A DNA stretch of 64,000 bases. It comes from an uncultured Dyadobacter sp. (GTDB lineage: Bacteria > Bacteroidota > Bacteroidia > Cytophagales > Spirosomataceae). The stretch covers positions 14,962-78,961 of the forward strand of contig CBFGMV010000026.1 in the NCBI GenBank assembly GCA_965649915.1, in the 5' to 3' direction. The notes under the pieces are model-generated. The model had not been told where the DNA came from. It saw nothing but the letters and a program-made list of their open reading frames with translations, and did not search any database. Shown one piece after another: positions 1 through 64,000 of this stretch. The position numbers were made by a program, and so were the translations under genes. The stretch's first letter is position 1. Every line of letters begins with the position of its first letter.

Positions 1-1
1 G

Positions 2-1654
2 CATACACCCGAAGCCCGGTTCCTGAAACCTCAAAACTATCTGCTCCCGATGTCCAAATGGCATTTGTATGGTACCTGGGACGACAGGGGACAGCCGGAT
101 GCACGTATCCGGTACGTATGGCTTTTTGCCATTATCGGCTTATTTGTGTTACTGCTGGCCTCGATCAATTTCATGAACCTCAGTACGGCCCGATCCGAGA
201 AGCGGGCGAGGGAAGTGGGTATCCGTAAGGCGATCGGTTCGCTGAGAGCACAGCTGATCAACCAGTTTTTCAGCGAATCTTTTCTGGTCGTGATGCTGGC
301 TTTCTTTTTCGCGATTCTGATCGTGGTTCTTGCATTGCCCTCTTTCAATACAATGGCGGACAAACGGATCGCATTTCCCTGGGGTAATGGCTATTTTTGG
401 CTCGTAGGATGCGTATTCTGCTTCCTGACAGGACTCATATCGGGCAGTTATCCGGCATTGTACCTGTCGTCGTTTCAGCCGGTGAAAGTGCTCAAAGGAA
501 CATTTAATGCGGGCCGGTTTGCAGGTATACCGCGTAAGGTGCTGGTGGTATTGCAGTTTACGGTTTCAGTTACGCTGATCATCGGTACATCCATTGTTTA
601 CAAACAAATTCAACATGCAAAGAACAGGCCCGTTGGCTATGACAGAAGCGGGCTGATTACCGTTGAGATCAATACGCCCGAATTGTACAGCCAGTATAAC
701 CGGATCCGGGGAGCGTTGCTCGAAACCGGAACGGTTATTGAAATGTCAACATCATCGTCCCCGTCGACATTCGTGGGTTCCAATAATGGTGGTTTCAGCT
801 GGCCCGGCAAGGATCCGAATCTGCACGACAATTTTGGTACGATTGCCGTCACTCATGATTTCGGGAAAACGGTGGGCTGGCAGTTCATCGGAGGCCGCGA
901 TTTTTCCCGCCAATTCGCTACCGATTCTTCGGCGATGGTCATCAATGAATCTGCATTGAAATACATGGGTTTCAAGGAGCCGTCGGAAATTATCGATCAG
1001 ACGGTCAAATGGGGAGAGACGCCCCACAGGGTTGTAGGGGTGATCCGCGATATGGTGATGGGCTCGCCGTTCAGCCCGGTACGTCCCACCGTATTCATGG
1101 TCAACTATGGATGGGCGAGTTTTATCAATATCAAACTGAAACCGGGATTGCCGCTGAGGGAGTCGCTGGCGAAAGTAGGGGCCGTTTTCCGGGAGGTGAA
1201 TCCAGGGAGTCCTTTCGATTATAAGTTTACCGACGAACAATATGCATTAAAATTCGCCGCCGAGGAGCGCATTGCTACACTGGCGTCGGTCTTTGCGGCT
1301 TTGGCGATCCTGATTAGCTGCCTGGGGTTATTCGGCCTGGCGTCGTTTACAGCCGAGCAGCGTACCAAGGAAATCGGTGTGCGCAAAGTGCTGGGTGCGT
1401 CGGTCACCAATTTATGGGCCTTGTTGTCCAAAGAATTTGTGATCCTGGTCGTGATTTCTTCTTGCATTGCGGTCCCGCTTGCCTGGTATTTCCTGAATGG
1501 CTGGCTTCAAAAGTATGACTATCGCACCAACATGCCGTGGTGGATCTTCGCTCTCGCGGGTGCCGGGGCCCTGCTGATCACCCTGGCGACGGTCAGTTAC
1601 CAGGCGATACGGGCGGCGTTACTGGATCCGGTGAAATCTTTAAGGTCGGAATAA
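2..1654 (+). CDS. MacB/FtsX-type ABC transporter permease (duplicated architecture), 5'-truncated by window edge
   Basis: Frame is open from position 2. Motifs ASINFMNLSTARSEKRAREVGIRK and AEQRTKEIGVRKVLGAS, C-terminal DPVKSLRSE, two hydrophobic FtsX blocks. Confidence 0.92.
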   Translation, partial: HTPEARFLKPQNYLLPMSKWHLYGTWDDRGQPDARIRYVWLFAIIGLFVLLLASINFMNLSTARSEKRAREVGIRKAIGSLRAQLINQFFSESFLVVMLAFFFAILIVVLALPSFNTMADKRIAFPWGNGYFWLVGCVFCFLTGLISGSYPALYLSSFQPVKVLKGTFNAGRFAGIPRKVLVVLQFTVSVTLIIGTSIVYKQIQHAKNRPVGYDRSGLITVEINTPELYSQYNRIRGALLETGTVIEMSTSSSPSTFVGSNNGGFSWPGKDPNLHDNFGTIAVTHDFGKTVGWQFIGGRDFSRQFATDSSAMVINESALKYMGFKEPSEIIDQTVKWGETPHRVVGVIRDMVMGSPFSPVRPTVFMVNYGWASFINIKLKPGLPLRESLAKVGAVFREVNPGSPFDYKFTDEQYALKFAAEERIATLASVFAALAILISCLGLFGLASFTAEQRTKEIGVRKVLGASVTNLWALLSKEFVILVVISSCIAVPLAWYFLNGWLQKYDYRTNMPWWIFALAGAGALLITLATVSYQAIRAALLDPVKSLRSE

Positions 1655-1656
1655 TC

Positions 1657-4062
1657 ATGCTAAAAAACTACCTGAAAATCGCGTTGCGGACACTTGCCCT
1701 GAGCAAGGTCTATTCGGTGATCAACATTACCGGGCTGAGCATTGGGCTGGCGGCGGCTATGTTGATCATGCTCTATACCAAAGATGAGGTCAGCTATGAC
1801 AGCTTTCATGCCAATAATCCGAACATTTACCGGGTCACTTTCAAATCGGTGACGCCGGCAGGCGTGCTGGAAAATAACAGCGGCATCACGGGTTACCTTC
1901 CGGGACCGAAGTTTTCGGCGGGTACGCCCGAAATCGAGGCATTTACACGTTACCGGCAGCATAGGAACGATATAAAGCTGGGCGACCAGGTGACCAGCCA
2001 GGATGTGTACCAGGCCGATCGTGACTTTTTCAGGATATTCTCTTTCCCCTTGCTGAGCGGTAACCCGCTTACGGCGCTGTCGCAGCCGCGTTCGGTCGTC
2101 ATTTCGGAGGAAATGGCGGAGAAACATTTCGGTACCGCCAATGCACTGGGCAAGACATTGCTTTTCAAGGATTCGTACGATGAAAATGCGGCTTTCGAAC
2201 CTTTTGTAGTGACCGGTGTGGCGGCAAAATGTCCCCAGAATTCCTCCATTCAATTCGATATTTTGCAACCATTACCCATCCCGGAGTCGCAAATGCGGGG
2301 AGAGGCGTGGTTCAGCAGCTCGCTCAATACTTTCGTAAAACTGACTCCCGGTGCGAATATCAAGGCCGTGAATGCGACCATGAACCGCATTTACCAGTCC
2401 GACGCCCGTGACGCAATGAAGGCCGTTGCGGAAAAATTTGGACTTAAAAACAAACGGTATTATGCATTGCAGCCGTTTACCGCTATCCATTTAGACGCAC
2501 AACTGGCAGCAGAAAACGGTCTCGTAAACGGCAGCAGGCCCTTATTCTCTTATGTGCTTTCAGGTATTGCATTATTCATCCTGCTCATCGCTTGTATCAA
2601 TTTCGTGAATCTGACCGTCGCGCGTTCGCTGAAACGTGCCAAGGAAATCGGCGTACGGAAAGTGGTTGGCGGTGGTAGGTTTCAGCTTGCGGCGCAGTTT
2701 CTGGGCGAGTCGTTTGTATTGTGTTTTGCAGCATTTACACTGGCTCTCCTGCTGGTAGAATCTGTTTTACCCACATTTAATGACCTTGCCAACAAAGCAC
2801 TGGCACTTTCCTATCTTTTCGACTGGCAACTCATCGCGGGTTATATCCTGCTATTTGTGCTCACCGCATTGCTTGCTGGCTTTTACCCGGCCGTAGTTCT
2901 TTCCGGCTATGATCCGGTGAAGACGCTTTACAGCCGGTTCAATTTCTCAGGAGGGAATTATCTGCAAAAGACATTGGTGGTAGTGCAGTTTGCGCTCGCA
3001 TCTTTCCTGATCATCGTCACGCTGACCATGCGTTCCCAATTCAACTTCCTGACCGATATGGAGCTGGGTTATGACGATCGGAACCTGATCAGCATCGAAA
3101 AACAGAACCTGACACGCCAGGAAGCACGGTTACTGACCGATGAATTATTGAAAAACCCGTCCATTACCGCCGTTACACCCAAAAATGGCGGCCAGTGGGG
3201 CACGATAGCGAAGGTCAATGAGGGAGCAGAAGTGGATTTCTCTTATGAAACGGTTGGTTCTAATTATCTGTCGGTGCTGAAAATACCTTTGGTACAAGGC
3301 AGAGAACTGTCGGGAACGCTTGCTTCGGATTCAACTAAAGCGATATTGGTGAATGAAGCATTTGTCAGAAAAGCAGGCTGGCGGAAGCCGCTCGGGCAAG
3401 AGGTGGATTTCTGGTATAGTCCCGGCGAGAAATACACGGTGGTGGGTGTTGTGAAAGATTACCATTTCCAGTCGCTCACTGCCAGCATCCGGCCTCAGCT
3501 TTTTACGATGAAGCCGGGCAATCCATTCGGGAAAGTATTTATCCGCGTCAAGGCCGGTACAGCATCGGCTAGCCTCGCACACATTGGGAAAACATTCAGG
3601 AAGCTCTTCCCGCTGGCACCATACAGCTACAAGTTCATCGACGAGGAGAATCTCAAAAGCTATGAATCGGAAGCAAAATGGAAGCAGATCATGCTTTTTG
3701 GAGCAGTGCTGACCATCTTCATTTCCTGCATCGGTTTGTTTGGCCTGGCCACGCTGGCGGCCGAGCGCCGCATGAAGGAAATCGGGATTCGTAAAGTGCT
3801 TGGTGCCTCTATCGCAGGCATTGTGGCATTGCTTTCAACAGATTTTGTCAAACTTGTGGCCGTATCCTTCGCGCTATCGTTTCCCGCGGCGTATTATGCC
3901 ATGCAAAAATGGCTCGAAAATTACCCGTACAAAGTTGAAATCAGCGCCTGGATATTCCTTTCGGCGTCCGGACTATCGCTGCTCATTGCTTTGTTTACAG
4001 TGATTTTTCAGTCGGTAAGGACGGCTTTGATGAATCCTGTTAAGTCATTAAGGAGGGAGTAG
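1657..4062 (+). CDS. MacB/FtsX-type ABC permease, 801 aa
   Basis: ATG at 1657 gives MLKNYLKIALR, matching the paralog N-termini, 2 nt after the previous stop. ACINFVNL..RAKEIGVRK motif; C-terminal NPVKSLRRE. Confidence 0.93.
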   Translation: MLKNYLKIALRTLALSKVYSVINITGLSIGLAAAMLIMLYTKDEVSYDSFHANNPNIYRVTFKSVTPAGVLENNSGITGYLPGPKFSAGTPEIEAFTRYRQHRNDIKLGDQVTSQDVYQADRDFFRIFSFPLLSGNPLTALSQPRSVVISEEMAEKHFGTANALGKTLLFKDSYDENAAFEPFVVTGVAAKCPQNSSIQFDILQPLPIPESQMRGEAWFSSSLNTFVKLTPGANIKAVNATMNRIYQSDARDAMKAVAEKFGLKNKRYYALQPFTAIHLDAQLAAENGLVNGSRPLFSYVLSGIALFILLIACINFVNLTVARSLKRAKEIGVRKVVGGGRFQLAAQFLGESFVLCFAAFTLALLLVESVLPTFNDLANKALALSYLFDWQLIAGYILLFVLTALLAGFYPAVVLSGYDPVKTLYSRFNFSGGNYLQKTLVVVQFALASFLIIVTLTMRSQFNFLTDMELGYDDRNLISIEKQNLTRQEARLLTDELLKNPSITAVTPKNGGQWGTIAKVNEGAEVDFSYETVGSNYLSVLKIPLVQGRELSGTLASDSTKAILVNEAFVRKAGWRKPLGQEVDFWYSPGEKYTVVGVVKDYHFQSLTASIRPQLFTMKPGNPFGKVFIRVKAGTASASLAHIGKTFRKLFPLAPYSYKFIDEENLKSYESEAKWKQIMLFGAVLTIFISCIGLFGLATLAAERRMKEIGIRKVLGASIAGIVALLSTDFVKLVAVSFALSFPAAYYAMQKWLENYPYKVEISAWIFLSASGLSLLIALFTVIFQSVRTALMNPVKSLRRE

Positions 4063-4095
4063 GGCGAAAAGAATTTCTTCCCAAAAAATAGAACT

Positions 4096-6510
4096 ATGCT
4101 AAAAAACTATCTGAAAATCGCTTTTCGTAATCTCTTGAAAAACAAGGGTTACACGGCTATTAATGTCTTCGGGCTGGCGCTGGGGCTGGCTACTTGCTTG
4201 CTGATCGTGCTGTACATCTCCGATGAATTGAGTGTTGATCAGCATCATCGGTCGGCCGACCGGCTTTTCCGCATTGCCATGGAAGTCCCGAACGAGAAAT
4301 GGGCCGGAACGCCCGGGCCGTTCGCGGCAGGTCTTAAAACCGATTTCCCCGAAGTGCAATCGGTGGCGCGTTTGCTCAAATTTTCAGGTGTTGACCGTAT
4401 GCTCCTGGAAAGCAGAGACGGTAGCAAAGTCACACCATTTTATGAGACTAATTGCTACTATGCCGATTCGACATTGTTCGAGGTTTTTACCTATGATTTT
4501 AAATACGGGAATGCACGCAATGCGCTGAACCGGCCCAATACTTTGGTGCTTTCCGAGGATGTCGCCGATAAACTATTCGGAGATGCCGATCCGGTAGGTA
4601 AAGTGATCCGGGTAGGGCTCACATTCGGTGACTTTGACTATACCGTAACGGGTGTTTACCGGAACCAGCAATCACATATCAATGCCCACGTCTTTTTATC
4701 AATGCAAAACGGAGATATGGGCGGCTGGGTCGTGAGTCAGAATAACTGGGCGATGAATAATATTTTTCACACGTACGTCAAGCTGCGAGATGGTGCCGAT
4801 CCGGTGGCATTCGAATCGAAACTGACCCCGTTCCTGAACCGTCACGGCGCCGCGGACCTGAAAGCACTGGGCGTTTCGAAAAAGCTGTTCATCCAACCCG
4901 TAACCGGCATTTACCTGACATCCGGCATCGGCAACGAAATTGCTCCGAATGGCAGCATGACTTACCTCTATATCTTCGGTTCCATCGCGGTATTCCTGCT
5001 GCTTATTGCCTGCATCAACTTTATGAACCTGAGCACTGCCCGATCCGAAAAGCGGGCCAAGGAAGTGGGTGTGCGGAAAGTAATGGGTGCGGTCAGGCAG
5101 TCGCTCGTTTATCAGTTCCTGGGCGAGTCGATGATGCTGGCCATAATGGCCCTGGCGGCCGCGGTACTGATTGTAAACCTGCTTTTGCCTTATTTTAATA
5201 ATCTGACCGGCAAACGCCTGGATATGGTTGCCCATCCGGCTTTTCTGTATTGGATGGCGGGGATTACGCTCTTCACCGGGCTTGTTGCCGGGCTTTATCC
5301 CGCCTTCTATCTGTCGTCATTTAAACCCGTGAGCGTGCTTAAGGGCAGGCTCGTGAACGTAGCTTCGGCTGTATTGTTACGGAAAGGACTCGTGGTATTC
5401 CAGTTTACGGTGTCCATTATCCTGATTCTCGGAGCTATTGTGATCGGCCAGCAATTGTCTTTTCTGCAAACCCGGAACCTGGGTTTCGACAAGGAGCAAA
5501 AACTTGTAGTGCCATTCAGGAACCCAAAGGCAGTGTCTAATTATAACGCGTTCCGGGAAGAAATGCTGCGGATCGCGGGTGTGGAGACGGCTACAAGCGG
5601 ATCGGTTTACCCGGGTATTGAAAATATCGAAGACCTGCTTATCTACGCGGAAAATAAGACCATCCACGATGCAGTCGATACTCATTTTGCGACTGTTGGG
5701 GATGATTACATTGAAACACTGGGCCTGAAAATGGCTGCGGGCCGATCTTTTACCAAGGGATTCAGCGGAGATTCAAGCAGTATTATTTTGAACGAAACGG
5801 CCGTTCGAGGGCTGGGCTACGATGTGGCTTCGGTGGTGGGGAAAAATGTATTTTTCGAGCTGGGTGGCCAGCGCCGAAACCTGCGAGTGGTAGGTGTTGT
5901 CAAAGATTTCAATTTCCGGAGCTTGCACGAGGCCATTAAACCTTATGCGCTTACTACGAGTATCACCGACAAGTACCAGTATTTGATTGCCAATGTCAAA
6001 ACACAAGACTACACCCGGGTACTGGCTTCGGCCAGCACGGCTTGGAGGAAACTGAACCCTGATATCCCATTCTCCTACTCATTCCTTGACCAGGACTTTC
6101 AAAAAAACTATGAAAAGGAACGGCGCACGGGCAGTATTGTGCTGTATTTCACTTGCATTGCGGTTGTGATCGCCTGTCTTGGTCTTTTCGGCCTGGCTGC
6201 TTTCTCTGCAGAACGGCGGACAAAGGAAATAGGTATCAGAAAAGTACTTGGCGCATCGGCAGGCAGTATCGTGGGCATGCTTTCGGGCGAGTTCCTTGTG
6301 CTGGTGTGCGTTGCGCTGGTGATTGCCACACCCATTGCGTGGGCAGGTATGCGGCAGTGGTTGCAGGGATTTGCTTATCAGGTGGGGGTTCAATGGTGGA
6401 TTTTCCCGGTAACCGGCCTGTTTGCGGTCGGTATTGCATTGCTTACCGTCGGCTTCCAAAGCGGGAAGGCGGCTATGATGAATCCCGTGAAATCGTTGCG
6501 GGGCGAATAG
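4096..6510 (+). CDS. MacB/FtsX-type ABC permease, 804 aa
   Basis: MLKNYLKIAFR start, ACINFMNLSTARSEKRAKEVGVRK, ERRTKEIGIRKVLGAS, NPVKSLRGE. Confidence 0.93.
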   Translation: MLKNYLKIAFRNLLKNKGYTAINVFGLALGLATCLLIVLYISDELSVDQHHRSADRLFRIAMEVPNEKWAGTPGPFAAGLKTDFPEVQSVARLLKFSGVDRMLLESRDGSKVTPFYETNCYYADSTLFEVFTYDFKYGNARNALNRPNTLVLSEDVADKLFGDADPVGKVIRVGLTFGDFDYTVTGVYRNQQSHINAHVFLSMQNGDMGGWVVSQNNWAMNNIFHTYVKLRDGADPVAFESKLTPFLNRHGAADLKALGVSKKLFIQPVTGIYLTSGIGNEIAPNGSMTYLYIFGSIAVFLLLIACINFMNLSTARSEKRAKEVGVRKVMGAVRQSLVYQFLGESMMLAIMALAAAVLIVNLLLPYFNNLTGKRLDMVAHPAFLYWMAGITLFTGLVAGLYPAFYLSSFKPVSVLKGRLVNVASAVLLRKGLVVFQFTVSIILILGAIVIGQQLSFLQTRNLGFDKEQKLVVPFRNPKAVSNYNAFREEMLRIAGVETATSGSVYPGIENIEDLLIYAENKTIHDAVDTHFATVGDDYIETLGLKMAAGRSFTKGFSGDSSSIILNETAVRGLGYDVASVVGKNVFFELGGQRRNLRVVGVVKDFNFRSLHEAIKPYALTTSITDKYQYLIANVKTQDYTRVLASASTAWRKLNPDIPFSYSFLDQDFQKNYEKERRTGSIVLYFTCIAVVIACLGLFGLAAFSAERRTKEIGIRKVLGASAGSIVGMLSGEFLVLVCVALVIATPIAWAGMRQWLQGFAYQVGVQWWIFPVTGLFAVGIALLTVGFQSGKAAMMNPVKSLRGE

Positions 6511-6561
6511 AGGGATGCCGCCCCAAAGGCCACATTACTTAATTGTCAAACTCTTACCACC

Positions 6562-8931
6562 ATGCTCAGAAACTACATTAAAATAGCGCTTCGAAACTTG
6601 TCGATAAACAAAGCCTATTCTGCTATCAATATCCTGGGATTAGCGATGGGAATGGCTGTGGCGCTGCTGATCGGCCTTTGGGTGCGGTATGAATGGAGCT
6701 TTGATGATTTTCATGAAAACCGGGCGAACATTGCCAGGGTTATGAAAAAGACGTATTTCAATAACCAGAAAGGCACGCAGAACGGCGTAATGCTTCCGCT
6801 GGCAGCCGAGCTGCGGGCACATTTTCCCGAGGTGAAACATGTTACCCGGGTAGATTGGGGTGATAAGCACAGTCTTGTGGCAGGTGAGCAAAAACTAAGT
6901 AAAAAAGGATATTACGCAGATACTGATTTCTTAAAAATATTCACCTTCCCGCTTATCAAAGGCAATGTGGAGCAGGTTTTGAAAAACCCGTATTCCATAG
7001 TACTGACCGAGTCGCTGGCCAAGGCAATGTTCAGGAATGCGGAGCCGGTAGGGAAGCTGATCAAAATAGACAATCAGTTCGAAGTGATGGTGACGGGGGT
7101 ATTAGAGGATGTTCCAAAGAATTCATCATTGGAATTCGACTACCTGATGCCTTATGAGCTGAATATTGCTACGTCGGACTTTGTGCGCGGCGCACTGGAT
7201 GAATGGGGGAACAACTTTCTTCAAACTTATGTGCAGCTGAATGAGGGTGTGACACCCGAAGCGTTTTCAAAGCGGATCGCGAACCTGGTGCGGCAGAAGA
7301 CGAATGCCGAGGGTGAAGGCCTGCTTTTTGTCCATCCAATGCTGAAATGGCATTTATTCGGTGAATTCAAAGACTGGGTCAATACCGGAGGAGCGATCGA
7401 ATATGTGCGGCTTTTTGCGGTGATCGGAATGCTCGTGCTGCTGATCGCCTGCATCAACTTTATGAATCTCAGCACAGCACGTTCGGAAAAGCGGGCCCGC
7501 GAAGTGGGGATCCGCAAGGCGGTCGGCTCACAGCGGCAGCAGCTCATCGCGCAGTTTCTGACGGAATCGATGCTGACGGCGTTGCTGGGTTTCGTACTTG
7601 CGCTGGTGATCGTAGAATTTGCATTGCCTTATCTCAAAAATGTTGGATTTGAGCATATTACTTTCAGCCTGAACGATGCGCCGTTAATGGCCGTGGCTTT
7701 TACGGGCTGTATTATTACGGGCTTGCTGGCAGGCAGTTATCCGGCATTATACCTCTCGGGGTTTATGCCTGTGAAGGTTTTGAAAGGTACATTTCAGGTG
7801 GGAAAAGCTGCCAATTTGCCGAGAAAGATACTGGTTGTCACCCAGTTCACATTTTCGATCGCGCTGATCATCGGCACGGTGATCGTTTTCCAGCAAATCC
7901 AGCACGCGAAGAGCCGGCCAATGGGTTATAATCCCGAAAAGCTGATCTGGCTAAGCCTTTCCAGCGACCTGCAAAAGAATTTTGTGCCGATGAAAACAGA
8001 GCTGATGGGCAGCGGATACATCGAAGCGGTAAGCAGGACGTCGAGCCCTATGACAGGCGTTTACAATCAATGGAATGCGTTTTCATGGCCGGGAATGGAT
8101 CCCAAAAGCCAGCCGCTGTTTTCCGCGCTGATGGTCGATCCTGCGTATTTTAAAGCTGCCGGGCTCAAACTGAAAGAGGGTAGGTTTTTTGCAGAAAAAT
8201 TGCTTTCCGATAGCAATGCGGTGGTTCTTAACGAGGCATCGGTGAAGCTGATGGGTTTTAAAAATCCGGTAGGCAGCCATATCAGATTCGGGGATGATGA
8301 TATGACGGTAATAGGGGTTACCAAAAATGTGATCCAACAAAATCCTTACGACGAAGTACAGCCCGCTGTAATGCTCATGCGCCCGGATTTTACGTTTCAG
8401 AGCCTGATCCGTTTCAAAAGCGGGGTCGACCTGAAAAAAGGGCTCGCGGCGATCCAACCGGTGATCGAGAAGTACAATCCGTCGTACCCGTTCGAGTACC
8501 GTTTTGTGGATGATGAATATGGCCAGAAATTTCGCAGTGAGGATCAGATCGGCCAGTTGGCGGGCATTTTCGCAGTGTTGGCGATCCTGATCAGTTGTCT
8601 CGGACTATTCGGACTGGCTTCGTTCATGGCCGAGCGGCGGACGAAAGAGATTGGTGTCCGAAAAGTGCTGGGTGCGTCGGTGGCCCAGTTGTGGCTGCTG
8701 CTTTCCAGGGATTTTATACTGCTCGTGTTACTCAGTTGCGTAATTGCGTCGCCTATGGCCTATTACTTTCTGGAAGAGTGGCTGCAAAAGTATAAATATC
8801 ATATTGCGGTCAGCCCGTGGGTGTTTGCAGGCGCGGGCATTACGGCAGTGATAGTGACCTTGCTGACGATCAGTTTTCAGAGTATAAAAGCGGCAATGAT
8901 GAATCCGGTTGACAGTTTGAGAACAGATTAG
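6562..8931 (+). CDS. MacB/FtsX-type ABC permease, 789 aa
   Basis: MLRNYIKIALR start, the same conserved motifs, NPVDSLRTD. Confidence 0.93.
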   Translation: MLRNYIKIALRNLSINKAYSAINILGLAMGMAVALLIGLWVRYEWSFDDFHENRANIARVMKKTYFNNQKGTQNGVMLPLAAELRAHFPEVKHVTRVDWGDKHSLVAGEQKLSKKGYYADTDFLKIFTFPLIKGNVEQVLKNPYSIVLTESLAKAMFRNAEPVGKLIKIDNQFEVMVTGVLEDVPKNSSLEFDYLMPYELNIATSDFVRGALDEWGNNFLQTYVQLNEGVTPEAFSKRIANLVRQKTNAEGEGLLFVHPMLKWHLFGEFKDWVNTGGAIEYVRLFAVIGMLVLLIACINFMNLSTARSEKRAREVGIRKAVGSQRQQLIAQFLTESMLTALLGFVLALVIVEFALPYLKNVGFEHITFSLNDAPLMAVAFTGCIITGLLAGSYPALYLSGFMPVKVLKGTFQVGKAANLPRKILVVTQFTFSIALIIGTVIVFQQIQHAKSRPMGYNPEKLIWLSLSSDLQKNFVPMKTELMGSGYIEAVSRTSSPMTGVYNQWNAFSWPGMDPKSQPLFSALMVDPAYFKAAGLKLKEGRFFAEKLLSDSNAVVLNEASVKLMGFKNPVGSHIRFGDDDMTVIGVTKNVIQQNPYDEVQPAVMLMRPDFTFQSLIRFKSGVDLKKGLAAIQPVIEKYNPSYPFEYRFVDDEYGQKFRSEDQIGQLAGIFAVLAILISCLGLFGLASFMAERRTKEIGVRKVLGASVAQLWLLLSRDFILLVLLSCVIASPMAYYFLEEWLQKYKYHIAVSPWVFAGAGITAVIVTLLTISFQSIKAAMMNPVDSLRTD

Positions 8932-8993
8932 TCAGGCTCGTCGCTTTCTTCCTTTTCATTCTTTCCTCCCCTTTAATTAATCTTTCGTTAAAG

Positions 8994-10553
8994 GTGACCA
9001 TCCATACAAGGATATTGTGCTCTGTGTCTTTATCTTGCGGGGGAATCCTTTATGCAGCTGTGATACGCCTGATCAGAACCATTACGATCCTTTTTCTTGC
9101 CTTTTTTTTGCCACGAACGCTGTGGGCTCAGAAACGGGCGTCCCTGGCTGGATTGCAGGGCAATGCAGAAGCAGGTGCCTATGTATCTTCCAATGAAGAA
9201 ACGCCTTTCTGGTTCAGAACCAATCAGTTCGGGGCCGTACCCGACCATGCTGCGGCCGGAGTGATCCAGGCAACCGTTCGCAAGAATTATGTTTTTTACG
9301 ACAGCCTGAGTGGGAGATCCCGAAAATTCGACTGGAGCGCGGGCGTCAGCCCGGTCGGGACATACGACAAGACCGACCGTTTTCAATTCATTTTGCCTGA
9401 GGCGCATGCAAGTATCCGTTTCAAAAGAACGGAGTTGTATGTCGGGAGAAGAAAGGAGGTAATGGGGCTTGGAGATACGACATTGTCTTCCGGTTTTTAC
9501 GCCGTGTCGGGAAATTCACTGCCGATACCCAAGATTCAGATCGGCACCGTCGGGTTTACGCCTTTGAAGTTCACGGGGAATTTTCTGGCCGTTCACGCAG
9601 GGTTTGCGCATGGCTGGTTCAATACCGACTATATTCAGGGTGTGCGCCTGCATCAGAAATTCCTGTATTTCCGGTTAGGGAAAAATAAGAATAAGTTTTA
9701 TTTCGGTTTGAACCACAATGTAATGTGGGCAGGGCATGCCGACTACCTCAAAGATCATCCCGAACTGGCCGTCGACGGTGAATTGCCTTCTTCCTGGAAG
9801 TTCTACCCGAATGTGGTACTTGCATTTACTTCCAAAAACTGGTTTGACAAAAACGGGTACGGAGCATTTGACAGTTACCGGCTCGGCAACCATCTGGGCA
9901 GTTATGATTTTGCATTCGAAACAAAATGGAATGGGTACAAGCTCTTTGTTTATCATCAGCACCCGTTCGAGGATGTGTCGAGTATGCTGTTCAAAAATAT
10001 CCCCGACGGGCTGTACGGCGTCAACCTGAAATTGCAGCAGGGCAACCAATATCAGGGCTTTACACTCACCCATCTTACACTGGAATTCCTGACCACCAAA
10101 GACCAGTCGGGCTCGGAGTTCTACATCCCAGGCAGCAAATACCAGGGGGCAGACAATTATTTCAACCATACCCAATACCAGGAAGGGTGGTCGTACCAGG
10201 GCAAAACCGTGGGCACCCCGTTCATCATTCCGGGTAAGGATATGGATCCGGTCAAGCTCGGAGGCAACTACCGGTTTTTTCCCAACAACCGTGTGAATAT
10301 GTGGTATGCGGGAGCGCAAGGCCGCTTTAACTCATCGCTTCTGATGACGCTGAGGCTTTCTTACAGCACAAACTTCGGGACACCCGGTGCCGATTTCGAT
10401 CCGGCAAGAGGGCAATTCTCGTCGGTGCTGGGTGCACAGTACTTCCTGCCCCGTCAAAAGAAACTCAGCATTATCGCAAAGGTGGCAGCCGATCAGGGCG
10501 ACGTGTTCCGGGACAGGACCGGGGGGTACCTGGGCATCCGGAAGGAATGGTAA
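8994..10553 (+). CDS. Capsule assembly Wzi-family outer-membrane beta-barrel protein (start uncertain, possibly GTG near 9060)
   Basis: Signal peptide ending LWAQ. PFWFRTNQFG, SGNSLPIPKIQ, LHQKFLY, GNHLGS and DNYFNH..Y..GW.Y.G...GTP segments typical of Bacteroidota Wzi proteins; C-terminal aromatic W. Confidence 0.75.
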   Translation: MTIHTRILCSVSLSCGGILYAAVIRLIRTITILFLAFFLPRTLWAQKRASLAGLQGNAEAGAYVSSNEETPFWFRTNQFGAVPDHAAAGVIQATVRKNYVFYDSLSGRSRKFDWSAGVSPVGTYDKTDRFQFILPEAHASIRFKRTELYVGRRKEVMGLGDTTLSSGFYAVSGNSLPIPKIQIGTVGFTPLKFTGNFLAVHAGFAHGWFNTDYIQGVRLHQKFLYFRLGKNKNKFYFGLNHNVMWAGHADYLKDHPELAVDGELPSSWKFYPNVVLAFTSKNWFDKNGYGAFDSYRLGNHLGSYDFAFETKWNGYKLFVYHQHPFEDVSSMLFKNIPDGLYGVNLKLQQGNQYQGFTLTHLTLEFLTTKDQSGSEFYIPGSKYQGADNYFNHTQYQEGWSYQGKTVGTPFIIPGKDMDPVKLGGNYRFFPNNRVNMWYAGAQGRFNSSLLMTLRLSYSTNFGTPGADFDPARGQFSSVLGAQYFLPRQKKLSIIAKVAADQGDVFRDRTGGYLGIRKEW

Positions 10554-10583
10554 TGCGCAGGCAGGTAGTGATATCATGACGGT

Positions 10584-10690
10584 TGTCCAGCCGTGAACAG
10601 GATTGTTCATTTTCGGACGTTTTACATCCATTTCTCTTGTTTAAAAGGTTGATTATTAAACGATTGCTTTGCTTGGCATAACTTTATTGC
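10584..10690 (+). promoter_or_regulatory. Candidate sigma54-type promoter: paired palindromic activator sites + IHF-like site + -24 element
   Basis: TGTCCA-N4-TGAACA (10584-10599), TGTTCA-N4-CGGACG (10604-10619), WATCAANNNNTTR match on minus (10642-10654), TTGGCATAACTTTATTGC (10673-10690). The -12 GC is 2 nt off canonical spacing. Confidence 0.5.
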
Positions 10691-10767
10691 TGCAAGCGTA
10701 GGCAGTCATTGTCAGGGAGTTACCTTTTCTGACAATGGTTGTTTTAACCCTTTTCTGAACAAACAGG

Positions 10768-13167
10768 ATGCTGAAAAACTACCTTAAGGTTGCGCTTCGG
10801 AATATCTGGAAAAACAAGGTTTTTTCAGCGATCAATATTGTCGGCCTTGCCGTGAGCATGGCGGCCTGCATTGTGATCATGTTATTTGTTTTTTACGAGC
10901 GCAGTTTTGACAAGATCCATACCCGCAACATTTACCGGCTCGATGAGGTGCAGAAGTTCGAGGGCATGGTGGCACCCCAGAAAGTAGCGCTGTCCATGTT
11001 TCCGATGGGCCCGACATTGCGGGAGGAGTTTCCCGAGATCAGGCATTATGTTCGCATCAACACGGCCGGAAAGCTACCGATGAGTTACCGCGATCAGCGG
11101 ATAGAGCTCTCTCAGGTTTTCCTGACCGACTCGAATTTCTTCCAGCTTTTCGATTACAAACTGCTTGACGGTGATAAGGACAAGGTTTTGAAGGAGCCGA
11201 ACAGCGTGGTGCTTTCCAGGAAGAGCGCGGTGAACATATTCGGCAAGACGGATCCTATAGGTCAATACGTAAACCACTTCGGTAACGATACGCTGACCCT
11301 GAAAGTCACCGGCATCATGGACGATATTCCGGCTAATTCGCATTTGCAGTTTGACGCGCTGATTTCGTTCAACACCATCGCCAAGCCGGATTTTATGAAT
11401 AACTGGGGCGGTAACTGGCTCGTGACTTACCTGGAACTCGCCCCCGGGACGGATGTCGCGCGGTTGGAAAAGAAATTCCCTGCTTTCCTGAAAAAGCATA
11501 TGAAGGAGGGTGGCTGGAAGTTTTATGAACTGTTTTTGCAGCCGCTGGCGAACGTGCATGCACAGTCGGTGGACATTACCCACGATTATATCAACTATCA
11601 GAAGTTCGATAAAAGGTATACGTACATTTTTTCGGTGATTGCGGCCATTGTGCTCATTATCGCCTGTGTGAACTTCATGAACTTGTCTACCGCGCGTTCG
11701 ACCGGCAGGGCTAAGGAGGTGGGTATCAGGAAATCGATCGGTGCCCAGCGGTTCCAGCTTGCAGGGCAGTTTATCGGGGAGTCGGTGCTGCTGGCATTGT
11801 TCGCGTTGGTACTGGCGGTCGGTGTTGTGAAGCTCGTCATGCCTGCTGTGGCGGATTTTAGTCAGCGCCGGTTGGAATTTTCGATTTTTCAAAACCCGGG
11901 ACTCCTCCTGGTGATCCTGTTCGGCACAGTGTTGATCGGCATGTTTTCAGGGTTGTACCCAGCTGCATTTCTTTCGGGTTTTGAGCCGGTAAAAGTGCTG
12001 AAAGGCACGATACGGGCTGGAAAAAGCAACTTCCGGAATGCGCTGGTGATCGCCCAGTTTACCAGTGCGGTGTTCCTGATCATTGCCACCGGCTTTGCGG
12101 TAAAGCAGCTGCGTTATATGGTTAACAAAGACCCCGGTTTTGACAAAGAGCAGGTGGTGATCATTCCTTTGGATTCCAAGTCGGACACAAAGTTCGCAGC
12201 ATTGAAACAGGAGTTGCAGGCGAGTTCCTTCGTGGCGGCAGTAACTGGTTCGCAGCAGCGGCTCGGGAATAACCTGCACCAGACCGGCGTCACTTTTCAG
12301 GGGGCAGGCGCCAAGCGGCAGCTGACGTCGTCGCAGGTGATCGTGGATCCGGATTATCTGTCGCTTTACAAAATCAAACTGATCGCCGGCCGTAACTTCA
12401 CAAACAGCGCGTCCGACAATGCAAAAACCTACATTATCAATAAAGCGCTGGCGAAGGAGCTTCTGAAAGACGAACCGACGCTGACAATGGAAACGCTGAT
12501 CGGGAAACGATTTGGCTTTTCAGGCATGGATTCCCTGTCGACCATTGTAGGCATATCGGAAGACTTTAATTTCAATTCCCTGCATCATAAAATTGAGACC
12601 CTTTGCATTTTCAATCAGAAAGACTGGTCTTACTCCGAAATGTCGGTTCGGATCAAAGGGAAAAACACGCAGCAGGCGCTTGCGGCGATTCAGGCGGCCT
12701 GGAACAAGCTGGTGCCTGGCGAACCATTTAACTATTCATTCCTGGACGAACATTTCGCGGAGATGTACCGTGCCGATAGCCAGGTGAGTGAGATCGTAGG
12801 CGTACTGGCCGGTCTGGCCGTTTTTATATCCTGTCTCGGGCTGTTTGGCCTGGCTTCTTATTCCGCCGAGCGGAGGATCAAGGAGATCGGAGTGAGGAAA
12901 GTAATGGGTGCTTCGGTGGCTGGAATCGTGGCGCTGCTTTCCAGGGATTTTATCAGGCTGGTGATCATCGCGATACTCATTGCGTCGCCAGTTGCCTGGT
13001 GGGCTGTCCGGACCTGGCTGAACGATTTTGCTTACCGCATCGAGGTCGAATGGTGGATGTTCGCGGTGGCAGGTTTGCTGGCGATAGCGGTTGCTTTGTT
13101 CACGATCAGCTTCCAGAGTATCAAGGCTGCATTGACCAATCCTGTTAAAAGTTTGAGAGCCGAATAA
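10768..13167 (+). CDS. MacB/FtsX-type ABC permease, 799 aa
   Basis: MLKNYLKVALR start, ACVNFMNLSTARSTGRAKEVGIRK, NPVKSLRAE. Confidence 0.93.
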   Translation: MLKNYLKVALRNIWKNKVFSAINIVGLAVSMAACIVIMLFVFYERSFDKIHTRNIYRLDEVQKFEGMVAPQKVALSMFPMGPTLREEFPEIRHYVRINTAGKLPMSYRDQRIELSQVFLTDSNFFQLFDYKLLDGDKDKVLKEPNSVVLSRKSAVNIFGKTDPIGQYVNHFGNDTLTLKVTGIMDDIPANSHLQFDALISFNTIAKPDFMNNWGGNWLVTYLELAPGTDVARLEKKFPAFLKKHMKEGGWKFYELFLQPLANVHAQSVDITHDYINYQKFDKRYTYIFSVIAAIVLIIACVNFMNLSTARSTGRAKEVGIRKSIGAQRFQLAGQFIGESVLLALFALVLAVGVVKLVMPAVADFSQRRLEFSIFQNPGLLLVILFGTVLIGMFSGLYPAAFLSGFEPVKVLKGTIRAGKSNFRNALVIAQFTSAVFLIIATGFAVKQLRYMVNKDPGFDKEQVVIIPLDSKSDTKFAALKQELQASSFVAAVTGSQQRLGNNLHQTGVTFQGAGAKRQLTSSQVIVDPDYLSLYKIKLIAGRNFTNSASDNAKTYIINKALAKELLKDEPTLTMETLIGKRFGFSGMDSLSTIVGISEDFNFNSLHHKIETLCIFNQKDWSYSEMSVRIKGKNTQQALAAIQAAWNKLVPGEPFNYSFLDEHFAEMYRADSQVSEIVGVLAGLAVFISCLGLFGLASYSAERRIKEIGVRKVMGASVAGIVALLSRDFIRLVIIAILIASPVAWWAVRTWLNDFAYRIEVEWWMFAVAGLLAIAVALFTISFQSIKAALTNPVKSLRAE

Positions 13168-13177
13168 ATTCCAGACC

Positions 13178-15628
13178 ATGATCCAAAACTACTTTAAAAT
13201 TGCCCTGAGGAACCTGCAACGGCACAAGGGCTTTTCGCTGATTAATGTCTTAGGACTCACGATCGGGCTGACATGCTGTTTTCTGATCATGGTTTTTGTG
13301 CGGCATGAGCTGAGCTACGACACGTTCCACGCCAAACATGACCGCATTTACAGGCTGAATTACATGCCCAAGTTTGCGGGATACTCCATTTACATCGGAC
13401 TTACCCCAACGGTCGCATCGCCTCTGCTGCCCGACTACTTTTCCGAGGTCGAACGATCGGCGCGTGTTTACCGGAGCAATGCCACTATTGAGGTGCCGGG
13501 TACCAGCAGCCCCAGACCGGTTAAGTTTGACGAGGACCATTTTTTCTTCGCGGATTCGACATTGACTGATATTTTTTCGTTTGAATTCATTGAAGGAGAC
13601 CCGAAAACAGCATTGAAGCATGCCTATTCGCTGGTGATCAACGACCGCATCGCGCGCAAGTATTTCGGGAATGCGCCGGCGCTCGGCAAGACAGTTATTT
13701 ATGAAGGAACACATCCGATGAAGATAACCGGGGTTGTAAGGGAATTTCCGGACAACTCCCATATCCGGATCGATTTGTTGTCGGACTACAAGACGATGTT
13801 TGCCACCGAAAGCGAATTGGTCCGCAGAAACTTGCCCCAAAACTGGGTTATCACGCATTCGGCTACCTACGTGTTGCTACGGCCTGGAACAGACGCCCAA
13901 AGTGTGAACGCCCGGATGCCTCAATTTCTCAAAACGCATGCCGATGCGCAGATCGCGAAAGATATACAGTACCAGTTGCAGCCGTTGGGTGACATCCACC
14001 TGAATCCCGAAGTGGAGGGGAACCCTGAGCCGACGGGCAGCATGACGTACGTTTATGTATTTACCGGCATTGGTATTCTCACGTTGCTGATTGCCTGTAT
14101 CAACTTTATCAACCTTTCCACCGCCCGCTCGCTGCAACGCGCGCGGGAAGTGGGTATCAGAAAGACGCTGGGGAGTGAAAAAGGACAGATCGTTGCACAG
14201 TTCCTGGGCGAGTCGCTGCTGCTCAGCGGCATTGCATTGTTCTTTTCGGTTATACTCATCGCGGTGCTTTTCCCTGTGTTGAACATGCTGACCAACAAGC
14301 AGCTTACCTGGGTGTACCTGTTGCAAAATCCGGGACTACTCATTGCTTTTGTCTTGGTTGCTGTCATGGCGGGCCTTGTATCAGGCAGTTATCCCGCATT
14401 CTTTGTGGCTCGTTTTCAACCGATCGTGACGTTGAAAGGCAGCTTTGTGAGCGGTAAGGCAAGGGGAGGGAGCATCAGGCAGGCGTTGCTGGGTTTTCAG
14501 TTCATTGCTTCTATTGTATTGATTATCGGGGCTATGGTGGTGTTTCGGCAACTTCGGTTTTTAATGGAGCAGCCGGTTGGTTTCCATAAAGACTACATTA
14601 TTACAGCCGACATCCGGAATGAAAAGATCACCAATGTATTCGCTACACCCAGCGACAGTTCCTATCAGCGACTTAAAACCTTCCGGGAAACCTTATTGCA
14701 AAACCCGGCGGTGCAGGAAGTTACATTTGCTACCCAGCGCATGGCGGCGGGGGCCGTCCAACGGAATGTAGTTCCGGAGGGAAAAACGCAGGATGCCAAC
14801 CTCTTTGTAGGGGCGATCGGAATCGATTTTAATTTTGTGAAAACCTATGGCCTGAAACTGGCAGCGGGTCGAGACCTTTCTGAGCGCTATCCGACGGATA
14901 AGATTGCCGGCTTTCTCATCAACGAGACCGGCGTGAAGCAACTCGGGTGGAAGTCGGCGGCCGAAGCGTTGAACAAAGGCATTAATCTGGAAGGAAAGCA
15001 GGGGAGAATCGTCGGGGTGTTGAAGGATTTTCATACGCAGTCGCTACAAAATCCCATTCAAAGTGTGCTCTTCCACATAGATCAGAACCTTTTTACACAA
15101 ATGTCCGTGAAAGTGTCTCCAACGGCGCTCGATCAAACGCTGGCCTCGATGGGGCGCGAATGGGACAAGTTCTTTCCCGAAAAGGGCTTTGACTACCAGT
15201 TTCTGGACCAGAGCATTGCTGAGTCGTATGCTAATGAGCAACGGTTGAGTAAATTGGTTGGCTACTTCGCCGGTCTGGCCATCCTGATCTCCTGTCTTGG
15301 CCTTTATGGTTTGGTTTCGATCGCAACCCAGCAGCGAACGAAAGAGATTGGCATCCGGAAGGTGCTGGGTGCTTCGGTGCGAAGTATCGTGGAGCTCCTT
15401 TCCAAAGACTTCCTCATACTGGTCACCGTTTCGCTTCTGATCGCCAGTCCGATGGCCTGGTACGGCATGAACAAATGGTTGTCAAATTTTGCCTTTAAAA
15501 CCGATGTCGCCTGGTGGATTTTTGGCCTGGCAGGCTTGGTAACCCTCGGCATTACCCTGCTGACGGTTAGTTTTCAAAGTATCAGGGCAGCCTTGACAAA
15601 CCCGGTAAAGTCCCTGAAAACGGAGTAG
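13178..15628 (+). CDS. MacB/FtsX-type ABC permease, 816 aa
   Basis: MIQNYFKIALR start, ACINFINLSTARSLQRAREVGIRK, NPVKSLKTE. Confidence 0.93.
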   Translation: MIQNYFKIALRNLQRHKGFSLINVLGLTIGLTCCFLIMVFVRHELSYDTFHAKHDRIYRLNYMPKFAGYSIYIGLTPTVASPLLPDYFSEVERSARVYRSNATIEVPGTSSPRPVKFDEDHFFFADSTLTDIFSFEFIEGDPKTALKHAYSLVINDRIARKYFGNAPALGKTVIYEGTHPMKITGVVREFPDNSHIRIDLLSDYKTMFATESELVRRNLPQNWVITHSATYVLLRPGTDAQSVNARMPQFLKTHADAQIAKDIQYQLQPLGDIHLNPEVEGNPEPTGSMTYVYVFTGIGILTLLIACINFINLSTARSLQRAREVGIRKTLGSEKGQIVAQFLGESLLLSGIALFFSVILIAVLFPVLNMLTNKQLTWVYLLQNPGLLIAFVLVAVMAGLVSGSYPAFFVARFQPIVTLKGSFVSGKARGGSIRQALLGFQFIASIVLIIGAMVVFRQLRFLMEQPVGFHKDYIITADIRNEKITNVFATPSDSSYQRLKTFRETLLQNPAVQEVTFATQRMAAGAVQRNVVPEGKTQDANLFVGAIGIDFNFVKTYGLKLAAGRDLSERYPTDKIAGFLINETGVKQLGWKSAAEALNKGINLEGKQGRIVGVLKDFHTQSLQNPIQSVLFHIDQNLFTQMSVKVSPTALDQTLASMGREWDKFFPEKGFDYQFLDQSIAESYANEQRLSKLVGYFAGLAILISCLGLYGLVSIATQQRTKEIGIRKVLGASVRSIVELLSKDFLILVTVSLLIASPMAWYGMNKWLSNFAFKTDVAWWIFGLAGLVTLGITLLTVSFQSIRAALTNPVKSLKTE

Positions 15629-15677
15629 CGAATTTCTAAATGTTTGGTGTGAAAATGAATCGATAAACGCATAATCC

Positions 15678-15965
15678 ATGAGCCACATTGCTATCCCCAT
15701 CCCACCGCTTCAAGGTAAGCAGGAGATCAAAGTCGAAGTAACGATCAACGGAATCAAGCAGAACCTGTTCTATCGCGTAGAATTGTTTTACTGGGAGGAC
15801 TGCACGAATCCGGTGGCCCACAGGGCCGATTGCATTAGCGAAATGCTGTCGCATCACGACCCGGAGTGGACCGTATATTACATTGGCGCGCCCAATGATG
15901 AATTTGTGCCCATTACTTTCGTGAAGAAGGAAAGCAGAAGTTTGTTGCGCGAAGCTTTGGCATAG
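15678..15965 (+). CDS. Small hypothetical cytoplasmic protein, 95 aa
   Basis: ATG ORF after an A-rich leader, 49 nt downstream of the last permease; protein-like composition; no recognisable domain. Confidence 0.7.
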   Translation: MSHIAIPIPPLQGKQEIKVEVTINGIKQNLFYRVELFYWEDCTNPVAHRADCISEMLSHHDPEWTVYYIGAPNDEFVPITFVKKESRSLLREALA

Positions 15966-16012
15966 ACTATTTACGCAACAAGAAAGAGTTTTAATTCTTT
16001 TTTAATCTTTAT

Positions 16013-16069
16013 ATGCAACTATGTTGCATTTGTGGTCTATTCAAAACTACATTTGCATCATTGTTGCAT
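16013..16069 (+). promoter_or_regulatory. Sigma70-type promoter overlapped by two 7-3-7 inverted-repeat operators (candidate metal-responsive repressor sites)
   Basis: ATGCAAC-TAT-GTTGCAT (16013-16029, perfect) and TTGCATC-ATT-GTTGCAT (16053-16069) overlap TTG (16024-26)-N21-TACATTTG (16048-55). Confidence 0.65.
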
Positions 16070-16083
16070 ATAAAGATTTTTTT

Positions 16084-17292
16084 ATGAAAAAGCATTTATT
16101 CAAAGCGCTGCTGTTTGTAGCAGCGGGTTCACTGCTCACCGCTTGCGATGACGACAAAGAAAAGGGCGTTGATCCGGTGGAGGACACGGAGTACAAGTTT
16201 ATCAGAGTGATGGTGAGTGACGAGAGTTCTACGGAAATATCCCTGGTTGATCCGTCGAAGCGTTCGGTGGAGAAATTTGAGGCAAAGTATCCCAAATCTG
16301 CATTGTACGGTACCCAAGCCGGGCGTTTCGGTGCGATTGTGAATGGTGCCAATAATTTCGTGCAGCTGTTCGACATCGGTTTGGAAGGCCATGGCGACCA
16401 CGTAGATGTGAAGGGTACCCCGAAGTTTGGAGCACTGACCGGGGACGGAAACAAGCCGACGCATTTCAAAAGCAAAGGTGACGAGATCATCACTTTCAAT
16501 GATGGTGACGGTACTTTGAGTGTTGCCAAAGAAGGTGATTTTCATACGGCTGGTAAAAAAATGACCGTCATTAATGCAGGGAATGTGGCGCATCACGGTG
16601 CCATGACCAAGTTCGACAATGGTACTTACGCCATAACGGTGAAAGATGGGTCGGTGGCAGGTTCACTGCCCGAACGTGTCAAGATCATCGACGGTTCCGG
16701 TAAAACACTTTTTGCTTCCACAGTTCAAACCAAAGGAGTTCATGGCAATGCTACGAATGGAAGTATTTCGCTGTTCGGATCGGCCAGCGGTATCCTGGCC
16801 GTGGGGCCGGATGGTAACCAGAGACTGATCGCGCATCCGGCAGACTTCGGCGACGCATGGTTCGGCTCGATCCTGGAAGCAAAGGGTGCGGGCAAATTCC
16901 TGGGTTATACCGCAGCGAAGGGCGTTTACCTGATCGACGTAGCCAGCAATGCGGTTACCCCAATCCTCGCACACACGGACATCATGCAGGCGAAAGTCGA
17001 TTATGCAGGGAATAACCTTGTGGTATTGCTGCACAGTGGCGAGCTACGTGTATTCGACCTGAAAACCAATGCTGTGAAAGCTACGGGGAATGTGCTGCCG
17101 GCCACCGCAAAGGATGAAACCCAAAAGCCGCAGCTGGAAGCGACTTCGCGCTACATTTACATTACCCAGCCTAAAACCGGGGAATTACTGGTGGTCAACG
17201 CCAAAGACCTATCCAAAACAAATAAGGTGAATGTATCTGCTGCACCTTACCGGCTGAGCATTCTGGGATTTGAATCGAGTGAAGGACATTGA
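16084..17292 (+). CDS. Lipoprotein, AztD-like zinc-binding beta-propeller, 402 aa
   Basis: Lipobox LLTA-C followed by acidic DDDKE. His motifs GHGDH, KPTHF, AHHG, GVHG and C-terminal EGH resemble the AztD metal-ligand pattern (recognised by eye). Confidence 0.65.
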   Translation: MKKHLFKALLFVAAGSLLTACDDDKEKGVDPVEDTEYKFIRVMVSDESSTEISLVDPSKRSVEKFEAKYPKSALYGTQAGRFGAIVNGANNFVQLFDIGLEGHGDHVDVKGTPKFGALTGDGNKPTHFKSKGDEIITFNDGDGTLSVAKEGDFHTAGKKMTVINAGNVAHHGAMTKFDNGTYAITVKDGSVAGSLPERVKIIDGSGKTLFASTVQTKGVHGNATNGSISLFGSASGILAVGPDGNQRLIAHPADFGDAWFGSILEAKGAGKFLGYTAAKGVYLIDVASNAVTPILAHTDIMQAKVDYAGNNLVVLLHSGELRVFDLKTNAVKATGNVLPATAKDETQKPQLEATSRYIYITQPKTGELLVVNAKDLSKTNKVNVSAAPYRLSILGFESSEGH

Positions 17293-17328
17293 AAAAAACC
17301 GGCAGGCTGCTGAGCTTGCCGGTTTCTT
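17292..17328. terminator. Bidirectional intrinsic terminator
   Basis: AAACCGGCAGGCT / AGCTTGCCGGTTT stem between convergent genes, with an A-run on the left and a T-rich run on the right. Confidence 0.75.
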
Positions 17329-18258
17329 CTAAAACCAGAACTGGTCTGCTCCGTCGGCAGGCTTCCATTTGCTTTTTGGTTCGAAGTGATCCCAGATCAG
17401 GGCGGAAATCTTCCGGATCAGGACATATCCTTCGTTTTGCTTTTGCCAGGTCTGGTCCTGCTGATTTTTAGTGGTAATGCAGAACACATAGTCGCCATGG
17501 GGCGCATGGACCAGCAGTACTTCGGACTTTGCCTGATTGACAGCGCCGGTTTTGGCGGCTACCTTTACCTCGGACGGCACCTGCGAGATGGCCTCCCCAT
17601 CCCAGAACTGCATACCCAGATAGCGGTACATCCGCTCGCTTGCAGCCGGGCTAATGGCTTTTCCATTGCGTATCATAGCGACGAGTTCCGCCATTTCCCT
17701 GGGTGTTGTCTGGCCCCAACCATACCTGGCCTGTGCATCTTTTCTCCCCGGCGTGCGGGAATTGACCCGGATATTTGCGAAGCCATTCGCGGCAAGCCAT
17801 TGGTTAATGGTCGCTCCACCGCCCGCCATGGCCTGTAACCACAAACTGCCCGTGTTGTCGCTCTGCGAAATCATCAGATGGACGACTTTGGGCAATGCGA
17901 TCCTTGTACTGTCGCGGAACGATCCGACAATGCCATTATCATATTTCAGCGAATCCCGGTAAATAAGTTCCTGATCGAACCGGACTTCGCCCTTGTTGAT
18001 CTTATCGAAGATGCCGCACATAATCGGGACTTTGATCATGCTGGCCGTAGGGAAGAGCGTGTCGGCATTCACAGCCGCTTTCCGGTTGGTTTTTAAATGG
18101 CGGACATACACTCCGGCTTCACCATGGAAGCCTTCCAGCGCCTTTTCCAGTTTGGCAACCAACTTTTTGTCAATTGTTGTTTTTCCAATGGCATTCGGTT
18201 GGGCGCAAACACGACCCGGCGCCAATGCGAGGAGGGCGAAAAGGAGCAATCTTCTCAT
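17329..18258 (-). CDS. Secreted class A beta-lactamase-like serine hydrolase (Beta-lactamase2 family), ~309 aa
   Basis: SxxK (ASMIK), SDN and KTG motifs; signal peptide ending VCAQ; no Glu166 equivalent. Confidence 0.85.
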   Translation of the reverse strand: MRRLLLFALLALAPGRVCAQPNAIGKTTIDKKLVAKLEKALEGFHGEAGVYVRHLKTNRKAAVNADTLFPTASMIKVPIMCGIFDKINKGEVRFDQELIYRDSLKYDNGIVGSFRDSTRIALPKVVHLMISQSDNTGSLWLQAMAGGGATINQWLAANGFANIRVNSRTPGRKDAQARYGWGQTTPREMAELVAMIRNGKAISPAASERMYRYLGMQFWDGEAISQVPSEVKVAAKTGAVNQAKSEVLLVHAPHGDYVFCITTKNQQDQTWQKQNEGYVLIRKISALIWDHFEPKSKWKPADGADQFWF

Positions 18259-18272
18259 CAATTTTCGAAGGT

Positions 18273-19172
18273 TTAAGGGTAATGGACGTCAGCCACGGGA
18301 GTTTTTCCAGGCTTTTCCCTGCTGAAATACAACCTGCCCCAGAATTCGGGAAAATGCATATTGATGACTCCTTGCGGCGACCACACCCAATTGTACTCCG
18401 GCACGATCTTCCCCGTTTCGGCATTCCGTTTGCGGCTGTACCGGCCTGCATCACTTACTTCGTGTTGCCAGTTCACGCGTGAAAAGTTAATGCGCCATTC
18501 GGAGCCGTGCTGCGGAATGAGTGGTGGTACGTCGTCGGTAGAAAGTGCCTTAAAGGGGATTGCGATCTCTACAAACCATCGCTTATCCTTATCTGAGGCG
18601 TCGTTTACAGTGCCTTCGACCGACACCGCCGATTTGAGCCCCGCGATGTCCCATTTGATCTGGGCTCTCCCGCCTTTCCGGTAAGTTTTGGGAAGAAAGA
18701 GATCAAAGGTGTTGTTGATCGCATTGATTTCCAGTTCGTAATAGTTCTCGGTATCGCCGTCGGGGTCGATGAAGACTTCAAAATCATTTTCAAGATATAC
18801 GATCTGGTCTTTTTTGTCCTGATATGCCCAAATGTGTTCTTCTTCGATCTGTGCGCCAATGTAGAGGTATTCATCATCCCAAAGCATCTTGGCGCGGGTC
18901 TCCTGCAATGGCAGCGGCTTTTTGTCTCCTTCAATATCGACAAATGAGGACGTCCAGGGTGCCTTTTTCCATGCCTGCTCATTCAGCCGGCCATCAATGC
19001 TGATTTTGCGGTCTGCAAGGTAGCAGGTGTAAGTCTTCGGTGGAGTGGATGGTTGCGCCCAGGCGGTTGTGACTAGGGACAGAATGCCGGTTAATGTAGC
19101 CGCACAATGCAATGCAAGGGTGCCGACGGAGGTGAATCTGTTCTTTTTTTGGAGTGAATTAAAATTTTTCAA
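18273..19172 (-). CDS. Carbohydrate-binding family 9-like protein, 299 aa
   Basis: IDGRLNEQAWKKAPW, AKMLWDDEYLYIGA, NDFEVFIDPDGD, YYELEINA, W.VEIAIPF, WRINFSR and WVWSPQG..NMH.PE.WG pattern; TTG start. Confidence 0.8.
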   Translation of the reverse strand: MKNFNSLQKKNRFTSVGTLALHCAATLTGILSLVTTAWAQPSTPPKTYTCYLADRKISIDGRLNEQAWKKAPWTSSFVDIEGDKKPLPLQETRAKMLWDDEYLYIGAQIEEEHIWAYQDKKDQIVYLENDFEVFIDPDGDTENYYELEINAINNTFDLFLPKTYRKGGRAQIKWDIAGLKSAVSVEGTVNDASDKDKRWFVEIAIPFKALSTDDVPPLIPQHGSEWRINFSRVNWQHEVSDAGRYSRKRNAETGKIVPEYNWVWSPQGVINMHFPEFWGRLYFSREKPGKTPVADVHYP

Positions 19173-19292
19173 GATTGGTCATGCGAGTAGTTAAATGAAG
19201 TTCAATATAGGTCATTTCAACTACTTTTCGAAGGAGAACCGGGCTTTGGAGCCTGTTGTTTACGCACACGGCCATTAACGATCCCGATCACC

Positions 19293-20609
19293 CTAAGGTG
19301 TCAGGAGGTCGCTCGCCTTGTTCTGGGTACTCAGTAATTTCTGAAACAACGTCCATCTTTTTGCCGGGTCGGCGGCTGTACCTCCCCGCGATTCAATGTA
19401 CTGTTTTACGATGTCCTGGCCGTAATTGTAGTTGATGACGTAGCTCCTGTATTTTTTGATGAAGCGTATGTAATCCGTCGCACCCTTTGGCGGTAGCAGG
19501 CAGTAATCAGTCAGCCATCTCGCGGCCTCCTGTTCACTCATACCGTGGTCGAGCATTCCGCGGGCTACTTCGTTCCGCGCGTAGTTCAGGCCGGAGCGGA
19601 TAGCCAGGGCTTCAAAATAAACATCGGCCATGGTGGTGTCCATGCCGGCCAGCGGCATCAATGTCTGCTTGCAAAATGCCTTTTGCTCGCTGCCCGGGAA
19701 TGCCACCGAAATCCCGTAATTGGCGCTTCCCTCGGCGATCAACGATTGCGGACTGAACAGCGGATAGAGCGAGATTTCGGTCCATCCCTTGTCGCGGAAG
19801 AGGTTCTTTTCGAGCAACGCATTGTAGACATGGTGCCCGGGGTAACCTTCGTGACAGGCGAGATCAATGGCCCTTTCAATGTAAATGGGCTGACTGACGT
19901 TGATCTGGATCAGACTCTTGTAGTGGCCTTTGTACCAGTTATAGCCCGACCATGGTTTATCGTGTACATATTCAAGCTGAAACGTTTCCTCCGGCGGCAG
20001 CTTGTAATGCGCAAGCGTGCGAGCGCGGGCCTCGGCGATGGCAGCTCTGAAAACAGTGTCTATCCGGTTCTCAGGGATCAAAAAGCGGGCAGCCAGTTTT
20101 TGAAACCGACCTGGAATGGGACCCTTCCCGGGAAGTATGCCGTCGAGACGGGCGATCAGATCCCGGAAATGCTGCTCGTCATAAACCGGTGCTACCGCGT
20201 CGAAAAGTTGTTTTGATTCCGAGTCGAAAGGGACAAAAGTGTTGGAAAACACATGGATCCGGCGTTCAAATGCAGTTAACTGCGCTGTCAGCCATTCGGC
20301 ACGTCCCCGGACTTCGGCGTCTTCCCGCGTGCCTGATAATTGTGAAATGGCATGCTTCAACCGGTTTACTTTCGCGAGAAGAGCTTCCTTGGGAAAACCG
20401 CTGCTGTCACGTTTCACAGGTTTGAGCGAGTCGGGGCCGTAGTAAGCGTCTACAAAGTCGCTGTCGTACTGGCCGATCAGGAGACCGAGTTTGACGTATT
20501 CCCGGGCAATTTCATCGATCCCGGCTTCTGCATGGCCTTCTTTGGGCTTTGTATTGCAGGAAAGTGCAGCTGCTCCAAGGATCAGTGCGAACAGGTATTT
20601 TCTAAACAT
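19293..20609 (-). CDS. Lipoprotein with HEGYPGHH motif (DUF885-related putative metallopeptidase), 438 aa
   Basis: Lipobox AALS-C; HEGYPGHH followed by a distal EG(S)ANY. Confidence 0.7.
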   Translation of the reverse strand: MFRKYLFALILGAAALSCNTKPKEGHAEAGIDEIAREYVKLGLLIGQYDSDFVDAYYGPDSLKPVKRDSSGFPKEALLAKVNRLKHAISQLSGTREDAEVRGRAEWLTAQLTAFERRIHVFSNTFVPFDSESKQLFDAVAPVYDEQHFRDLIARLDGILPGKGPIPGRFQKLAARFLIPENRIDTVFRAAIAEARARTLAHYKLPPEETFQLEYVHDKPWSGYNWYKGHYKSLIQINVSQPIYIERAIDLACHEGYPGHHVYNALLEKNLFRDKGWTEISLYPLFSPQSLIAEGSANYGISVAFPGSEQKAFCKQTLMPLAGMDTTMADVYFEALAIRSGLNYARNEVARGMLDHGMSEQEAARWLTDYCLLPPKGATDYIRFIKKYRSYVINYNYGQDIVKQYIESRGGTAADPAKRWTLFQKLLSTQNKASDLLTP

Positions 20610-21584
20610 ATCGGCTTGAAATCAGGTGAAACCGTCGTGATAAAGCTAGCAAAAAATCGGCAGACGCAGCAGGAACCGCGATAGTGGCGTTTGTCGGCGC
20701 GATTGTGCCTGAAATTCGTCTAAAATGCAATTCTATATTCGCTTTAACATGTAATAATAACTCGGATTTTATTTGGCTTAGCGCCTGTTTGGCTGACCTT
20801 ATATTCTGTCGGAATCCGGGTTTGCATTTGATTTCGTCCGCTTTGTAGAAAGGAGGCGTAATTTACTGTGGCTTTGGCATTTGAAAGTCAGAATACTATG
20901 TAGCTAAACTGTTGTAATGCAGTAATAAAACATGGTATTTTATTCGCAGCCGATAGAAATCTTGTAGAAGCGCGATTTTTTCGAAAAAAAATTTTGTCGA
21001 AATTCTTCAGTTAAAATTCAGCGATATCCACAAAATCCGATCTGTGGCTATAACGCCGTTTGTTGTCTAAAACGGGTAGTTAGTCCTTTAAAAGGCCCCT
21101 TACGACAATTTAGGATGTAGAATCGTTACTAATTATTCCGTCATTATAATGACTAAGCTCATCTCCTGGGCCTGACAGCGGATCACAGTCTTATAAATCG
21201 CCAAAACCCCTGATAAAGATCGATTTTGAGGGTATTTCCTGCCTATTGCTTTGTAACCAGCCAATTCGTGTTCTATACTGAAATCCGGGGTTGGGTCTTG
21301 GAAAAGTTATACTAGTAATTTTAGTGGAAAATATAATCAGTTTGGGAGTGAACTTCAACGTATTTGACCTAAAATAGCTATTTTTTGAAGAATTAATGCG
21401 TTTTTAAATATAGAAATATTTCTATAAGTTGATTTAGAAATACTTTTTTCTTTTGTTTAGATCTATTTTCGATTCAAGTGTCATATAAAAAAAGTGATAT
21501 TTTTAATTGATCTAATTTTTACCTTTGTGACGTACATTTTGGTGCCAATCGATTACAGCTAATCAATTACAAATCAAATACGTT

Positions 21585-23549
21585 ATGAAAAATTTTACGT
21601 TCCTCTTTACCCTTATGCTATTGACCCTGGGCTTCGGCTACCGGGCCAGCGCAACTAATGATTGTAATTGCCCGGACAATGTGTTGAAGAACGCTAGCTT
21701 CGAGAGCAATAACACCAACAACTGGTCTGTGTCCAACGGGACAAGTTTTACAACTTCCACAGGCTATAATATGTGTGGTACCTACAACGCAGTGATCAAC
21801 GGCTCGGGAAGCGCCTGGCAGGAAATTGCACTCGATGGGGGAAGCGACGTGGCTGTGAAGGTTTACGGCGGTACTCACCACAATCAATACACGCACGAAT
21901 TCAAATTGATTTTTTATAATGCAGGTGGAACGAAAGTAGGGGATGAGGTAGTGAAGGCGATGAACTACGAAGTAGGCAACGGCAGTTCACTTCAACTGTA
22001 TCAATTTTCCGGCAAAGCACCTGCGACTGCTACTAAAGTGCGGTTTTCAATCAACTCCAGCGGCGACTATTTTAAAGTAGACGGTGCTTGTTTGACCATT
22101 ACGCCTCCTGCGATTCCGGTTGATTGCGGCTGCGTGGCCTCAGCTGGAAACCCGATCAAAAACGGAAGTTTTGAAGGCAATACCAATAACTGGTCAAAAA
22201 GCAATGGTACCAACTTCGGTACGGACCAGGCTTACAACATGTGCGGCGATTACAATGGCCTGATCTCTGGTTCAGGAACTGTGTGGCAGGATGTGGCATT
22301 GGTTGCCGGTTCCAAAGTAGACCTAAGCGTATATGGTGGTACGCACGACAACAGCAAGACACATCAGTTCAAACTGACCTTCTACGATGGGGCAGGAAAC
22401 AAGATAGACGCGAATGAAACCGTGGTGGATATGAACTACGAAGTAGGCAGCGGCAATAAACTCAAACAATATCAATTGTCGGCAACGGCTCCTGCCGGTG
22501 CAACGAAGGTACGTTTCTCGTTCTATTCGAGCGGCGACTATTTTAAAATAGACGTGGTTTGTATGAGCATTACAACTCCCGCGGTCTGCGACGAATGTAC
22601 CAACAACACTTTGCAAAACGGCAACTTTGAAAACGGGACCAACGGATGGAGCGTAACAGGAACGCTAACCACAGAAGCGATTTACGCGGTTTGCGGCTCC
22701 AATGGCGGTAAACTCTCGGGCGCTGGTAAGTTCTGGCAGGATGTTGAAATGCTCTCGACTTATGGCGGGCAGGTAAGCCTCACGATCTATGGAGCGTACA
22801 GCAGCTCAAACAGCCAGAAGTTTCAACTGGTATTCCTCAGCGAATCGCAGGCTGAACTCGGACAAATTACCAAAGACGTGACGAAGTCCCTCAGCGGCAA
22901 CCCATGGGGCCTGGAAAAATATACACTTGCGGGCGCAGTTCCATCGGGTACTAAATACGTTCGCGTACTTGCGTCTTCGACAGGCAACAACTTCCTGGTT
23001 GACAATGCTTGCCTTACCTTCTCTGGTCCTCCGCTTCCTGTGACACTATCTGCTTTCAATGCTAAAAAAGAAGGTACAACTGCGCAATTGACATGGACTA
23101 CCACTTCTGAAAGCAACTCTGCATACTTCGAGGTACAGCATAGCCAGGATGGTAAGAAATGGACCGTTTTGACCAGCGTCGATGCCAAAGGAGAGAGCAG
23201 GGAACTGGTATCATACAGCTATACGCACACTAGTCCATTGGCGATCAACCTTTATCGCCTCAAAATGGTCGACCTGGATGAAACCTTTGCTTTCAGCGCT
23301 ATCAAAAACCTGAACTTTGACGGCGACGAACAGATGAACATTTATCCGAACCCTACCGTGGACCGTATCAGGCTGAGCAGCAACCAGCAGATCAGCAACG
23401 TGAAACTTTACAACCAGAGCGGTGTACTCGTGATGAATACAGTACCTGACTCGGCCAATGAAGTAGACCTTACCAGACTGGTACAAGGCACCTATTTTGT
23501 CAAAATCAACAATGGACCGCTCATGCGTAAGATCCTTGTTGTGAGATAA
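21585..23549 (+). CDS. T9SS type A sorting-domain protein with three CBM4/9-like repeats, 654 aa
   Basis: Signal peptide; three N..F E..W..Q..D repeats; PLPVTL..F..W.T..E module; CTD IYPNPT..GTYFVKI..KILVVR. Confidence 0.85.
   Translation: MKNFTFLFTLMLLTLGFGYRASATNDCNCPDNVLKNASFESNNTNNWSVSNGTSFTTSTGYNMCGTYNAVINGSGSAWQEIALDGGSDVAVKVYGGTHHNQYTHEFKLIFYNAGGTKVGDEVVKAMNYEVGNGSSLQLYQFSGKAPATATKVRFSINSSGDYFKVDGACLTITPPAIPVDCGCVASAGNPIKNGSFEGNTNNWSKSNGTNFGTDQAYNMCGDYNGLISGSGTVWQDVALVAGSKVDLSVYGGTHDNSKTHQFKLTFYDGAGNKIDANETVVDMNYEVGSGNKLKQYQLSATAPAGATKVRFSFYSSGDYFKIDVVCMSITTPAVCDECTNNTLQNGNFENGTNGWSVTGTLTTEAIYAVCGSNGGKLSGAGKFWQDVEMLSTYGGQVSLTIYGAYSSSNSQKFQLVFLSESQAELGQITKDVTKSLSGNPWGLEKYTLAGAVPSGTKYVRVLASSTGNNFLVDNACLTFSGPPLPVTLSAFNAKKEGTTAQLTWTTTSESNSAYFEVQHSQDGKKWTVLTSVDAKGESRELVSYSYTHTSPLAINLYRLKMVDLDETFAFSAIKNLNFDGDEQMNIYPNPTVDRIRLSSNQQISNVKLYNQSGVLVMNTVPDSANEVDLTRLVQGTYFVKINNGPLMRKILVVR
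21678..23030 (+). repeat. Three ~145-codon intragenic repeats; units 1 and 2 similar at DNA level
   Basis: For example TGAACTACGAAGTAGGCA and AGCGGCGACTATTTTAAA occur in both unit 1 and unit 2. Confidence 0.8.
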
Positions 23550-23583
23550 TTTTACGCCGGATCGCTACCGGGTAAAGAAAGGG

Positions 23584-23618
23584 CCCTTCGTTCGTAAACT
23601 ACGGACGAAGGGTTTTTG
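23584..23618 (+). terminator. Intrinsic terminator
   Basis: CCCTTCGTTCGTA-AAC-TACGGACGAAGGG followed by TTTTT. Confidence 0.8.
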
Positions 23619-23668
23619 TTTGCGGATATGTTTATAACTTTCGTTATCAATGACTAAATACGACCATC

Positions 23669-25075
23669 TTGGCGACATTAACTGAAAATCGGAACACGGA
23701 GGTTGTGCATGCAGCGGGAGGGGAAAAGCTGGGGTTGTTAAGGGAAGATTTTGGCACCGATTTCAAGTGGGGCGTAGCTACGGCGGCCTATCAGATCGAA
23801 GGGGCGGTTGACGAAGACGGGCGGACGGATTGCGTCTGGGATGTGTTCGCTAGAAAAAAAGGAAAGATACACAATGGAGATCACGCCCGCCATGCATGTG
23901 ATTTTTACCATCGGTACGAAGAAGACCTCGAAATGGTCCAAGCACTGGGTTTCCGTCAGTTCCGGTTTTCGATCTCATGGTCGAGGATCATGCCGGAAGG
24001 GCACGGGGAAGTAAACCAGGCGGGAGTGGAATTTTACAACCGGCTGATAGACCGGTGCATTGCGCTGGATATCGAGCCGTGGGTAACATTATATCATTGG
24101 GACCTGCCGCAGGCCCTGGAAAAATCGGGAGGCTGGAAAAACAGGCGCATCGTCGAATGGTTCGCCGACTATGCAGCGGTATGCGCACAGGCTTTCGGAG
24201 ACAGGGTAAGGCATTGGATCGTCCTGAACGAGCCTATGGCGGTTGCGGGGCTTGGTTACACAACGGGAGAGCATGCGCCGGGGAACAAGGGGATTCACAA
24301 TTTTCTTCCGGTCGTGCATCACCTTGCATTGAGTCAGGCGGAAGGCGGGAGAGTGCTGCGCAGCATGCTGCCGGATGCCCGTATCGGCAATGCGATATCG
24401 TGTTCCTATGTTCATCCCAACAGTACGAGTGCGGCGGATGTGAGAGCGGCGAAGCGGGCGGACGCTTTGATGAACCGGTTGTTTGTGGAGCCGGCGCTGG
24501 GTTTGGGGTATCCGAAGGATGCATTTCCTTTTTTGTCCAATATCAAACGGTTCTACCGGGAAGGAGACCGCGAGCGTCTTAAATTCGATTTTGATTTCTG
24601 GGGGCTGCAAAACTATTTCAGTGTAGTGGTGCAGCATTCGTACCTGGCTCCCGTGATGTGGCTGAAAGAAGTGCCCGCCAGCTTGCGTAATGTCCCCACC
24701 ACTGGCCTGGGCTGGGAGGTAAGTCCGGAAGGTATGCATGGGATCCTTCATCAGTTCAATAAATATGAAGGGATTCGGGAACTCATCATCACAGAGAATG
24801 GGGCGGCTTTCAAAGATAAGCTACGCGACGGAGCGGTAGATGACCAGCAGCGGACGGCCTATTTCCACGACTACCTGGCAGCAGTTCTGAAAGCGAAGAA
24901 CGAAGGCGTGAAAGTGAATGGGTACTTTGCCTGGACCCTGCTGGATAACTTCGAATGGGCGCATGGATATTCCGCACGGTTCGGCCTGGTGCATGTCGAC
25001 TTCAAAACACAGGTCCGTACCGTGAAAGAGTCGGGGAAATGGTTTGCAGGTTTTTTGAAAAATCCAAAAAAGTAA
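23669..25075 (+). CDS. GH1 beta-glucosidase, 468 aa
   Basis: FKWGVATAAYQIEG, TLYHWDLP, catalytic NEP and TENG, DNFEW; TTG start. Confidence 0.95.
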   Translation: MATLTENRNTEVVHAAGGEKLGLLREDFGTDFKWGVATAAYQIEGAVDEDGRTDCVWDVFARKKGKIHNGDHARHACDFYHRYEEDLEMVQALGFRQFRFSISWSRIMPEGHGEVNQAGVEFYNRLIDRCIALDIEPWVTLYHWDLPQALEKSGGWKNRRIVEWFADYAAVCAQAFGDRVRHWIVLNEPMAVAGLGYTTGEHAPGNKGIHNFLPVVHHLALSQAEGGRVLRSMLPDARIGNAISCSYVHPNSTSAADVRAAKRADALMNRLFVEPALGLGYPKDAFPFLSNIKRFYREGDRERLKFDFDFWGLQNYFSVVVQHSYLAPVMWLKEVPASLRNVPTTGLGWEVSPEGMHGILHQFNKYEGIRELIITENGAAFKDKLRDGAVDDQQRTAYFHDYLAAVLKAKNEGVKVNGYFAWTLLDNFEWAHGYSARFGLVHVDFKTQVRTVKESGKWFAGFLKNPKK

Positions 25076-25137
25076 CCCTTCGTTCCAACTATTTCTAGAA
25101 AGTCGGAGTCTATCCAGCATATTAAACCCCTTGAACC

Positions 25138-25494
25138 ATGAAAATGCTGATCGTCGTATTTGGTTTACTGGCCTGGATAGGCTGCCATGATGAAAGTGAC
25201 AATATCAGTGAAGAAGTCCAGGAAACAGACGCTACCTGGGTCAATATGCTGGCGGCTGACGGTTGCTCCTGGCATTTCAGCATAACCTCACCGGATACGA
25301 CAGTTTTTTTGGTACCCAGTGAGGCTTCGCAATCAAAGATCGAGAAAGAGCTCGGGAAGATCGAGGAATATTACAGTTTTACCAATGTGCGTCTGAAATA
25401 CAGCCTGACCGGCGGAAAACGGACCATTCCCTGCGGTTGGGGAACGAAGGCCACGTACGATGAGATCAAGGTAATCGACATTCAAAAAAAATAA
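25138..25494 (+). CDS. Hypothetical lipoprotein, 118 aa
   Basis: Lipobox AWIG-C followed by acidic residues; AADGCSW and IPCGWG (possible disulfide). Confidence 0.75.
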   Translation: MKMLIVVFGLLAWIGCHDESDNISEEVQETDATWVNMLAADGCSWHFSITSPDTTVFLVPSEASQSKIEKELGKIEEYYSFTNVRLKYSLTGGKRTIPCGWGTKATYDEIKVIDIQKK

Positions 25495-25498
25495 CAGC

Positions 25499-25729
25499 TC
25501 AAAGATTCAGAATCTTTCTTGCCTCCTCTTCTGAATAATAGGCACCTAATTCCGCTTCATCAATAATCTCCTGCACCTGCTCTTCTGTGGCAGGTGCACT
25601 GTTTTTGGCGCTACCCGGGGAGGCATTCTCTTCCAGGACGATGATCCCCTTCCTTTCCAGTGAACGGAGTATGTTCAACACCAGTTCTTCATCCGACTGT
25701 CTCGCGGTTTTTACCAGGTAAGTTTTCAT
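25499..25729 (-). CDS. Small acidic hypothetical protein, 76 aa (antitoxin-like)
   Basis: ATG at 25729 after an AT-rich leader; acidic C-terminal half ending SEEEARKILNL. Confidence 0.6.
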   Translation of the reverse strand: MKTYLVKTARQSDEELVLNILRSLERKGIIVLEENASPGSAKNSAPATEEQVQEIIDEAELGAYYSEEEARKILNL

Positions 25730-25843
25730 ATTGATATTAATTTGGATAAAATAAGTATTGCAAAAATTATACCCCAACTGCGGGTGTACATGCAACCTTG
25801 CCGCCGCTTTTTACATCATTGCCGAAACAAATCGACAAGTCCC

Positions 25844-26887
25844 ATGAAAATGAAACAACTACTAACAATAGCATTGTCCGCTTTCTCTGTGATCGCAGCT
25901 TATGCTCAGAGTGGCGACGACCAGCCTTATGTTACTAAAAATTTCACCAATGCATCCCTGAAAGAATTGCAGGTTGAAACATCCGGTGGCTCCATATCCG
26001 TTGCCGGTGGCCAGAGTGGTGGTTTTAAGGTGGAAATGTATGTCAAAGGAAACGGCTGGAATGGCAACAAGGAACTTTCAAAAGCGGAAATAGAGGACAG
26101 GCTCGAAGATTATGATATCCTGATCGGTACGGAAGGCAGCAAAGTGATAGCGACTGCAAAGAGAAAAAATAACCGGGAATGGAATGAGAAAAGAAACATT
26201 TCTATCGCATTCAAAGTGACTGCGCCCAGAAATGTAGCAACTAACCTCAAAACGAGTGGGGGAAGTATCAAGATTGCATCGCTCACCGGCGATCAGAATT
26301 TTACAACCAGCGGAGGAAGTCTTAAAATAGACGACCTCGACGGAGTGATCCGGGGCCGCACGTCGGGTGGAAGCATCGATGTAATGCGTTGTGCCAAGGA
26401 TATAGAACTGCACACCAGCGGAGGGAGCATTAAAGCAGAGGAACTGAAAGGGCATATCGAACTGAAAACATCAGGCGGAAGCATTCAGCTCAATAATATG
26501 GACGGGGATGTATTTGCTCACACCAGTGGAGGCAGCATTAAAGGAGAACGTATCGCAGGCTCGCTAGACGCAGGGACGTCCGGTGGTTCGATCCGGCTCG
26601 CCAGTGTTTCGGGTAGTATCCGTGCAAAAACGAGCGCGGGCGGCATTGATCTGGAACTGACATCGTTGGGCAAGTTCGTGGATCTCTCTACATCTGCCGG
26701 CAGCGTGCGTGTAACCATGCCGTTGGATAAAGGAGTAGATCTTAATCTGAGAGGTAACAAAGTCTCCATACCATTGAAAAACTTTGACGGGTCGGCGGAG
26801 AAAGATCGGGTGCAGGGAAAAATGAATGGCGGAGGGATTCCTGTGACACTTTCAGCCAGCGCCGGAAGCATTTATGTGAATCAATAA
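25844..26887 (+). CDS. DUF4097-type beta-strand repeat secreted protein, ~347 aa
   Basis: Signal peptide ending AYAQ; about nine (K/H)TSGGS(I/L) repeats. Confidence 0.85.
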   Translation: MKMKQLLTIALSAFSVIAAYAQSGDDQPYVTKNFTNASLKELQVETSGGSISVAGGQSGGFKVEMYVKGNGWNGNKELSKAEIEDRLEDYDILIGTEGSKVIATAKRKNNREWNEKRNISIAFKVTAPRNVATNLKTSGGSIKIASLTGDQNFTTSGGSLKIDDLDGVIRGRTSGGSIDVMRCAKDIELHTSGGSIKAEELKGHIELKTSGGSIQLNNMDGDVFAHTSGGSIKGERIAGSLDAGTSGGSIRLASVSGSIRAKTSAGGIDLELTSLGKFVDLSTSAGSVRVTMPLDKGVDLNLRGNKVSIPLKNFDGSAEKDRVQGKMNGGGIPVTLSASAGSIYVNQ

Positions 26888-26907
26888 CGGATACGGAATA
26901 CAGGAAG

Positions 26908-26950
26908 ATGAGCAAAGGGCTTCGGTTGCCTTTTGCTCATTTTTGTTTTT
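26908..26950 (+). terminator. Intrinsic terminator
   Basis: ATGAGCAAAGGGC / GCCTTTTGCTCAT stem followed by a T-run. Confidence 0.8.
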
Positions 26951-27003
26951 AAAACAGTTACCAAAGCGATGCATTAACGTCCAAAGGAGAAAAATCAGGA
27001 CGT

Positions 27004-27948
27004 ATGTATCGAAGAACATTGAACGCTTTACAAGACTTTTTCGGGATTTCCCGTAAGGAAGCCCGGGGCGCATTGGTCATGATGGCTGCTTGCCTGTTGA
27101 TCGTATGGACGCCATTTCTATTCCGCCGGTGGATATTACCGGAACTACCCCTGGATACCCAGCCCGTGGAACTCAGGGTGCTCGACAGCATTGCTACCCT
27201 GCTCGAAAAGCAGCATCAACAATACGAACCGAAGTATTCGCGGGGAGGCAAGAGCGCAGCGATAAAAGAACCAGTGCTAACTGATTTCGATCCCAATCGC
27301 TGTTCCGAGCAGGAACTGCTGGCACTGGGTATCCCACCTTTTCTCGCCAGAAGAATCCAAAAATTCAGGGACAAGGGAGGTGTGTTCCGCAGGAAGGAGG
27401 ATCTTTTGAAAATATATGATTTCCCGCCAGCACTCTATAAGCGACTGGAACCGCACATCGTCATGGCGGGTATGGAAGTTGCGCCGGCGAGGTACAGCCG
27501 TTCCAATGCGGATACCTCACGCGTGCGACGCCCGTACACAGCCCGAGACCCTGAGACTTTCGACATCAATCAATGCGACACGAGCCAGCTCATCCGGCTT
27601 AGAGGAATCGGGAGCAAATTATCGCAGCGCATCCTGAAGTTCCGCGACGCACTTGGTGGATTCCATTCCGCGGACCAATTTTCCGAAGTTTATGGGCTCG
27701 ACTCCCTGGCGTTGTCGGAGTTGCGGCGGCACGCATTAGTCATGAGCGCGGTGCGGAAAATCAATATTAATACCGCCACAGCGGAAGAACTCGGTCAGCA
27801 CAGTTACCTGCGCAACAGGAAGACTGTTTCGGTGCTGATCAATTATCGTCAGCAACACGGCCCGTTCCGGTCATTGGAAGAATTAAGAAATGTAAAGGTG
27901 TTGGACGAGGCTACCATCCAAAAAATGGGGCCGTACCTGTCGTTCTGA
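27004..27948 (+). CDS. ComEA-like helix-hairpin-helix protein with N-terminal membrane anchor, 314 aa
   Basis: Three HhH units: FDPN..L.ALG, FDIN..LIRLRGIG, ININTAT.EEL; one TM helix. Confidence 0.85.
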   Translation: MYRRTLNALQDFFGISRKEARGALVMMAACLLIVWTPFLFRRWILPELPLDTQPVELRVLDSIATLLEKQHQQYEPKYSRGGKSAAIKEPVLTDFDPNRCSEQELLALGIPPFLARRIQKFRDKGGVFRRKEDLLKIYDFPPALYKRLEPHIVMAGMEVAPARYSRSNADTSRVRRPYTARDPETFDINQCDTSQLIRLRGIGSKLSQRILKFRDALGGFHSADQFSEVYGLDSLALSELRRHALVMSAVRKININTATAEELGQHSYLRNRKTVSVLINYRQQHGPFRSLEELRNVKVLDEATIQKMGPYLSF

Positions 27949-27978
27949 CAGCACGGCCCAATGTAAAGGCGTTGCTGA

Positions 27979-28749
27979 CTAGAAGTTAGGTTTAAGCAGG
28001 TATTTGGAATAGAAATTGTCTATCACCTTGACCGCCTGGTCCGGTGTGTCCACGATACTGATCAGTTTCAGGTCTTCGGGGTTAATATTGTGCTCTGTCA
28101 GCATTGTTCCTTTGATCCAGTCCAGCAAGCCCGACCAGTACGCACTGCCTACCAGCACAATCGGGAAGCGGCCGATCTTCTTGGTCTGGATTAATGTCAT
28201 CGCTTCGAAGAGTTCATCCAACGTGCCAAACCCGCCCGGCATGACGATAAAGCCTTGCGAGTATTTGACGAACATTACTTTCCGCACGAAGAAGAAGTCG
28301 AAGTTGATGCTCTTGTCGTGATCGATGTAAATGTTGCTATGCTGCTCGAAAGGAAGCTTGATATTTAACCCTACCGACTTTCCGCCCTGCTCGAATGCGC
28401 CCTTGTTTCCGGCCTCCATGATACCCGGCCCGCCGCCCGTGATGACACCGTAACCGTGACGAACGAGCTTGGCGGCGATCTCTTCCGCAGTTTTATAGTA
28501 AGGATTGTCGGGCAAAGTGCGTGCGGAGCCGAAAACGGAAACGCAGGGGCCTATTTTGGCTAGTTTATCAAAACCTTCCACAAATTCGGCCATTACTTTA
28601 AACACAACCCAGGAATCGGCACTTTTGATTTCATTCCAGTTGCGGTCTTCAAATGCCTCCTTGATTCTCTTTTCGTCTTCCGGAACCGCAGGATTAAGGA
28701 GAGATACGTCGACGAGTTCTCCATTAGTGGGTTTTGCCTCTTCACTCAT
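27979..28749 (-). CDS. LOG/SLOG family protein (TIGR00730-type), 256 aa
   Basis: VSVFGSAR, TGGGPGIMEA and PGGFGTLDE motifs. Confidence 0.92.
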   Translation of the reverse strand: MSEEAKPTNGELVDVSLLNPAVPEDEKRIKEAFEDRNWNEIKSADSWVVFKVMAEFVEGFDKLAKIGPCVSVFGSARTLPDNPYYKTAEEIAAKLVRHGYGVITGGGPGIMEAGNKGAFEQGGKSVGLNIKLPFEQHSNIYIDHDKSINFDFFFVRKVMFVKYSQGFIVMPGGFGTLDELFEAMTLIQTKKIGRFPIVLVGSAYWSGLLDWIKGTMLTEHNINPEDLKLISIVDTPDQAVKVIDNFYSKYLLKPNF

Positions 28750-28877
28750 AATTCAGGATTCATTGAGTTGTTGATCGGATAATGGTAACTTTGCAGCCAC
28801 TATCACTAAAAATAGAAAACTTTTAACCTTACCTGCTGTCAAAACAAAACGGGCAGGCTACAATTAACAAAAAAGTA

Positions 28878-29309
28878 ATGAGAAAAATTGCTATTGGTGC
28901 CGACCACGCGGGTTTCCCCTACAAGCAGCCGATCATCGACTGGCTTACGACAAATGGCTTTGAAGTGAAAGATTTCGGAACGTACAGCGCCGATTCAGCG
29001 GACTACGCGGACTTTGCACATCCCGTAGCGAGTGGGGTGGAAAGCGGAGAATTCGAAAAAGGGGTATTGTTGTGTGGGAGCGGACAGGGGGTTTGCATTA
29101 CAGCGAACAAACATCAGGCTGTGAGAGCGGCGCTGGTTTGGGATTTGCCGCTTGCCGCTTTGTCACGCCAGCATAACGACGCCAATGTAATTTGCCTTCC
29201 CGTGCGTTTTGTGGAATTGGAAACTGCATTGGCGAGTCTGGAAGCCTTTTTGGCTACGGAGTTCGAAGGCGGCCGGCATCAGACCCGCGTCGACAAGATT
29301 TCTTGCTAG
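28878..29309 (+). CDS. rpiB: Ribose-5-phosphate isomerase B
   Basis: IGADHAG, LCGSGQG, HNDANV, FEGGRH. Confidence 0.95.
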   Translation: MRKIAIGADHAGFPYKQPIIDWLTTNGFEVKDFGTYSADSADYADFAHPVASGVESGEFEKGVLLCGSGQGVCITANKHQAVRAALVWDLPLAALSRQHNDANVICLPVRFVELETALASLEAFLATEFEGGRHQTRVDKISC

Positions 29310-30718
29310 TCGATCCGCTGATAAATGCCCTTCCAGGGGCTGCGGTCATATTGCTTCTTCAATGCCGGAACTCGGTTCAGCAGTTTCGGCATGATATTCA
29401 CCTTATCGATCACGTAATCCGGCGGATCCTTCCTGAAATTGTTGTAGACATGGATTACGCTGTCGAAATTATCCAGGTTTTGTAAATCGTAGCTGGCCAG
29501 CTCCCAGTTGAGATAGGGCGTAGCAGTAAAATTATTGATGTATTCCCCCGAGTTCTGCCCGAGTACGAGTATTCGTTTGTTGCGTATCTGTTCGGGCAAA
29601 TTGGCCGGTTTGGCCCTCAGGTTTTCAAGTTTACCCATCGCAACTCCCGGAAGTACTCCCCTTAATCCCTGATACTGGATCAGGATAATGGCAGCGCCCA
29701 TCAGGGTAAACTGCAATTCATCCGCCCAACTGTTCTTTTTGAAACTCTGGAAATAGTGAGTGGCGAAAAATGCGGCCGGCGGGACAAATATGACGAATTG
29801 CATCGGTGCGAGGAACTGCATCAGGGGAATTGTAAACACTGCTACAATAAACCAGAGCGCCATTACCTGCTGAATCCTGGTCTGATAGTTGACAAACCGG
29901 AGGGTGGTGAATATCCGCATAAAACCCATGATCCCGAAACCCAGCGGGAGGACCAACGACGCCAGAAGGGATGAAAAATCATTGAGATTGTATTGCTTCA
30001 CCTGAAAAACGGATGTAAGCAGGTTGCGGTTCAGGCTTTCGATTCCATTGTTGAGATAGAAAAACAACACGACCATCAGGAGCGGGAAAACAGACCCGAA
30101 CAACCCAAGCAAATGGTGGCGGAATGTAGATCCGGTATAAAACAGCAAAACAAGGAACGCCCAGATCATGAAGAGGGAAGCCGGTAAGTAGAACAACGTA
30201 GCGATCCCGATGTAGAGCCCCAGCTCGAAAACCTGGTTGGTAACTTCTCTTCTCACCAGCATTTTGACGATCGAGCCGAATGCGAAGAGCAGGAATGTGT
30301 TCGCAATGAGCATGGGGGACAACGTCCCCATGTCGAATGAAATGTTCAGAAAAAGTGCGTACAATGCTCCGGGCAGGAAGGTCCGTTCAGGAAAGACGTC
30401 CCGTGAATAGATCACGTAGTTGAAATACAGGATCTGGACGATCGATACTCCCATTGCCGCAAACTGGTAAATCCACTGCGCCCGGCCAAAGAGGCTGTCG
30501 ATGAGCCAGTAAGTCAGCCCCGAAAAGGGGCTCACATTATCCCACACATCCCGGTAAAGCATAAAGCCGCGCCCCATTTGTTCACCGACTAGCATCCAGC
30601 TGAGTTCAGGGATCAGCATAGGTGCCCCACCCAGGAAAAAGGGTAGCCGGAGCAGCAGGAAGAATACGACCAGACTGATGGTCTGATACCGTGCATTGAC
30701 GCGAAAAAAACTAAGCAA
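29306..30718 (-). CDS. Polytopic membrane protein, 470 aa (GT-C glycosyltransferase-like features)
   Basis: About 10 hydrophobic segments; N-terminal loop LYRDVWDNVSP resembles GT-C family loops; soluble C-terminal domain; TTG start. Confidence 0.65.
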   Translation of the reverse strand: MLSFFRVNARYQTISLVVFFLLLRLPFFLGGAPMLIPELSWMLVGEQMGRGFMLYRDVWDNVSPFSGLTYWLIDSLFGRAQWIYQFAAMGVSIVQILYFNYVIYSRDVFPERTFLPGALYALFLNISFDMGTLSPMLIANTFLLFAFGSIVKMLVRREVTNQVFELGLYIGIATLFYLPASLFMIWAFLVLLFYTGSTFRHHLLGLFGSVFPLLMVVLFFYLNNGIESLNRNLLTSVFQVKQYNLNDFSSLLASLVLPLGFGIMGFMRIFTTLRFVNYQTRIQQVMALWFIVAVFTIPLMQFLAPMQFVIFVPPAAFFATHYFQSFKKNSWADELQFTLMGAAIILIQYQGLRGVLPGVAMGKLENLRAKPANLPEQIRNKRILVLGQNSGEYINNFTATPYLNWELASYDLQNLDNFDSVIHVYNNFRKDPPDYVIDKVNIMPKLLNRVPALKKQYDRSPWKGIYQRID

Positions 30719-30923
30719 GAAGCAGCCGGATTATGTCTCTGATGGGAATAAGTTTCACGAAATTACAATGCCGGGTTCTACAAAAACAAAATAAGTATGG
30801 ATATTTGTGCTATTATAGGAGTGAGGGAGTGATTTAGGAGAAGTAAGTTTACATCGTCCTAACTTGCGGAGCAGGAATGGCTAACAAGACAGGCAGTGGT
30901 CCCTCCGGATAACGATTTGACAC

Positions 30924-31307
30924 ATGGAATCTAAAAGACAACAAAAAGTAGGCAGGCAGATACAAAAGGACCTTGGAGAGATTTTCCAGAAGGACGCGCA
31001 ACATCTTACCAGTGGGGCTTTTGTGACGATCACGGCAGTGCGCGTGACGCCTGACCTGAGCATTGCCAGGGCATACCTGAGCTTCCTTCCCGACAGGAAT
31101 AAATCGATGTTACTCGAGACAATCCGGGAAAATACCCGTTTCATACGCCAGAAACTGGCTGAAAGAGTCAGGCATCAGTTGCGGATCGTGCCGCATCTGC
31201 AATTTTATATCGATGACACCGCGGAGTACGCGGCTAAAATGGATCTGCTCTTTTCGGATCTCGTCATTCCCCCCGCTCAGCCCGACGACGAGGAAGAGGC
31301 CAATTGA
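30924..31307 (+). CDS. rbfA: 30S ribosome-binding factor A
   Basis: RQQKVGRQIQKDLGEIF, VRVTPDLSIARAYLS, LRIVPHLQFYID. Confidence 0.96.
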   Translation: MESKRQQKVGRQIQKDLGEIFQKDAQHLTSGAFVTITAVRVTPDLSIARAYLSFLPDRNKSMLLETIRENTRFIRQKLAERVRHQLRIVPHLQFYIDDTAEYAAKMDLLFSDLVIPPAQPDDEEEAN

Positions 31308-31324
31308 TCTGAATCCCGGACGTC

Positions 31325-32551
31325 ATGGATATCTCTTATCGGATTGCCATTCGCTACTTTTTTTCACGTAACAAAAGAAGCTTTATCAGCGTTATCGCGC
31401 GCATCGCCATGGCTGGTGTGGCGGTAGGCACGATGGCTATGGTAGTGGTCCTATCCGTGTTCAACGGGATGGAGGAGCTGAACCGTAAGATATTCAAAAC
31501 CTTCGACGCCGATGTGCGCGTTATCCCTACTGAGGGGAAGCGCTTCAAAATGACCGTGGCTCTTCTCAATGAGGTGAAAAAAACGCGGGGAGTGTTGCGG
31601 GTAACCCAGGTGGTAGAGGACAATGCATTGGCCAGATACGGAAACCAGCAAACAATCGTCCGTTTGAAGGGCGTGGATAGTACTTTTGAAGTGCAGGGGA
31701 ACCTGGACACGGCGATCGTGGAAGGCTCCACACGGCTTTACGGAGGGAACGGTACGCCTTTCGCAGTGATCGCGGAGGGTGTCAGAAATGCGTTGTCGAT
31801 TTCGCTGGAGGACGTTTTTACACCGCTGGAATTACTTTACCCGCGCACTGGAAGTAAAACACTGAACCTGACATCACCGGAAGCATTTAATCAGCTGACA
31901 TTACGTCCCGGTGGTATTTTCTTCATCGAAACGCGCTACGATGACTACGTGATCGCGCCGATCAGGCAGGTGGAAGAGCTGATGCAATACCAGGGAAGCC
32001 GCTCCGCACTCGAAATTTATGTGGAGCCCGGTTATACCGAAGCCGATGTGGCGGAAGCATTGCAAGCTGTTTTAGGCAACCGGTTTACGGTCAAAGACAG
32101 GGATTCGCTGAACGCCGATTTGTTGCGGGCAATAAAAATGGAAAAGCTTTTTGTAGCAGTCACGCTATCCCTCATTATTTTAGTGGCCGCAATCAATATA
32201 TTCTTCTCATTGAGCATGTTGGCCATTGAAAAGAAGAAGGACGTTTCAATGCTCTATGCCATGGGCGCGACGCCATCCCTGATCCGGAAAATATTCATGG
32301 CTGAGGGGGCGATCGTTGCACTGTCGGGTTCCGTTGCGGGGCTGTTGGGAGGGATGGCTATATGCTGGCTGCAGATTCGTTACGGTCTGGTATCAATGGG
32401 TATGACCACCTCGCTGGTCGATGCCTATCCGGTTAAATTAATATGGGAAGACATACTCTACACAGGGATTATTGTCGTTATGATAACTATGGCTGTTTCC
32501 TACATACCCGCGCGCAGGGCGGCAGATGCCGGTGCATTATTGCGGGTCTGA
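31325..32551 (+). CDS. LolC/E-family ABC permease (single FtsX unit), 408 aa
   Basis: IAIRYFFS, VVVLSVFNGM, EKKKDVSMLYAMGA, SYIPARRA; follows rbfA as is common in Bacteroidota. Confidence 0.85.
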   Translation: MDISYRIAIRYFFSRNKRSFISVIARIAMAGVAVGTMAMVVVLSVFNGMEELNRKIFKTFDADVRVIPTEGKRFKMTVALLNEVKKTRGVLRVTQVVEDNALARYGNQQTIVRLKGVDSTFEVQGNLDTAIVEGSTRLYGGNGTPFAVIAEGVRNALSISLEDVFTPLELLYPRTGSKTLNLTSPEAFNQLTLRPGGIFFIETRYDDYVIAPIRQVEELMQYQGSRSALEIYVEPGYTEADVAEALQAVLGNRFTVKDRDSLNADLLRAIKMEKLFVAVTLSLIILVAAINIFFSLSMLAIEKKKDVSMLYAMGATPSLIRKIFMAEGAIVALSGSVAGLLGGMAICWLQIRYGLVSMGMTTSLVDAYPVKLIWEDILYTGIIVVMITMAVSYIPARRAADAGALLRV

Positions 32552-32628
32552 TATGTTTTGGAGCGGAAACAAAGAACATTAACTGAATTACATTGACTTA
32601 CTTCCTGGCAATCAATCACACAATAAAC

Positions 32629-35223
32629 ATGACCGGTTATCATAAAGGACTTTTTTGGAACCGATTGATCTTCACTTTTTTTGGTTTTTTACTCTTTCTG
32701 TCATTCAGCGTACAGGCGGCAGCCAGCGATAAAGCCGATACATTATTCAGACGAAATCCTGGAACAGTAACGCCAAAAGGGCCTTACCGCCCGGAACGCG
32801 CGAAAAGAAACGACATTCTTTACACCCGGCTGGATGTCCGGTTTGATTGGGTAAAGCAGCAGGTGCCCGCGTCTGCCATCCTGAAATTCAAACCCCATTT
32901 TTATCCCCAGAATACACTAGAGCTGGATGCGAAAGGTTTTGATATCAAAGCCGTTGCATTGATGGATACAAATGGCAATTATGGCGATCTTTCTGCGGCG
33001 GAAATCAACTCGAAGACTAAAAAGAAGCTCGAATATAGCTACGACAAGCGAAAGCTCGTCATCAAGCTGGGGCAGGAGTATACCAGAAAGGACACGCTTT
33101 TTGTGAAAATAGACTACGTAGCCCGCCCCAACGATGTGCCCAGGGGCAAAGCCGATGACAGCGCCTCCGATAAGGGGTTATACTTTATCAATGCCGATGG
33201 CCTCGATGAAGGCAAACCGCGCCAGATATGGACCCAGGGCGAGACGGAAGGCAGCTCCTGCTGGTTCCCTACGATCGATGCGCCGAACCAGAAATTTACA
33301 CAGGATATTTATATGACCGTCGACAGCACCTACAAAACGCTTTCGAACGGCTTGCTGATCGGGCAGCAAGAGGGCGAAAAGGGTGTTCGCACTGACCATT
33401 GGAGGCAGTCGTTGCCGCACGCACCCTACCTGGTGATGATGGCGGTGGGCGACTTCGCCGTTACAAAAGATATGATGCCGAATGGGTTGGAGCTAAGCTA
33501 CTACGTGGAGCCCAAATATGCGGCCGATGCTGAGGCTATTTTTGGCCGCACTCCCGAGATGATCGGCTTCTTTTCCAATGTGTTCGGCGTGCCATTTCCG
33601 TGGGAAAAGTACAGCCAGATCGCCGTGCGTGATTTCGTAGCAGGCGCGATGGAAAATACTACAGCCACCGTGCATGAAGAGGGAGTACAGAATGATACCC
33701 GTTCACTGGTCGATGGAAATTCAGACGCTGTGATCGCTCACGAACTGGCACACCATTGGTTTGGCGACTATGTTACGGCCGAGGAATGGGGGCAATTGCC
33801 ATTGAATGAATCGTTTGCCAACTACTCTGAGTATCTGTGGAGCGAGTACAACGACGGCCGGTATGAGGCCGACTGGGGTAACTTGCAGGAATTGAAGGAA
33901 TACCTGACCGAGTCGGAAACGAAACAGGTCCCGATGATCCGGTACTTTTATAAGGACCGCGAGAATATGTTCGATAGCCACTCGTACGCGAAGGGCGGTC
34001 GCATTCTGCACATGTTGCGCACGTATGTAGGTGACGACGCGTTTTTTGCCTCACTTCAAATGTACCTGAAAACAAATGCCCTCGGGACCGCGGAAATCGA
34101 TGATCTCAGAATGGCATTTGAAAAAGTAACCGGGCAGGATCTTAACTGGTTCTTTGATCAGTGGTTTCACAGGCCCGGACATCCTGTTTTGAAAATACAA
34201 CAGGAGTATGCGGCTACGACGGGCAAAGTGTTGTTGAAAATCAAGCAGGCACAGGATACCCTTGCCACGACGGTTTATCGCTTGCCGCTTAAAGTGGATG
34301 TGTGGGTAGGAGGGAAGAAGAACCGCTATGATGTGGTGTTGGAAAAAGCCAGCCAAACCCTTGAATTTCCGGCTGCGAAAAAGCCCGACCTGGTCATTTT
34401 TGATGCCGAAGCGCAGTTGCTCGGCGTAATAGAGCATGAAAAGAATCGTCCGGAAATGGCATTCCAGTATCTGAACTCGGATCGCTTTTTACATAAATAT
34501 GAAGCACTTTCATCGTTGGAGGGAGGACTTGCCGACAGTACTGTCAAGAATATCCTGGTGAAAGCCATGGAAGATCCGTTCTGGAAATTCCGCCAGATGG
34601 CAATCAGTAACTTTGCCGAATATGATGGCGCCGGGTTTGCCGATATCGAAAAGGTGATCCAGAGCAGGGCGCGGATCGACGCGCATCCGCAGGTCCGGTC
34701 GGAGGCCATTATCACATTGGCGTCATTCGGAGACAACAACAGCGATCCGATCTTTCGGGAAGCATTGAGCGACAGTTCCTACCTGGTGGTATCGGTTGCC
34801 ATTGAAAAATACCTGATGGGGCAACCCAACGACGCTAATGAAATTGCGGCTCAATTCGAAAATTCCCCGAATGACGCCATTGTTACGTCCGTCGGCAACT
34901 ATTATGCGGGCCTGGCCCAGCCGGAGCGGTTTGATTGGTTTTTAGCCAAAATGAAGGCGATGAAGCCGACCGAAAAGTATAATTTTCTGCAAGTTTTCGG
35001 TAAATACCTGATCAAGTCAAAACAAGATATTCAGCGTAAGAGCATCCCAATCCTCGAAGGGCTCGCCCGGGACAATCCATCTTACTTCGTGCGTTTCGGA
35101 GCATTCCAGGCGCTTGGTTTGCTTACCGACATTCAGGGTGTGTCTGCGCTTCGCAAGGACATCCGTGCGAAAGAAACAGAACCCAAGCTGAAAGAGATGT
35201 ACAGTCAGTTCGGCGATCTGTAA
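32629..35223 (+). CDS. M1 family aminopeptidase with C-terminal HEAT-like region, ~864 aa
   Basis: GAMEN and HELAHHWFG-x-NESFANYSE motifs; signal peptide. Confidence 0.92.
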   Translation: MTGYHKGLFWNRLIFTFFGFLLFLSFSVQAAASDKADTLFRRNPGTVTPKGPYRPERAKRNDILYTRLDVRFDWVKQQVPASAILKFKPHFYPQNTLELDAKGFDIKAVALMDTNGNYGDLSAAEINSKTKKKLEYSYDKRKLVIKLGQEYTRKDTLFVKIDYVARPNDVPRGKADDSASDKGLYFINADGLDEGKPRQIWTQGETEGSSCWFPTIDAPNQKFTQDIYMTVDSTYKTLSNGLLIGQQEGEKGVRTDHWRQSLPHAPYLVMMAVGDFAVTKDMMPNGLELSYYVEPKYAADAEAIFGRTPEMIGFFSNVFGVPFPWEKYSQIAVRDFVAGAMENTTATVHEEGVQNDTRSLVDGNSDAVIAHELAHHWFGDYVTAEEWGQLPLNESFANYSEYLWSEYNDGRYEADWGNLQELKEYLTESETKQVPMIRYFYKDRENMFDSHSYAKGGRILHMLRTYVGDDAFFASLQMYLKTNALGTAEIDDLRMAFEKVTGQDLNWFFDQWFHRPGHPVLKIQQEYAATTGKVLLKIKQAQDTLATTVYRLPLKVDVWVGGKKNRYDVVLEKASQTLEFPAAKKPDLVIFDAEAQLLGVIEHEKNRPEMAFQYLNSDRFLHKYEALSSLEGGLADSTVKNILVKAMEDPFWKFRQMAISNFAEYDGAGFADIEKVIQSRARIDAHPQVRSEAIITLASFGDNNSDPIFREALSDSSYLVVSVAIEKYLMGQPNDANEIAAQFENSPNDAIVTSVGNYYAGLAQPERFDWFLAKMKAMKPTEKYNFLQVFGKYLIKSKQDIQRKSIPILEGLARDNPSYFVRFGAFQALGLLTDIQGVSALRKDIRAKETEPKLKEMYSQFGDL

Positions 35224-35257
35224 ATAGCGGGAGGCATTGCAGCCTCCCCTGAGGAGA

Positions 35258-36322
35258 TCATTGCGGATCCAGGTAATAATCCAGGTTTTCCTTGGTAATA
35301 ATGTCGAGCGGGAGGAATTTGATATCAGGAATCTCCTTCTTGAAAATCAGGTGGTTGGCCAGCTGATGAATTCCCCAATAGCCCTGTCCCAATGGGTTCT
35401 GATTGATCAGAAAATCGATAACCCCTTTATTGAGATACTGCTGATTGTGCTCAATCAGGTCATATCCGACCAGTTTGATATCCGTTAATGCATTCTTTTC
35501 CAGGTAGGCTGCCACCTGAAATGCCTTGGAGTTGGTCACGTATACTGCCCCAAGGTCCGGATACTTCTCCCGTATCACATCAAGTTGTGCGTCGGGGCCT
35601 TCTTCTTCCGGGAAATTGATTTCCTGACTGATGACCTTGAATGTACCTTCCAGATTTTCTCCTTTGAAGTAATTCCGGAAGCCTTCTTCCTTGGTGATCA
35701 GGTGGGCAGAGTTCGAGATATCCTCATTGACATGTGCCACGAGCACCGTGCCGGGCTTATGTAGCCCGAAACGCAGTATTTTGGCCGCCAGCGACCCGCT
35801 CCGGTACGAATCCTGACCTATATAGCATAGCGGCGCTACGTGCTCGATCTGCGTGTTGAACAACACATAGGGAATGTTCAGATCAGCCCACTCTTTAAAA
35901 AATGGCAGTGCTTCCTTGTAAAAGATAGGGGCGATCAGCAGACCGTCGGGATGGTCGCGGCTGATTTCCTTTGCTTTGGCGATGAAGGACTGCTCTTCGT
36001 GCGAGTTGAAAATGAATTTCGTGACGTGGACCCCGTATTGCCTGAGTTCTTTTTCCGCTTTTTCGACCCCGTTATGTGGTGCTTCCCAATAGGAGTCGAG
36101 GTTTGGATCCGGGATAATCGCAGCAAGATTGAATGCACGTTGCGATTTGAGTGACTGGGCAATCAGGTTGGGCTCATAGTTCAATTCCTTGATAATGGCC
36201 AGGATCCGCTCCCGGACATCGTCGGCTACTCTTCCACGGTTATGTAAAACGCGGTCAACAGTCCCTTTGGAAGTCTGGGCCCTTTCTGCTATATCTTTAA
36301 TTCTGACGATTTTCTTTTTCAC
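35258..36322 (-). CDS. LacI-family transcriptional regulator, 354 aa
   Basis: RIKDIAERAQTSKGTVDRVLHNRGRV HTH, YEPN..A..L hinge, periplasmic-binding-type domain; GTG start. Confidence 0.93.
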   Translation of the reverse strand: MKKKIVRIKDIAERAQTSKGTVDRVLHNRGRVADDVRERILAIIKELNYEPNLIAQSLKSQRAFNLAAIIPDPNLDSYWEAPHNGVEKAEKELRQYGVHVTKFIFNSHEEQSFIAKAKEISRDHPDGLLIAPIFYKEALPFFKEWADLNIPYVLFNTQIEHVAPLCYIGQDSYRSGSLAAKILRFGLHKPGTVLVAHVNEDISNSAHLITKEEGFRNYFKGENLEGTFKVISQEINFPEEEGPDAQLDVIREKYPDLGAVYVTNSKAFQVAAYLEKNALTDIKLVGYDLIEHNQQYLNKGVIDFLINQNPLGQGYWGIHQLANHLIFKKEIPDIKFLPLDIITKENLDYYLDPQ

Positions 36323-36524
36323 ACGTAACTAATATTCAGGAGTATATTTCGGTATTAATTAACAAAACTAACAAGTAATTGTGAACATGGGTAATGGGTC
36401 GTGATCTAGCGAAAGTCGACTATTTAATACAAAATTTTTCAAATTTTTTTTATAATAAATTTGAGATTGTGACGGTGAGGCCTTAGTTTTACCTGGCCAA
36501 AAATAACTAGTTGTTATTACTGAC

Positions 36525-36567
36525 GTGTACGAGCCCGGCCGGTGTTTTAGAGTGCGTGTTCGAACAC
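36525..36567. promoter_or_regulatory. Candidate LacI operators
   Basis: Perfect 12-bp palindrome GTGTTCGAACAC (36556-36567) with central CG, and degenerate GTGTACGAGCCC (36525-36536), in the region divergent from lacI. Confidence 0.6.
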
Positions 36568-36616
36568 TTTTTTAAATTTTGCTAGGAAAAACCAATTTGG
36601 CAAGTAATTTTGTAAA

Positions 36617-36742
36617 TAAGATAAGAAAGAAAATTTTATTCTTTAATACTCCTAACCTTTAACCTTTTCAGGAATTCATTTATTGAAATTCCTCTAATCC
36701 TAAACCTGCAAAGCGCGCGAACATCGTTTCGTGCGCTTTTTT
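36617..36742 (+). ncRNA. Candidate small RNA (5' end uncertain, ~36497 or ~36617)
   Basis: Two + strand Bacteroidota-type promoters, no ATG ORF, internal hairpin AGGAATT/AATTCCT, and a terminator whose U6 tail is on the + strand. Confidence 0.4.
36710..36742 (+). terminator. Intrinsic terminator, stronger on +
   Basis: AAAGCGCGCGAA-CATCGT-TTCGTGCGCTTT with T6 on + and only T3 on -. Confidence 0.75.
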
Positions 36743-36747
36743 GCTTA

Positions 36748-37803
36748 TCACGGCAGCATGAAATCCACTACCACATGGTCGCTGTCCACATAGGACGAGC
36801 AGGTCAGTATCCATCCTTCGGCCAGGTCGCGGTCGGTCAGCACTTCATTGACGCTCATATGTATACCCCCGGTTTTGCAGATCGCGGCACATGTTGAGCA
36901 CCGCCCGCCTTTGCAGCTGTAAGGCAATTGGATACCATTGGCCAGGGCAGCGTCCAGAATAGTCGAATGCGCCGGTACGTGCAGATCATAGGCCGACGCC
37001 CGGAAATGGAGTTTGATATCGTGCGGGAAGGAATCCGGGGGCGGTGGCGGTGGTGAAATAATGACGAAATTCTCCTTCCGGATCTGTGCAGTTTGAAAAC
37101 CCATGAAATGCAAGGTGATTTCGGCCGACCGCATCAGATCAAACGGCCCGCAAATGTAAAAGCGTGCTTCGGACTGGTTGAATCGCAGTGATTGCCCGAC
37201 GAGCTGTTCCAGTCGGGTATTGTTGATCCTGCCCCTGATCCCGTTCCATTCGTCGGAGGGCTGGCTGTGAATGTGAATTACCCGTAGCCGCTCCGGATAG
37301 CGCGACTGCCAATGGATAATCTGCGTCCAGAAAAGGGTGTTCCGTACATTGCGGCTGGCATATATCAGCGTAACCTGTGCGCCGGGCTCGTGGGTCAATG
37401 CGTCTTTCATGATGGCAAACAGGGGCGTGATCCCGCTGCCGGCGCCAATCAGCACGATATCGCGCGGCAGGTTGTCCGGGGCCGTTTCCAGTGTGAACCG
37501 GCCCGACGGCGCAAGTGCCTTAAAGGTCGCTCCGACCTGCACGGTATCGATCCAGAAGCGGGATATTTCGCCGTTTGCCACACGCTTGACAGTGATGGAA
37601 GGGAATGGATCGACTCCCGGGGCTGAGCTCATAGAATAGGACCGCCGTACCTCATGTCCGTGCATTTCAATCAGAAAGGTCAGGAACTGCCCGGCCTTGT
37701 AGCGGAATGGCTCGTTTGGCGCCGTTTCAAAAACAAATGTTTTGGTGTCGTCGCTTTCCCGGATGATCTCCCTGACACGCAGTTGGATGGTGTTGTCGGT
37801 CAT
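36748..37803 (-). CDS. FAD/NAD(P)-binding reductase with C-terminal 2Fe-2S ferredoxin (PaaE/KshB-like), 351 aa
   Basis: GQF, RRSYS, GAGSGITP, YICGP, and CKGGRCSTC...LTC. Confidence 0.92.
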   Translation of the reverse strand: MTDNTIQLRVREIIRESDDTKTFVFETAPNEPFRYKAGQFLTFLIEMHGHEVRRSYSMSSAPGVDPFPSITVKRVANGEISRFWIDTVQVGATFKALAPSGRFTLETAPDNLPRDIVLIGAGSGITPLFAIMKDALTHEPGAQVTLIYASRNVRNTLFWTQIIHWQSRYPERLRVIHIHSQPSDEWNGIRGRINNTRLEQLVGQSLRFNQSEARFYICGPFDLMRSAEITLHFMGFQTAQIRKENFVIISPPPPPPDSFPHDIKLHFRASAYDLHVPAHSTILDAALANGIQLPYSCKGGRCSTCAAICKTGGIHMSVNEVLTDRDLAEGWILTCSSYVDSDHVVVDFMLP

Positions 37804-38888
37804 GTGTGTTGGTTTTGTTCTATCGACAATGCTTCATACTCCGCCAGTAATGTCCAGCAATGCGCTTCACAGGTCCAGTGCATGTGAAAGAGCGGATGGT
37901 GCGAAAGCCTGTAAAGCAATGGGTTTTCGTAAGCCGTAAGCAAGCCGGCAATAAAAAAGTAGAAACCTTTGAAATCCTGGTTCGTAAAGTCTTCCACCGG
38001 AATGCGGGTGGTCTCAACGCCAAGCCTGATCAGCGAAGTAGACAGAATGACCCGGTCCATCCGGTGCTGTGTAGCGGAAAGCAGCATTAAGGTGTCCTCA
38101 ATCAGCTTTTTACGGATGGCCTGTAATGGGGGCGGGTTAAATGCGGCGATTAGTCTGGCGACGTGGTAAATGATCAATGGCGTGCGGGGGTACTGGTGTG
38201 CGCACCGGAAAGGGGCGTCCAGATACCGCCCGGTTTCGATCACGGATCGGATATAGGCCAGGGTGGCATCGTCGTGGTGGTTCCAGGGTAATTTGTAATG
38301 CAGAATGCAGTACATGATATTGCTGAGGACGCTCACATCAAATTCGATGTACATGTTTTTCCCAAACCAGGTCGAATAGGCTTTAAGCGACCGGTATTCC
38401 GGATAAGTGTTCCTGATCCATTGCTTGCTGCCGTTCGCATGGAGCGCCAGTTTTTCTTTCAGCCACAAAAGCTCTTCACGTGTAGGCGTGGTCGTCAGGT
38501 AAGCGAAGGCCGTGTCGTCGATGTCGTCCGGAATCCGGAAATGTTCCAGGTGCCTGAAAATGTAACCGTTGGAGAAATGCATCGACGGCCTGGTTTTCCA
38601 GAAGTTGTAGGTCTTGAGTCCATCTTTGTTTTGAAATTCTGAGAAATTGGCGGTGATGCCGTCGCAGACCTGGTTAATGAGCCTACGGGTTTCCTCATCG
38701 CAATACTTGTGAATGGATCGCAAGGTGAATCCGATAATGGCGGAGAAGAACATTGTCGTGTCATCACGCCGGTAACCGATTATTTCGTTGGTCCGTTGCG
38801 CAGGGAACAGTCCTTTGGGAAATATTGCGTTGCCCGGTGACTGTAAAGCACCGATCCGGTCGATAAACTCCTGCAACGTTTGCTTCAT
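37800..38888 (-). CDS. Stand-alone class II terpene cyclase / prenyltransferase beta-domain-like protein, 362 aa
   Basis: PDDIDDTA (DxDDTA), QW-like QNKDGLKTYNFW, DVSVLSNIM and Y...YPRTPLIIYHVARL segments; the stop overlaps the reductase ATG (ATGA). Confidence 0.6.
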   Translation of the reverse strand: MKQTLQEFIDRIGALQSPGNAIFPKGLFPAQRTNEIIGYRRDDTTMFFSAIIGFTLRSIHKYCDEETRRLINQVCDGITANFSEFQNKDGLKTYNFWKTRPSMHFSNGYIFRHLEHFRIPDDIDDTAFAYLTTTPTREELLWLKEKLALHANGSKQWIRNTYPEYRSLKAYSTWFGKNMYIEFDVSVLSNIMYCILHYKLPWNHHDDATLAYIRSVIETGRYLDAPFRCAHQYPRTPLIIYHVARLIAAFNPPPLQAIRKKLIEDTLMLLSATQHRMDRVILSTSLIRLGVETTRIPVEDFTNQDFKGFYFFIAGLLTAYENPLLYRLSHHPLFHMHWTCEAHCWTLLAEYEALSIEQNQHT

Positions 38889-38912
38889 GCGCCGAAACTA
38901 ACAAAACACATT

Positions 38913-38949
38913 AAAAAAAGAAACCCTGCCGCATTCCCGGCAGGGTTTC
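38913..38949 (-). terminator. Intrinsic terminator of nfuA-like gene
   Basis: GAAACCCTGCCG / CGGCAGGGTTTC 12-bp stem with an A7 run on + (U tail on -). Confidence 0.85.
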
Positions 38950-38968
38950 CATTAAGTATGAAAAACCT

Positions 38969-39565
38969 TTAAACTCCTTCTGCAACCACCTCTTTGACAT
39001 CCGGCACCATCCGCGTGAGCAGATTCTCGATGCCTGCTTTGAGTGTCAGTGTGGAAGAGGGACATCCGCTACACGAGCCTTGCAACAATACCTTCACGAC
39101 TCCCGATTCCTCATTGAAGGAGTGGAAGTTGATTGCGCCTCCATCGGACTCCACCGCGGGACGCACATATTGATCAAGCGCTGCTTTGATTTTCTGAACG
39201 GTATCCGAATCCCGGGAATCTACGATCACCGTGTTCTTTTCAATGGTTTTTTCCTCAAAAACCGGGTGGTTTTCCTCGAAATAGATCTTGATAAACTGCT
39301 TGGTGTCGCGGAGCACTTCTTCCCATGCGATGCCATCGTCTTTGGTGATCGTGACGAAGTTGCTGGCGATGAAGACCCTTTTTACATGTGGAAACTGAAA
39401 AAGATCCGCAGCAAGCGGAGAAGCATTGCCTTCTTCAAGGGCTGACTCCTGTGAAGGGTAGTCAAACGAAAGGCCATCGGGAACAAGTTCGAAATTCAAA
39501 ACGAATTTCATCGAGTTCGGGTTGGGGCTCAATTCGGTATATACAAAAATCGGACGTGACATCAT
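38969..39565 (-). CDS. nfuA: NifU/NfuA-family Fe-S carrier (Nfu N-terminal + NifU C-terminal), ~198 aa
   Basis: ELSPNPNSMKF, VRPAVESDGGAI, LQGSCSGCPSS. Confidence 0.9.
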   Translation of the reverse strand: MMSRPIFVYTELSPNPNSMKFVLNFELVPDGLSFDYPSQESALEEGNASPLAADLFQFPHVKRVFIASNFVTITKDDGIAWEEVLRDTKQFIKIYFEENHPVFEEKTIEKNTVIVDSRDSDTVQKIKAALDQYVRPAVESDGGAINFHSFNEESGVVKVLLQGSCSGCPSSTLTLKAGIENLLTRMVPDVKEVVAEGV

Positions 39566-39648
39566 GTCGGTAGGATCAATAAGATAGGTAAAGTAACTCT
39601 CCAGAATAGCAAACACGTCTATCGTGCTTTTGGTTTGGAGACGGCATT

Positions 39649-39681
39649 AAAAAACCCGCCGGACTATTGCCAGACGGGTTC
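39649..39681 (-). terminator. Probable terminator after rpmA
   Basis: Imperfect AACCCG..CGGGTT stem with an A6 run on +. Confidence 0.55.
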
Positions 39682-39709
39682 TTAATGCTTTTAGCCAGCA
39701 GGCAGTCGC

Positions 39710-39988
39710 TTATGCTTCCGCAGCAACTTCAACCGCGATCGGTTCGATGTGAACGTAAGATCTGTTTTCACGGGTCTTACGGAACACTACGTTACCATCA
39801 ACCAATGCGAACAATGTATGGTCACGGCCGATTCCTACGTTTTTGCCTGGGTTATGCTTGGTTCCACGCTGACGAACCAGGATATTTCCCGCTTTTGCCA
39901 ACTGGCCACCGAATAATTTCACACCAAGACGCTTGCTTTCCGATTCACGTCCGTTTTTCGAGCTACCTACACCTTTCTTATGTGCCAT
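39710..39988 (-). CDS. rpmA: 50S ribosomal protein L27
   Basis: [37 protein letters not shown]. Confidence 0.98.
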
Positions 39989-40048
39989 GATATCTTATAC
40001 TTAAATTGTAATTTCCTGATTAAACTGAATTAGGCTTCCGCCATTGCA

Positions 40049-40360
40049 TTAGGCAACGATCTCGTCGATGCTGATTTTAGTCAGATACTGACGGTGACCA
40101 TTCTTCACGCGGTATCCTTTGCGTCTCTTCTTTTTGAAGACGATCACTTTCTCACCTTTAAGGTGTTCAAGAACAGTTGCTTTAACAGAAGCACCTGCTA
40201 CTGTCGGAAGACCTACCTGTACTGTGCCTCCGTTGTCAACGAGAAGGACTTTGTCAAATACAAGTGCAGCGTTCACGTCACCTTCAAGCCTATGCGTGAA
40301 GATTTCGCGACCCTTTTCAACTTTAAATTGCTGACCTGCGATTTCTACGATTGCGTACAT
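40049..40360 (-). CDS. rplU: 50S ribosomal protein L21
   Basis: [31 protein letters not shown]. Confidence 0.98.
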
Positions 40361-40400
40361 GTTAATAAGTTATATTAAACTACATTCAAATTTTGAGGTG

Positions 40401-40431
40401 CAAAGATAATTAGAGAGTTGCAGAATCACAA
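40401..40431 (-). promoter_or_regulatory. Bacteroidota housekeeping promoter of rplU-rpmA
   Basis: TTG-N20-TATCTTTG on the minus strand. Confidence 0.75.
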
Positions 40432-40729
40432 CGCATTAACCTAAATAATCGCTGGTTTTTCGCCTGGTATGACATGCCTGAAAAAAGTAAATGCTCCTGA
40501 AAGGGTTGAAGATCGTGAAGTTGTCATTACATTGACGAGCCAGCAGCACAATAATTAATCGGGCACAAATAGTTAAAGCGGCCGGAAAGGTTACCTTTAT
40601 ACGGTATATAGCCGCATGGGCGTTAGTTGGAAGCACGGGGTATCCGGCTTAACAATCTTTAACAATGCGGTATGTTACTTTTACCTACTATTTGTGTCTG
40701 ACCATAAAATGCTAATCAGTAACACGAAA

Positions 40730-41377
40730 ATGAAAATCTATTTGTGGGTCTCCCTGTTTCTCAGCACAATCCTGAACTTGCCTGCGGGAGCAGGTGAAGC
40801 CGGAGGAGATGACAGTGCCGATCAGGTGCAGGCGGGGTATCAGGTAGGAGATGCAGTAAATAACTTTCGATTGAAAAACACCGACGGAAGCATGGTTTCC
40901 CTCGCGGATTTCGGCAATGTAAAGGGGCTGATCGTGATCTTCACAAGCAACCACTGCCCGTTTGCAAAGGCATATGAGGATCGGATCATCGCGTTGAACG
41001 GTAAATTTTCCGGACAGGGGTTCCCTGTCGTGGCTATTAATCCAAGCGACCCAGGGACACATCAGGATGATACTTTCGAAAAAATGAAGGAGCGGGCTGC
41101 CGCCAAAAGCTACGGCTATTCGTATCTGGCAGACGATACCCAGCAGGTAGCAAAAGCATTCGGCGCCAGCCGGACACCCCAGGCTTATGTCCTGCAAAAA
41201 AACGGCGCAAAGTTCACGGTCCGGTATGTAGGTATGGTCGATGACAACCCGCAGGATCCCGCTGCGGTGAGTAAGTTGTATGTCGATGAGGCTGTATCGA
41301 ACCTGATCGGCGGGAAGCCGGTGGTTACTACGATTACCAAACCGGTGGGGTGCGCCATTAAGTTGAAAAACCAGTAA
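40730..41377 (+). CDS. Secreted thioredoxin-fold protein (AhpC/TSA-like), ~215 aa
   Basis: Signal peptide; FTSNHCPF, YLADDTQ, ASRTPQ, G.VDDN, GCAIK. Confidence 0.85.
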   Translation: MKIYLWVSLFLSTILNLPAGAGEAGGDDSADQVQAGYQVGDAVNNFRLKNTDGSMVSLADFGNVKGLIVIFTSNHCPFAKAYEDRIIALNGKFSGQGFPVVAINPSDPGTHQDDTFEKMKERAAAKSYGYSYLADDTQQVAKAFGASRTPQAYVLQKNGAKFTVRYVGMVDDNPQDPAAVSKLYVDEAVSNLIGGKPVVTTITKPVGCAIKLKNQ

Positions 41378-41398
41378 TGTATCTCAATATTTGATTTC

Positions 41399-42310
41399 AT
41401 GGATAAAAAACTAACGCTCCTCCTGTCAGTTTTTCTGCTATCAACCGGTTTTACATACGCCCAGACCAAAAGCAAGAAATTTTCGAATGAAGGCGAATTT
41501 ACCAGCAATTGCGAAGGGCCGGCAGTAGACGAAGATGGTAACGTGTATGCAGTGAATTTTGCGCGGGATGGTACGATTGCGCAATTGAGCAGGAAGGGGA
41601 ATGCGAGTTTTTTTGTGACACTGCCCAAAGGCAGCACCGGCAACGGGATCCGGTTTGTAGATAAGAATACCTTCTACGTGGCTGATTTTACCGGACACAA
41701 CATCCTGAAAGTGGATATGATCACCAAGGATGTGTCGGTTTTTGCCAACGAGCCTAAAATGAACCAGCCTAATGACCTGGCGGTGACGGCGAAAGGACAC
41801 ATTTTCTGTTCCGATCCGAACTGGAAAGACGGTACCGGACAAATCTGGCATGTTACACCGGAAGGAAAGGTGAGCCTGGCGGCCGGCAACATGGGGACGA
41901 CCAACGGGATCGATGTGAGCCCGGATGAAAAGAAATTGTATGTCAATGAAAGCGTTCAGCGCAACGTGTGGGCCTTCGACCTGGCGGCGGACGGTACGCT
42001 GTCGAACAAAAAACTCCTGCACCATTTCGAAGACGGCGGTATGGACGGAATGCGCTGCGACGTGCATGGAAATCTTTATATTACCCGCCATGGGAAGGGG
42101 GAGGTAGCCGTGCTTTCGCCCGAAGGGAAAGTGATCCATACCATTCGTACAATCGGGAAAAAGGTATCCAACATCTGTTTTGGAGGCCGCAACGGGAAAA
42201 CCTGCTACGTGACGTTACAGGACCGCGGTTGTCTGGAGACTTTCAAGGCGCATGCTGCCGGACGGGAATGGGCGATGATGAAGGCCTTCTCGGCGAATAA
42301 TAAAAAGTAA
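41399..42310 (+). CDS. SMP-30/gluconolactonase family protein, 303 aa
   Basis: CEGP, QPNDL, TNGIDVSPD, MDGMRCD..GNLY, SNICFGG. Confidence 0.92.
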   Translation: MDKKLTLLLSVFLLSTGFTYAQTKSKKFSNEGEFTSNCEGPAVDEDGNVYAVNFARDGTIAQLSRKGNASFFVTLPKGSTGNGIRFVDKNTFYVADFTGHNILKVDMITKDVSVFANEPKMNQPNDLAVTAKGHIFCSDPNWKDGTGQIWHVTPEGKVSLAAGNMGTTNGIDVSPDEKKLYVNESVQRNVWAFDLAADGTLSNKKLLHHFEDGGMDGMRCDVHGNLYITRHGKGEVAVLSPEGKVIHTIRTIGKKVSNICFGGRNGKTCYVTLQDRGCLETFKAHAAGREWAMMKAFSANNKK

Positions 42311-42360
42311 TCAGCTTCCACAAATGTGCAGCTCCTGTTGCAGGATATTATTCGTGTATG

Positions 42361-42384
42361 TAACTTTGCAATTCAAAGTACTTT
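42361..42384 (+). promoter_or_regulatory. -7 promoter element overlapped by an inverted-repeat operator
   Basis: TAACTTTG (42361-68); ACTTTG-CAATT-CAAAGT (42363-79) and AAAGTACTTT (42375-84). Confidence 0.6.
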
Positions 42385-42397
42385 AATTATCAAAATA

Positions 42398-43078
42398 ATG
42401 CTGAGAAAACTGATCGACTATCTTGAAAGTAACCTCAAAGTCGCACTCCTTGCATTTGTATCCGTTGCCGCCATGACATTACTATCGGTGCGGATCGCGT
42501 TGGAAAGCTGGCATTTCATCTTTTTGGCATGGAATCTCTTTCTGGCCTGGATACCGTTGCTATTCATCAAATGGGTATGGGAAAGGGAAAGTAAGCAAAG
42601 TGCGCCATTCTGGTTGCTGATGGTTTATCTGTCGGTATGGCTGTTGTTTTTCCCGAATGCGCCCTATATCATCACCGACCTGAAACATTTGCGGAGCGTG
42701 CCTGAAAACATGATCTGGTACGACGCATTGATGATCTTCACATTCTCTTTGGCCGGCTTTCTGACAGGATTGTACAGTATCCGCATCGTTCACCGCATTA
42801 TCACGCATCGCTGGAACGGACGGCTTGCCTGGCTCGCTATCACAGGTGCTATGATTATGAGCGGTTTCGGCGTTTTTCTGGGCCGTTACGGACGCTGGAA
42901 CAGCTGGGATATCGTAACGCAACCCGGCGCGCTGGCGAAGGGCATTTATCATAGCCTTCAGGATCCGCTTGCGATCAAACACACCCTCACGTTTTCGTTC
43001 GTGCTGATGTTGTTGTACTTTGCGTTCCATATTTTTGCCGAACTCAAACAAAATGAACGGACCCATCGATATTCTTAA
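42398..43078 (+). CDS. DUF1361 membrane protein, 226 aa
   Basis: FLAWNLFLAWIP, WLLFFPNAPYIITD..HL, GRYGRWNSWD. Confidence 0.9.
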   Translation: MLRKLIDYLESNLKVALLAFVSVAAMTLLSVRIALESWHFIFLAWNLFLAWIPLLFIKWVWERESKQSAPFWLLMVYLSVWLLFFPNAPYIITDLKHLRSVPENMIWYDALMIFTFSLAGFLTGLYSIRIVHRIITHRWNGRLAWLAITGAMIMSGFGVFLGRYGRWNSWDIVTQPGALAKGIYHSLQDPLAIKHTLTFSFVLMLLYFAFHIFAELKQNERTHRYS

Positions 43079-43427
43079 AGCTATCCGAAGCTTCCGTTAC
43101 GCAGGGGCGGGGATTTACAGCCTGTTCCGATACGAAAACAATGCGCGTATCCACCTGATGGCCTGTATAGTCGTTGTAATTGCTGGTGTTTTCTTTCAGA
43201 TCTCCGGCACGGAGTGGTGCCTGATCATTATCCAGATCGGACTGGTTTGGGCGGCGGAAGCATTCAATACCGCGATTGAGAAGCTGGCAGACCTTGTTTC
43301 GGCTGATTATCATCCGGTCATCAAGGTGGTGAAGGACACGGCAGCGGCGGGGGTGCTGTTGCTGGCTGTCTCGGCTGTTATCGTCGGCGGAATTGTCTTT
43401 GTTCCTAAACTAATGCTTCTTTTCTAA
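43053..43427 (+). CDS. dgkA: Prokaryotic diacylglycerol/undecaprenol kinase family protein, 124 aa
   Basis: SFRYA..GI, E.NARIH, EAFNTAIEKLAD, KDTAAAGV. Confidence 0.9.
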   Translation: MNGPIDILKAIRSFRYAGAGIYSLFRYENNARIHLMACIVVVIAGVFFQISGTEWCLIIIQIGLVWAAEAFNTAIEKLADLVSADYHPVIKVVKDTAAAGVLLLAVSAVIVGGIVFVPKLMLLF

Positions 43428-43476
43428 ACACCTATTCAGTGGATACTGATCTGATATTTACAATTTCAATTAGCTC

Positions 43477-44592
43477 ATGAACCCGAAACAGGATTCTCTG
43501 CACACCTTGAACGAAATCCGCGACCTGATGGAGCGGTCGTCTAAATTTCTTTCACTCAGCGGGTTAAGTGGCGTGTTTGCGGGTGTTTTCGCATTGATCG
43601 GCGCCGCTCTGGCCTATGTTCGGTTCAAAACCGACTGGCTCGCCGACATTTTGATGCCGTTCGGCAGCTATCACGGACATTCCCGTACAGAAGTGATCCG
43701 TTTTTTGCTGGTCGATGGGATTTGCGTGCTGGTTGTTTCACTTGCCGTTGGAATTATCCTGACAGTGAGAAAGGGCCGCAAAAAGGGGCTGACGCTTTGG
43801 AATGGGAGCTCAAAGCGATTGCTTATCAGTATGTTGATCCCGCTGGCGACAGGAGGCATATTTTGTCTGGCTATGTTGCATTACGGATTCATATGGCTCG
43901 TGTTTCCGGTGACGCTGCTCTTTTATGGCATTGCGCTCGTGAATGCAAGCCGATTTACTTATCCGGAGGTTTTTTATATGGGTATCTCCGAGATTGCCAT
44001 TGGTTGCATTGCCCTTTTTCTGACCGGTTACGCGCTGTTGTTTTGGGCAATCGGATTTGGCGTCCTGCATATCGTTTACGGGCTTACCATGTATAACCGG
44101 TATGAGCGGGATAAGCTGGCTTCGGGTAAGCCGGGTGTGAAAAGCATGCTCGCGCTGACCCTCATATGCTCGGCATTGTCGGCTCATGCTCAGCAGGTAC
44201 CAGCCGACAGTACGGCAGGCAGAGCAAGAAAATGGTACGATAAAGAGACCATTTATTTAAGGAATGGGAATAGTTTTGTCAAAAATAATGTCCTTTACAC
44301 GGGTCAGAGGGCATTGCGGAAGGAATTTATCATTTCCCCGGAAGGACTCGGCCTTTATTTACAGTCAAGAAGGACGCGTAGCATTAGTCTCGTAATATCG
44401 ATCGCAGGCTCTGCGGGCTCGGTGATATCGTTGCTGACAGGGAACCGGGATAATCTGAAGACTTTTTTCTGGATTTCGGTGGGTACCGGCGTTGTGGCGT
44501 CGGCTCTGACCATGCAGGCTAACAATCAGCGTGACCGGGCTGTGTGGCTCCGTAATCGCGATGCTATGCTTTTTCTGGAAGCAAATCAATAA
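43477..44592 (+). CDS. Membrane protein (about 6 TM) fused to a second signal-peptide-like domain, 371 aa
   Basis: N-terminal IRDLMERSSKFLSLSGLSG..FYG.AL..AS..GFG.LHI.YG..MY family pattern; in-frame ATG at 44146 begins MLALTLICSALSAHAQ. Confidence 0.75.
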   Translation: MNPKQDSLHTLNEIRDLMERSSKFLSLSGLSGVFAGVFALIGAALAYVRFKTDWLADILMPFGSYHGHSRTEVIRFLLVDGICVLVVSLAVGIILTVRKGRKKGLTLWNGSSKRLLISMLIPLATGGIFCLAMLHYGFIWLVFPVTLLFYGIALVNASRFTYPEVFYMGISEIAIGCIALFLTGYALLFWAIGFGVLHIVYGLTMYNRYERDKLASGKPGVKSMLALTLICSALSAHAQQVPADSTAGRARKWYDKETIYLRNGNSFVKNNVLYTGQRALRKEFIISPEGLGLYLQSRRTRSISLVISIAGSAGSVISLLTGNRDNLKTFFWISVGTGVVASALTMQANNQRDRAVWLRNRDAMLFLEANQ

Positions 44593-44637
44593 AACGGGGC
44601 GTCCGTCGAGCGACGTCCGCGTAACAGGGAACCTGTA

Positions 44638-44934
44638 ATGGAGTGGTTAGAAAAGTTTAATAAAGTATTTGAAAGCAAGATCAGGCTTGGGCTTATGTCC
44701 GTGCTCGTGGTGAACGATTCCCTCAGTTTTAATGAATTGAAGGAATTGCTGCAACTCACGGACGGTAACCTGGCGTCGCATTTGAAAGCATTGGAGGAAA
44801 TCAAATACGTGGAGTTTCAGAAACAGTTTCTGGGAAGAAAGCCATTGACGATCTACAAAGCCACCGACGAAGGGCATAAAGCATTTACCGAGCATTTACA
44901 GGTGCTGGAAAATATGATCCGGCAGAATTTGTAG
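44638..44934 (+). CDS. Winged-helix transcriptional regulator (HTH_34/ArsR-like), 98 aa
   Basis: FESKIRLGLMSVL, L.LTDGNLASHLKALE, K.F.GRKP.T.Y..T..G..AF..HL. Confidence 0.9.
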   Translation: MEWLEKFNKVFESKIRLGLMSVLVVNDSLSFNELKELLQLTDGNLASHLKALEEIKYVEFQKQFLGRKPLTIYKATDEGHKAFTEHLQVLENMIRQNL

Positions 44935-44959
44935 CGGGAGGAAAGGAAGGAGGGAAAGG

Positions 44960-44997
44960 AAAAGGGAGGCACTGCTGAGATAGCGGCCTCCCTTTTT
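44960..44997. terminator. Bidirectional terminator
   Basis: AAAAGGGAGGC / GCCTCCCTTTT stem between convergent genes. Confidence 0.8.
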
Positions 44998-45011
44998 CAT
45001 TTCTAATCAAA

Positions 45012-45512
45012 TCAGAACTTCACAGGAACTGAGAAGCCTGCTTTATCCCATTGAAAATCAAGAGAAGTATCTTTCACGTTGAAAGTCAGTTTTTCTTCGG
45101 ATGCAGGATAGTTCTTGTTTGGAACTTTCACTTCGAGTACATTTTTCGCTTTGTTCTCTTCATATTGATACGCGCCCATCTGGCCAAGAACGCTGTTCAG
45201 GATGAGGGTCCATTCTTTTTCGTTAGGAATTGCAAAAAGAGAGTAGGTTCCTGCCTTAACTGCTTTGCCTCCGAAAGTTGCGTCTTTCTTGAAAGTGATC
45301 TCCGTGGATCCATTTGCGCCGATTCGCCATACTTTCCCATAGGCTTCGAGGCTTCCGCTTCCCTCTTTACCAAATAGCACGCGACCTTTCTTGGAGGGTT
45401 GCCCGTAAGCGATGCTCATGTTTTTGCCGTCGGCAGTAACGCGCGGGCTTTGTGCGGATGCCCAGGTAAATGCGATCAGGGTAAGGAAAAGCGATAACAA
45501 TGTGGTTTTCAT
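45012..45512 (-). CDS. DUF2911 family protein, 166 aa
   Basis: Signal peptide; YGQPSKKGR, YGKVWRIGAN, GTYSLFAIP, WTLILN. Confidence 0.9.
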   Translation of the reverse strand: MKTTLLSLFLTLIAFTWASAQSPRVTADGKNMSIAYGQPSKKGRVLFGKEGSGSLEAYGKVWRIGANGSTEITFKKDATFGGKAVKAGTYSLFAIPNEKEWTLILNSVLGQMGAYQYEENKAKNVLEVKVPNKNYPASEEKLTFNVKDTSLDFQWDKAGFSVPVKF

Positions 45513-45701
45513 AAACTGAGTAGAATTTAGTAATTGATTGGTGGTTACGAATAGATTTTAAAAGCAACGAAATAAGGCATTCCAAAGTTGTGAATCAAGC
45601 AACTTGTAGCCGAACGGCGCCGAATAGCTACTCCGTTAACAGAGATTAACATTTGACAGGGTAAATCGGTGGATTTGACGATTTCAGTTTATATTTGAAT
45701 A

Positions 45702-47822
45702 ATGACTTCTGAAACAAACCCATCCGTTAGAACCCGTTTTTTCGACACCAAGATCGAATTCCTGAAAGGTGTAGGGCCTCAAAAAGCCGCATTGCTCAAC
45801 CAGGAGCTCAATATTTTCACATTCGGCGACCTGATCCAGCATTATCCGTTCCGGCATGAGGACCGCACTGTTTTTTACAGGATCGATAAGCTGACAGAGG
45901 AGCTTTCCGGGGCCCAGATCAAAGGGCGACTGACGGAATTCAAATTGGTTGGAGAGGGCAGTAAAAAAAGACTGGTGGGGCAGTTTCAGGATGGAACCGG
46001 CTCGCTTGAACTCGTTTGGTTTCAAAGCATTACCTGGTATGAGAAATGGTTGAAACCCGGCGGGGAATATGTCGTTTACGGAAAGCCGGTGCCATTCGGC
46101 GGAAAATGGAGCATTACCCATCCTGAAATAGAAGTATTGACGCAGGAAAATGGGAGCGGCGGCTACTGGCAGCCTGTTTACCCGCTCACCGAAAAGCTCC
46201 GCAAGAAATTCCTCGACAGCAAGGCGATCAGCAAAATGATCCGCAGCCTGCTCGAAATCTCCCGGGCGCACATCCGCGAGACGTTACCCGAAACGCTTGT
46301 TCAGAAATACCGGCTGGTCTCCAAAGCCGATGCATTGTGGTACTTCCACCTGCCGCCCAATCATCAATGGCTGCATCAGGCGCAGAGACGGTTGAAATTC
46401 GAAGAACTGTTCTACAACCAGTTCCGGCTTATCAAGAACAAGCTGCTCCATAAGACGGAGTATCCGGGGATGGTTTTCGATAAGGCGGCATTGGTGAAGG
46501 AGTTTTATGACCAGTACCTGCCATTCCAGCTTACCGGTGCGCAGATCCGTGTTTTGCACGAAATTCACGAAGACCTGAAAACCGGCAAGCAAATGAACCG
46601 GCTCCTGCAAGGTGATGTAGGTTCGGGCAAAACGATTGTGGCCTTCATCACCATGCTTTTTGCATTGGATAACGATGCGCAGGCGTGCCTCATGGCGCCC
46701 ACCGAAATTCTCACCGACCAGCATTACCAGGGGCTCAAAAAGTTTGCGGATCTGCTAGGTGTCAATATTGCCAAGCTCACCGGATCGACCAAAAAGAAGG
46801 AGCGGGACGTCATTCACCGGGAGCTTTTGAACGGGACATTGCATATCATCGTCGGCACACACGCCTTGATAGAGGATCCGGTGCAGTTCAAAAACCTGGG
46901 ACTATGTATCATCGATGAGCAGCACCGTTTCGGGGTTGCCCAGCGTGCAAAGCTCTGGGCCAAAAACACCCGCATTAACCCGCACATGCTCGTGATGACC
47001 GCCACGCCGATCCCGAGGACACTGGCTATGACGTTGTACGGCGATCTGGACATTTCCGCGATCAATGAGCTTCCGGCAGGACGGAAACCGATCAAAACGG
47101 TACATCGCTACGATGCCCACAGGGCGTCGGTGTTCGGCTTTTTAAAAGACGAAATTGCCAAAGGCAGGCAGGTATATATGGTTTATCCGCTGATTGAGGA
47201 GTCTGAAAAAATGGATTTGAAAGACCTGATGGACGGCTATGAAAGTGTTGCCCGCTCTTTTCCGGGTGTGCCACTGAGCATTGTGCATGGTAAAATGCGG
47301 TCGCAGGACAAGGATTTTGAAATGGGGCGCTTCGTCAGGGGCGAAACCAAGATTATGGTCGCGACGACGGTCATTGAGGTAGGCGTAAATGTCCCTAATG
47401 CGTCGGTGATGGTGATTGAGAACGCCGAGCGCTTCGGATTGTCGCAGCTACACCAGCTAAGGGGAAGGGTGGGCCGGGGAGCCGAGCAGTCGTACTGTAT
47501 CCTGATGACCGACTATAAACTCAGCAACGATACCAAGCTGAGGATCGAAACCATGTGCCGTACCAACGACGGTTTTGAAATTGCGGAGGTAGACTTGCAA
47601 TTGAGAGGCCCGGGAGACATTTCGGGCACGCAGCAGAGCGGTTTGGTTGATTTGCTGGTCGCTAACCTCGCGCAGGACGGCGAAATCCTGAAAGCGGCGA
47701 GAAATTCCGCAGAGGATATCCTGACCGCAGATCCTGATCTGCTCCAGCCGGTTCATCAACCCATACGACAGCATCTCGAAAATCTGCGTAAGGAGGAAAC
47801 CAACTGGAGTCGGATCAGTTAA
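45702..47822 (+). CDS. recG: ATP-dependent DNA helicase RecG
   Basis: LQGDVGSGKT, IDEQHRFG, TATPIPRT, QLHQLRGRVGRG, DL.LRGPG. Confidence 0.97.
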   Translation: MTSETNPSVRTRFFDTKIEFLKGVGPQKAALLNQELNIFTFGDLIQHYPFRHEDRTVFYRIDKLTEELSGAQIKGRLTEFKLVGEGSKKRLVGQFQDGTGSLELVWFQSITWYEKWLKPGGEYVVYGKPVPFGGKWSITHPEIEVLTQENGSGGYWQPVYPLTEKLRKKFLDSKAISKMIRSLLEISRAHIRETLPETLVQKYRLVSKADALWYFHLPPNHQWLHQAQRRLKFEELFYNQFRLIKNKLLHKTEYPGMVFDKAALVKEFYDQYLPFQLTGAQIRVLHEIHEDLKTGKQMNRLLQGDVGSGKTIVAFITMLFALDNDAQACLMAPTEILTDQHYQGLKKFADLLGVNIAKLTGSTKKKERDVIHRELLNGTLHIIVGTHALIEDPVQFKNLGLCIIDEQHRFGVAQRAKLWAKNTRINPHMLVMTATPIPRTLAMTLYGDLDISAINELPAGRKPIKTVHRYDAHRASVFGFLKDEIAKGRQVYMVYPLIEESEKMDLKDLMDGYESVARSFPGVPLSIVHGKMRSQDKDFEMGRFVRGETKIMVATTVIEVGVNVPNASVMVIENAERFGLSQLHQLRGRVGRGAEQSYCILMTDYKLSNDTKLRIETMCRTNDGFEIAEVDLQLRGPGDISGTQQSGLVDLLVANLAQDGEILKAARNSAEDILTADPDLLQPVHQPIRQHLENLRKEETNWSRIS

Positions 47823-47826
47823 CCAT

Positions 47827-49170
47827 TCAGGGTTTTATTTCATAAATTTCGTTGGAGAACTCGAATGTTTGCGGGCGCGTAACGTGCAATGCGGCACCCA
47901 GTGAAGTTGCATACGGCAGATCCGTTGCATACACCTTGTGGTTTGGATAATGGCGCGCCAGGATTCGGGTGAAGATCTCGTTCCGGGCAAAACCACCGTC
48001 CACATAAATCGCGTGTACATCATTGACGTTGACCAGGTTCAGGGAGACGAAAAGCAACTCGCTCAATCCTTTGATCAAATGATGGTAAGCCGCTTCCGCC
48101 GAAGAGAAAGCGCTGATCTGCCATTCCTGGGTATTCGGTTCAGGGAAAGGACCATTTCCGGTCATGCATGCGGTATAGAACTTGGGCGTATCCGCTTTCA
48201 GTATTTCTTCATCAAACGCGACGCTTTTGTAGAAATCAGGCGCAATATTGAAATACTCCACAATACGTGCTACCTGATAATCATGCTCACGGCCCATAAA
48301 CAGCCGGGATGCCGTCACCCCGCTGCCTTCTGGTGTAAGGTAGTTCATGCAATCACGTTCCAGCTGGTAGGAAGTGAGCGGCTTGGAAGCGAATGAGTTG
48401 AAATTGATACACCAGGTGCCCGTCGAGAGCAGTACAAAAGGCTTTTTCACGGCCATCCGGTAAGGAATCAATGCAGATGAGCTATCGTGCAAACCGAAAC
48501 CGGATTGGATGCCTTTATCGCCATGACGGTAGATGAACGACGACGAGGCCAGTACCGGGGCTAGTTTTTTATGAATGCCCTCCTGTTTTACCCATTCATG
48601 GTAATCCCACATCTCGAAGCTCCACAAACCTGTGTGGCAGCCTAGTGAAGTATAGTCGCTTACCTTGCGGCCCGTGAGCAGGTACAGGATGTATTGGGGC
48701 AGGTGTAATGTCGTGGCGATCTGGTTGTAAATCTCCGGCCTTTTGTATTTAAGCCAGTACAGCTGCATTCCCGAATTGAGCATACCCATGGCGGGAGAGC
48801 CGGTCTGCAATGAAATACGCGTCGGGTCGCCGTAAGTACTGTAAAATTGCTTTAAAAGATCTTCCGGGAAAGGTTTCAGGTAGGAGTAAAGCGGGGTAAG
48901 CGGGCGGTTGGAAGCGTCCAGATGCACGAGACTGGCACCGTAGCCAGCTACATTCACAGCCTTGATATCGTATTTGGGATCGGCCAACAGCGCTGCCCAG
49001 TGATCTTGCACCCATTTGGTCAACAATTCACAGTTTTCAGTAGGAAAGCCGTCTTCGTCAACTGTTTCTGGGAGGGATTCTGAAAATTCGTGAACGATAT
49101 TATACTTTTCGTCAAAAAGTACATACTTCTTATTGGTCCTGCCAATATCAAAAACCGCTGTTACTTTCAT
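47827..49170 (-). CDS. FGGY-family carbohydrate kinase, 447 aa
   Basis: VFDIGRTNKK, GLHDSSSAL, LSTGTW, VDGGF..N. Confidence 0.88.
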   Translation of the reverse strand: MKVTAVFDIGRTNKKYVLFDEKYNIVHEFSESLPETVDEDGFPTENCELLTKWVQDHWAALLADPKYDIKAVNVAGYGASLVHLDASNRPLTPLYSYLKPFPEDLLKQFYSTYGDPTRISLQTGSPAMGMLNSGMQLYWLKYKRPEIYNQIATTLHLPQYILYLLTGRKVSDYTSLGCHTGLWSFEMWDYHEWVKQEGIHKKLAPVLASSSFIYRHGDKGIQSGFGLHDSSSALIPYRMAVKKPFVLLSTGTWCINFNSFASKPLTSYQLERDCMNYLTPEGSGVTASRLFMGREHDYQVARIVEYFNIAPDFYKSVAFDEEILKADTPKFYTACMTGNGPFPEPNTQEWQISAFSSAEAAYHHLIKGLSELLFVSLNLVNVNDVHAIYVDGGFARNEIFTRILARHYPNHKVYATDLPYATSLGAALHVTRPQTFEFSNEIYEIKP

Positions 49171-49297
49171 TATGAGAATATCACTTTTTTACCCGGAAAT
49201 GTATTTTTTCGGTCAATATAGTGACTTTACGTTAAAACCTATACCCTTATCTGTTGTTTTAAAATCTTTATCAAAAACCACCTGGAGCAGGATACTT

Positions 49298-49993
49298 TTA
49301 CACTGATTTTTCCAGGATCGGACGGAATACTTTAGTCCATCTTTTGTAACCTTCCTCGTTCATATGGAGGCTGTCACTCACGAAGATAGCACCATCTGGC
49401 CGACCGTTTTTGAGCATTACCGGCCATATATCGATATAATGGTGATTCTTGTCTTTCCTGATGAAATCCTGGATCAGCTTGTTTGCCTTGATAACGTCGT
49501 CGCGTTTCGCCCAGCGCGAGGGCGAGGGTTTGAGTGAGACCCCGTAGAGCTGCACGTCAGGTTGCTTTTCCCGGATCTTCCTGACCAGCGTCACATAAGC
49601 ATCCCTTACCTGTTCGGGCGATTTGGCTTTTTTGCCGAACATGTCGTTTTCGCAATAGATGACGATCGTTTTGGCCTTGTACTTGGTAACGGCGCGGTCG
49701 GCATAGTAAATTACCTCGGGCAACGTCGAACCGCCAAAGCCGCGATTGATGATCGGAAGCGGCGCGAGGTCTTTCGCGGCATTCTGCCATTTGGTAAATG
49801 AGGAGCTCCCTGTGAAAACAATTCCGCCCGGTGCGGGCATTTGCTCGGCGTCCTTTTTCTCAAATTCGAGAATCGCATTCTCTGAGCGATTCACCGCATA
49901 ATCGGGCTCCCAAGGGCCGGCGAGGTTGGATGATTGGGGTTTATGGCAGGCGCTGAATGCAGCGATGAAGACAATCAGAAGGTGTTTTTTCAT
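49298..49993 (-). CDS. GDSL/SGNH hydrolase lipoprotein, 231 aa
   Basis: Lipobox AFSA-C; FTGSSS, NRGFGGS, END, DSLH. Confidence 0.88.
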   Translation of the reverse strand: MKKHLLIVFIAAFSACHKPQSSNLAGPWEPDYAVNRSENAILEFEKKDAEQMPAPGGIVFTGSSSFTKWQNAAKDLAPLPIINRGFGGSTLPEVIYYADRAVTKYKAKTIVIYCENDMFGKKAKSPEQVRDAYVTLVRKIREKQPDVQLYGVSLKPSPSRWAKRDDVIKANKLIQDFIRKDKNHHYIDIWPVMLKNGRPDGAIFVSDSLHMNEEGYKRWTKVFRPILEKSV

Positions 49994-50001
49994 TACAAAA
50001 T

Positions 50002-50034
50002 AAAAGTGGATATGGCCATAAAAGCCATATCCAC
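50002..50034 (-). terminator. Intrinsic terminator
   Basis: GTGGATATGGC / GCCATATCCAC 11-bp stem with an A4 run on +. Confidence 0.75.
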
Positions 50035-50084
50035 GGGGTTTTTAATGTGTATAATTCTAAATTTTGCTTCCCGGAAAATCCATC

Positions 50085-50759
50085 CTAGTTCCGGAAGAAG
50101 TACCGCAGGCCCAGGGAGACGCTTGGAAGGGTGATCGTCGGCGACAATTTGTAATTGAAAACGTTGTAATCACTTTCGAAACCGGTATCCAGGTTTTCAC
50201 TTTTGCTCGTGGTATATCCTACCGAAAACAGATCCGCGAACCCGAGCGAGCCGGTAAGCCACCAGCGTTCGTTCAAAGTGTAATACGCCCCGGCCGAAAC
50301 GCCGAAAGGCAAAGTGAACGTATGGGCCCGCCGCTCGGTAACGCCATTGGATGTGTCGTAGGTTTTGGCATAAACATAGGTTACGTCGATACCAGGACCG
50401 CCAAACACCCCGAATTTGTCGTTAAAGTGCTTGTAGTACTGCCAGAAATAGCCTGCACTTGCTCCGAATTGTTTTATGCCGCTATCCCTTTCCCTGTTGC
50501 TGTTCGTATAAACGTCTGACTTACCCCCGCCCAGCGAGGTTCCCAGGTTCCATCCCCGGGCCATGTTCTGCGTTTTGAACTTACCGAAACTCGCATTGAA
50601 GTTATACCCGTAATCATTGCTCGATGCAGCCCGCTCGGGATTATTGTTTGAGAAATTGATGCCGGCAGTGGCGGATACAAATCGTTTGCCTTCATATTGT
50701 GCAAATGCTGCAGTGATCGAACATGCAACAAGAAGCCATGTAAATAACGTCTTTTTCAT
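50085..50759 (-). CDS. Outer-membrane beta-barrel protein (OmpA-like, ~8 strands), 224 aa
   Basis: Signal peptide ending AFAQ; alternating aromatic strands; C-terminal GLRYFF. Confidence 0.75.
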   Translation of the reverse strand: MKKTLFTWLLVACSITAAFAQYEGKRFVSATAGINFSNNNPERAASSNDYGYNFNASFGKFKTQNMARGWNLGTSLGGGKSDVYTNSNRERDSGIKQFGASAGYFWQYYKHFNDKFGVFGGPGIDVTYVYAKTYDTSNGVTERRAHTFTLPFGVSAGAYYTLNERWWLTGSLGFADLFSVGYTTSKSENLDTGFESDYNVFNYKLSPTITLPSVSLGLRYFFRN

Positions 50760-50766
50760 TTTCGAT

Positions 50767-51429
50767 TCAGTTTGATTTTGTGAGATACCATGAAGCCCTG
50801 ATGCTGAAATACTGCTGGATATTGGACGTGACGCCAGCAGAGAACCCGAAAGAGTTAGAGCTCGGGAAGTTGGAATACAGCAGGTTGAACGATAATACAT
50901 TTACGTCCGCTTCCAGCGCAAAGCGGGGCGTGACCCGGTAAACAATGCCGGGCAGGATATAAGCACCCGCAGCAAAGCCGTCGTCATGGTCTTTTTCACC
51001 GTTAGCGCTCTTACTTGCGCTCCTGATATAAGAGAAGTTCAGTCCTGGTTGCAGGAATAGGGCCCATTTGGGGTTGAGCGATTTGTACCGCCGGATAAAC
51101 GGGGAGAGCGTGAAGCTCATGTAGTTGTCATTCGCTTCGTAGTCGGAGTTGGTATCTTCCCGACTTCTTTTATTGAAATTGAAGTACGGACTGAAACGTA
51201 AGCCCAACATGGTATTGTCCCTGGTGAACTTCCCGAACTGAATGGCGGGACTCAGACTATGGTCGTTGAATTTGGCAGTCCCATAGTCATCACCTGCTTT
51301 ATGGGTTTGCAATGACCCTCCGAGACTGATCGTGGCGCCCCAGTGCTTTGTCCCCTTCTCAAATTGCGCTTCCGCTTTTCCTGCCAGCAAAAGCATTCCC
51401 GGCAGTAACAATAGAAAGTGTTTTTTCAT
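50767..51429 (-). CDS. Outer-membrane beta-barrel protein, 220 aa
   Basis: Signal peptide ending AEAQ; QFEKG..GATI, FIRRY, GIVY..TPRFALE, C-terminal ASWYL. Confidence 0.75.
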   Translation of the reverse strand: MKKHFLLLLPGMLLLAGKAEAQFEKGTKHWGATISLGGSLQTHKAGDDYGTAKFNDHSLSPAIQFGKFTRDNTMLGLRFSPYFNFNKRSREDTNSDYEANDNYMSFTLSPFIRRYKSLNPKWALFLQPGLNFSYIRSASKSANGEKDHDDGFAAGAYILPGIVYRVTPRFALEADVNVLSFNLLYSNFPSSNSFGFSAGVTSNIQQYFSIRASWYLTKSN

Positions 51430-51502
51430 GGTATATAAATTAATTTGTAGAAGCAATTTACATACGATTATGTAACCGCCTAATTATTTATATTTATTTA
51501 AC

Positions 51503-51536
51503 AAAAAAGAAGCAGCCAATGCGCCTGGCTGCTTCT
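51503..51536 (-). terminator. Terminator of the ATPase-TolC operon
   Basis: AGAAGCAGCCA / TGGCTGCTTCT 11-bp stem with an A6 run on +. Confidence 0.8.
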
Positions 51537-51583
51537 AAGTATTACCGATACCAAATTTAACCTAACAATCTTTAATGATTTAT

Positions 51584-51669
51584 GCTATAAGCTTTAAGCT
51601 CTAGGCTATAAGCAATCTTGTTTCTTTCCATTCCCGCCAGCTTACAGCTTATGGCCTATAGCTTAAAGC
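51584..51669. repeat. Two inverted arrays of degenerate heptamer repeats (GCTNTAR x4 each)
   Basis: GCTATAA GCTTTAA GCTCTAG GCTATAA GC, a 26-nt spacer, then GCTTACA GCTTATG GCCTATA GCTTAAA GC. Confidence 0.75.
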
Positions 51670-51672
51670 CCC

Positions 51673-52983
51673 CTAAAACACCCCCTGCCAATTGCCCTGG
51701 CGGTAGTATTGTAACAGCCTTTGCTGCATGAGGTAATCATATCTTGCCTGAATGGCAATGCCTTGTGCCTGGGCGAGTTTGGCTTTGGAAAGCGTGTATT
51801 CGAATATACTTGCTACCCCTGCATTGAACTTGCTTTCAACCACAGCGAACGCTGCCGCCAGCGATTCCACCTGACCTTCCGCGGCTGCGTGTTTGTCGGC
51901 CAGGGCGTTCAGGTTCAGCACGGCTGCTTCGATGGATTGCCGTAACTGCTGATTGGCGATGTCCAGCGTATTTTGTGCCTGACGTTCCTGCACTTTGGCC
52001 AGTTCGACACGCGGCCGGGTTACCCAGCGGCCCATGATCGGGATGTTCAGGCCGAGGTTAATATAACCACCACGGGTTGAATTCAGCTGCTTGAAGTAAT
52101 CGAAGTTATTGTTTGTCGAATAGAATGCCCGCACATTGGTGTTCAGGCTCAGAGACGGATAATTCAATGCCTTAATAGACTTGACGAGGTATTTGTAGCT
52201 CTGGCGGTTCAGTTCGGCGCTACGGATTTCTGGAAAATTCTTTACGGCATTTTCGTACAACTCGGTCGAATTGGCCACGGTGGGCACCACATTTTCCTTA
52301 GGTAGCAGCGGCTCGAACTCTACATTGTCGTCGGGTGTGATATTGATCCGCTGGAACAACGCGAGACGTGCCGTGCGGTAATTGCTGAGTGCCGTTACCT
52401 GCAGGAATTTGTCGTTGGCAAGCTGGGCTTTGATTTCTGCGAAAAGATTATTTCCCGCTGTCCCTGCATTCACCTGTTTCTGCACCTTATCCACTTGTTG
52501 TTGTGATGACGCGACCTGCTCGTCTGCGGCTTCGAGCAATGCTTTCGTCGCCAGTACATTCACGTAACCTTGCATGAGCAGGACAGTCTGGGCGTTCAGC
52601 ACCGCCGTCCGGTTTTCCATGGCCGACTCTTTAAGCAGGGTGCCCTGGCGGGTTTGGTTTTGCAGCTTTCCTCCCTGGTAAACCGGCATCTGAAACCCGG
52701 TCTGAAGCGAATTATAGCTGTAAAGCTGGTCAATATACGTATTGGTGTACTGGTCGATACTACGGCCGAGATTCAAACTTTGGTCGGCTGTGATATAGAT
52801 CTGCGGGAGGATCTGGGATTTGGTCTGCCGCAACTGGGCCTGAGCAGCTTCGGCTTGCAGGCTTCCCTGCTGATAGAGCAGGTTGTTTTTTGCCAACAGA
52901 TCAACGCATTCGGCGAGACTGAGTTTGGCCTGTCCCTGCCCCAGAAGCGGCAAAAGGCAAAGAAGTAAAATTAAACGTTTCAT
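51673..52983 (-). CDS. TolC-family outer membrane efflux protein, 436 aa
   Basis: Signal peptide; LSL.ECV..LAKNN, QMPVYQG, KFNAG.AS.FE...K, ARYDY; two helical repeats. Confidence 0.9.
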   Translation of the reverse strand: MKRLILLLCLLPLLGQGQAKLSLAECVDLLAKNNLLYQQGSLQAEAAQAQLRQTKSQILPQIYITADQSLNLGRSIDQYTNTYIDQLYSYNSLQTGFQMPVYQGGKLQNQTRQGTLLKESAMENRTAVLNAQTVLLMQGYVNVLATKALLEAADEQVASSQQQVDKVQKQVNAGTAGNNLFAEIKAQLANDKFLQVTALSNYRTARLALFQRINITPDDNVEFEPLLPKENVVPTVANSTELYENAVKNFPEIRSAELNRQSYKYLVKSIKALNYPSLSLNTNVRAFYSTNNNFDYFKQLNSTRGGYINLGLNIPIMGRWVTRPRVELAKVQERQAQNTLDIANQQLRQSIEAAVLNLNALADKHAAAEGQVESLAAAFAVVESKFNAGVASIFEYTLSKAKLAQAQGIAIQARYDYLMQQRLLQYYRQGNWQGVF

Positions 52984-53002
52984 GGCTAATAGATGAGTTA
53001 GG

Positions 53003-53665
53003 TTATGCCAGCCAGCCGTCCTTCAAGCGTACGATTCGGTTACCATATCCTGCATTGGTTTCCGAATGAGTGACCTGCACGATTGTGACTTTGTCTTCCT
53101 GGTTGAGTTTTTGAAATAATTCCATGATTTCGATCGCCTGTTCCGAATGGAGGTTTCCCGTCGGTTCATCGGCAAAAATGACTTTTGGGTTGTGTACGAT
53201 CGCACGGGCTACGCCCACGAGCTGCTGCTGTCCACCGGAAAGCTGGTGGGGAAAAAGATCCTTTTTTGCCACCATATTGAAGCGGTCGAGTAACTCCGCT
53301 ACACGGCTTTTGCGTTCAGACGATCCGGTGCCTTTGTATAAAAGCGGTGTTTCGATGTTTTCATATACAGTCAGCTCATCGATCAGGTGATAAGCCTGGA
53401 ATACAAAACCGATGTGGTGACGGTGCAATTCGGTACGCTTTTTCTCGGACAATTTCTGAACCGGTTCATCCAGAAAGAGGTATTCGCCTTCCGATGGTTC
53501 TTCCAGCAAACCGAGGATATGTAACAGGGTGGATTTGCCTGATCCGGAGGGGCCCATGATCGAAATAAATTCACCTTCCTTGATATTCAGATCAATGTGA
53601 CGCAAAACGTATGTCTTGCCAAAACCCGCGGGATAATACTTTGATATTTTTTCTAACTGGATCAT
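53003..53665 (-). CDS. ABC transporter ATP-binding protein (MacB/LolD-type), ~220 aa
   Basis: Walker A GPSGSGKST, GFVFQ, LSGGQQQ, ADEPTGNL, VTH. Confidence 0.95.
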   Translation of the reverse strand: MIQLEKISKYYPAGFGKTYVLRHIDLNIKEGEFISIMGPSGSGKSTLLHILGLLEEPSEGEYLFLDEPVQKLSEKKRTELHRHHIGFVFQAYHLIDELTVYENIETPLLYKGTGSSERKSRVAELLDRFNMVAKKDLFPHQLSGGQQQLVGVARAIVHNPKVIFADEPTGNLHSEQAIEIMELFQKLNQEDKVTIVQVTHSETNAGYGNRIVRLKDGWLA

Positions 53666-53733
53666 AAAGAATATTGGGTTTGAGATTTGCGGCCTAATTA
53701 CGGACAACCCGCTTGAAAATCAAATGCTGACCG

Positions 53734-53862
53734 GCATCTCGTATGCCAAACCTGGTTTAAAAAGGCTTGCCAAAATTGTAAAGCATTGATTATCATATCA
53801 TATTGAATAGGTTTTCAAATGATTACGTCCGATAGCGCACACATTTTGTACGCTATCGGACG
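53734..53862 (-). promoter_or_regulatory. Sigma54-type promoter with IHF-like site and paired upstream activator palindromes
   Basis: On minus: TTTGGCATACGAGATGC (GG-N10-GC, 53750-53734) and AATCAATGCTTTA (53791-53779). Palindromic sites CGTCCG-N4-CGCACA (53826-41) and TGTACG-N4-CGGACG (53847-62). Confidence 0.7.
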
Positions 53863-53895
53863 GTCATGATCGGGCAGCCGGTGAAACCCGCTGGC

Positions 53896-56304
53896 CTATT
53901 CTGAGCGGAGTGCCAGCACGGGATCGATGGCGGCAGCCCGCAGCCCCTGCATGAATACCGTGACCATTGCGATCACGATCGAAGCGCCGCCCGACACCGC
54001 GGATATCCACCACGCCACACCGGCGTGATAGGCGAAATTTTCGAGCCATTTCTGCATCAGGTAATGTCCGGCAGGCAAAGCAATGAGTATGGAGATTGCT
54101 ATGATTTTGATAAATGTCCTGGAAAAAAGGAGAGCGATTTCCGGGCCCGAAGCACCGAGCGCAATGCGGATCCCTGTCTCCCGACGTCGTTGCGCTACGG
54201 CCAGGTGTGCCAGTCCGAACAACCCCAGGCCGCATATGATTATGGCGATCACCGTCACCAGCGTGATCATATGCTGCCATCGCTGTTCCATTGCGTAGGC
54301 CCGGGCATTGCTGTCGCTCAGAAAAGCGTAGTTGAAAACTGCATTGGGAAGAAGCTTTTTAAATGTTGCTTCCAGTTTTTGAATGGTTTGCTGCTGGTCT
54401 TTTTGAGCGATTTTGATCCATAAAGCACCTCCATCGTAATGCGTGCTCATCGGCATCACCATGGGGCCGATCCGCTCCTTTAATGAGCTGTAATGGAAAT
54501 CGTCGACCACACCAACGATGGTAAAACCCTCTTTGCCAAAATAGGAGTCCGGGAAAAGGGTGGCGCCGACCGGATTCTTCAAACCTGCCTTTTTAACAAA
54601 TGCTTCATTTACCAAAACGCCCGATTTGCTATCAGACCCAAACTGCGATGAAAAATTCCGGCCGGAACTAAATTTCATTTCCAACATAGGCGCATACAAA
54701 GCATCAATGGTGCGCATGAAACTCATGAATTTCCGACCATTGATTTCGACATCCCGGTTCCCAAATTCACCCGCCAGTGAAATGGCCCGGATCGCCGGTT
54801 CGTAGGCAAGCTCATGCCTGAACCGCGCCGTAATATGCTGTACATTACGCACACCCTGGATATCGATTTTTACGACCTGATCGGGGTTGTAACCCAGACT
54901 TTTGGAACGGATGAAATGCATTTGCCTGTAAAAAACCAGGCTGGCGGTACCCAGCAGGATAGCTGTTGCAAACTGGACGATCATCAGGATCTTGCCGACC
55001 GGGTTCCGTGAGGATATGCTTATTTTCTGATACAACGTAGCCACGGGAGTCAGCCTGGAAAGCAGCCAGGCGGGATAAAAAGCCGCGCAGAGCATGTTAA
55101 TGAGGAAAATTCCCGCAAGCCATGCTAGTAACACCGGCGTAAAAAGCAGGGAGCTGGGTATCTCTTTTTGAGCTAATTGATTGAAAGCGGGAAGCAGGGA
55201 CCAGGCGATGAGGATAGCGAGCAGCATAGCCGCAGCCACAACAATGGCAGATTCACCCATAAACTGAGCGATGATCCCGGCGCGCCCTCCTCCCGTCGCT
55301 TTCCGTATGCCCACCTCCTTCGCCCGTTTCACGGACGAAGCGATCGTCAGGTTGATAAAGTTAGTGCTTGCCATCAGCAGGATAAAGGAAGCAATGCCGA
55401 GAAAAATGTAGGAATACACGGAACGGCTCCCATTGACAATACCCGATTCACCGTTCTGGTTGGCTATTTCCTGGGGATTAAAGTGAATGTCGGTCATGCT
55501 TTGTAACCCATAAGTAATGGGGGAGGCCTCCGGGTTTTCTTTGCGTTGCGTTTGTGAAAGGGAAAACGCGATGCGGTTGAGTTTAATAATGATTTCGTCC
55601 GGTCGGGCATCAGGGCGAAGCACCAGAAAGGTTCCGAGATAGGCATTCAGCCAGCTCGTATCGTCAAATGAAACCTTCATGAATTCGAAGGGAAATAATA
55701 TGTCAAACTGGATGGACGAATGGGATGGAGGATCTTCCGCCACACCAGCGATGACTAATGGCTTGCCGATGCGCATAGCGGAGGGATCTGCATCCATTTC
55801 CAGGATTTCGCCTGTGACGTCCGTGCGGCCGAAGAATTTAAGCGCTGTTTTCCGCGTAATTATTACCGAATTGACGTTTTGCAAAGCGGTTCGGGGATTG
55901 CCTTCCACCAGCGGGAATGTGAAAACATCCAGAAAGGAGCTATCGACGAACAGCAATTGCAGCTTGAATGCATTATGCCCGTGACGCACGTCCCCGAAAA
56001 TTTCCCCGCCCATTACGCGTGTATAATGCATGATCCCCGGTACCTGCGCCTGAAATGCAGGGCCTTGCACTTGTCCGGTGCCGCCGGTGGTCACCATCTG
56101 GCCATGGTCCCGGTAGGTGCTGGTGATGCGATACAGGTTCGGGTTGTTTTGGTGAAAATGGTCAAAACGCTGTTCGTCGGTGATATATAGGGCTGCAAAA
56201 AGGACGCAGCAGGTACCGGTGGTCAGCCCGGTAATATTAATAAGGGCGTACAGCCTCGTTTGCCAGAGCTGACGTCCGGCAACTTTCAGAAAAGTTTTAA
56301 ACAT
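53896..56304 (-). CDS. MacB/FtsX-type ABC permease, 802 aa (divergent)
   Basis: MFKTFLKVAGR, NFINL..KRAKEVGIRK, QRRRETGIRIALGAS, DPVLALRSE. Confidence 0.9.
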   Translation of the reverse strand: MFKTFLKVAGRQLWQTRLYALINITGLTTGTCCVLFAALYITDEQRFDHFHQNNPNLYRITSTYRDHGQMVTTGGTGQVQGPAFQAQVPGIMHYTRVMGGEIFGDVRHGHNAFKLQLLFVDSSFLDVFTFPLVEGNPRTALQNVNSVIITRKTALKFFGRTDVTGEILEMDADPSAMRIGKPLVIAGVAEDPPSHSSIQFDILFPFEFMKVSFDDTSWLNAYLGTFLVLRPDARPDEIIIKLNRIAFSLSQTQRKENPEASPITYGLQSMTDIHFNPQEIANQNGESGIVNGSRSVYSYIFLGIASFILLMASTNFINLTIASSVKRAKEVGIRKATGGGRAGIIAQFMGESAIVVAAAMLLAILIAWSLLPAFNQLAQKEIPSSLLFTPVLLAWLAGIFLINMLCAAFYPAWLLSRLTPVATLYQKISISSRNPVGKILMIVQFATAILLGTASLVFYRQMHFIRSKSLGYNPDQVVKIDIQGVRNVQHITARFRHELAYEPAIRAISLAGEFGNRDVEINGRKFMSFMRTIDALYAPMLEMKFSSGRNFSSQFGSDSKSGVLVNEAFVKKAGLKNPVGATLFPDSYFGKEGFTIVGVVDDFHYSSLKERIGPMVMPMSTHYDGGALWIKIAQKDQQQTIQKLEATFKKLLPNAVFNYAFLSDSNARAYAMEQRWQHMITLVTVIAIIICGLGLFGLAHLAVAQRRRETGIRIALGASGPEIALLFSRTFIKIIAISILIALPAGHYLMQKWLENFAYHAGVAWWISAVSGGASIVIAMVTVFMQGLRAAAIDPVLALRSE

Positions 56305-56310
56305 GTTTTC

Positions 56311-57198
56311 TCAGGAATGGACTTCCATTTTGTAGCCAACACCGTGGATGGCGGAGATTTTGATCAGCGGATCGGGGACCAGCATTTTGCGGAGGCGGGA
56401 AACAAACACATCGACGCTGCGACCTACCGTAACACCCTCATCCTCCCATACTGATTTGAGGATCGTATCCCTTTCCAGAACCTGGTTGGTGTTTCGGGCG
56501 AATAGCGCCAGCAATTTGGTTTCGCGGTAAGTCAGCGCCTGCATGGCCGTTCCTGTGTGGAGGGTCTGGTTAGTAATATCGAGCCACGAACCGCCGAAGG
56601 TGAGTCGGGGAGTAGGCCCGGATACGGCCTGCGCGATCGGTTGATGCGTTTTCTTATTCCTTGACCGGCTCCATACGATAAAACCGAGCCCGGCGGCAGT
56701 GACCCCCAACGACAAGAAGATCCAATTGCTTCCGGCGGATTTTGGGACTGTCGTTTCGGGTGTAAAGCGCACCTGCAGGATATAGCAGCCGTCCTCATGA
56801 GCGCGGCTGCGGCAGGGGACACCTCCCGGCTGCGTGAGGTCCATCAGCTGATAGCCTAATACGACCTCGCTGTTTTCACAACGGGTCACCATGACGTTGT
56901 AGGAAAGCTTCACACGGTGCATTTGCAACGACTCCTGCAAGGTTTCTGGCAGCTTATCATAGTCGAACATATGCTGCATTTGCACCGAAAACGTATGCGC
57001 ATCGGTTTGTTTCACAGGGGGGATCTGAGACAGCGAATCGCCGTTGGCAATCAGAAGTCGGTGAGCCGTCCGGCGGAGGGCGAGGTTAACATGCTCCGAG
57101 AAGCGGACGGCATCGTTGTTGGCCATAGCAATGATGCCGGGGCCCAGCAGCAGGCCCCACAAACCCATTAATGCCAGAACTAGATTTGAATTGCGCAT
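56311..57198 (-). CDS. Membrane-anchored one-component regulator: periplasmic domain + TM + C-terminal OmpR/PhoB winged helix, ~295 aa
   Basis: N-terminal hydrophobic segment, three Cys, TM WIFLSLGVTAAGLGFIVW, then LTYRE..LL..F..N.NQVLER..I...VW..GRSVDVFVSRLRK.L..I..I.GVGYK; no receiver domain. Confidence 0.85.
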   Translation of the reverse strand: MRNSNLVLALMGLWGLLLGPGIIAMANNDAVRFSEHVNLALRRTAHRLLIANGDSLSQIPPVKQTDAHTFSVQMQHMFDYDKLPETLQESLQMHRVKLSYNVMVTRCENSEVVLGYQLMDLTQPGGVPCRSRAHEDGCYILQVRFTPETTVPKSAGSNWIFLSLGVTAAGLGFIVWSRSRNKKTHQPIAQAVSGPTPRLTFGGSWLDITNQTLHTGTAMQALTYRETKLLALFARNTNQVLERDTILKSVWEDEGVTVGRSVDVFVSRLRKMLVPDPLIKISAIHGVGYKMEVHS

Positions 57199-57233
57199 AG
57201 CAGAGAGAATGCTTCTATCAAATTTACGGAATT

Positions 57234-57695
57234 TCAGCAATTGTCCTTTTTACCAATCCACCCATTGAGCCAATTAAATTGCGGAACGACCTGGGTGTTA
57301 TTCACAATAATAGTTCGCCTCGCGGTCTTGTCGTTCTGATTGGCCGGGTCTATAATGAGTTCGTCGCCTGCGCGGGCGGATTTGAGTACTTCCGCTATAT
57401 CATAATGCGACACCGCATAATTGTGCGCATAAGCCTGGGCGTCCACGATCTTGCCATCCCTCCTCAGGTAGATGTAAAAAGGGATAACCTGTCCTTTATC
57501 GGACGACTTGCTGTTCACGGAAAGTGAAATAACGCCACGGCTCACACCCGAGAGTTGCCTGGTATCGATTGTTTTTCCATTCAGCAACAAGGCAATGCTT
57601 CGCACGGAATCGTCGGCTTTGGGCAGTGCGACCGACGCGTGCAATGCGCAAAGCAGGACCACAGCCGGAATAATTTGCAGGAATTTGTTTTGCAT
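57234..57695 (-). CDS. Hypothetical secreted protein, ~153 aa
   Basis: Signal-like N-terminus (MQNKFLQIIPAVVLLCALHA); co-oriented, 35 nt upstream of the regulator. Confidence 0.7.
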   Translation of the reverse strand: MQNKFLQIIPAVVLLCALHASVALPKADDSVRSIALLLNGKTIDTRQLSGVSRGVISLSVNSKSSDKGQVIPFYIYLRRDGKIVDAQAYAHNYAVSHYDIAEVLKSARAGDELIIDPANQNDKTARRTIIVNNTQVVPQFNWLNGWIGKKDNC

Positions 57696-57770
57696 AATTT
57701 TTGATCGTCTAAGGATGAAGTTACCAATGGTCAAAATTACCGGTCGCATAACGGGGCTGGTCATTATGCC

Positions 57771-57801
57771 TGTAAAACATTGTAAACGAATTGTAAAACA
57801 T
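57771..57801. promoter_or_regulatory. Three direct repeats TGTAAA at 10-11 bp spacing (OmpR-type binding array)
   Basis: TGTAAAACAT TGTAAACGAAT TGTAAAACAT. Confidence 0.6.
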
Positions 57802-57892
57802 TAGATCCGGCGTTGGTAAGGGTAGTAAATGGCGGCCGGAGAGGATTTCGCATTAATTTTCGGTTAAAGCAGAACATTATGGCCGATTCCGG

Positions 57893-59170
57893 GTGTTAGC
57901 TTTTTGTAACACCACAGATACTGCATTGAAAACAGTAGCATCCAACGACCCGTACGCGGCACTTCGCTATTCCGATTTCCGTTTTTTTATATCCAACACC
58001 TTTCTTTTTTCAGCTACTATCCTGATCCAGGAGGTGATCGTCGGCTATGAGTTGTATAAAATGACGCACGATCCGCTGGCGCTGGGCCTGGTGGGTTTGG
58101 CAGAGGTAGTGCCCTTTATCATCACCTCTATTTTCGGGGGATATGTGGCAGATCAGAAGAACAAGATCTCGATCATGCACATCAGCCTGGTGGTGATCCT
58201 GTTGGGGTCGGTCATTCTGTATACGGCTTTTCAGCCCTCGATTTACAACAAGCTCAGTCAGACACAGCATCTGATAGTCATTTATTCCGTGTTCGCACTC
58301 ATTGGCTTTGCGAAGGGGTTCTATTCTCCGGCGTCCAGCTCATTGAAACCTTTTCTGGTTCCGAGGGCAATCTATCACAACTCTTCGACATGGAGCAGCT
58401 CGTTCTGGCAGGCCGGATCGATCACCGGACCGGCGATCGCGGGTTTTTTATATGCATTTATCGGGCTGACGAACACGCTGCTGGTCGTAATCGGGAGCTT
58501 CGTTGTTTGCTGGATCTTGCTCGGAATGATCAAAACAAGACCTGAATTTCCCAAGATTTCAACGCCGATCCTGGAAAGCCTGAAAGAAGGGTTTCGCTTT
58601 GTTTTCAAAACCCGGATCGTATTGTATGCGATTTCGCTGGACCTGTTTTCTGTTCTGTTTGGCGGCGTGGTAGCGCTTTTACCGGTTTTTGCTGAAGATA
58701 TTTTGCGGGTAGGGCCGGAAGGGCTCGGGCTGTTGCGCGCTGCACCCTCCATCGGCTCGCTGTTGACCATGTTTGCGATGGCGTACTATCCGCCTACGCA
58801 CAATGCATGGCGTAATATGCTGGTTGCTGTCGCCGGATTTGGCGTATTTACGATCGTTTTTGCAATCTCCACCCATTTCCTGCTGTCCTGCGCGGCGCTT
58901 TTTGCCACCGGGGTTTTCGATAGCGTCAGCGTTATTGTGCGTCAAACGATCCTGCAAATCTATCCGCCAGACGAAATGCGTGGACGTGTTGCGGCCGTCA
59001 ATGGCATATTCGTCAGTTCTTCCAACGAGTTGGGCGCATTTGAATCCGGCGTGATGGCCAAGGCATTCGGGACTGTCCCGTCTGTGATGATGGGGGGCGT
59101 CCTCACGATCGTTGTTGTGACGTGGATCTATTTGAGGTCAAAGGATTTGTTTTCGGTGAGGCTGAGTTAG
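57893..59170 (+). CDS. MFS transporter (EntS/DHA3-like), ~425 aa
   Basis: About 12 TM; DP.ALGLVGLA..P, FGGYVAD, DLFSVLFGG..ALLP, MRGRV; start uncertain. Confidence 0.9.
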   Translation: MLAFCNTTDTALKTVASNDPYAALRYSDFRFFISNTFLFSATILIQEVIVGYELYKMTHDPLALGLVGLAEVVPFIITSIFGGYVADQKNKISIMHISLVVILLGSVILYTAFQPSIYNKLSQTQHLIVIYSVFALIGFAKGFYSPASSSLKPFLVPRAIYHNSSTWSSSFWQAGSITGPAIAGFLYAFIGLTNTLLVVIGSFVVCWILLGMIKTRPEFPKISTPILESLKEGFRFVFKTRIVLYAISLDLFSVLFGGVVALLPVFAEDILRVGPEGLGLLRAAPSIGSLLTMFAMAYYPPTHNAWRNMLVAVAGFGVFTIVFAISTHFLLSCAALFATGVFDSVSVIVRQTILQIYPPDEMRGRVAAVNGIFVSSSNELGAFESGVMAKAFGTVPSVMMGGVLTIVVVTWIYLRSKDLFSVRLS

Positions 59171-59225
59171 CGGATTTATCTTATCCGAACAATTGATTAT
59201 TTTTGATAGGTAAACGGACTGATTT

Positions 59226-59456
59226 ATGTACATCTACAAAAATATTATCACGCTGGAATCTGGGAAAAGAGGGGGGAGACCGTGTATCCGGGGCATGCGG
59301 ATTACGGTGGAAGATGTTTTGCGGTGGTTGGCGTCAGGAATGTCGTTTGAAGATATTTTGATCGATTTTCCTGAATTAACGCGAGAGGATATTTCGGTTG
59401 CTCTTGAGTTTTCAGCCGATCAACAGAAAAGGACTCTCTTTGATGCGGCAGCATGA
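59226..59456 (+). CDS. DUF433 antitoxin-family protein, 76 aa
   Basis: RGGRPCIRGMRITV.DVL..LASGMS.EDIL.DFPELTREDI. Confidence 0.92.
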   Translation: MYIYKNIITLESGKRGGRPCIRGMRITVEDVLRWLASGMSFEDILIDFPELTREDISVALEFSADQQKRTLFDAAA

Positions 59457-59535
59457 GAGTTCTGGTCGATCATTAACTCGATAGTGGAATCCAAGAGATA
59501 AGGGACTTTATCAAAAGCGAGGATTTGATATTTAC
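59453..59535 (+). pseudogene. Remnant of a DUF5615/PIN-type toxin
   Basis: ATGA overlap with DUF433; MRVLVDH-stop resembles the PIN first strand; in-frame downstream IQEIRDFIKSE resembles a toxin C-terminal helix. Confidence 0.5.
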
Positions 59536-59555
59536 GAAATTTTCAGGCCGTAGCT

Positions 59556-61961
59556 TCATTCACTCCGCAAACTCTTCACAGGATTCGTCATCGCCGCCTT
59601 TAACGTTTGCAGCCACACCAGCGCGGTGAGCATTACGCTGAACAGGGCCGCGATTCCTACAAAAAGGCCCCAGCCCAGATCCATTCGGTAAGCATAGGTA
59701 CTCAACCAGTTTTTTCCCAACACAACAGCTACGGGGAATGCAATGCCGGCAGCGACGAGCATGATGGCCAGAAATTCTTTCAGGAAGATCAGCATGACGT
59801 GGAGGCCGGTTGCGCCAAGTACTTTGCGGATGCCTATTTCCCGCGTGCGCCGGGAGACATTGAGCGATACCAATCCAAGGATACCCAGCAGCACGATCAC
59901 GATCGACAATGCAGTGGCCACCTGGGATGCTTTCTTGAGACGTACTTCGGATTCGTAGAGTTTTTGAAGCGTGTCATCCATGAAATTGTATTCAAAAGGC
60001 GCGTCGGGCATGAGTTCCTGCCATTTGGTTCCGATCGCCGACATCGCCTGGCTGAGGTCTGAACGGTGGAGCCTGATAGACAGATAACGGTATGAGTTCG
60101 CACCGCGCACATCCACGAACGCCAGGGGTTTGATAGTCTGGTGCATGGATTCAAAATGGAAATTCTGCGTAACACCCGCGATCGTCCATACGCCGGGAAG
60201 CGTCTCTACTCTGATTTGCTGCCCTACGGCTTCCGGCACGCTGGTGTATCCCAATGCCTTGACGGCTGCCTCGTTGAGCACTATCCGGTTGGGCTGATAG
60301 GCCGTGTTTTTCTCCTGAAGAAAAAGCCCGCCCAGCATTCTGATTCCGTACGTCCGAGCATAGTCCGCGTCGGTGCCGAGGAAGAGCGTATGAATGGCGT
60401 GGGTCGAATCCTGGCCGGAGCGGTACACACCGAAGTGTCCTCCATTATTCCCATTTGGTATCTCGTAGGAGAGACTGATGCTGCTGATTTCGGTCATGCG
60501 GGCCAGCTCGTCCCGGATACCTTCCATTTTAGTGAGCCCCGCCGGTGTCCAGTCGCGAGGAACGGCTACGGTTACGAGTGATTCTTTTTGATAACCCAGA
60601 TTTTTGTTGAAGAAATAACTCACCTGCCGGGATACGATGGCGGCCCCGGCAAACACTAACAATGCGATCACAAATTGCACCGTAATCAGCACACGCCGGA
60701 AAACCACACTGGCTTTGACGGATTTTAACTTCCCTTTCATCGATTCCACCGACGGAATGCCGGACAGTACAAATGCGGGATAAATACCTGCGAGCAAACC
60801 GATCAAGAAGGCAATGATCGGCGGGATCACGAAAGAGTAAGGCGGCAATGCAAACAGTGAACGAACCGGCTTTCCAAAAATACCCGCAAAAAGCGGGCGG
60901 CATAGCTCGTAGAAGCCCAGAGCGAGTACCATCGCGAAGAAGGCAAGCAGGATCGCTTCTGCCAAAAACTGCCCCACCAGCTGGCTTTTCAGGCTGCCGA
61001 GCACTTTTCTGACCCCGATTTCTTTAAGCCGCGACGCCGAACTTCCAATGGTGATGTTTACAAAGTTGACGATAGCCATCACCAGAATAAACAGGGTAAT
61101 GCCCGAAAGCGTCAGGATCATCTTTCTGACGATACCATTGTTGGCTTCGCGGTAATAGGTGTCGAGCGGGGTAAGGTAAACTTCCAGATTGGCGCGAATA
61201 CCTGCGGGCGCATGGGTGTTCAATTCCTGTTTGATGGCTTTTTCGAGTTCGTGGGGCGATACACCGTCCCGAAGTTCGAGGTAGCTGACCATGTAAGGAA
61301 AATTCCAGTTGTCCTCCGACCCTTTCCGGCCTTCCAGGCTGCTGAATGGAATGAAGATCTCTGCCTGGCTGGATAGCAGATGGGTGACAGAATTGTCCGG
61401 AAGTGTTTTCAGTACCGCTGTGACCTGAAACTCCTGTTTGCCTCCCACAAAATTATGCAGCGTTAACGACTCGCCGATGACGTCGGTTTTACCAAAATAC
61501 TTGATCGCTTTTTCCTCAGTGATGGCTATGGCATCTGGTGTGCTCAATGCGAAGCGGGCGCTGCCGTGCAGCAATGGAAATCCGTACATGCCCAGCAGTG
61601 AAGCGTCGCCGACCTGGACGTCCTCCCGAAAATGCTTATCACCTTTTGAAACCGCCACGGTAATTGCATCGTAGCGGTAGTAGCCGGCCACCAGGTTAGG
61701 ATAATCTGCCTTTAATGTTTTGGCCAACGGTCCGAGGGTTGCCATATCGACGCCCATATCCGGGTTTGTCCATTTGCTTCGGAGGATATACTGGTTGCCG
61801 GCGTTGCGGAGTTCCGCATTGACCCTCAGCTCGCTCCACACATAGGCCATCATGAGAAACGAGAATGTCATTCCGACTGCCAGGCCCAGGATGGTTACCA
61901 ATGCATAAAAGCGGCGTTTAAGCAGATGGCGCCAGGCAATTTTGAAGTAGTTTTTCAGCAT
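59556..61961 (-). CDS. MacB/FtsX-type ABC permease, 801 aa
   Basis: MLKNYFKIAWR, AIVNFVNI..RLKEIGVRK, RRTREIGIRKVLGA, NPVKSLRSE. Confidence 0.93.
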   Translation of the reverse strand: MLKNYFKIAWRHLLKRRFYALVTILGLAVGMTFSFLMMAYVWSELRVNAELRNAGNQYILRSKWTNPDMGVDMATLGPLAKTLKADYPNLVAGYYRYDAITVAVSKGDKHFREDVQVGDASLLGMYGFPLLHGSARFALSTPDAIAITEEKAIKYFGKTDVIGESLTLHNFVGGKQEFQVTAVLKTLPDNSVTHLLSSQAEIFIPFSSLEGRKGSEDNWNFPYMVSYLELRDGVSPHELEKAIKQELNTHAPAGIRANLEVYLTPLDTYYREANNGIVRKMILTLSGITLFILVMAIVNFVNITIGSSASRLKEIGVRKVLGSLKSQLVGQFLAEAILLAFFAMVLALGFYELCRPLFAGIFGKPVRSLFALPPYSFVIPPIIAFLIGLLAGIYPAFVLSGIPSVESMKGKLKSVKASVVFRRVLITVQFVIALLVFAGAAIVSRQVSYFFNKNLGYQKESLVTVAVPRDWTPAGLTKMEGIRDELARMTEISSISLSYEIPNGNNGGHFGVYRSGQDSTHAIHTLFLGTDADYARTYGIRMLGGLFLQEKNTAYQPNRIVLNEAAVKALGYTSVPEAVGQQIRVETLPGVWTIAGVTQNFHFESMHQTIKPLAFVDVRGANSYRYLSIRLHRSDLSQAMSAIGTKWQELMPDAPFEYNFMDDTLQKLYESEVRLKKASQVATALSIVIVLLGILGLVSLNVSRRTREIGIRKVLGATGLHVMLIFLKEFLAIMLVAAGIAFPVAVVLGKNWLSTYAYRMDLGWGLFVGIAALFSVMLTALVWLQTLKAAMTNPVKSLRSE

Positions 61962-62055
61962 ACCCCAAAACTACCCTCTTTTTAAACGATTGATTTCAGA
62001 AGAGATCCGTTTAACTTTTTTTAACCAAGAAGGGGAGAATGGCGAATAAAGATTT

Positions 62056-63999
62056 TCAGTCATTTCTGAGCGTCTCGGCCGGATTCGTGACGGCTGCCTT
62101 GTAGGTTTGAATTCCAATAGTGGCCAAACCGATGAACGCCAGGCTACTTATACAAGTGAGGAATACGCCGGGCCCCAGCGGAGCATGGTAGGTGAAGATG
62201 TTCAGGAATAACGACCCCAGCGCATAGCCGATCGGGATGGCAATGGCAGCGGCGATCAGTATCATTTTGATAAACGAGGCTGACAGCAAATGCATGATCT
62301 GTGCCACGCTGGCACCCATTACCTTCCGCACGCCGACCTCCTTCACCCGCTTGGCCGTAGCGTAGGTGACCATTCCCAGCAAACCCATTGCAGCAATGGC
62401 AAACACAATGAGCACGAGCAGACTGGTTAGTTTCTGGTCTCCATTTTCACTGTAATCTTCGTAAAGCTGATCCTCATACCAGGAATGGACGAAGGACTCA
62501 TGCGGGTGATAGCGTTTCCAGATCGTTCCCAGAGCCGTCGTCAGCCGGTCGCGATCGATACCATCTGCCACTTCCAGCGAAAGTACCTTGATTTCCTGCG
62601 GGTCAAATGCGAGTATCAGCGGAGAGACCGGTAATTCGTAGCGCATGATGCAGAAATTCTTCACGATACCCGAAACGATCACCTGAGTCTGATTGAGCAT
62701 GATCGTTTGCCCGACAGCCTCTTTCGGATCCTTCCAGCCCAGTGACTGCGCAGCCTTTTGGTTCAGCACCACAAAATGAACAGTGGTGTCGGAAGAGGCC
62801 GGGACATTTTCGCCGGCAACGAATTTCAGTTTCATGTTTTCGATAAAATTCCCGTCCGTCGCATAAATGAAAGTGTCCTGCTGATCGCCCGCGTGCTTGC
62901 CCGATAATCGGCTGAGCCTGGCTTTTCCGGACCCCTCATTAAAAGTAGCGGAGGTAAGCCCAACCCGCTTCACCCCGGCTTCGCGCCCCATTTCATTCGC
63001 CAGCAATTTGAAATCGCTGTCGGCCGCCAACGGAATGTTGACAATGTTTTTCCGGTTGAAATTCTCATTGTCCGTGGCCATATAATCAAACTGGCTGTTC
63101 ATAATGCCGGTGCCGGTCATAAATACGAGCGCCACAACAAACTGGATGATGGTCAATGTCTTACGGAAACCAAGCTTACCTATGCCGGTCGGTGCCATTT
63201 CGCCTTTGAGGGTTTGAACAGGCTGGTACGAAGAGAGAATCCGTGCAGGCAGAATCCCGGCAAGAAAGCCGGTAAGGAGGGTAAATCCGATAAAGACTGC
63301 CCACAATACCCGCGTATCGTTCACTTCCCACGTTATCCAGCGGATGTGGATATAGGATTTCATGAGGGCCAGGCCCACGTAGCCGATACCCAGCGCCAGA
63401 AATGCCACGACGATCGTCTCGACGAGAAATTGATTGACGAGCTGCCAACGTTTCGCGCCCGCTACCTTGCGTACGCCCACTTCACGGGCGCGGCTGAGTG
63501 ACCTCGTGAGCGTGAGATTGATATAGTTAAAACCAGCCAGAACGATGATGATCAGCGGAATGAGCAGGCTTACGCTGATTTTCCAGATCGGTTCCACAAA
63601 CGGGTTGTCCAGCAATCCCTCCCAATCGGGAGAAATTTCGGATAACGACTGGGTGCGAAAAGCGTGTTCCTTAATATCCCGGAACCGGATCGCCTTTTTA
63701 TTATCAGCGGCTACCCCCGCAAGCGCCTGATCGAGCGCTTCCCGGGACGAGCCTTTGGTCAGCAACACAAAAGTATAGGTGTTGTAGCTTTGCCAGTCAT
63801 CATTTTTGAAAGCGGGATTGATCAATGGTAAGGTGGCCATCGAGACGACGATATCCGTTTTCAAGTGTGTCTGAAATTTGGTCAGAGGCTTCAAAACGCC
63901 GGTAATGGTGAATGTCCCCATCTCGGCATTCATCAATGTTTTTCCGACCGGATCGGCGTTCCCGAAGAAACGTTCGGCCATTTCGTGCGTCAGCACCAC
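62056..63999 (-). CDS. MacB/FtsX-type ABC permease, 5'-truncated by window edge
   Basis: FNYINL..RAREVGVRK, KRVKEVGVRKVMGAS, NPAETLRND; frame open to the edge. Confidence 0.9.
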   Translation of the reverse strand: MVLTHEMAERFFGNADPVGKTLMNAEMGTFTITGVLKPLTKFQTHLKTDIVVSMATLPLINPAFKNDDWQSYNTYTFVLLTKGSSREALDQALAGVAADNKKAIRFRDIKEHAFRTQSLSEISPDWEGLLDNPFVEPIWKISVSLLIPLIIIVLAGFNYINLTLTRSLSRAREVGVRKVAGAKRWQLVNQFLVETIVVAFLALGIGYVGLALMKSYIHIRWITWEVNDTRVLWAVFIGFTLLTGFLAGILPARILSSYQPVQTLKGEMAPTGIGKLGFRKTLTIIQFVVALVFMTGTGIMNSQFDYMATDNENFNRKNIVNIPLAADSDFKLLANEMGREAGVKRVGLTSATFNEGSGKARLSRLSGKHAGDQQDTFIYATDGNFIENMKLKFVAGENVPASSDTTVHFVVLNQKAAQSLGWKDPKEAVGQTIMLNQTQVIVSGIVKNFCIMRYELPVSPLILAFDPQEIKVLSLEVADGIDRDRLTTALGTIWKRYHPHESFVHSWYEDQLYEDYSENGDQKLTSLLVLIVFAIAAMGLLGMVTYATAKRVKEVGVRKVMGASVAQIMHLLSASFIKMILIAAAIAIPIGYALGSLFLNIFTYHAPLGPGVFLTCISSLAFIGLATIGIQTYKAAVTNPAETLRND

Positions 64000-64000
64000 T

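Follow-up and report, generated by a model that had tools for sequence, protein, structure and literature searches.

Nine ADOP-like duplicated permeases and a single, possibly shared, ATPase–TolC unit in a Dyadobacter-related Bacteroidota

Genes of the window

The window, the 64-kb stretch of DNA analysed here, comes from a soil or water member of the Bacteroidota, within the Cytophagales and related to Dyadobacter. It encodes nine permeases of approximately 800 residues, six at 2–15628 and three at 53.9–64 kb, and among all open reading frames of at least 80 residues there is one ABC ATPase and one TolC. The permeases were assigned with Pfam and NCBIfam, P3 also being examined through an AF2 model and Foldseek. 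The main features are as follows.

<2–1654, forward: P1, duplicated MacB_PCD/FtsX permease, N-terminal ~249 residues outside the window
1657–4062, forward: P2, duplicated permease, 801 residues, starting 2 bp past the P1 stop
4096–6510, forward: P3, duplicated permease, 804 residues
6562–8931, forward: P4, duplicated permease, 789 residues
8994–10553, forward: Wzi-like outer-membrane protein, 519 residues, true start uncertain (Pfam Caps_assemb_Wzi, E 1.6e-16)
10768–13167, forward: P5, duplicated permease, 799 residues
13178–15628, forward: P6, duplicated permease, 816 residues, last gene of the array
31325–32551, forward: tenth type VII permease, LolC/E-like single unit, 408 residues (Pfam FtsX and MacB_PCD)
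51508–51536, reverse: terminator-like hairpin (12-bp stem and T run) closing the ATPase–TolC unit
51673–52983, reverse: TolC-family outer-membrane factor, 436 residues (two Pfam OEP matches, E 6e-43)
53003–53707, reverse: ABC ATPase of the MacB/LolD/DarD class (ABC_tran, E 2.6e-34)
53896–56304, reverse: P7, duplicated permease, 802 residues
56311–57240, reverse: membrane-anchored Trans_reg_C winged-helix regulator, no receiver domain, 6 bp upstream of P7; its TM segments are readable in the translation
57234–57764, reverse: 176-residue ORF with a hydrophobic N-terminus, overlapping the regulator start by 7 bp; no family match in a profile search
59556–61961, reverse: P8, duplicated permease, 801 residues
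62056–>64000, reverse: P9, duplicated permease, N-terminus past the window end

The inventory of nine permeases, one ATPase and one TolC given in a preliminary description is borne out by Pfam over the ORFs of the window, while its account of their arrangement holds in part. The six permeases it called tandem are present but interrupted between P4 and P5 by the Wzi-like gene; the further three are not contiguous, P7 and P8 being separated by the regulator gene, the 176-residue ORF and an MFS gene on the opposite strand; and the term orphan fits the eight permeases with no adjacent ATPase but not P7, which lies directly upstream of it. The LolC/E-like permease, absent from that description, has no adjacent ATPase, scores 188.8 bits against the TIGR02212 lolCE cut-off of 362, and is probably a housekeeping protein outside the ADOP-like family.

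Each full-length permease contains two MacB_PCD and two FtsX stretches (Pfam E 1e-18 to 1e-41), in the order MacB_PCD-FtsX-MacB_PCD-FtsX in every copy, and as the preliminary description had proposed there is no fused ATPase, ABC_tran matching none of the nine. Hydropathy gives eight TM segments per permease, arranged as two four-helix MacB units head to tail with two large periplasmic domains of the MacB type. Two canonical cytoplasmic coupling helices are found in each, with the motif E/R-x-x-K-E-[IV]-G-[IV]-R-K-x-x-G, and the coupling loop aligns with the coupling helix of MacB. An N-terminal amphipathic helix (MLKNYLKIALRNL) and a C-terminal tail (NPVKSLRxE) are conserved, as had been described, though with exceptions: P7 departs from the consensus at both ends (N-terminus MFKTFLKVAGRQ..., tail ...DPVLALRSE) and the tail of P9 is ...NPAETLRND. 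P7 has the most deviant N-terminal helix, second coupling loop and C-terminal tail of the nine, while P9 is the most divergent copy overall, with 24–28% identity to the others. All of the permease ORFs are intact, and P1, seen at full length on a metagenome contig (L001), has 799 residues. The P3 model (pLDDT 74.5, pTM 0.63) is matched best in the PDB by E. coli YbbAP and then by MacB, LolCDE and BceAB. The window permeases are ADOP-like members of the type VII (MacB/FtsX) ABC superfamily in which a single chain forms a 'fused dimer' and, since both coupling helices are canonical, they should need a separate ATPase. The NCBIfam matches likewise support this assignment, which the preliminary description had also made.

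The ATPase scores 237 bits with the NCBIfam model for DarD, 208 with LolD and 203 with the MacB nucleotide-binding domain, all under the cut-offs, and its translation shows the Walker A, Q-loop, LSGGQ, Walker B-Glu and H-loop elements. Alignments with homologues begin at residue 15, so that translation probably starts at the ATG at 53665. The TolC gene, at 101 bits below the cut-off of the TolC family model, follows 19 bp downstream. No HlyD-type adaptor (membrane-fusion protein) was found within the window, a feature on which the preliminary description was silent, so the TolC route is incomplete there.

Divergence of the paralogues and gene neighbourhoods in related Bacteroidota

The strong divergence of the periplasmic domains noted previously is evident among the window paralogues, where mean pairwise identity is 23–24% in these domains and 55–58% across the N-terminal helix, the two coupling loops and the C-terminal tail. 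The expectation that the periplasmic domains are diversifying is not supported: orthologues in other genera are closer than the paralogues within the window, their periplasmic domains being 68–76% identical. Orthologues were located for P2 (65%, L003), P3 (55%, L077, Dyadobacter sp. CY326), P4 (50%, L018), P5 (75% in L077, 56% in L018) and P6 (75%, L077); dN/dS was not computable because dS is saturated. Sequence comparison indicates that the paralogues are ancient lineages conserved between genera. As each is old and has its own periplasmic domains, they would constitute a fixed panel of specificities rather than a fast-diversifying cassette.

Related loci were compared, 160 in all, including a permease-centred sample of 80 loci from other Bacteroidota (1.35 Mb around permeases), with an ATPase-centred sample of 24 loci used alongside. 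The permease-centred loci hold 248 permeases and 18 MacB-class ATPases, a ratio of ~14:1, with an ATPase present in only 14 of the 80. Orthologues of the window ATPase (62–69% identity) head or close runs of 2–8 permeases, flanking co-directional runs of 2, 4, 5, 5, 8 and 8. In L018 a TolC–ATPase pair is followed by the P5 orthologue, directly adjoining the ATPase, and then by the P4 orthologue, two genes from it. There is no adjacent permease at 14 of the 24 ATPase-centred loci, eight of these being bare ATPase–TolC pairs among housekeeping genes, and exactly one permease at five, the last counting against a shared ATPase. TolC lies within two genes of the ATPase at 11 of the 24, and an HlyD adaptor is found beside the ATPase or the arrays in 11 permease-centred and eight ATPase-centred loci.

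How the permeases may be energised

This neighbourhood pattern suggests a one-to-many ATPase, being what such an enzyme would produce. The proposal of a shared ATPase in the preliminary description thus fits the counts, although the diversifying domains that went with it are not seen. It seems reasonably probable that one ATPase–TolC unit energises many ADOP-like permeases, acting through TolC and an unlinked adaptor, with a fixed panel of specificities. By analogy with MacB, LolCDE and YbbAP, each permease would depend on a dimeric MacB/LolD-class ATPase encoded by a separate gene; ATP bound on the cytoplasmic side would shift the periplasmic domains by mechanotransmission, and these would expel substrate from the periplasm or from the inner membrane's outer leaflet. 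Judging from the neighbourhoods at the 160 loci, the ATPase at 53003–53707 would form an autonomous unit with TolC, not dedicated one-to-one, and would energise permeases encoded beside it (P7) or elsewhere (P1–P6, P8 and P9). Substrates, probably amphipathic peptides, lipids or xenobiotics, would most likely leave by way of TolC and an HlyD-type adaptor whose gene lies outside the window. The 38 kb between the P1–P6 array and the ATPase counts against sharing.

A possible, if rather doubtful, alternative is that the ATPase is dedicated to P7 in an ordinary permease–ATPase–TolC operon, the other eight permeases using ATPases encoded elsewhere and sharing occurring at most within an array. P7, the ATPase and TolC all read in one direction up to a strong terminator, the single-permease loci described above have this form, and P7 is the copy with the most deviant coupling elements. 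Other genomes have arrays headed by an ATPase of a second class (50–58% identity) that goes with an HlyD adaptor; in seven loci (L005, L019, L030, L041, L058, L068 and L078) a class-B ATPase with the HlyD gene before it heads 1–8 permeases, and both classes occur in tandem in L014, L016 and L123. A second-class ATPase may be present elsewhere in the source genome and serve some of the permeases. Against a dedicated enzyme, arrays of 5–8 permeases still have only one or two ATPases, the P4 and P5 orthologues adjoin the orthologous ATPase in L018, and the bare ATPase–TolC pairs must work with unlinked permeases. In addition, P7 is separated from the ATPase by 188 bp, or ~230 bp if translation begins at 53665, compared with gaps of 2–62 bp within the array.

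It is unlikely that the permeases are something other than TolC-dependent exporters, a reading compatible with a shared ATPase. The nearest solved structure is that of YbbAP, which supplies the hydrolase TesA with extracted hydrophobic compounds (PMC12646458), and the lack of an adaptor in the window would be consistent with such a role. So too would the Wzi-like protein, conserved within the array (66% identical at the matching position in L077), a GDSL (TesA-type fold) lipoprotein gene 3 kb downstream of the ATPase, an acyl-CoA thioesterase in the Psychroflexus ADOP cluster (PMC3914696) and Lgt adjoining ATPase–TolC in L083. However, the resemblance of P3 to YbbP is distant, as set out below, two terminators stand between the GDSL gene and the ATPase unit, only the nearest relatives share that gene, and the most recurrent functional neighbours are TolC and HlyD adaptors.

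A role mainly as sensors, signalling flux to membrane regulators in the manner of BceAB with no bulk transport, appears very improbable. The winged-helix regulator next to P7, a sigma-54 response regulator and histidine kinase beside arrays in 7–9 loci, PadR beside arrays in five and DUF4097/LiaG-like proteins embedded in arrays would suit it, yet BceB differs in having 10 TM helices and a single extracellular domain, against eight and two in the window permeases, the regulator is kept only in the closest relative (L082) and most arrays have no adjacent regulator. That the orphans function with no ATPase, as passive scaffolds, receptors or decaying duplicates, is hardly credible: eight of the nine window copies have no neighbouring ATPase and 179 of 301 permeases at the 160 loci have none within 10 kb, but the ORFs are intact, orthologues are kept across genera, ADOP proteins are plentiful in the Psychroflexus proteome (PMC3914696), and conservation is highest in the coupling helices, the N-terminal helix and the C-terminal tail, as much in orphan as in ATPase-linked copies (identity of these motifs to consensus 0.63–0.75 in orphan and 0.61–0.67 in ATPase-adjacent copies among the 301, the sequences not being independent and the orphan excess partly reflecting bias in the composition of the consensus).

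Comparison with known systems

The proposed one-to-many arrangement resembles that of MsmX of B. subtilis, where one ATPase gene serves several separate ABC permeases (PMC11466899), and, by analogy, that of ECF systems with their common energising module. Those systems are importers, belong to other ABC types and have permeases of unrelated fold, and their sharing has been shown experimentally, whereas here gene neighbourhoods point to it. With the MacAB-TolC tripartite efflux pump the permeases share the fold unit and coupling helix, and the system the class of ATPase, the adjacent TolC and, in related genomes, array-linked HlyD adaptors. MacB, however, forms a homodimer and carries its ATPase fused at the N-terminus, whereas the window permease is a pseudo-heterodimer fused in one chain and its ATPase is a separate protein, and the window has many permeases per ATPase and no adaptor.

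E. coli YbbAP-TesA, which works by mechanotransmission (PMC12646458), gives the strongest structural match (Foldseek E 3e-22), and it too has two fused units of the MacB type, a pair of periplasmic domains and an ATPase encoded separately, YbbA. It differs in that YbbP has 10 TM helices, including two linking helices, rather than eight (PMC5985334), that identity to P3 is 14–15% with a TM-score of 0.48, and that YbbA and YbbP form a one-to-one operon with their partner TesA; apart from a weak match of P9, matches to the YbbP model are insignificant. In the darobactin exporter DarBCD of Photorhabdus, DarB is a duplicated permease of 777 residues whose ATPase, DarD, and adaptor, DarC, are separate proteins, and deletion of any of the three genes cuts peptide export 2- to 4-fold (PMC8442675). 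The window permeases align over nearly the full length of DarB and of the NCBIfam models DarD scores highest with the ATPase, but both score far below the equivalog cut-offs (86–135 bits against 700, and 237 against 375). DarBCD also has one permease per ATPase and lies within a RiPP gene cluster, none being seen in the window, which is without an adaptor.

There is also a likeness in architecture to the acidobacterial duplicated orphan permease (ADOP, TIGR03434), with the same MacB_PCD-FtsX-MacB_PCD-FtsX duplication in ~800 residues and large paralogous families usually lacking an adjacent ATPase gene. Matches to the model run end to end at 213–317 bits, far under the cut-off of 622. The host here is a member of the Bacteroidota rather than the Acidobacteria, P7 adjoins an ATPase and TolC, and in related genomes one ATPase heads whole arrays, with or without an HlyD adaptor. 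Expansion of the permease family is already known in these bacteria, Dyadobacter genomes being reported to encode 28–33 such permeases each (PMC11573002) and Psychroflexus torquis having a highly expressed 42-kb cluster of ADOP genes (PMC3914696).

Architecture of the permeases and layout of the array

The window encodes nine duplicated permeases of about 800 residues (P1-P9), with P1-P6 forming the main array on the forward strand and P7-P9 on the reverse strand.

Permease genes of the window, from the ORF listing and Pfam
<2-1654, +: P1, cut by the window start
1657-4062, +: P2
4096-6510, +: P3
6562-8931, +: P4
10768-13167, +: P5
13178-15628, +: P6
53896-56304, -: P7
59556-61961, -: P8
62056->64000, -: P9, cut by the window end

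A metagenome contig carrying an identical P2 gives the full length of P1 as 799 residues. In agreement with the preliminary description, each full-length copy contains two MacB_PCD and two FtsX stretches (E 1e-18 to 1e-41 in a Pfam search of the nine long ORFs) and an ABC_tran domain is absent from all nine by Pfam, so that none is fused to an ATPase. Eight transmembrane (TM) segments are seen by hydropathy, in the order TM1, periplasmic domain, TM2-4, TM5, periplasmic domain, TM6-8, and the arrangement of a type VII unit, four TM helices of which the first two enclose a large periplasmic domain, is present twice. Canonical coupling elements are also present. A predicted coupling motif, (K/R)E(I/V)G(I/V)RK..G, lies between TM2 and TM3 in both halves of all nine proteins, and the first cytoplasmic loop aligns to the coupling helix of MacB (5lil). 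The N-terminal helix, MLKNYLKIALRNL, and the C-terminal tail, NPVKSLRxE, both picked out at the outset, are readily recognised, with P7 and P9 the deviant copies. Assignment of the nine proteins to the type VII ABC (MacB/FtsX) permease superfamily is supported by domains, topology and the predicted coupling motif.

The two halves of each permease are 23-38% identical and can be aligned only around TM2-TM3. Among the nine paralogues the mean pairwise identity is 23-24% in the two periplasmic domains, 34-46% in the TM helices and 55-58% in the N-terminal helix, the two TM2-TM3-type cytoplasmic loops and the C-terminal tail, bearing out the strong divergence claimed for the periplasmic domains. 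An AF2 model of P3, calculated from an alignment of the nine paralogues (mean pLDDT 74.5, pTM 0.63), predicts a helical bundle of two units and two periplasmic domains of mixed alpha/beta fold. The top match to this model in a Foldseek search of the PDB was YbbAP from E. coli (9ge6, 9ge7; E 3e-22, TM-score 0.48, 14-15% identity), followed by MacB, the S. pneumoniae MacB-like transporter, LolCDE, 3is6, which is the periplasmic domain of a Porphyromonas gingivalis permease, BceAB and HrtBA. Searching the PDB by sequence with the permease returned only 3is6 and MacB, and an eight-TM duplicated permease was not found among the solved structures searched by sequence and Foldseek. A 2018 review of the MacB family describes fused forms only with two linking helices, as in BceB and YbbP (PMC5985334).

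The six array genes are co-directional, but the run is not tandem throughout as had been stated, being split by the gene for a 519-residue Wzi-like outer-membrane protein (8994-10553, +). Spacers within the array measure 2-62 bp, except for the 214 bp following the Wzi-like gene. This beta-barrel gene has a counterpart of 66% identity at the equivalent array position in Dyadobacter sp. CY326 (locus L077, 9018-10517) and was found in these two loci only; its product is perhaps a conserved partner of the array in the outer membrane.

The ATPase-TolC unit and its surroundings

One ABC ATPase and one TolC are present among all window ORFs of at least 80 residues, just as the preliminary description had it.

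Other genes of the window
17329-18261, -: class A-type beta-lactamase family protein (Pfam Beta-lactamase2, E 3.5e-47)
25742-26887, +: DUF4097 'toastrack'/LiaG-like protein
31325-32551, +: tenth type VII permease, a single LolC/E-like unit of 408 residues
49298-49993, -: GDSL/SGNH hydrolase lipoprotein
50085-51456: two small outer-membrane beta-barrel genes
51673-52983, -: TolC (Pfam OEP, twice)
53003-53707, -: ABC ATPase
56311-57240, -: membrane-anchored winged-helix regulator, OmpR-type, without a receiver domain, preceding P7

The ATPase and TolC genes are separated by 19 bp and a terminator with a 12-bp stem (51536-51508) lies 3' of TolC. The ATPase is catalytically intact, all catalytic motifs being readable in its translation, and family models place it in the MacB/LolD/FtsE clade, the best scores being those with DarD, LolD and the MacB ATPase domain, every one below its cut-off. 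P7 lies upstream of the ATPase across a gap of 188 bp, or about 230 bp if the ATG suggested by homologues is taken as the ATPase start. The label 'orphan' therefore suits eight of the nine permeases, which have no adjacent ATPase, but not P7. An HlyD-type adaptor (MFP) is absent from the window, both by Pfam and with an HMM built from 11 array-linked adaptors, and a histidine kinase was not found there by Pfam.

In the winged-helix regulator, directly upstream of P7, two TM segments flank a periplasmic part of about 130 residues. Its gene is overlapped by an ORF of 176 residues with no assigned family that also precedes P7 (the pair spans 56311-57764, -), and the two are conserved in L082 only. 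The tenth permease also lacks an adjacent ATPase; behind it lies the gene of an M1 aminopeptidase that contains HEAT repeats (together 31325-35223, +), and similar M1/HEAT peptidases adjoin permease arrays in L002, L125 and L128. The DUF4097 protein is encoded 10 kb from the array; homologues are found inside arrays or directly upstream of ATPase-TolC in L015, L018, L022, L031, L035, L065, L085, L086, L094 and L095, and may link the arrays to envelope-stress sensing. The GDSL gene, which lies 3 kb downstream of ATPase-TolC, is reminiscent of the YbbAP partner TesA, and a strong bidirectional terminator-like hairpin (50006-50034, 11-12 bp stem) lies between it and the two beta-barrel genes. A 33-nt inverted repeat (16004-16078, 85% complementary, 9-nt spacer), which holds the palindrome ATGCAAC-TAT-GTTGCAT, spans the start of a gene for an AztD-like zinc-chaperone beta-propeller (16021-17292) and may be the operator of a metal regulator.

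Because sigma-54 regulators lie beside arrays in other genomes, the window was scanned for sigma-54 promoters, but the matches were at chance level and all intragenic. Scans for sigma-70 promoters and terminators within the array did no better than shuffled sequence, Bacteroidota promoters differing from the sigma-70 model; the intergenic regions contain no match to the TAnnTTTG motif, and Rfam gave no RNA family in the window. The sequence runs that contain the window sequence are DNA runs, with no expression data among them, and exact-protein look-ups past the window ends, upstream of P1 and beyond P9, returned short metagenome contigs or nothing. The Bacteroidota origin of the window is evident from a protein with a T9SS Por_Secre_tail sorting domain and from the nearest syntenic genome found, that of Dyadobacter sp. 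CY326.

Permeases, ATPases and their pairing in related genomes

Scanning species-representative genomes with the paralogue alignment gave 80 loci (1.35 Mb) from Cytophagales, Chitinophagales, Sphingobacteriales, Flavobacteriales and a few other phyla. The source genome is not among them, and the best relative is again Dyadobacter sp. CY326 (55-75% identity). These loci hold 248 duplicated permeases of at least 600 residues against 18 MacB-class ATPases; 25 of the 80 have five or more permeases, and only 14 have a MacB-class ATPase within about 10 kb.

Other neighbours in the permease-centred loci
HlyD adaptor: 11 loci
sigma-54 response regulator: 9 loci
histidine kinase: 7 loci
DUF4097 'toastrack' protein: 7 loci
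TolC: 5 loci
PadR: 5 loci

Where an ATPase is in the locus, it stands at the head or end of a co-directional permease run. Runs of eight (L016, L044), five (L014, L046), four (L035) and two permeases (L018) are bordered by ATPases orthologous to that of the window (62-69% identity). ATPases of a second class (50-58% identity) have an HlyD adaptor in front of them in every case and stand at the head of runs of 1-8; at some loci both classes occur in tandem. In L018 the genes run TolC, ATPase, P5 orthologue (56%) and P4 orthologue (50%), a direct connection between the ATPase family of the window and permeases of its main array.

Tandem pairs of MacB-class ATPases with about 50% mutual identity are seen in L014 (6196-7569), L016 (1104-2517), L097, L105, L123, L145 and L154, with an HlyD adaptor before and mostly a permease array after them, and could form a heterodimeric ATPase pair for asymmetric fused permeases. 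In L099 a 407-residue protein with HD and PycTM (Pycsar effector) domains (6202-7422) is encoded directly upstream of a permease-ATPase pair; L111 and L121 share the layout, with a 408-residue ORF matched by length and position.

A metagenome scan with the window ATPase yielded a further 80 loci (64-99% identity), 24 of which have at least 5 kb on both sides. A 99%-identical ATPase is encoded on the 212-kb contig Ga0065165_1000037. No duplicated permease is adjacent in 14 of these 24, one is present in five, and four to six in the other five. Bare ATPase-TolC pairs make up eight of the 14, and housekeeping genes recur around them, with ribosomal protein S1 downstream and DNA ligase and a small OmpA-family gene upstream. 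Since we know of no ABC ATPase that transports anything without a permease, the bare units must pair with permeases encoded elsewhere, and are the mirror image of the orphan permeases. ATPase-TolC without a nearby permease is seen in L112-L114, L131, L132, L135, L136, L139, L141, L146, L147 and L157. The closer relatives L085, L086, L089 and L090 (72-87% identity) carry ATPase, TolC and HlyD adaptor in that order; the adaptor is missing at that site in the window and in L082-L084.

Each of P1-P6 is closer to a relative in another genus than to any paralogue in the window (47-75% identity for orthologues versus 24-48% for paralogues), and Dyadobacter sp. CY326 retains the order P3-P4-Wzi-like-P5-P6. 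As dS is saturated even in the closest orthologue pairs (75% at the amino-acid level), dN/dS could not be computed and domains were compared by dN and identity. In the 75%-identical P5 and P6 pairs the periplasmic domains are 68-76% identical and the TM and cytoplasmic parts 77-81%, with dN only 1.1-1.6 times higher in the periplasmic domains, values that do not support the diversifying periplasmic domains proposed earlier. DNA repeats within the array are confined to conserved coding motifs (60-91% identity), with no sign of recent duplication or gene conversion. Given the closer cross-genus orthologues, the conserved domains and the lack of recent duplication in this comparison, the sequences indicate old, stably maintained lineages with conserved periplasmic domains rather than a rapidly diversifying cassette.

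It seems somewhat probable that a single ATPase is shared by many permeases. Of the original proposal, the assignment to the family and the one-to-many arrangement of the genes are supported; the diversifying selection attached to it is not. By analogy with MacB, LolCDE and YbbAP, the separately encoded ATPase would bind as a dimer to both coupling helices of a single polypeptide, the binding of ATP would be relayed along the long TM helices to the periplasmic domains, and these would expel or extract substrate from the periplasm or outer leaflet. Gene neighbourhoods suggest that many permeases would be energised by one ATPase, with output mostly via TolC and an HlyD adaptor. The main alternative is that the window ATPase is the dedicated partner of P7, its neighbour, and that the other permeases use an adaptor-linked ATPase elsewhere; with L018 placing an ATPase of the same family beside P4 and P5 orthologues, we consider this doubtful. 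Extraction in the manner of YbbAP or Lol rather than TolC efflux is a separate axis, compatible with sharing; we regard it as rather unlikely.

The docking elements were compared in 301 full-length permeases from the 160 loci.

Identity to the family consensus in permeases with no ATPase in the locus (n=179) and in ATPase-adjacent permeases (n=34)
N-terminal helix: 0.63 and 0.63
Coupling loop 1: 0.67 and 0.67
Coupling loop 2: 0.75 and 0.65
C-terminal tail: 0.74 and 0.61

The slightly higher orphan values fit a standardised interface, but the consensus is dominated by orphan copies and the sequences share ancestry, so that we take from them only that the docking elements of orphan copies are not less conserved. 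This equal constraint argues against an ATPase-independent role, which is unlikely, as is a role as sensors only, for all the histidine kinases and sigma-54 regulators beside some arrays. Motif conservation alone cannot show sharing, because MacB, with its own fused ATPase, keeps the same motif.

Significance and comparison with known systems

Extending the shared-ATPase reading, we tentatively propose a hub-and-spoke type VII ABC system, in which a conserved, autonomous ATPase-TolC unit, often occurring without any permease, may energise dozens of unlinked single-chain pseudo-heterodimeric permeases, each of which would be an ancient specificity module conserved by orthologues. Few paralogous families in soil and aquatic Bacteroidota and in Acidobacteria are larger than the duplicated orphan permeases, with tens per genome, and the interest lies in how they are energised, a question that the neighbourhood patterns make directly testable. 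If the proposal is true, it would account for the existence of 'orphan' duplicated permeases in Bacteroidota and, by extension, also in Acidobacteria; the conserved periplasmic domains would amount to a catalogue of the substrate specificities that serve envelope defence or export; and tractable relatives (Dyadobacter, Spirosoma and Flavobacterium, for example) would allow the biology of the family to be tested. Deletion of a single ATPase would silence the entire family if one ATPase-TolC unit drives the panel. Modular ATPase sharing, so far documented for importers, would reach the mechanotransmission (type VII) class, as the equivalent, for export or extraction, of ECF modules and of the multitask ATPases of importers. 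Were the ATPases dedicated instead, the finding would be an ordinary transporter gene expansion.

Compared with MacAB-TolC, the window has a TolC-family factor close to its ATPase but no HlyD-family fusion protein, and its permeases carry no ABC_tran domain, whereas MacB is a homodimer with a fused ATPase domain. For DarBCD there is no equivalog-level match: the permeases cover nearly all of DarB at 86-135 bits (cut-off 700) and the ATPase scores 237 bits against DarD (cut-off 375). YbbP of YbbAP-TesA has 10 TM helices, two of which link its units (PMC5985334), in contrast to the eight seen here by hydropathy and in the AF2 model. The GDSL lipoprotein gene, the candidate hydrolase, is two terminators away from the ATPase-TolC unit and conserved only in L082 and L092; as it is restricted to the nearest relatives, it was rejected as a general TesA-like partner. 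BceAB modules have 10 TM helices, a single extracellular domain and the BceRS two-component system, unlike the window permeases with eight TM helices and two periplasmic domains.

The acidobacterial duplicated orphan permease (ADOP, TIGR03434) was originally defined by an acidobacterial lineage and the absence of a fused or adjacent ABC ATPase gene. The window shares the internal duplication of the permease unit within one polypeptide (Pfam, hydropathy), but its host belongs to the Bacteroidota. Eight of its nine permeases have no ATPase gene beside them, and one is adjacent to P7 and to 34 of the 301 copies in related loci. All nine permeases match TIGR03434 essentially end to end, in keeping with the ADOP-like character ascribed to them, although at 213-317 bits they stay below the curated cut-off of 622.3. 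Two Dyadobacter genomes have been reported to carry 28 and 33 genes annotated as 'Acidobacterial duplicated orphan permease' (PMC11573002), and the window is a new instance of this already described gene family expansion.

Follow-up and report, generated by a model that had tools for sequence, protein, structure and literature searches.

Two distant promoter regions of a Dyadobacter genome as probable copies of one cassette found ahead of MacB/ADOP-type efflux pump genes in Bacteroidota

Can one regulator switch on efflux pump operons that lie 43 kb apart? The question is raised by a 64,000-nucleotide stretch of DNA (the window) from Dyadobacter (Spirosomataceae, Cytophagales), in which the pump parts of this particular bacterium are dispersed over one ATPase-TolC operon and many operons of 800-aa permeases. 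Two regions of the window, site 1 (10584-10690, plus strand) and site 2 (53862-53733, minus strand), resemble each other, and the original prediction was that the same enhancer-binding activator co-regulates distant permease genes and the ATPase-TolC operon. We compared both sites with related loci and with shuffled sequences. The results suggest that the two sites are probably copies of one promoter cassette, which would define a Bacteroidota-wide regulon of MacB/ADOP-type tripartite efflux pumps.

Pfam identifies 11 genes with MacB_PCD and FtsX domains in the window; 10 of these encode permeases of a duplicated type of about 800 aa (two are cut by the window ends), and the remaining one encodes a 408-aa single-module protein. 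The only ABC ATPase gene precedes a TolC-like gene and two genes for OMP beta-barrels. The operon downstream of site 1 (10768..15628, plus strand) consists of two MacB/ADOP-like duplicated permeases, 10768..13167 and 13178..15628, each containing MacB_PCD and FtsX twice. The operon downstream of site 2 (50085..53665, minus strand) includes the ATPase gene (53003..53665, with the true ATG at 53665), the TolC-like OMF gene (51673..52983) and the two beta-barrel genes. Several Dyadobacter genomes encode an ATPase with 99% identity to this one, and the gene order after the cassette is the same in the Dyadobacter loci L002-L008. Several neighboring genes are of other kinds. A gene for a Wzi-like (capsule assembly) outer-membrane protein (8994-10553, plus strand) sits amid the permease genes. 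After the site 1 permeases, a 95-aa ORF lies within 15629-16020, ahead of a gene (16021-17292, plus strand) for a 423-aa protein resembling the beta-propeller of the zinc metallochaperone AztD (9e-29, under the cut-off). Upstream of site 2 is a further permease gene (53896..56304, minus strand), and directly upstream of the latter is a gene (56311-57240, minus strand) for a protein of 309 aa that has an OmpR/PhoB-type winged-helix domain at its C-terminus and lacks a receiver domain; the head of its operon (57765-57892) carries no cassette.

Site 1 begins with two palindromes, the candidate activator dyads. The distal one, TGTCCAGCCGTGAACA / TGTCCAgccgTGAACA (10584..10599, plus strand), matches TGTCCG-N4-CGGACA at 9 of 12 positions, and the proximal one, TGTTCATTTTCGGACG / TGTTCAttttCGGACG (10604..10619, plus strand), is located 20 bp further, start to start. 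They are followed by an IHF-consensus match, AATCAACCTTTTA (10642-10654, minus strand), the position of which is kept across cassettes and which is part of a dyad-like putative bending element (10642..10659; plus-strand part TTGATTATTAA, 10649-10659). The last component is a -24/-12-type promoter, TGGCATAACTTTATTGC (10674..10690, plus strand), with its TGG 54 nt after the proximal dyad. Checking of the sequence thus recovered the palindromes, their 20-bp spacing, the IHF match and the TTGGCAT of the original prediction, each in its place. The prediction had also called the -12 element atypical, and at 10674-10690 the GC indeed comes 2 nt later than in TGGCAC-N5-TTGC.

For site 1, orthologs were taken from metagenome loci encoding the closest permease relatives (69-87% identity), in which the synteny Wzi-like gene, cassette, permease is retained. 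The orthologous promoter sequence reads TGGCATAA-TTTG-TTGC, and the proximal dyad is perfect, TGTCCGAATTCGGACA, in the orthologous promoters of L082, L140 and L141. The late TTGC is retained in L082, L083, L140, L141 and L144, with TTGA in L084; the late position is thus kept in six of the seven orthologous promoters, which argues that this feature of site 1 is not private decay. The more distant paralogs of the site 1 permeases are internal operon genes, and the cassette is absent there. In many of the metagenome paralogs in L095-L154 (e.g., L115, L143 and L152), the gaps between consecutive permease genes are filled by runs of short direct repeats, such as AATGACCAATGAC or CAATGAACTAATGAAC, often preceded by the opposite-strand version GTCATTGGTCATT; no such repeats of internal permease gaps were found in the window. 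The 5'-UTR of site 1 contains a 9-bp inverted repeat, CATTGTCAG...CTGACAATG (10706-10737), within about 40 nt that are missing from the closest orthologs (L082, L140 and L141), and the E. coli-type promoter matches of our scan sit inside this repeat.

The original prediction placed the same order of elements at 53734-53862. The same elements are present there, with the dyads 21 bp apart rather than 20. The distal dyad, CGTCCGATAGCGTACA / CGTCCGatagCGTACA (53847..53862, minus strand), matches at 10 of 12 positions and is kept in L002-L013; the proximal dyad is TGTGCGCTATCGGACG / TGTGCGctatCGGACG (53826..53841, minus strand). The IHF-consensus sequence match, AATCAATGCTTTA (53791-53779, minus strand), again belongs to a dyad element (53779..53795; part TGATAATCA, 53787-53795, minus strand); direct reading of the loci shows an IHF-consensus match in the corresponding position of L002-L006 and, in L007, on the opposite strand. 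At the conserved distance, 53 nt, from the proximal dyad lies a -24/-12-type element, TGGCAAGCCTTTTTAAA (53756..53772, minus strand), with a degenerate -12 (TTTA). The TTGGCAT that the original prediction probably meant for site 2 exists at 53748 and belongs to a second candidate element, TGGCATACGAGATGCC (53733..53748, minus strand), with canonical GG-GC spacing; the element at the conserved distance is TGGCAAG at 53772, 21 bp upstream. The TGGCAAG element is retained in all Dyadobacter loci, L002-L008. The second element is found in L002-L005 and, minus its GC, in L006; the D. frigoris-type loci L007 and L008 do not have it. Because a second TGGCAT with proper spacing stands 21 bp downstream of the first element, the true -24 of site 2 appears ambiguous between the two, and an offset of 21 bp would preserve helical phase. 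Among the 80 fetched loci encoding relatives of the ATPase, the arrangement of two dyads, an AT-rich spacer and TGGCA upstream of the ATPase gene was found in Dyadobacter, Persicitalea, Telluribacter, Runella, Emticicia, Spirosoma and Siphonobacter.

A motif that is defined post hoc from two sites invites the objection that their resemblance is due to chance or to local duplication without function. One component of the original description indeed proved coincidental: ATCATGAC, said to precede both sites, is present at 10573-10580 and 53870-53863, yet it is not part of the cassette, because it occurs three times in the window versus 2.4 expected and is absent from every orthologous promoter. 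The dyads behave differently. The pattern YGTNCR-N4-YGNACR occurs in the 64 kb only as the four dyads of sites 1 and 2, with 0.74 expected. Our strict model (tandem dyads, followed after 50-57 nt by TGG[CT]A, with the expectation taken from shuffles) gives two matches in the window versus 0.01 in shuffles, and 58 versus 0.05 in the 1.57 Mb of window plus loci. Moreover, the cassette persists in orthologous places where protein identity has fallen to 59-75%, and it is shared between phyla. Judging by these counts, an explanation by chance or functionless duplication is effectively refuted and retains next to no probability.

The cassette is also specific in its location. A loose model yielded 56 matches in the first 945 kb, of which 52 lie on the gene strand directly upstream of pump genes. 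The genes behind these cassettes are ATPase-TolC, 800-aa permeases, HlyD-ATPase or an ECF-sigma-HlyD operon. The lineages with the cassette include Dyadobacter, Persicitalea, Runella, Emticicia, Spirosoma, Larkinella and Siphonobacter among Cytophagales, and Chitinophaga, Saprospiraceae, Haliscomenobacter, Lewinellaceae and Pedobacter beyond this order; in Ignavibacteria-type loci, the spacer behind the same dyads is longer. In Siphonobacter sp. BAB-5385 (L159:132-837, plus strand), a cassette stands before an ECF sigma factor gene that is followed by HlyD-ATPase-permeases, so the regulon of this strain may include a second-tier sigma factor. The window protein h176 (57234..57764) was considered as a relative of this cassette-linked ECF sigma, and the comparison shows that they are unrelated. 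Two further motif occurrences in the window were inspected. The dyad TGTCCTTTATCGGACG at 57490-57578 (plus strand), with TGGTAT 54 nt downstream, points toward an MFS gene at 57893; we rejected it as a probable chance match because it has no distal dyad, its spacer is GC-rich rather than AT-rich, and it lies inside a 176-aa ORF on the opposite strand. The loose model leads us to expect 0.57 matches of this kind per window. At 36526-36620 (plus strand), TGTACGAGCCCGGCCG and a GTGTTCGAACAC palindrome are followed 31 nt later by TTTGGCAAGTAATTTTG; these elements lie between two minus-strand genes, have the wrong spacing for a cassette and are without a downstream plus-strand gene.

Taken over all cassettes, the dyad consensus is TGTCCG-nTAn-CGGACA, present twice with starts 20-22 bp apart. 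Of 70 loose-model cassettes, 62 have a distal dyad at this distance upstream of the proximal one, and in 49 the distal dyad reaches a score of 9 of 12 or more, versus 0.4% of controls. Positions of the dyad that the model leaves free are still conserved (T1 in 84%, G6 in 92% and C11 in 80%). This pattern bears on the possibility that the palindromes are mainly RNA hairpins, which terminate or stabilize the upstream transcripts, i.e., those of the Wzi-like gene and of permease 53896..56304. The site 2 palindrome, which lies 34 nt after the stop codon of that permease, folds at -30.5 kcal/mol (z = -6.4), as expected of such a hairpin. Conversely, at site 1 the hairpin does not stand out from shuffles (z = -0.96), Spirosoma versions keep the dyad sequence and lose the long hairpin, and what is conserved is base identity (TGTCCG/CGGACA) around a variable N4, not pairing. 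Furthermore, no intrinsic terminator, that is, a GC-rich hairpin with a T-run, was found in either region, and the strong site 2 hairpin has no T-run. A primary role as RNA hairpins is thus very improbable; the site 2 hairpin could still, as a secondary terminator, influence read-through out of the permease gene ahead of it. In arrangement, the two helically phased dyads of each site fit the upstream activating sequences of bEBPs, which consist of two or more dyad-symmetric sites about 80-150 bp upstream of the start.

The spacer and promoter are equally regular. In 49 of 52 cassettes, TGG follows the end of the proximal dyad after 52-55 nt (54 at site 1 and 53 at site 2). The spacer contains a dyad-like element with the consensus YAA-N4-TTGATwATCA-N4-TTR, the center of which lies about 19 bp upstream of TGG. 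The E. coli IHF consensus, searched as WATCAANNNNTTR between enhancer and promoter, is matched on either strand in 29 of 58 spacers at fixed positions, versus 0.6 in shuffles; the matches in the window are those at 10642-10654 and 53779-53791 (both minus strand), each between enhancer and promoter. The promoter consensus is TGGCACG-N3-TTTGA. With TGG[CT]A required by the model, C occupies position 4 of the -24 element in 85% of cassettes, and the model-free positions +11 to +13 from the T of TGG are T in 92%, T in 75% and G in 71%. The GG within a TGGCAC-like -24 is present in the window as TGGCAT at 10674 and, on the minus strand, as TGGCAA at 53772 and TGGCAT at 53748.

The -12 element is the part that speaks against reading these sites as sigma-54 promoters. 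A TTGC-like -12 with GC exactly 10 bp after GG was found neither at site 1 nor in the 53772 element, so neither conserved Dyadobacter promoter element has a canonical -12; in the window, only the non-conserved second element of site 2, TGGCATACGAGATGCC, has a TTGC-like -12 at the right spacing. These poor -12 elements would fit an alternative in which the dyads are operators of some other dimeric regulator, a repressor or the winged-helix protein 56311..57240 encoded in the neighboring operon, transcription starts at a sigmaA-type promoter, and TGGCA is incidental; a near-match, TAACTTTA, overlaps the site 1 element. Against this alternative, TGGCA keeps a fixed distance from the dyad in nearly all cassettes, and most lineages, unlike Dyadobacter, have a good TTGA, TTGG or TTGC at the right -12 spacing. 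OmpR-type domains usually bind direct repeats, which also disfavors the winged-helix protein. A transcription start at a sigma70-type TAnnTTTG element had been named as the observation that would count against the original prediction: neither region contains a perfect Bacteroidetes TAnnTTTG box, a one-mismatch form is likewise missing at site 2, and site 1 has two relaxed matches. Queries of sequencing runs with stretches of the two sites listed no RNA run. Finally, the gene conserved beside the cassette encodes a sigma-54 activator, not a repressor. Given the missing perfect TAnnTTTG box, the fixed geometry and this linked gene for an enhancer-binding protein, control by an operator and a sigmaA-type promoter is unlikely, and enhancer-dependent activation remains the reading that we follow.

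If one enhancer-binding protein co-regulates dispersed pump operons, a gene for such an activator is predicted to lie beside the dyads in some genomes. At least nine loci have a gene for an NtrC-type response regulator beside the dyad-bearing region, in divergent orientation. The divergent genes, with the domain order REC-Sigma54_activat-HTH_8, are those of L041 (Chitinophaga jiangningensis), L058, L059, L060, L063, L064, L074, L081 and L170 (Cytophagales bacterium LB-30), and the lineages represented are Chitinophaga, Saprospiraceae-type, Lewinellaceae, Ignavibacteria-type and other Cytophagales. The dyad region opposite the activator gene heads an operon HlyD-ATPase-(ATPase)-permease/TolC, and a histidine kinase gene is located behind the activator gene in most of the nine linked loci. 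In L170, there is a second, internal cassette before a later permease, as at site 1. The same gene order exists in L169 (Cecembia rubra), with a loose match to one dyad only. A tblastn search for the central domain of NtrC led to the activators; the locus-linked genes include L041:2330-3793, L169:5237-6625 and L170:5353-6753 (minus strand) and those of L058-L061, L063, L064, L074 and L081.

The linked activators are 51-59% identical to the L041 protein and share an almost invariant C-terminal helix-turn-helix, ELGL[ST]RA[SA]LYRRLEKY. The family is marked by GAFTDA and ELGLTRASLYRRLEKY. In every locus-linked activator, GAFTDA or GSFTDA replaces GAFTGA in the sigma-54-contact loop. Among the best 120 database relatives (P0121-P0240), 117 have GAFTDA or GSFTDA, one has GAYTDA, and two gave no match. 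A GAFTGA regular expression run over the ORFs of all loci had no match, a false negative explained by this replacement. NCBIfam gives no equivalog name for the linked activators, and the public names of the best 120 close relatives are generic. Among the window proteins, Pfam detected no sigma-54 interaction domain, and tblastn with the NtrC central domain found no activator gene in the 64-kb window or in the Dyadobacter loci L002-L008. In Spirosomataceae loci, no activator was found within 6 kb of the ATPase except a 63-aa fragment in L035. Searches for a Dyadobacter activator via HlyD orthologs and with a profile of two Cytophagales activators reached none, and returned only Siphonobacter, Cyclobacteriaceae, Fulvivirga and similar lineages. 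We consider it likely, from gene adjacency in the other lineages, that the divergent NtrC-type regulator and its histidine kinase constitute the activating system of the cassette. Together with the conserved cassettes, these divergent genes lend comparative support to the proposal of one enhancer-binding activator for distant permease and ATPase-TolC operons.

What the sequences show directly is the elements of the cassette, their geometry and conservation, the pump genes that they accompany and, in other lineages, an activator gene next to them; from these, we infer activator binding, use of sigma-54 at both Dyadobacter promoters, IHF-like bending and an inducing signal. In the mechanism that we propose, the kinase would phosphorylate an NtrC-family regulator (REC, a sigma-54 AAA+ domain with the GAFTDA loop, and a Fis-type HTH). 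Dimers of the regulator would occupy the two TGTCCG-N4-CGGACA dyads, two helical turns apart, and then oligomerize. An IHF/HU-like protein would bend the AT-rich spacer at the dyad-like WATCAA-N4-TTR, about 19 bp upstream of TGG, so that the AAA+ ring could contact and remodel the closed sigma-54 holoenzyme at TGGCA (-24) and the T-rich -12, at a distance of 53-54 nt from the proximal dyad. The ATPase-TolC operon shares this cassette with a permease operon 43 kb from it, so the common engine would be switched on along with at least one permease operon.

A more far-reaching reading, which we put forward tentatively and with considerable doubt, is that the cassette may define a phylum-specific variant of sigma-54 activation, in which one two-component system switches a modular pump. 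It would account for the co-occurrence, in Bacteroidota and Ignavibacteria-type loci, of the GAFTDA/GSFTDA loop, a TTGA or T-rich -12 and a dyad-symmetric IHF-like site; the symmetry of the latter suggests a homodimeric, sequence-specific bending protein. In such a pump, one ATPase-TolC engine would serve many interchangeable 800-aa permeases. Independently of the variant machinery, Cytophagales, Chitinophagales and related soil bacteria encode dozens of paralogous 800-aa MacB/ADOP-like permeases, and with the cassette and the candidate two-component activator in hand, the whole regulon should be predictable from sequence. The candidate kinase offers a handle for seeking the inducing signal, and the cassette offers a way to ask whether a single ATPase-TolC unit serves many permeases. 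In addition, the cassettes provide a large natural set of Bacteroidota sigma-54-type promoters with a non-canonical -12, as well as a conserved IHF-like site, of a kind that has received little study in this phylum.

Parts of this picture have precedents. A PSSM survey published in 2025 reported an enrichment of sigma-54-type promoters ahead of COG0577 permeases for Bacteroidia, Opitutia and gamma-Proteobacteria, and called this the first link of sigma-54 to the FtsX-like permease transporter family (PMC12316311). The accessible portion of that survey describes no activator, upstream activating sequence or IHF element, and does not address Cytophagales/Dyadobacter or co-regulated dispersed ATPase-TolC and permease operons. 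In Flavobacterium psychrophilum, -24/-12 sigma-54 promoters have been experimentally mapped (motif SM4), which indicates that Bacteroidota use such promoters and that these depend on enhancer-binding activators; the regulon includes chaperones, gliding motility and envelope proteins (PMC9723704), and the part of the article that we could consult names neither a MacB-type pump cassette nor TGTCCG dyads. Our literature search uncovered no account of the TGTCCG dyad, nor of the cassette-linked two-component system. The conservation of the cassette ahead of MacB-type pump genes in Bacteroidota points to a real regulon, apparently undescribed and classical in kind.

As for the pumps, the regulated permeases resemble ADOP and DarB/DarD-type exporters of the MacB family in being duplicated MacB_PCD+FtsX proteins of about 800 aa. 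In NCBIfam, these permeases match ADOP at 1.8e-94 and DarB at 2e-35, and the ATPase matches DarD at 1.1e-70. All these scores are under the curated cut-offs, and hence the window proteins are to be regarded as relatives rather than members of these families.

The closest parallels of the cassette are the NtrC enhancer at glnAp2 and the UAS-IHF-nifH arrangement of NifA, the classical architecture of bEBP/sigma-54 systems. As in these systems, tandem dyads would lie about 80-110 bp upstream of the start, with an IHF-type site in between and GG at -24. The candidate activator, a response regulator with a histidine kinase as partner, shares the REC-AAA+-Fis-HTH build of NtrC, and the cassette dyad has the TGT-N10-ACA outline of the NifA UAS. 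The linked activators nevertheless score 339 bits against the NifA profile (cut-off 529), have REC instead of GAF and occur in an efflux rather than a nif context. Further differences from these systems are the recognition sequence, TGTCCG-N4-CGGACA, the MacB/ADOP-type efflux pump targets in another phylum, the GAFTDA/GSFTDA loop instead of GAFTGA, a regulon -12 consensus of TTGA rather than TTGC, and the dyad symmetry of the bending site. Thus, the architecture is that of textbook NtrC and NifA-IHF-sigma-54 systems, and what appears to be new here is the regulon and the specificity of its activator.

Follow-up and report, generated by a model that had tools for sequence, protein, structure and literature searches.

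A gene-less susC-susD transcription unit beside lacI in Dyadobacter and its predicted non-coding RNA

Between a lacI-family repressor gene and a convergent reductase gene, genomes of the soil bacterium Dyadobacter harbour a short cassette that appears to be an orphaned susC-susD transcription unit, emptied of both structural genes and probably still yielding a functional non-coding RNA under LacI control. By alignment, the cassette brings together the two ends of the operon: its operators, promoter (P2) and 5' leader come first, and immediately after them the 3' trailer and terminator found behind susD in relatives. Over about thirty species it has changed very little. The cassette was studied in a 64 kb stretch of Dyadobacter DNA (the window, meaning that entire stretch), in which a previous sequence-only reading had proposed a carbon-responsive small RNA. 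The best reading of the present comparisons is likewise a non-coding RNA controlled by LacI and belonging to a new family, but one composed of a susC 5' leader fused to a susD 3' trailer instead of an independent sRNA.

Layout of the locus and its regulatory signals

The gene order lacI - unit - reductase - 362-aa protein - nfu is preserved across Dyadobacter. An open reading frame (ORF) search of the window's slot between lacI and the reductase gene (Table 1) found no adjacent SusC (TonB-dependent) and SusD genes, nor any credible ORF on either strand within 36330-36745, and ATG is absent from 36613-36746. A small-protein reading was rejected, the slot's only ORFs of at least 20 aa showing no conservation; for instance, a 27-aa ORF with a TTG start (36579-36662) has lost its start codon in locus L006 and has a shifted stop in L014. 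The promoters, operator-like sites, C-rich motifs, hairpin and terminator listed by the sequence-only reading were all found in place.

Table 1. Features of the lacI-reductase intergenic region and its flanking genes, in window positions.
Feature	Position	Strand	Sequence	Remarks
lacI-family repressor gene	35258..36322	-		354 aa; Pfam LacI HTH and Peripla_BP_4
Unit slot	36323-36747			Between lacI (-) and convergent reductase (-) in the Dyadobacter window
Candidate -7 box of lacI's own promoter	36363..36370	-	TAGTTTTG	Read from the letters
P1-like motif	36460..36491	+	TTTG-N20-TAGTTTTA	TTTG 36460-63, TAGTTTTA 36484-91; upstream of O1 and O2
Operator O1	36525..36536		GTGTACGAGCCC	Degenerate in this genome
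Operator O2	36556..36567		GTGTTCGAACAC	Perfect palindrome
Promoter P2	36578..36612	+	TTTG-N23-TAATTTTG	Possible -33 TTTG 36578-81, -7 box TAATTTTG 36605-12
Predicted non-coding transcript	36619..36745	+		~125 nt; start inferred, end is the terminator T-tract
Block A	36629..36641	+	GAAAATTTTATTC	Leader element common to real susC leaders
Block B	36651..36669	+	CCTAACCTTTAACCTTTTC	C-rich, predicted single-stranded
Central hairpin	36670..36693	+	AGGAATTCA / TGAAATTCCT	From the minimum-free-energy structure; flanked by blocks B and C
Block C	36693..36706	+	TCTAATCCTAAACC	C-rich, predicted single-stranded
Intrinsic terminator	36710..36745	+		12-bp stem 36710-39, then T6; called on + strand only
Reductase gene (FAD/NAD/2Fe-2S)	36748..37803	-		Pfam FAD_binding_6, NAD_binding_1, Fer2; convergent neighbour, outside unit

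By its Pfam domains, an HTH of PF00356 (E = 9e-15) and a sugar domain of PF13407 (E = 6e-40), the repressor is a true LacI-family member. The CAAAnCTA motif of a candidate -7 box that may serve lacI itself is kept in the alignment of relatives, and lies about 160 bp from O1. The two operators, both CG-centred, have centres 31 bp apart, a spacing identical in L028 and Adhaeribacter swui, and both sit upstream of P2 without overlapping it. O1 is intact (GTGTACGAACAC) in several other Dyadobacter. GTGTTCGAACAC, the sequence of O2, occurs once in the 64 kb window, where 0.06 chance matches to the degenerate operator pattern are expected, and O2 is 94-100% conserved in most relatives. The motif is seen at most Dyadobacter loci, beside the orthologous lacI of Adhaeribacter and Mucilaginibacter, and ahead of susC in L028, L032, L082, L081, L204, L205 and Mucilaginibacter. 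This distribution bears out the operator-like sites proposed earlier, and supports O1 and O2 as genuine conserved operators of LacI orthologues. The effector, judged by the outgroup regulons (GH20, GH109, CBM9 and APH/NTP-transferase), may be an N-acetyl-hexosamine-type compound; approaching the LacI regulon through CBM9 homologues gave no Dyadobacter-named match among the best 120.

Bacteroidota sigma-A promoters typically comprise a -7 TAnnTTTG box and a -33 TTTG/TTG about 19-21 nt upstream. At 23 nt, the -33/-7 spacing of P2 lies beyond this textbook value, and TTTG-N17-23-TAnnTTTG patterns are no rarer in the window than chance predicts (two found against 1.8 expected). P2 is nonetheless credible because its -7 core, TAATTTT, is invariant in all alignable Dyadobacter units and also before real susC genes, and stands at a fixed 43-47 nt from the O2 centre in both settings, which supports its being the promoter that drives susC in relatives. 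P1 is 80-86% conserved in the closest species and recognisable as TAGCTTTC in the susCD-bearing L082 and L032; the final base of its -7 box deviates from the TAnnTTTG consensus, and the motif is missing from the relocated susC copy described below and from Adhaeribacter.

Descent from a susC-susD operon

In three clade-C Dyadobacter (L028, L082 and L032), and likewise in Adhaeribacter and Pontibacter, the slot holds susC-susD preceded by these operators and this -7 box, in keeping with the sequence-only description of the region as the slot of a sugar operon. That reading had also held that a sugar operon here in relatives would speak against its proposed sRNA, and this is exactly what relatives carry, susC-susD being present in Dyadobacter, Adhaeribacter and Pontibacter. 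Among the outgroups, A. swui and Pontibacter sp. have orthologous, 62-64% identical susCD running divergently from lacI, and in A. swui the operator pair keeps both its 31-bp spacing and its distance to the -7 box. Mucilaginibacter has the order lacI - operator - CBM9 - operator - susC - susD. SusC divergence follows LacI divergence, as vertical descent predicts, and comparison across these genera indicates that the adjacency of lacI and susCD is the ancestral arrangement.

Pairwise and multiple alignments match the window's leader to the susC leader, and its block C and terminator to the susD trailer. Block A aligns with GAATTTATTCTAC in the leaders of relocated susC genes (L204-L206) and with AAGAATAATATTCC in L028, and block B aligns with CTCTTTAACCAATTT, 17 nt ahead of the L205 susC start codon. 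Block C matches the CTAT(T)CCTAAAA(A)CCC motif preceding the post-susD terminator of L028 and L082, as well as ATCCTAAA directly ahead of the susC ATG in L032, and the terminator stem GCGTACGAAG is common to the susD trailers of L028 and L082. By alignment, therefore, the C-rich motifs formerly taken as the sRNA's own are leader and trailer sequence. The outgroup susD trailers that were read showed neither block B nor block C.

Species of the window's subclade have an 80-82% identical susCD at a different locus, preceded by copies of one operator, the -7 box and the leader, and followed by a different terminator. Its SusC belongs to cluster P0002, comprising the proteins of D. beijingensis, D. 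soli, sp. MSC1_007, sp. CY261 and sp. 676; this orthologue overturns the idea that susCD was simply lost everywhere. As the relocated copy is found in sister species, we infer that it is present in the window's genome too. The database holds just two close SusC clusters, the next match being 64% identical, and no closer orthologue (above 64% identity) was found for other Dyadobacter subclades. A neighbour-joining (NJ) tree places the susCD-less clade B outside a group of clade C and the main clade (92% bootstrap), a placement that requires either parallel loss or an older duplication. The coding part would have been lost from the original site, a likely route being deletion between copies of a short direct repeat, (A/T)TCCTAAA, of which one immediately precedes the susC start codon and another lies in the susD trailer.

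Conservation of the transcribed sequence and its possible roles

By the measure of its neighbouring gene, the unit is under strong purifying selection. The LacI protein retains 89-92% amino acid identity to its closest Dyadobacter orthologues, and the four-fold sites of lacI are nonetheless saturated (33-45% identity); as the transcribed part of the unit is 91-100% identical in the 15 closest species, it does not appear to be decaying, contradicting the fallback suggestion that it represents a leftover promoter. In the same 15 species, identity is 96-100% for the leader, 87-100% for block B, 81-93% for block C and 78-95% for the hairpin. Where LacI is 89-91% identical, orphan units show 91-96% identity, whereas the susC leader and trailer of L028 and L082, compared at equal LacI identity, show just 71-75%. 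The transcribed sequence thus outconserves both neutral sites and the same untranslated regions of intact operons, which makes it probable that the RNA itself has been retained for a function. Between subclades, the parts that persist are blocks A-C and the terminator only; block B remains 75-87% conserved across most of the main clade, and the TCCTAAA core of block C is invariant or nearly so across 26 sequences. The element is dispensable in some lineages, having been lost fully in L029, L034 and L054 and partly in L016 and L018 despite the retention of lacI in all five.

A covariance search, proposed earlier as a check, gave matches within the genus only. The model scores 88 bits at the window's unit and gives a weak match (25 bits, E = 0.12) to the L082 trailer, which lay outside the training set; it detects a single copy per Dyadobacter locus, with none elsewhere in the 1.07 Mb searched and none at any non-Dyadobacter locus therein. 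The window holds no further copies of the unit's motifs. Matches listed from a metagenome scan with the 17-mer TAACCTTTAACCTTTTC were mostly chance, the only true locus among them being L144, in the same lacI/reductase context. No family of Rfam 15, which includes MicC and Bacteroides sRNAs, reached its gathering threshold anywhere in the window; the best match to the unit at E <= 10, MicC (21.8 bits against a threshold of 90, E = 5), was rejected as terminator-driven noise.

A 132-nt version of the RNA folds at z = -4.15 relative to shuffles. The sole element of the RNAalifold consensus is the terminator, in which six of 10 pairs have compensatory changes, preserving the pairing of the stem despite its sequence being just 45-56% identical. 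Its T-tract points along the + strand in all species and, together with its homology to the post-susD terminator of L028 and L082, this supports the earlier assignment of the terminator to the + strand unit and not to the reductase. By contrast, the hairpin between the C-rich motifs was rejected as a conserved RNA structure: it is lineage-specific, being preserved in the window's subclade and, with compensatory changes (AAAATTC/GAATTTT), in L015, and is weak or absent elsewhere. The C-rich motifs themselves are conserved and predicted to be unpaired, as had been suggested, with mean unpaired probabilities of 0.80 for block B and 0.81 for block C, as against 0.52 for the whole RNA (29 distinct sequences); on these folding predictions, both blocks have the character of a conserved, accessible seed region. 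The predicted transcript is also depleted in G, with 6% G versus 18% C on the + strand in the window and means of 7.8% G and 20.3% C in all 31 units, non-homologous inserts included. The GC skew of the window's other intergenic regions ranges from -0.27 to +0.27.

The unit would work as follows. With LacI on O2 (and O1), at a centre ~57 nt ahead of the start site, P2 would be held off; the cognate sugar would free LacI, allowing P2 to transcribe a ~125-nt RNA ending at the intrinsic terminator. The likely working surface is the pair of accessible C-rich, leader-derived blocks, which might act through pairing with mRNAs or through binding a protein or RNA that recognises the susC leader. Target prediction, which the sequence-only reading had envisaged for the C-rich motifs, gave duplexes at the level of shuffles among the 59 translation-initiation regions of the window (best -28.2 kcal/mol, shuffles -27.3 +/- 2.6). 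A more specific version, which we consider doubtful, is that the RNA is a 'leader mimic': it would repeat the susC 5' leader in the sense orientation, be co-induced through LacI with the relocated susCD, and titrate a trans-acting repressor of SusC translation, either an RRM-type RNA-binding protein or an sRNA like FopS. What began as the scar of a relocated operon would then have been turned into a feed-forward decoy in glycan uptake.

The intergenic segment is present in metatranscriptome assemblies (Logan contigs, unstranded and of low depth), in RNA runs that were selected because they contain the window's sequence. Several of these contigs start upstream of P2 (about 36464-36520) and several cross the terminator into the reductase gene; with ends that do not regularly coincide with P2 or the terminator, they do not show a discrete 125-nt RNA. 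The crossing of the terminator fits a different explanation, in which the unit is a scar with roles at the DNA level only: the operators titrate LacI or autoregulate lacI, the hairpin serves the reductase as terminator or insulator, and the RNA is a by-product. The demonstrable origin of the unit as a susCD remnant, the rank of O2 among its best-conserved parts genus-wide and its dispensability in several lineages all agree with such a scar. Operators alone, however, leave unexplained the invariant -7 box, the 96-100% conserved leader, and the maintenance downstream of a promoter of conserved unpaired blocks and of + strand G-depletion through sequence turnover. Also counting against such a scar are the homology of the hairpin to the susD terminator, its T-tract facing + in every species, and the distance of about 160 bp between O1 and the candidate -7 box of lacI. 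We therefore regard purely DNA-level roles as unlikely.

Action in cis seems improbable. Here, LacI-controlled transcription from P1/P2 would run into or past the shared hairpin and modulate the reductase operon by interference or as antisense RNA, and the C-rich, G-poor tract would be a rut-like Rho-loading site limiting read-through. Rut sites are classically C>G-skewed, unstructured RNA, which the composition of the unit fits, and the two transcription units converge on a single hairpin in this genome, which some RNA contigs, strand unassigned, span into the reductase 3' end. However, the sequence-specific conservation of blocks B and C exceeds what composition alone would need, both blocks are also seen in susC leaders and trailers lying in no convergent arrangement with the reductase, and the terminator, with its 12-bp stem and T6, is strong. 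Finally, that the small unit is ancestral, an old sRNA gene beside lacI into which susC-susD was inserted later in clade C, would suit the NJ rooting (B,(C,main)), with clade B, the earliest to branch, and the main clade both lacking susCD here, but is highly implausible given the orthologous susCD divergent from lacI in Adhaeribacter and Pontibacter (with the same operator pair in A. swui), the parallel divergence of SusC and LacI, the presence of leader blocks A and B ahead of relocated susC, the lack of blocks B and C in the outgroup susD trailers read, and a covariance model that matches none of the non-Dyadobacter loci searched.

Comparison with known systems

Knowledge of regulatory RNAs in the Cytophagales is very scant, and the literature searched contained no Dyadobacter sRNA. 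The locus provides a concrete sRNA candidate, with a nameable regulator (LacI), operator, promoter and terminator and an origin readable from the sequence. Should the orphan RNA have a function, it would cleanly illustrate how an operon scar can give rise to a regulatory RNA, and glycan uptake would be under RNA-level control outside gut Bacteroides as well. Otherwise, the locus is a useful warning that a regulator's 'divergent transcript' may be a fossil, with the real target of LacI elsewhere on the chromosome.

Within the same phylum, Bacteroidota, the GibS and FopS sRNAs of Bacteroides thetaiotaomicron are tied to polysaccharide utilisation loci and susC translation-initiation regions, GibS being sugar-responsive (PMC11697453). 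FopS forms a multicopy family that pairs with susC leaders (PMC11697453), whereas the window's element is single-copy per locus in the DNA searched and its RNA would itself read as susC leader in the sense direction. Neither sequence nor covariance-model similarity links them to the window's putative RNA (no Rfam match to them at E <= 10), for which an RbpB-type partner or target would be hypothetical.

G-rich Shine-Dalgarno regions are largely absent from Bacteroidota mRNAs. It is with such regions that the C-rich motifs of RsaI pair in Staphylococcus aureus, where this sRNA is repressed by the LacI-family regulator CcpA and carries these motifs unpaired (bioRxiv 10.1101/278127). LacI-family, sugar-responsive control and unpaired C-rich motifs are likewise predicted for the window's RNA, but RsaI comes from an unrelated phylum, is unrelated in sequence and is not an operon remnant.

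In the chbBC-ChiX 'trap' of Salmonella and E. coli, a target mimic, an RNA co-induced with sugar uptake carries a copy of a regulator's site, providing a working model for a susC leader mimic that titrates a regulator. There, the decoy lies within a translated operon mRNA and its partner, ChiX, is known, whereas a decoy in the window is purely inferential. The LacI-controlled susC-susD operons of relatives differ in carrying both structural genes, neither of which stands at the window's site, but the unit shares with them, by homology, its operators, promoter, leader, trailer and terminator.

The lacI-reductase intergenic region

The gap between the LacI-family gene and the convergent reductase gene contains neither an ATG codon nor a credible ORF, as judged by an ORF search. 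The sequence-only reading had listed here two + strand promoters, operator palindromes, C-rich motifs, a hairpin and a terminator, with no + strand gene, and all were found where it had placed them. The predicted 132 nt RNA folds better than 200 out of 200 shuffled sequences (z = -4.15) and matches no Rfam family; the top sub-threshold match, MicC (21.8 bits against a threshold of 90), rests on the terminator.

Features of the gap, its flanking genes and the genes used as expression yardsticks (window positions)
Feature	Position	Strand	Remarks
LacI-family gene	35258-36322	-	LacI HTH and Peripla_BP_4
Intergenic gap	36323-36747		425 bp; flanked by lacI and the convergent reductase gene
Promoter motif P1	36460-91	+	TTTG-N20-TAGTTTTA
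Operator O1	36525-36		GTGTACGAGCCC; degenerate second site
Operator O2	36556-67		GTGTTCGAACAC; perfect palindrome, single occurrence in the 64 kb window
Promoter motif P2	36578-612	+	TTTG-N23-TAATTTTG
C-rich stretches	36651-69 and 36693-706	+	either side of the hairpin
Terminator		+	12 bp stem and T6; called on this strand only
FAD/NAD/2Fe-2S reductase gene	36748-37803	-	convergent neighbour of the gap
rpmA (L27)	39710-39988	-	recognised by translation; yardstick
rplU (L21)	40049-40360	-	recognised by translation; yardstick

The start of the reductase gene overlaps by 4 nt the stop of the gene for a 362 aa protein (37800-38888, - strand), which adjoins the reductase in all Dyadobacter loci, has no Pfam or NCBIfam match and may be its oxygenase or desaturase partner. 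Elsewhere in the window (1537-15628, 53896-56304 and 59556-61961) is a series of seven ORFs of ~790-840 aa, including a + strand tandem run of five, that resemble a family of paralogues.

susCD operons of relatives and the origin of the unit

In three relatives, Dyadobacter sp. CY312 (L028), a MAG (L032) and a JGI contig (L082), susC (1030 aa) and susD (498 aa) lie between lacI and the reductase gene, divergent from lacI. The earlier proposal of an sRNA in the slot of a sugar operon was right as to the slot, but relatives do carry the operon there. Upstream of these susC genes are two operators spaced 31 bp, then a -7 box (TAATTTTA in L028 and L082) and a short G-poor leader. On the 3' side of susD in L028 and L082, CTAT(T)CCTAAAA(A)CCC is followed by a hairpin, GGCGTACGAAG...CTTCGTGCGCC, and a T-run; in the window's unit this trailer is represented by conserved block C and the terminator. 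A second hairpin in L028 (878-940), GTAGGTGTTGGC...GCCAACACCTAC, separates the susD terminator from the stop codon of the reductase gene and has its T-run on the strand of that gene; the two convergent units there therefore have separate terminators, whereas the window has one.

Adhaeribacter swui and one Pontibacter also have lacI divergent from orthologous susCD (SusC 62-64% identical). The former shares the 31 bp operator pair of Dyadobacter, ~46 nt upstream of a TATATTTG box, and Mucilaginibacter has the arrangement lacI - operator - CBM9 gene - operator - susC - susD. That susCD accompanies lacI in these three genera and in Dyadobacter clade C indicates that the lacI-susCD module is ancestral, and the window's cassette is that operon minus its genes. 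The lacI-susC gaps of Adhaeribacter and Pontibacter are unusually long, at 825-874 bp (L081 6128-7000; L083 6176-7000), and the A. swui leader, which extends ~340 nt past its operators and -7 box, could contain additional regulatory RNA structure. Around the orthologous lacI of Hymenobacteraceae are NTP-transferase, APH-type kinase (AmgK/MurU-like by domain), CBM9 and GH109-like genes (L081 398-4735 and 12277-13965; L083 316-4558; L036 7452-11712), as well as GH20 genes in Adhaeribacter loci. Because of this neighbourhood, and an operator motif upstream of the NTP-transferase operon in L036, the LacI regulon is suggested to handle N-acetyl-hexosamine or MurNAc-type glycans.

In the protein collection searched, close SusC orthologues fall in only two clusters: the lacI-adjacent copies, and the 37 members of P0002, 80-82% identical to them. 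P0002 includes proteins of D. beijingensis, D. soli, sp. MSC1_007, sp. CY261 and sp. 676, the same species in which the gene-less, or orphan, unit adjoins lacI. In D. beijingensis and MSC1_007, susCD is found elsewhere, in the order 2OG-oxygenase - 147 aa gene - susC - susD - 179 aa gene - M4 peptidase, and so appears to have been relocated, rather than simply lost, in the window's subclade. The relocated D. beijingensis susC is preceded by one operator, GTGCTCGAACAC, a -7 box, TAATTTTG, ~44 nt downstream and a leader of ~55 nt containing GAATTTATTCTAC and CTCTTTAACCAATTT; behind its susD is a different terminator, block C not being present. Since a nine-way alignment matches orphan units, relocated leaders and lacI-adjacent leaders position for position across O2, the -7 box and blocks A and B, and the relocated susD lacks block C, the orphan is a paralogous operator, promoter and leader copy attached to the original trailer. 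A short repeat, (A/T)TCCTAAA, directly precedes the susC ATG in L032 and recurs in the susD trailer of L028 and L082, and deletion between such repeats would be a plausible route to the leader-trailer junction. Such an origin for a non-coding unit is unusual, and readable from the sequence.

The relocated susC leader opens with a perfect 14 nt palindrome, GTTAGAATTCTAAC, in L205 (7944-7957) and L204 (~434-447), and its counterpart in L206, GCTGGAATTCTGGC, could still form a stem with G-U pairs; the palindrome would be a hairpin at the 5' end of the RNA or else a second site for protein binding. GAATTC is also found within the orphan's central hairpin.

Other main-clade subclades and clade B, which is susCD-less at lacI, keep lacI and the orphan despite the protein collection containing no SusC orthologue of theirs >64% identical; the only match labelled sp. 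CY323, for example, is 47-48% identical. In a bootstrapped NJ tree of LacI and the M1 peptidase, 92% of replicates gave (clade B,(susCD clade C, main clade)). The history thus requires that the genes were lost in parallel or, alternatively, that an older duplication was followed by differential loss.

Conservation and constraint

The window's LacI is 89-92% identical to its orthologues in D. beijingensis, D. soli, D. fermentans and others, and the order M1 peptidase - lacI - gap - reductase - 362 aa protein - nfu is common to ~35 Dyadobacter loci. The lacI gene is saturated at its four-fold degenerate sites, where identity to even the closest species is 33-45%. Across the 15 closest species, by comparison, identity is 96-100% directly 3' of the -7 box (36613-45), 94-100% in O2, 83-100% in P2, 87-100% in block B, 78-95% in the hairpin and 81-93% in block C, a level of conservation far above the neutral rate. 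The terminator is only 45-56% identical, yet its stem is maintained: RNAalifold retains 10 pairs, six with compensatory changes. In more distant Dyadobacter, what persists is block A (GAAWATTATTC), block B (CCTTTAACCTTTTC), block C (CTAATCCTAAATCC) and the terminator, with spacers and central hairpin remodelled. By a covariance model spanning block B through the terminator, 33 Dyadobacter loci and the window (88 bits) have a single copy each, and no further copy was found in the 1.07 Mb searched. L029, L034 and L054, with gaps of 148-180 bp, lack the element altogether, and L016 and L018 have truncated forms.

From the -7 box to block C, the + strand is G-poor in all 31 alignable units (mean G 7.8% vs C 20.3%), including inserted segments non-homologous between subclades; the GC skew of the window's other intergenic regions lies between -0.27 and +0.27. 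In 29 distinct sequences, the mean predicted probability of being unpaired is 0.80 for block B and 0.81 for block C, vs 0.52 for the whole RNA. We take these as signs of constraint on the + strand RNA, and infer that selection acts on it and not on the DNA. At LacI identities of 89-91%, orphan units are 91-96% identical, whereas the leader and trailer of the intact operons in L028 and L082 are only 71-75% identical at equal LacI divergence. The scar is thus under more constraint than its source UTRs, pointing to a sequence-specific function that was either kept or gained anew; that it is a scar at the DNA level only is unlikely.

Transcription, putative function and known systems

Several metatranscriptomes from soil, rhizosphere and roots, and some runs guessed to be RNA, have Logan contigs over ~36464-36746, often with the flanking genes uncovered. 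Depth over the unit is 2-6, vs 28-40 at rpmA/rplU (39710-40360), the peak for the region in RNA runs. Many contigs begin upstream of P2, the limits of one nearly coincide with the predicted start from P1 and the end of the terminator, and several cross the terminator into the reductase gene. These contigs, unstranded, of low depth and from runs picked because they contain the unit's sequence, hint that the region is transcribed, but demonstrate neither the strand nor a discrete 125 nt RNA.

The homology, conservation, operator and promoter architecture and terminator covariation of the unit are evident from the comparisons. It is a real, conserved non-coding unit of a family outside Rfam, probably transcribed and with a putative function. 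LacI would bind O2, and O1 where intact, centred ~57 nt upstream of the P2 start, an operator-to-promoter position kept in front of real susC genes and recalling GalR at the upstream gal operator. The cognate sugar would release LacI, allowing P2 to fire, and transcription would stop at the intrinsic terminator, yielding a G-poor, largely unstructured RNA of ~125 nt, with transcript ends as predicted, bearing two accessible leader-derived blocks. On balance we favour the view that the orphaned ends of susCD still make a functional LacI-controlled RNA. Interference in cis with the convergent reductase operon, or Rho loading against it, is quite improbable, and an ancestral sRNA gene into which susCD inserted, rather than an ancestral susCD operon, is very improbable indeed.

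Leader mimicry by a co-induced RNA has a precedent in the chbBC-ChiX trap; that the orphan RNA mimics the susC leader in this way, titrating a repressor of SusC synthesis, is a doubtful possibility. Closest in architecture and theme to the favoured LacI-controlled RNA are the GibS/FopS sRNAs of Bacteroides, which have a single-stranded conserved 5' part and a terminator and act on susC initiation regions (PMC11697453). The orphan has no sequence or model similarity to them and, in contrast, is a sense copy of a susC leader and not the complement of one. For control of a C-rich sRNA by a LacI-family repressor, RsaI of S. aureus provides a precedent (bioRxiv 10.1101/278127).
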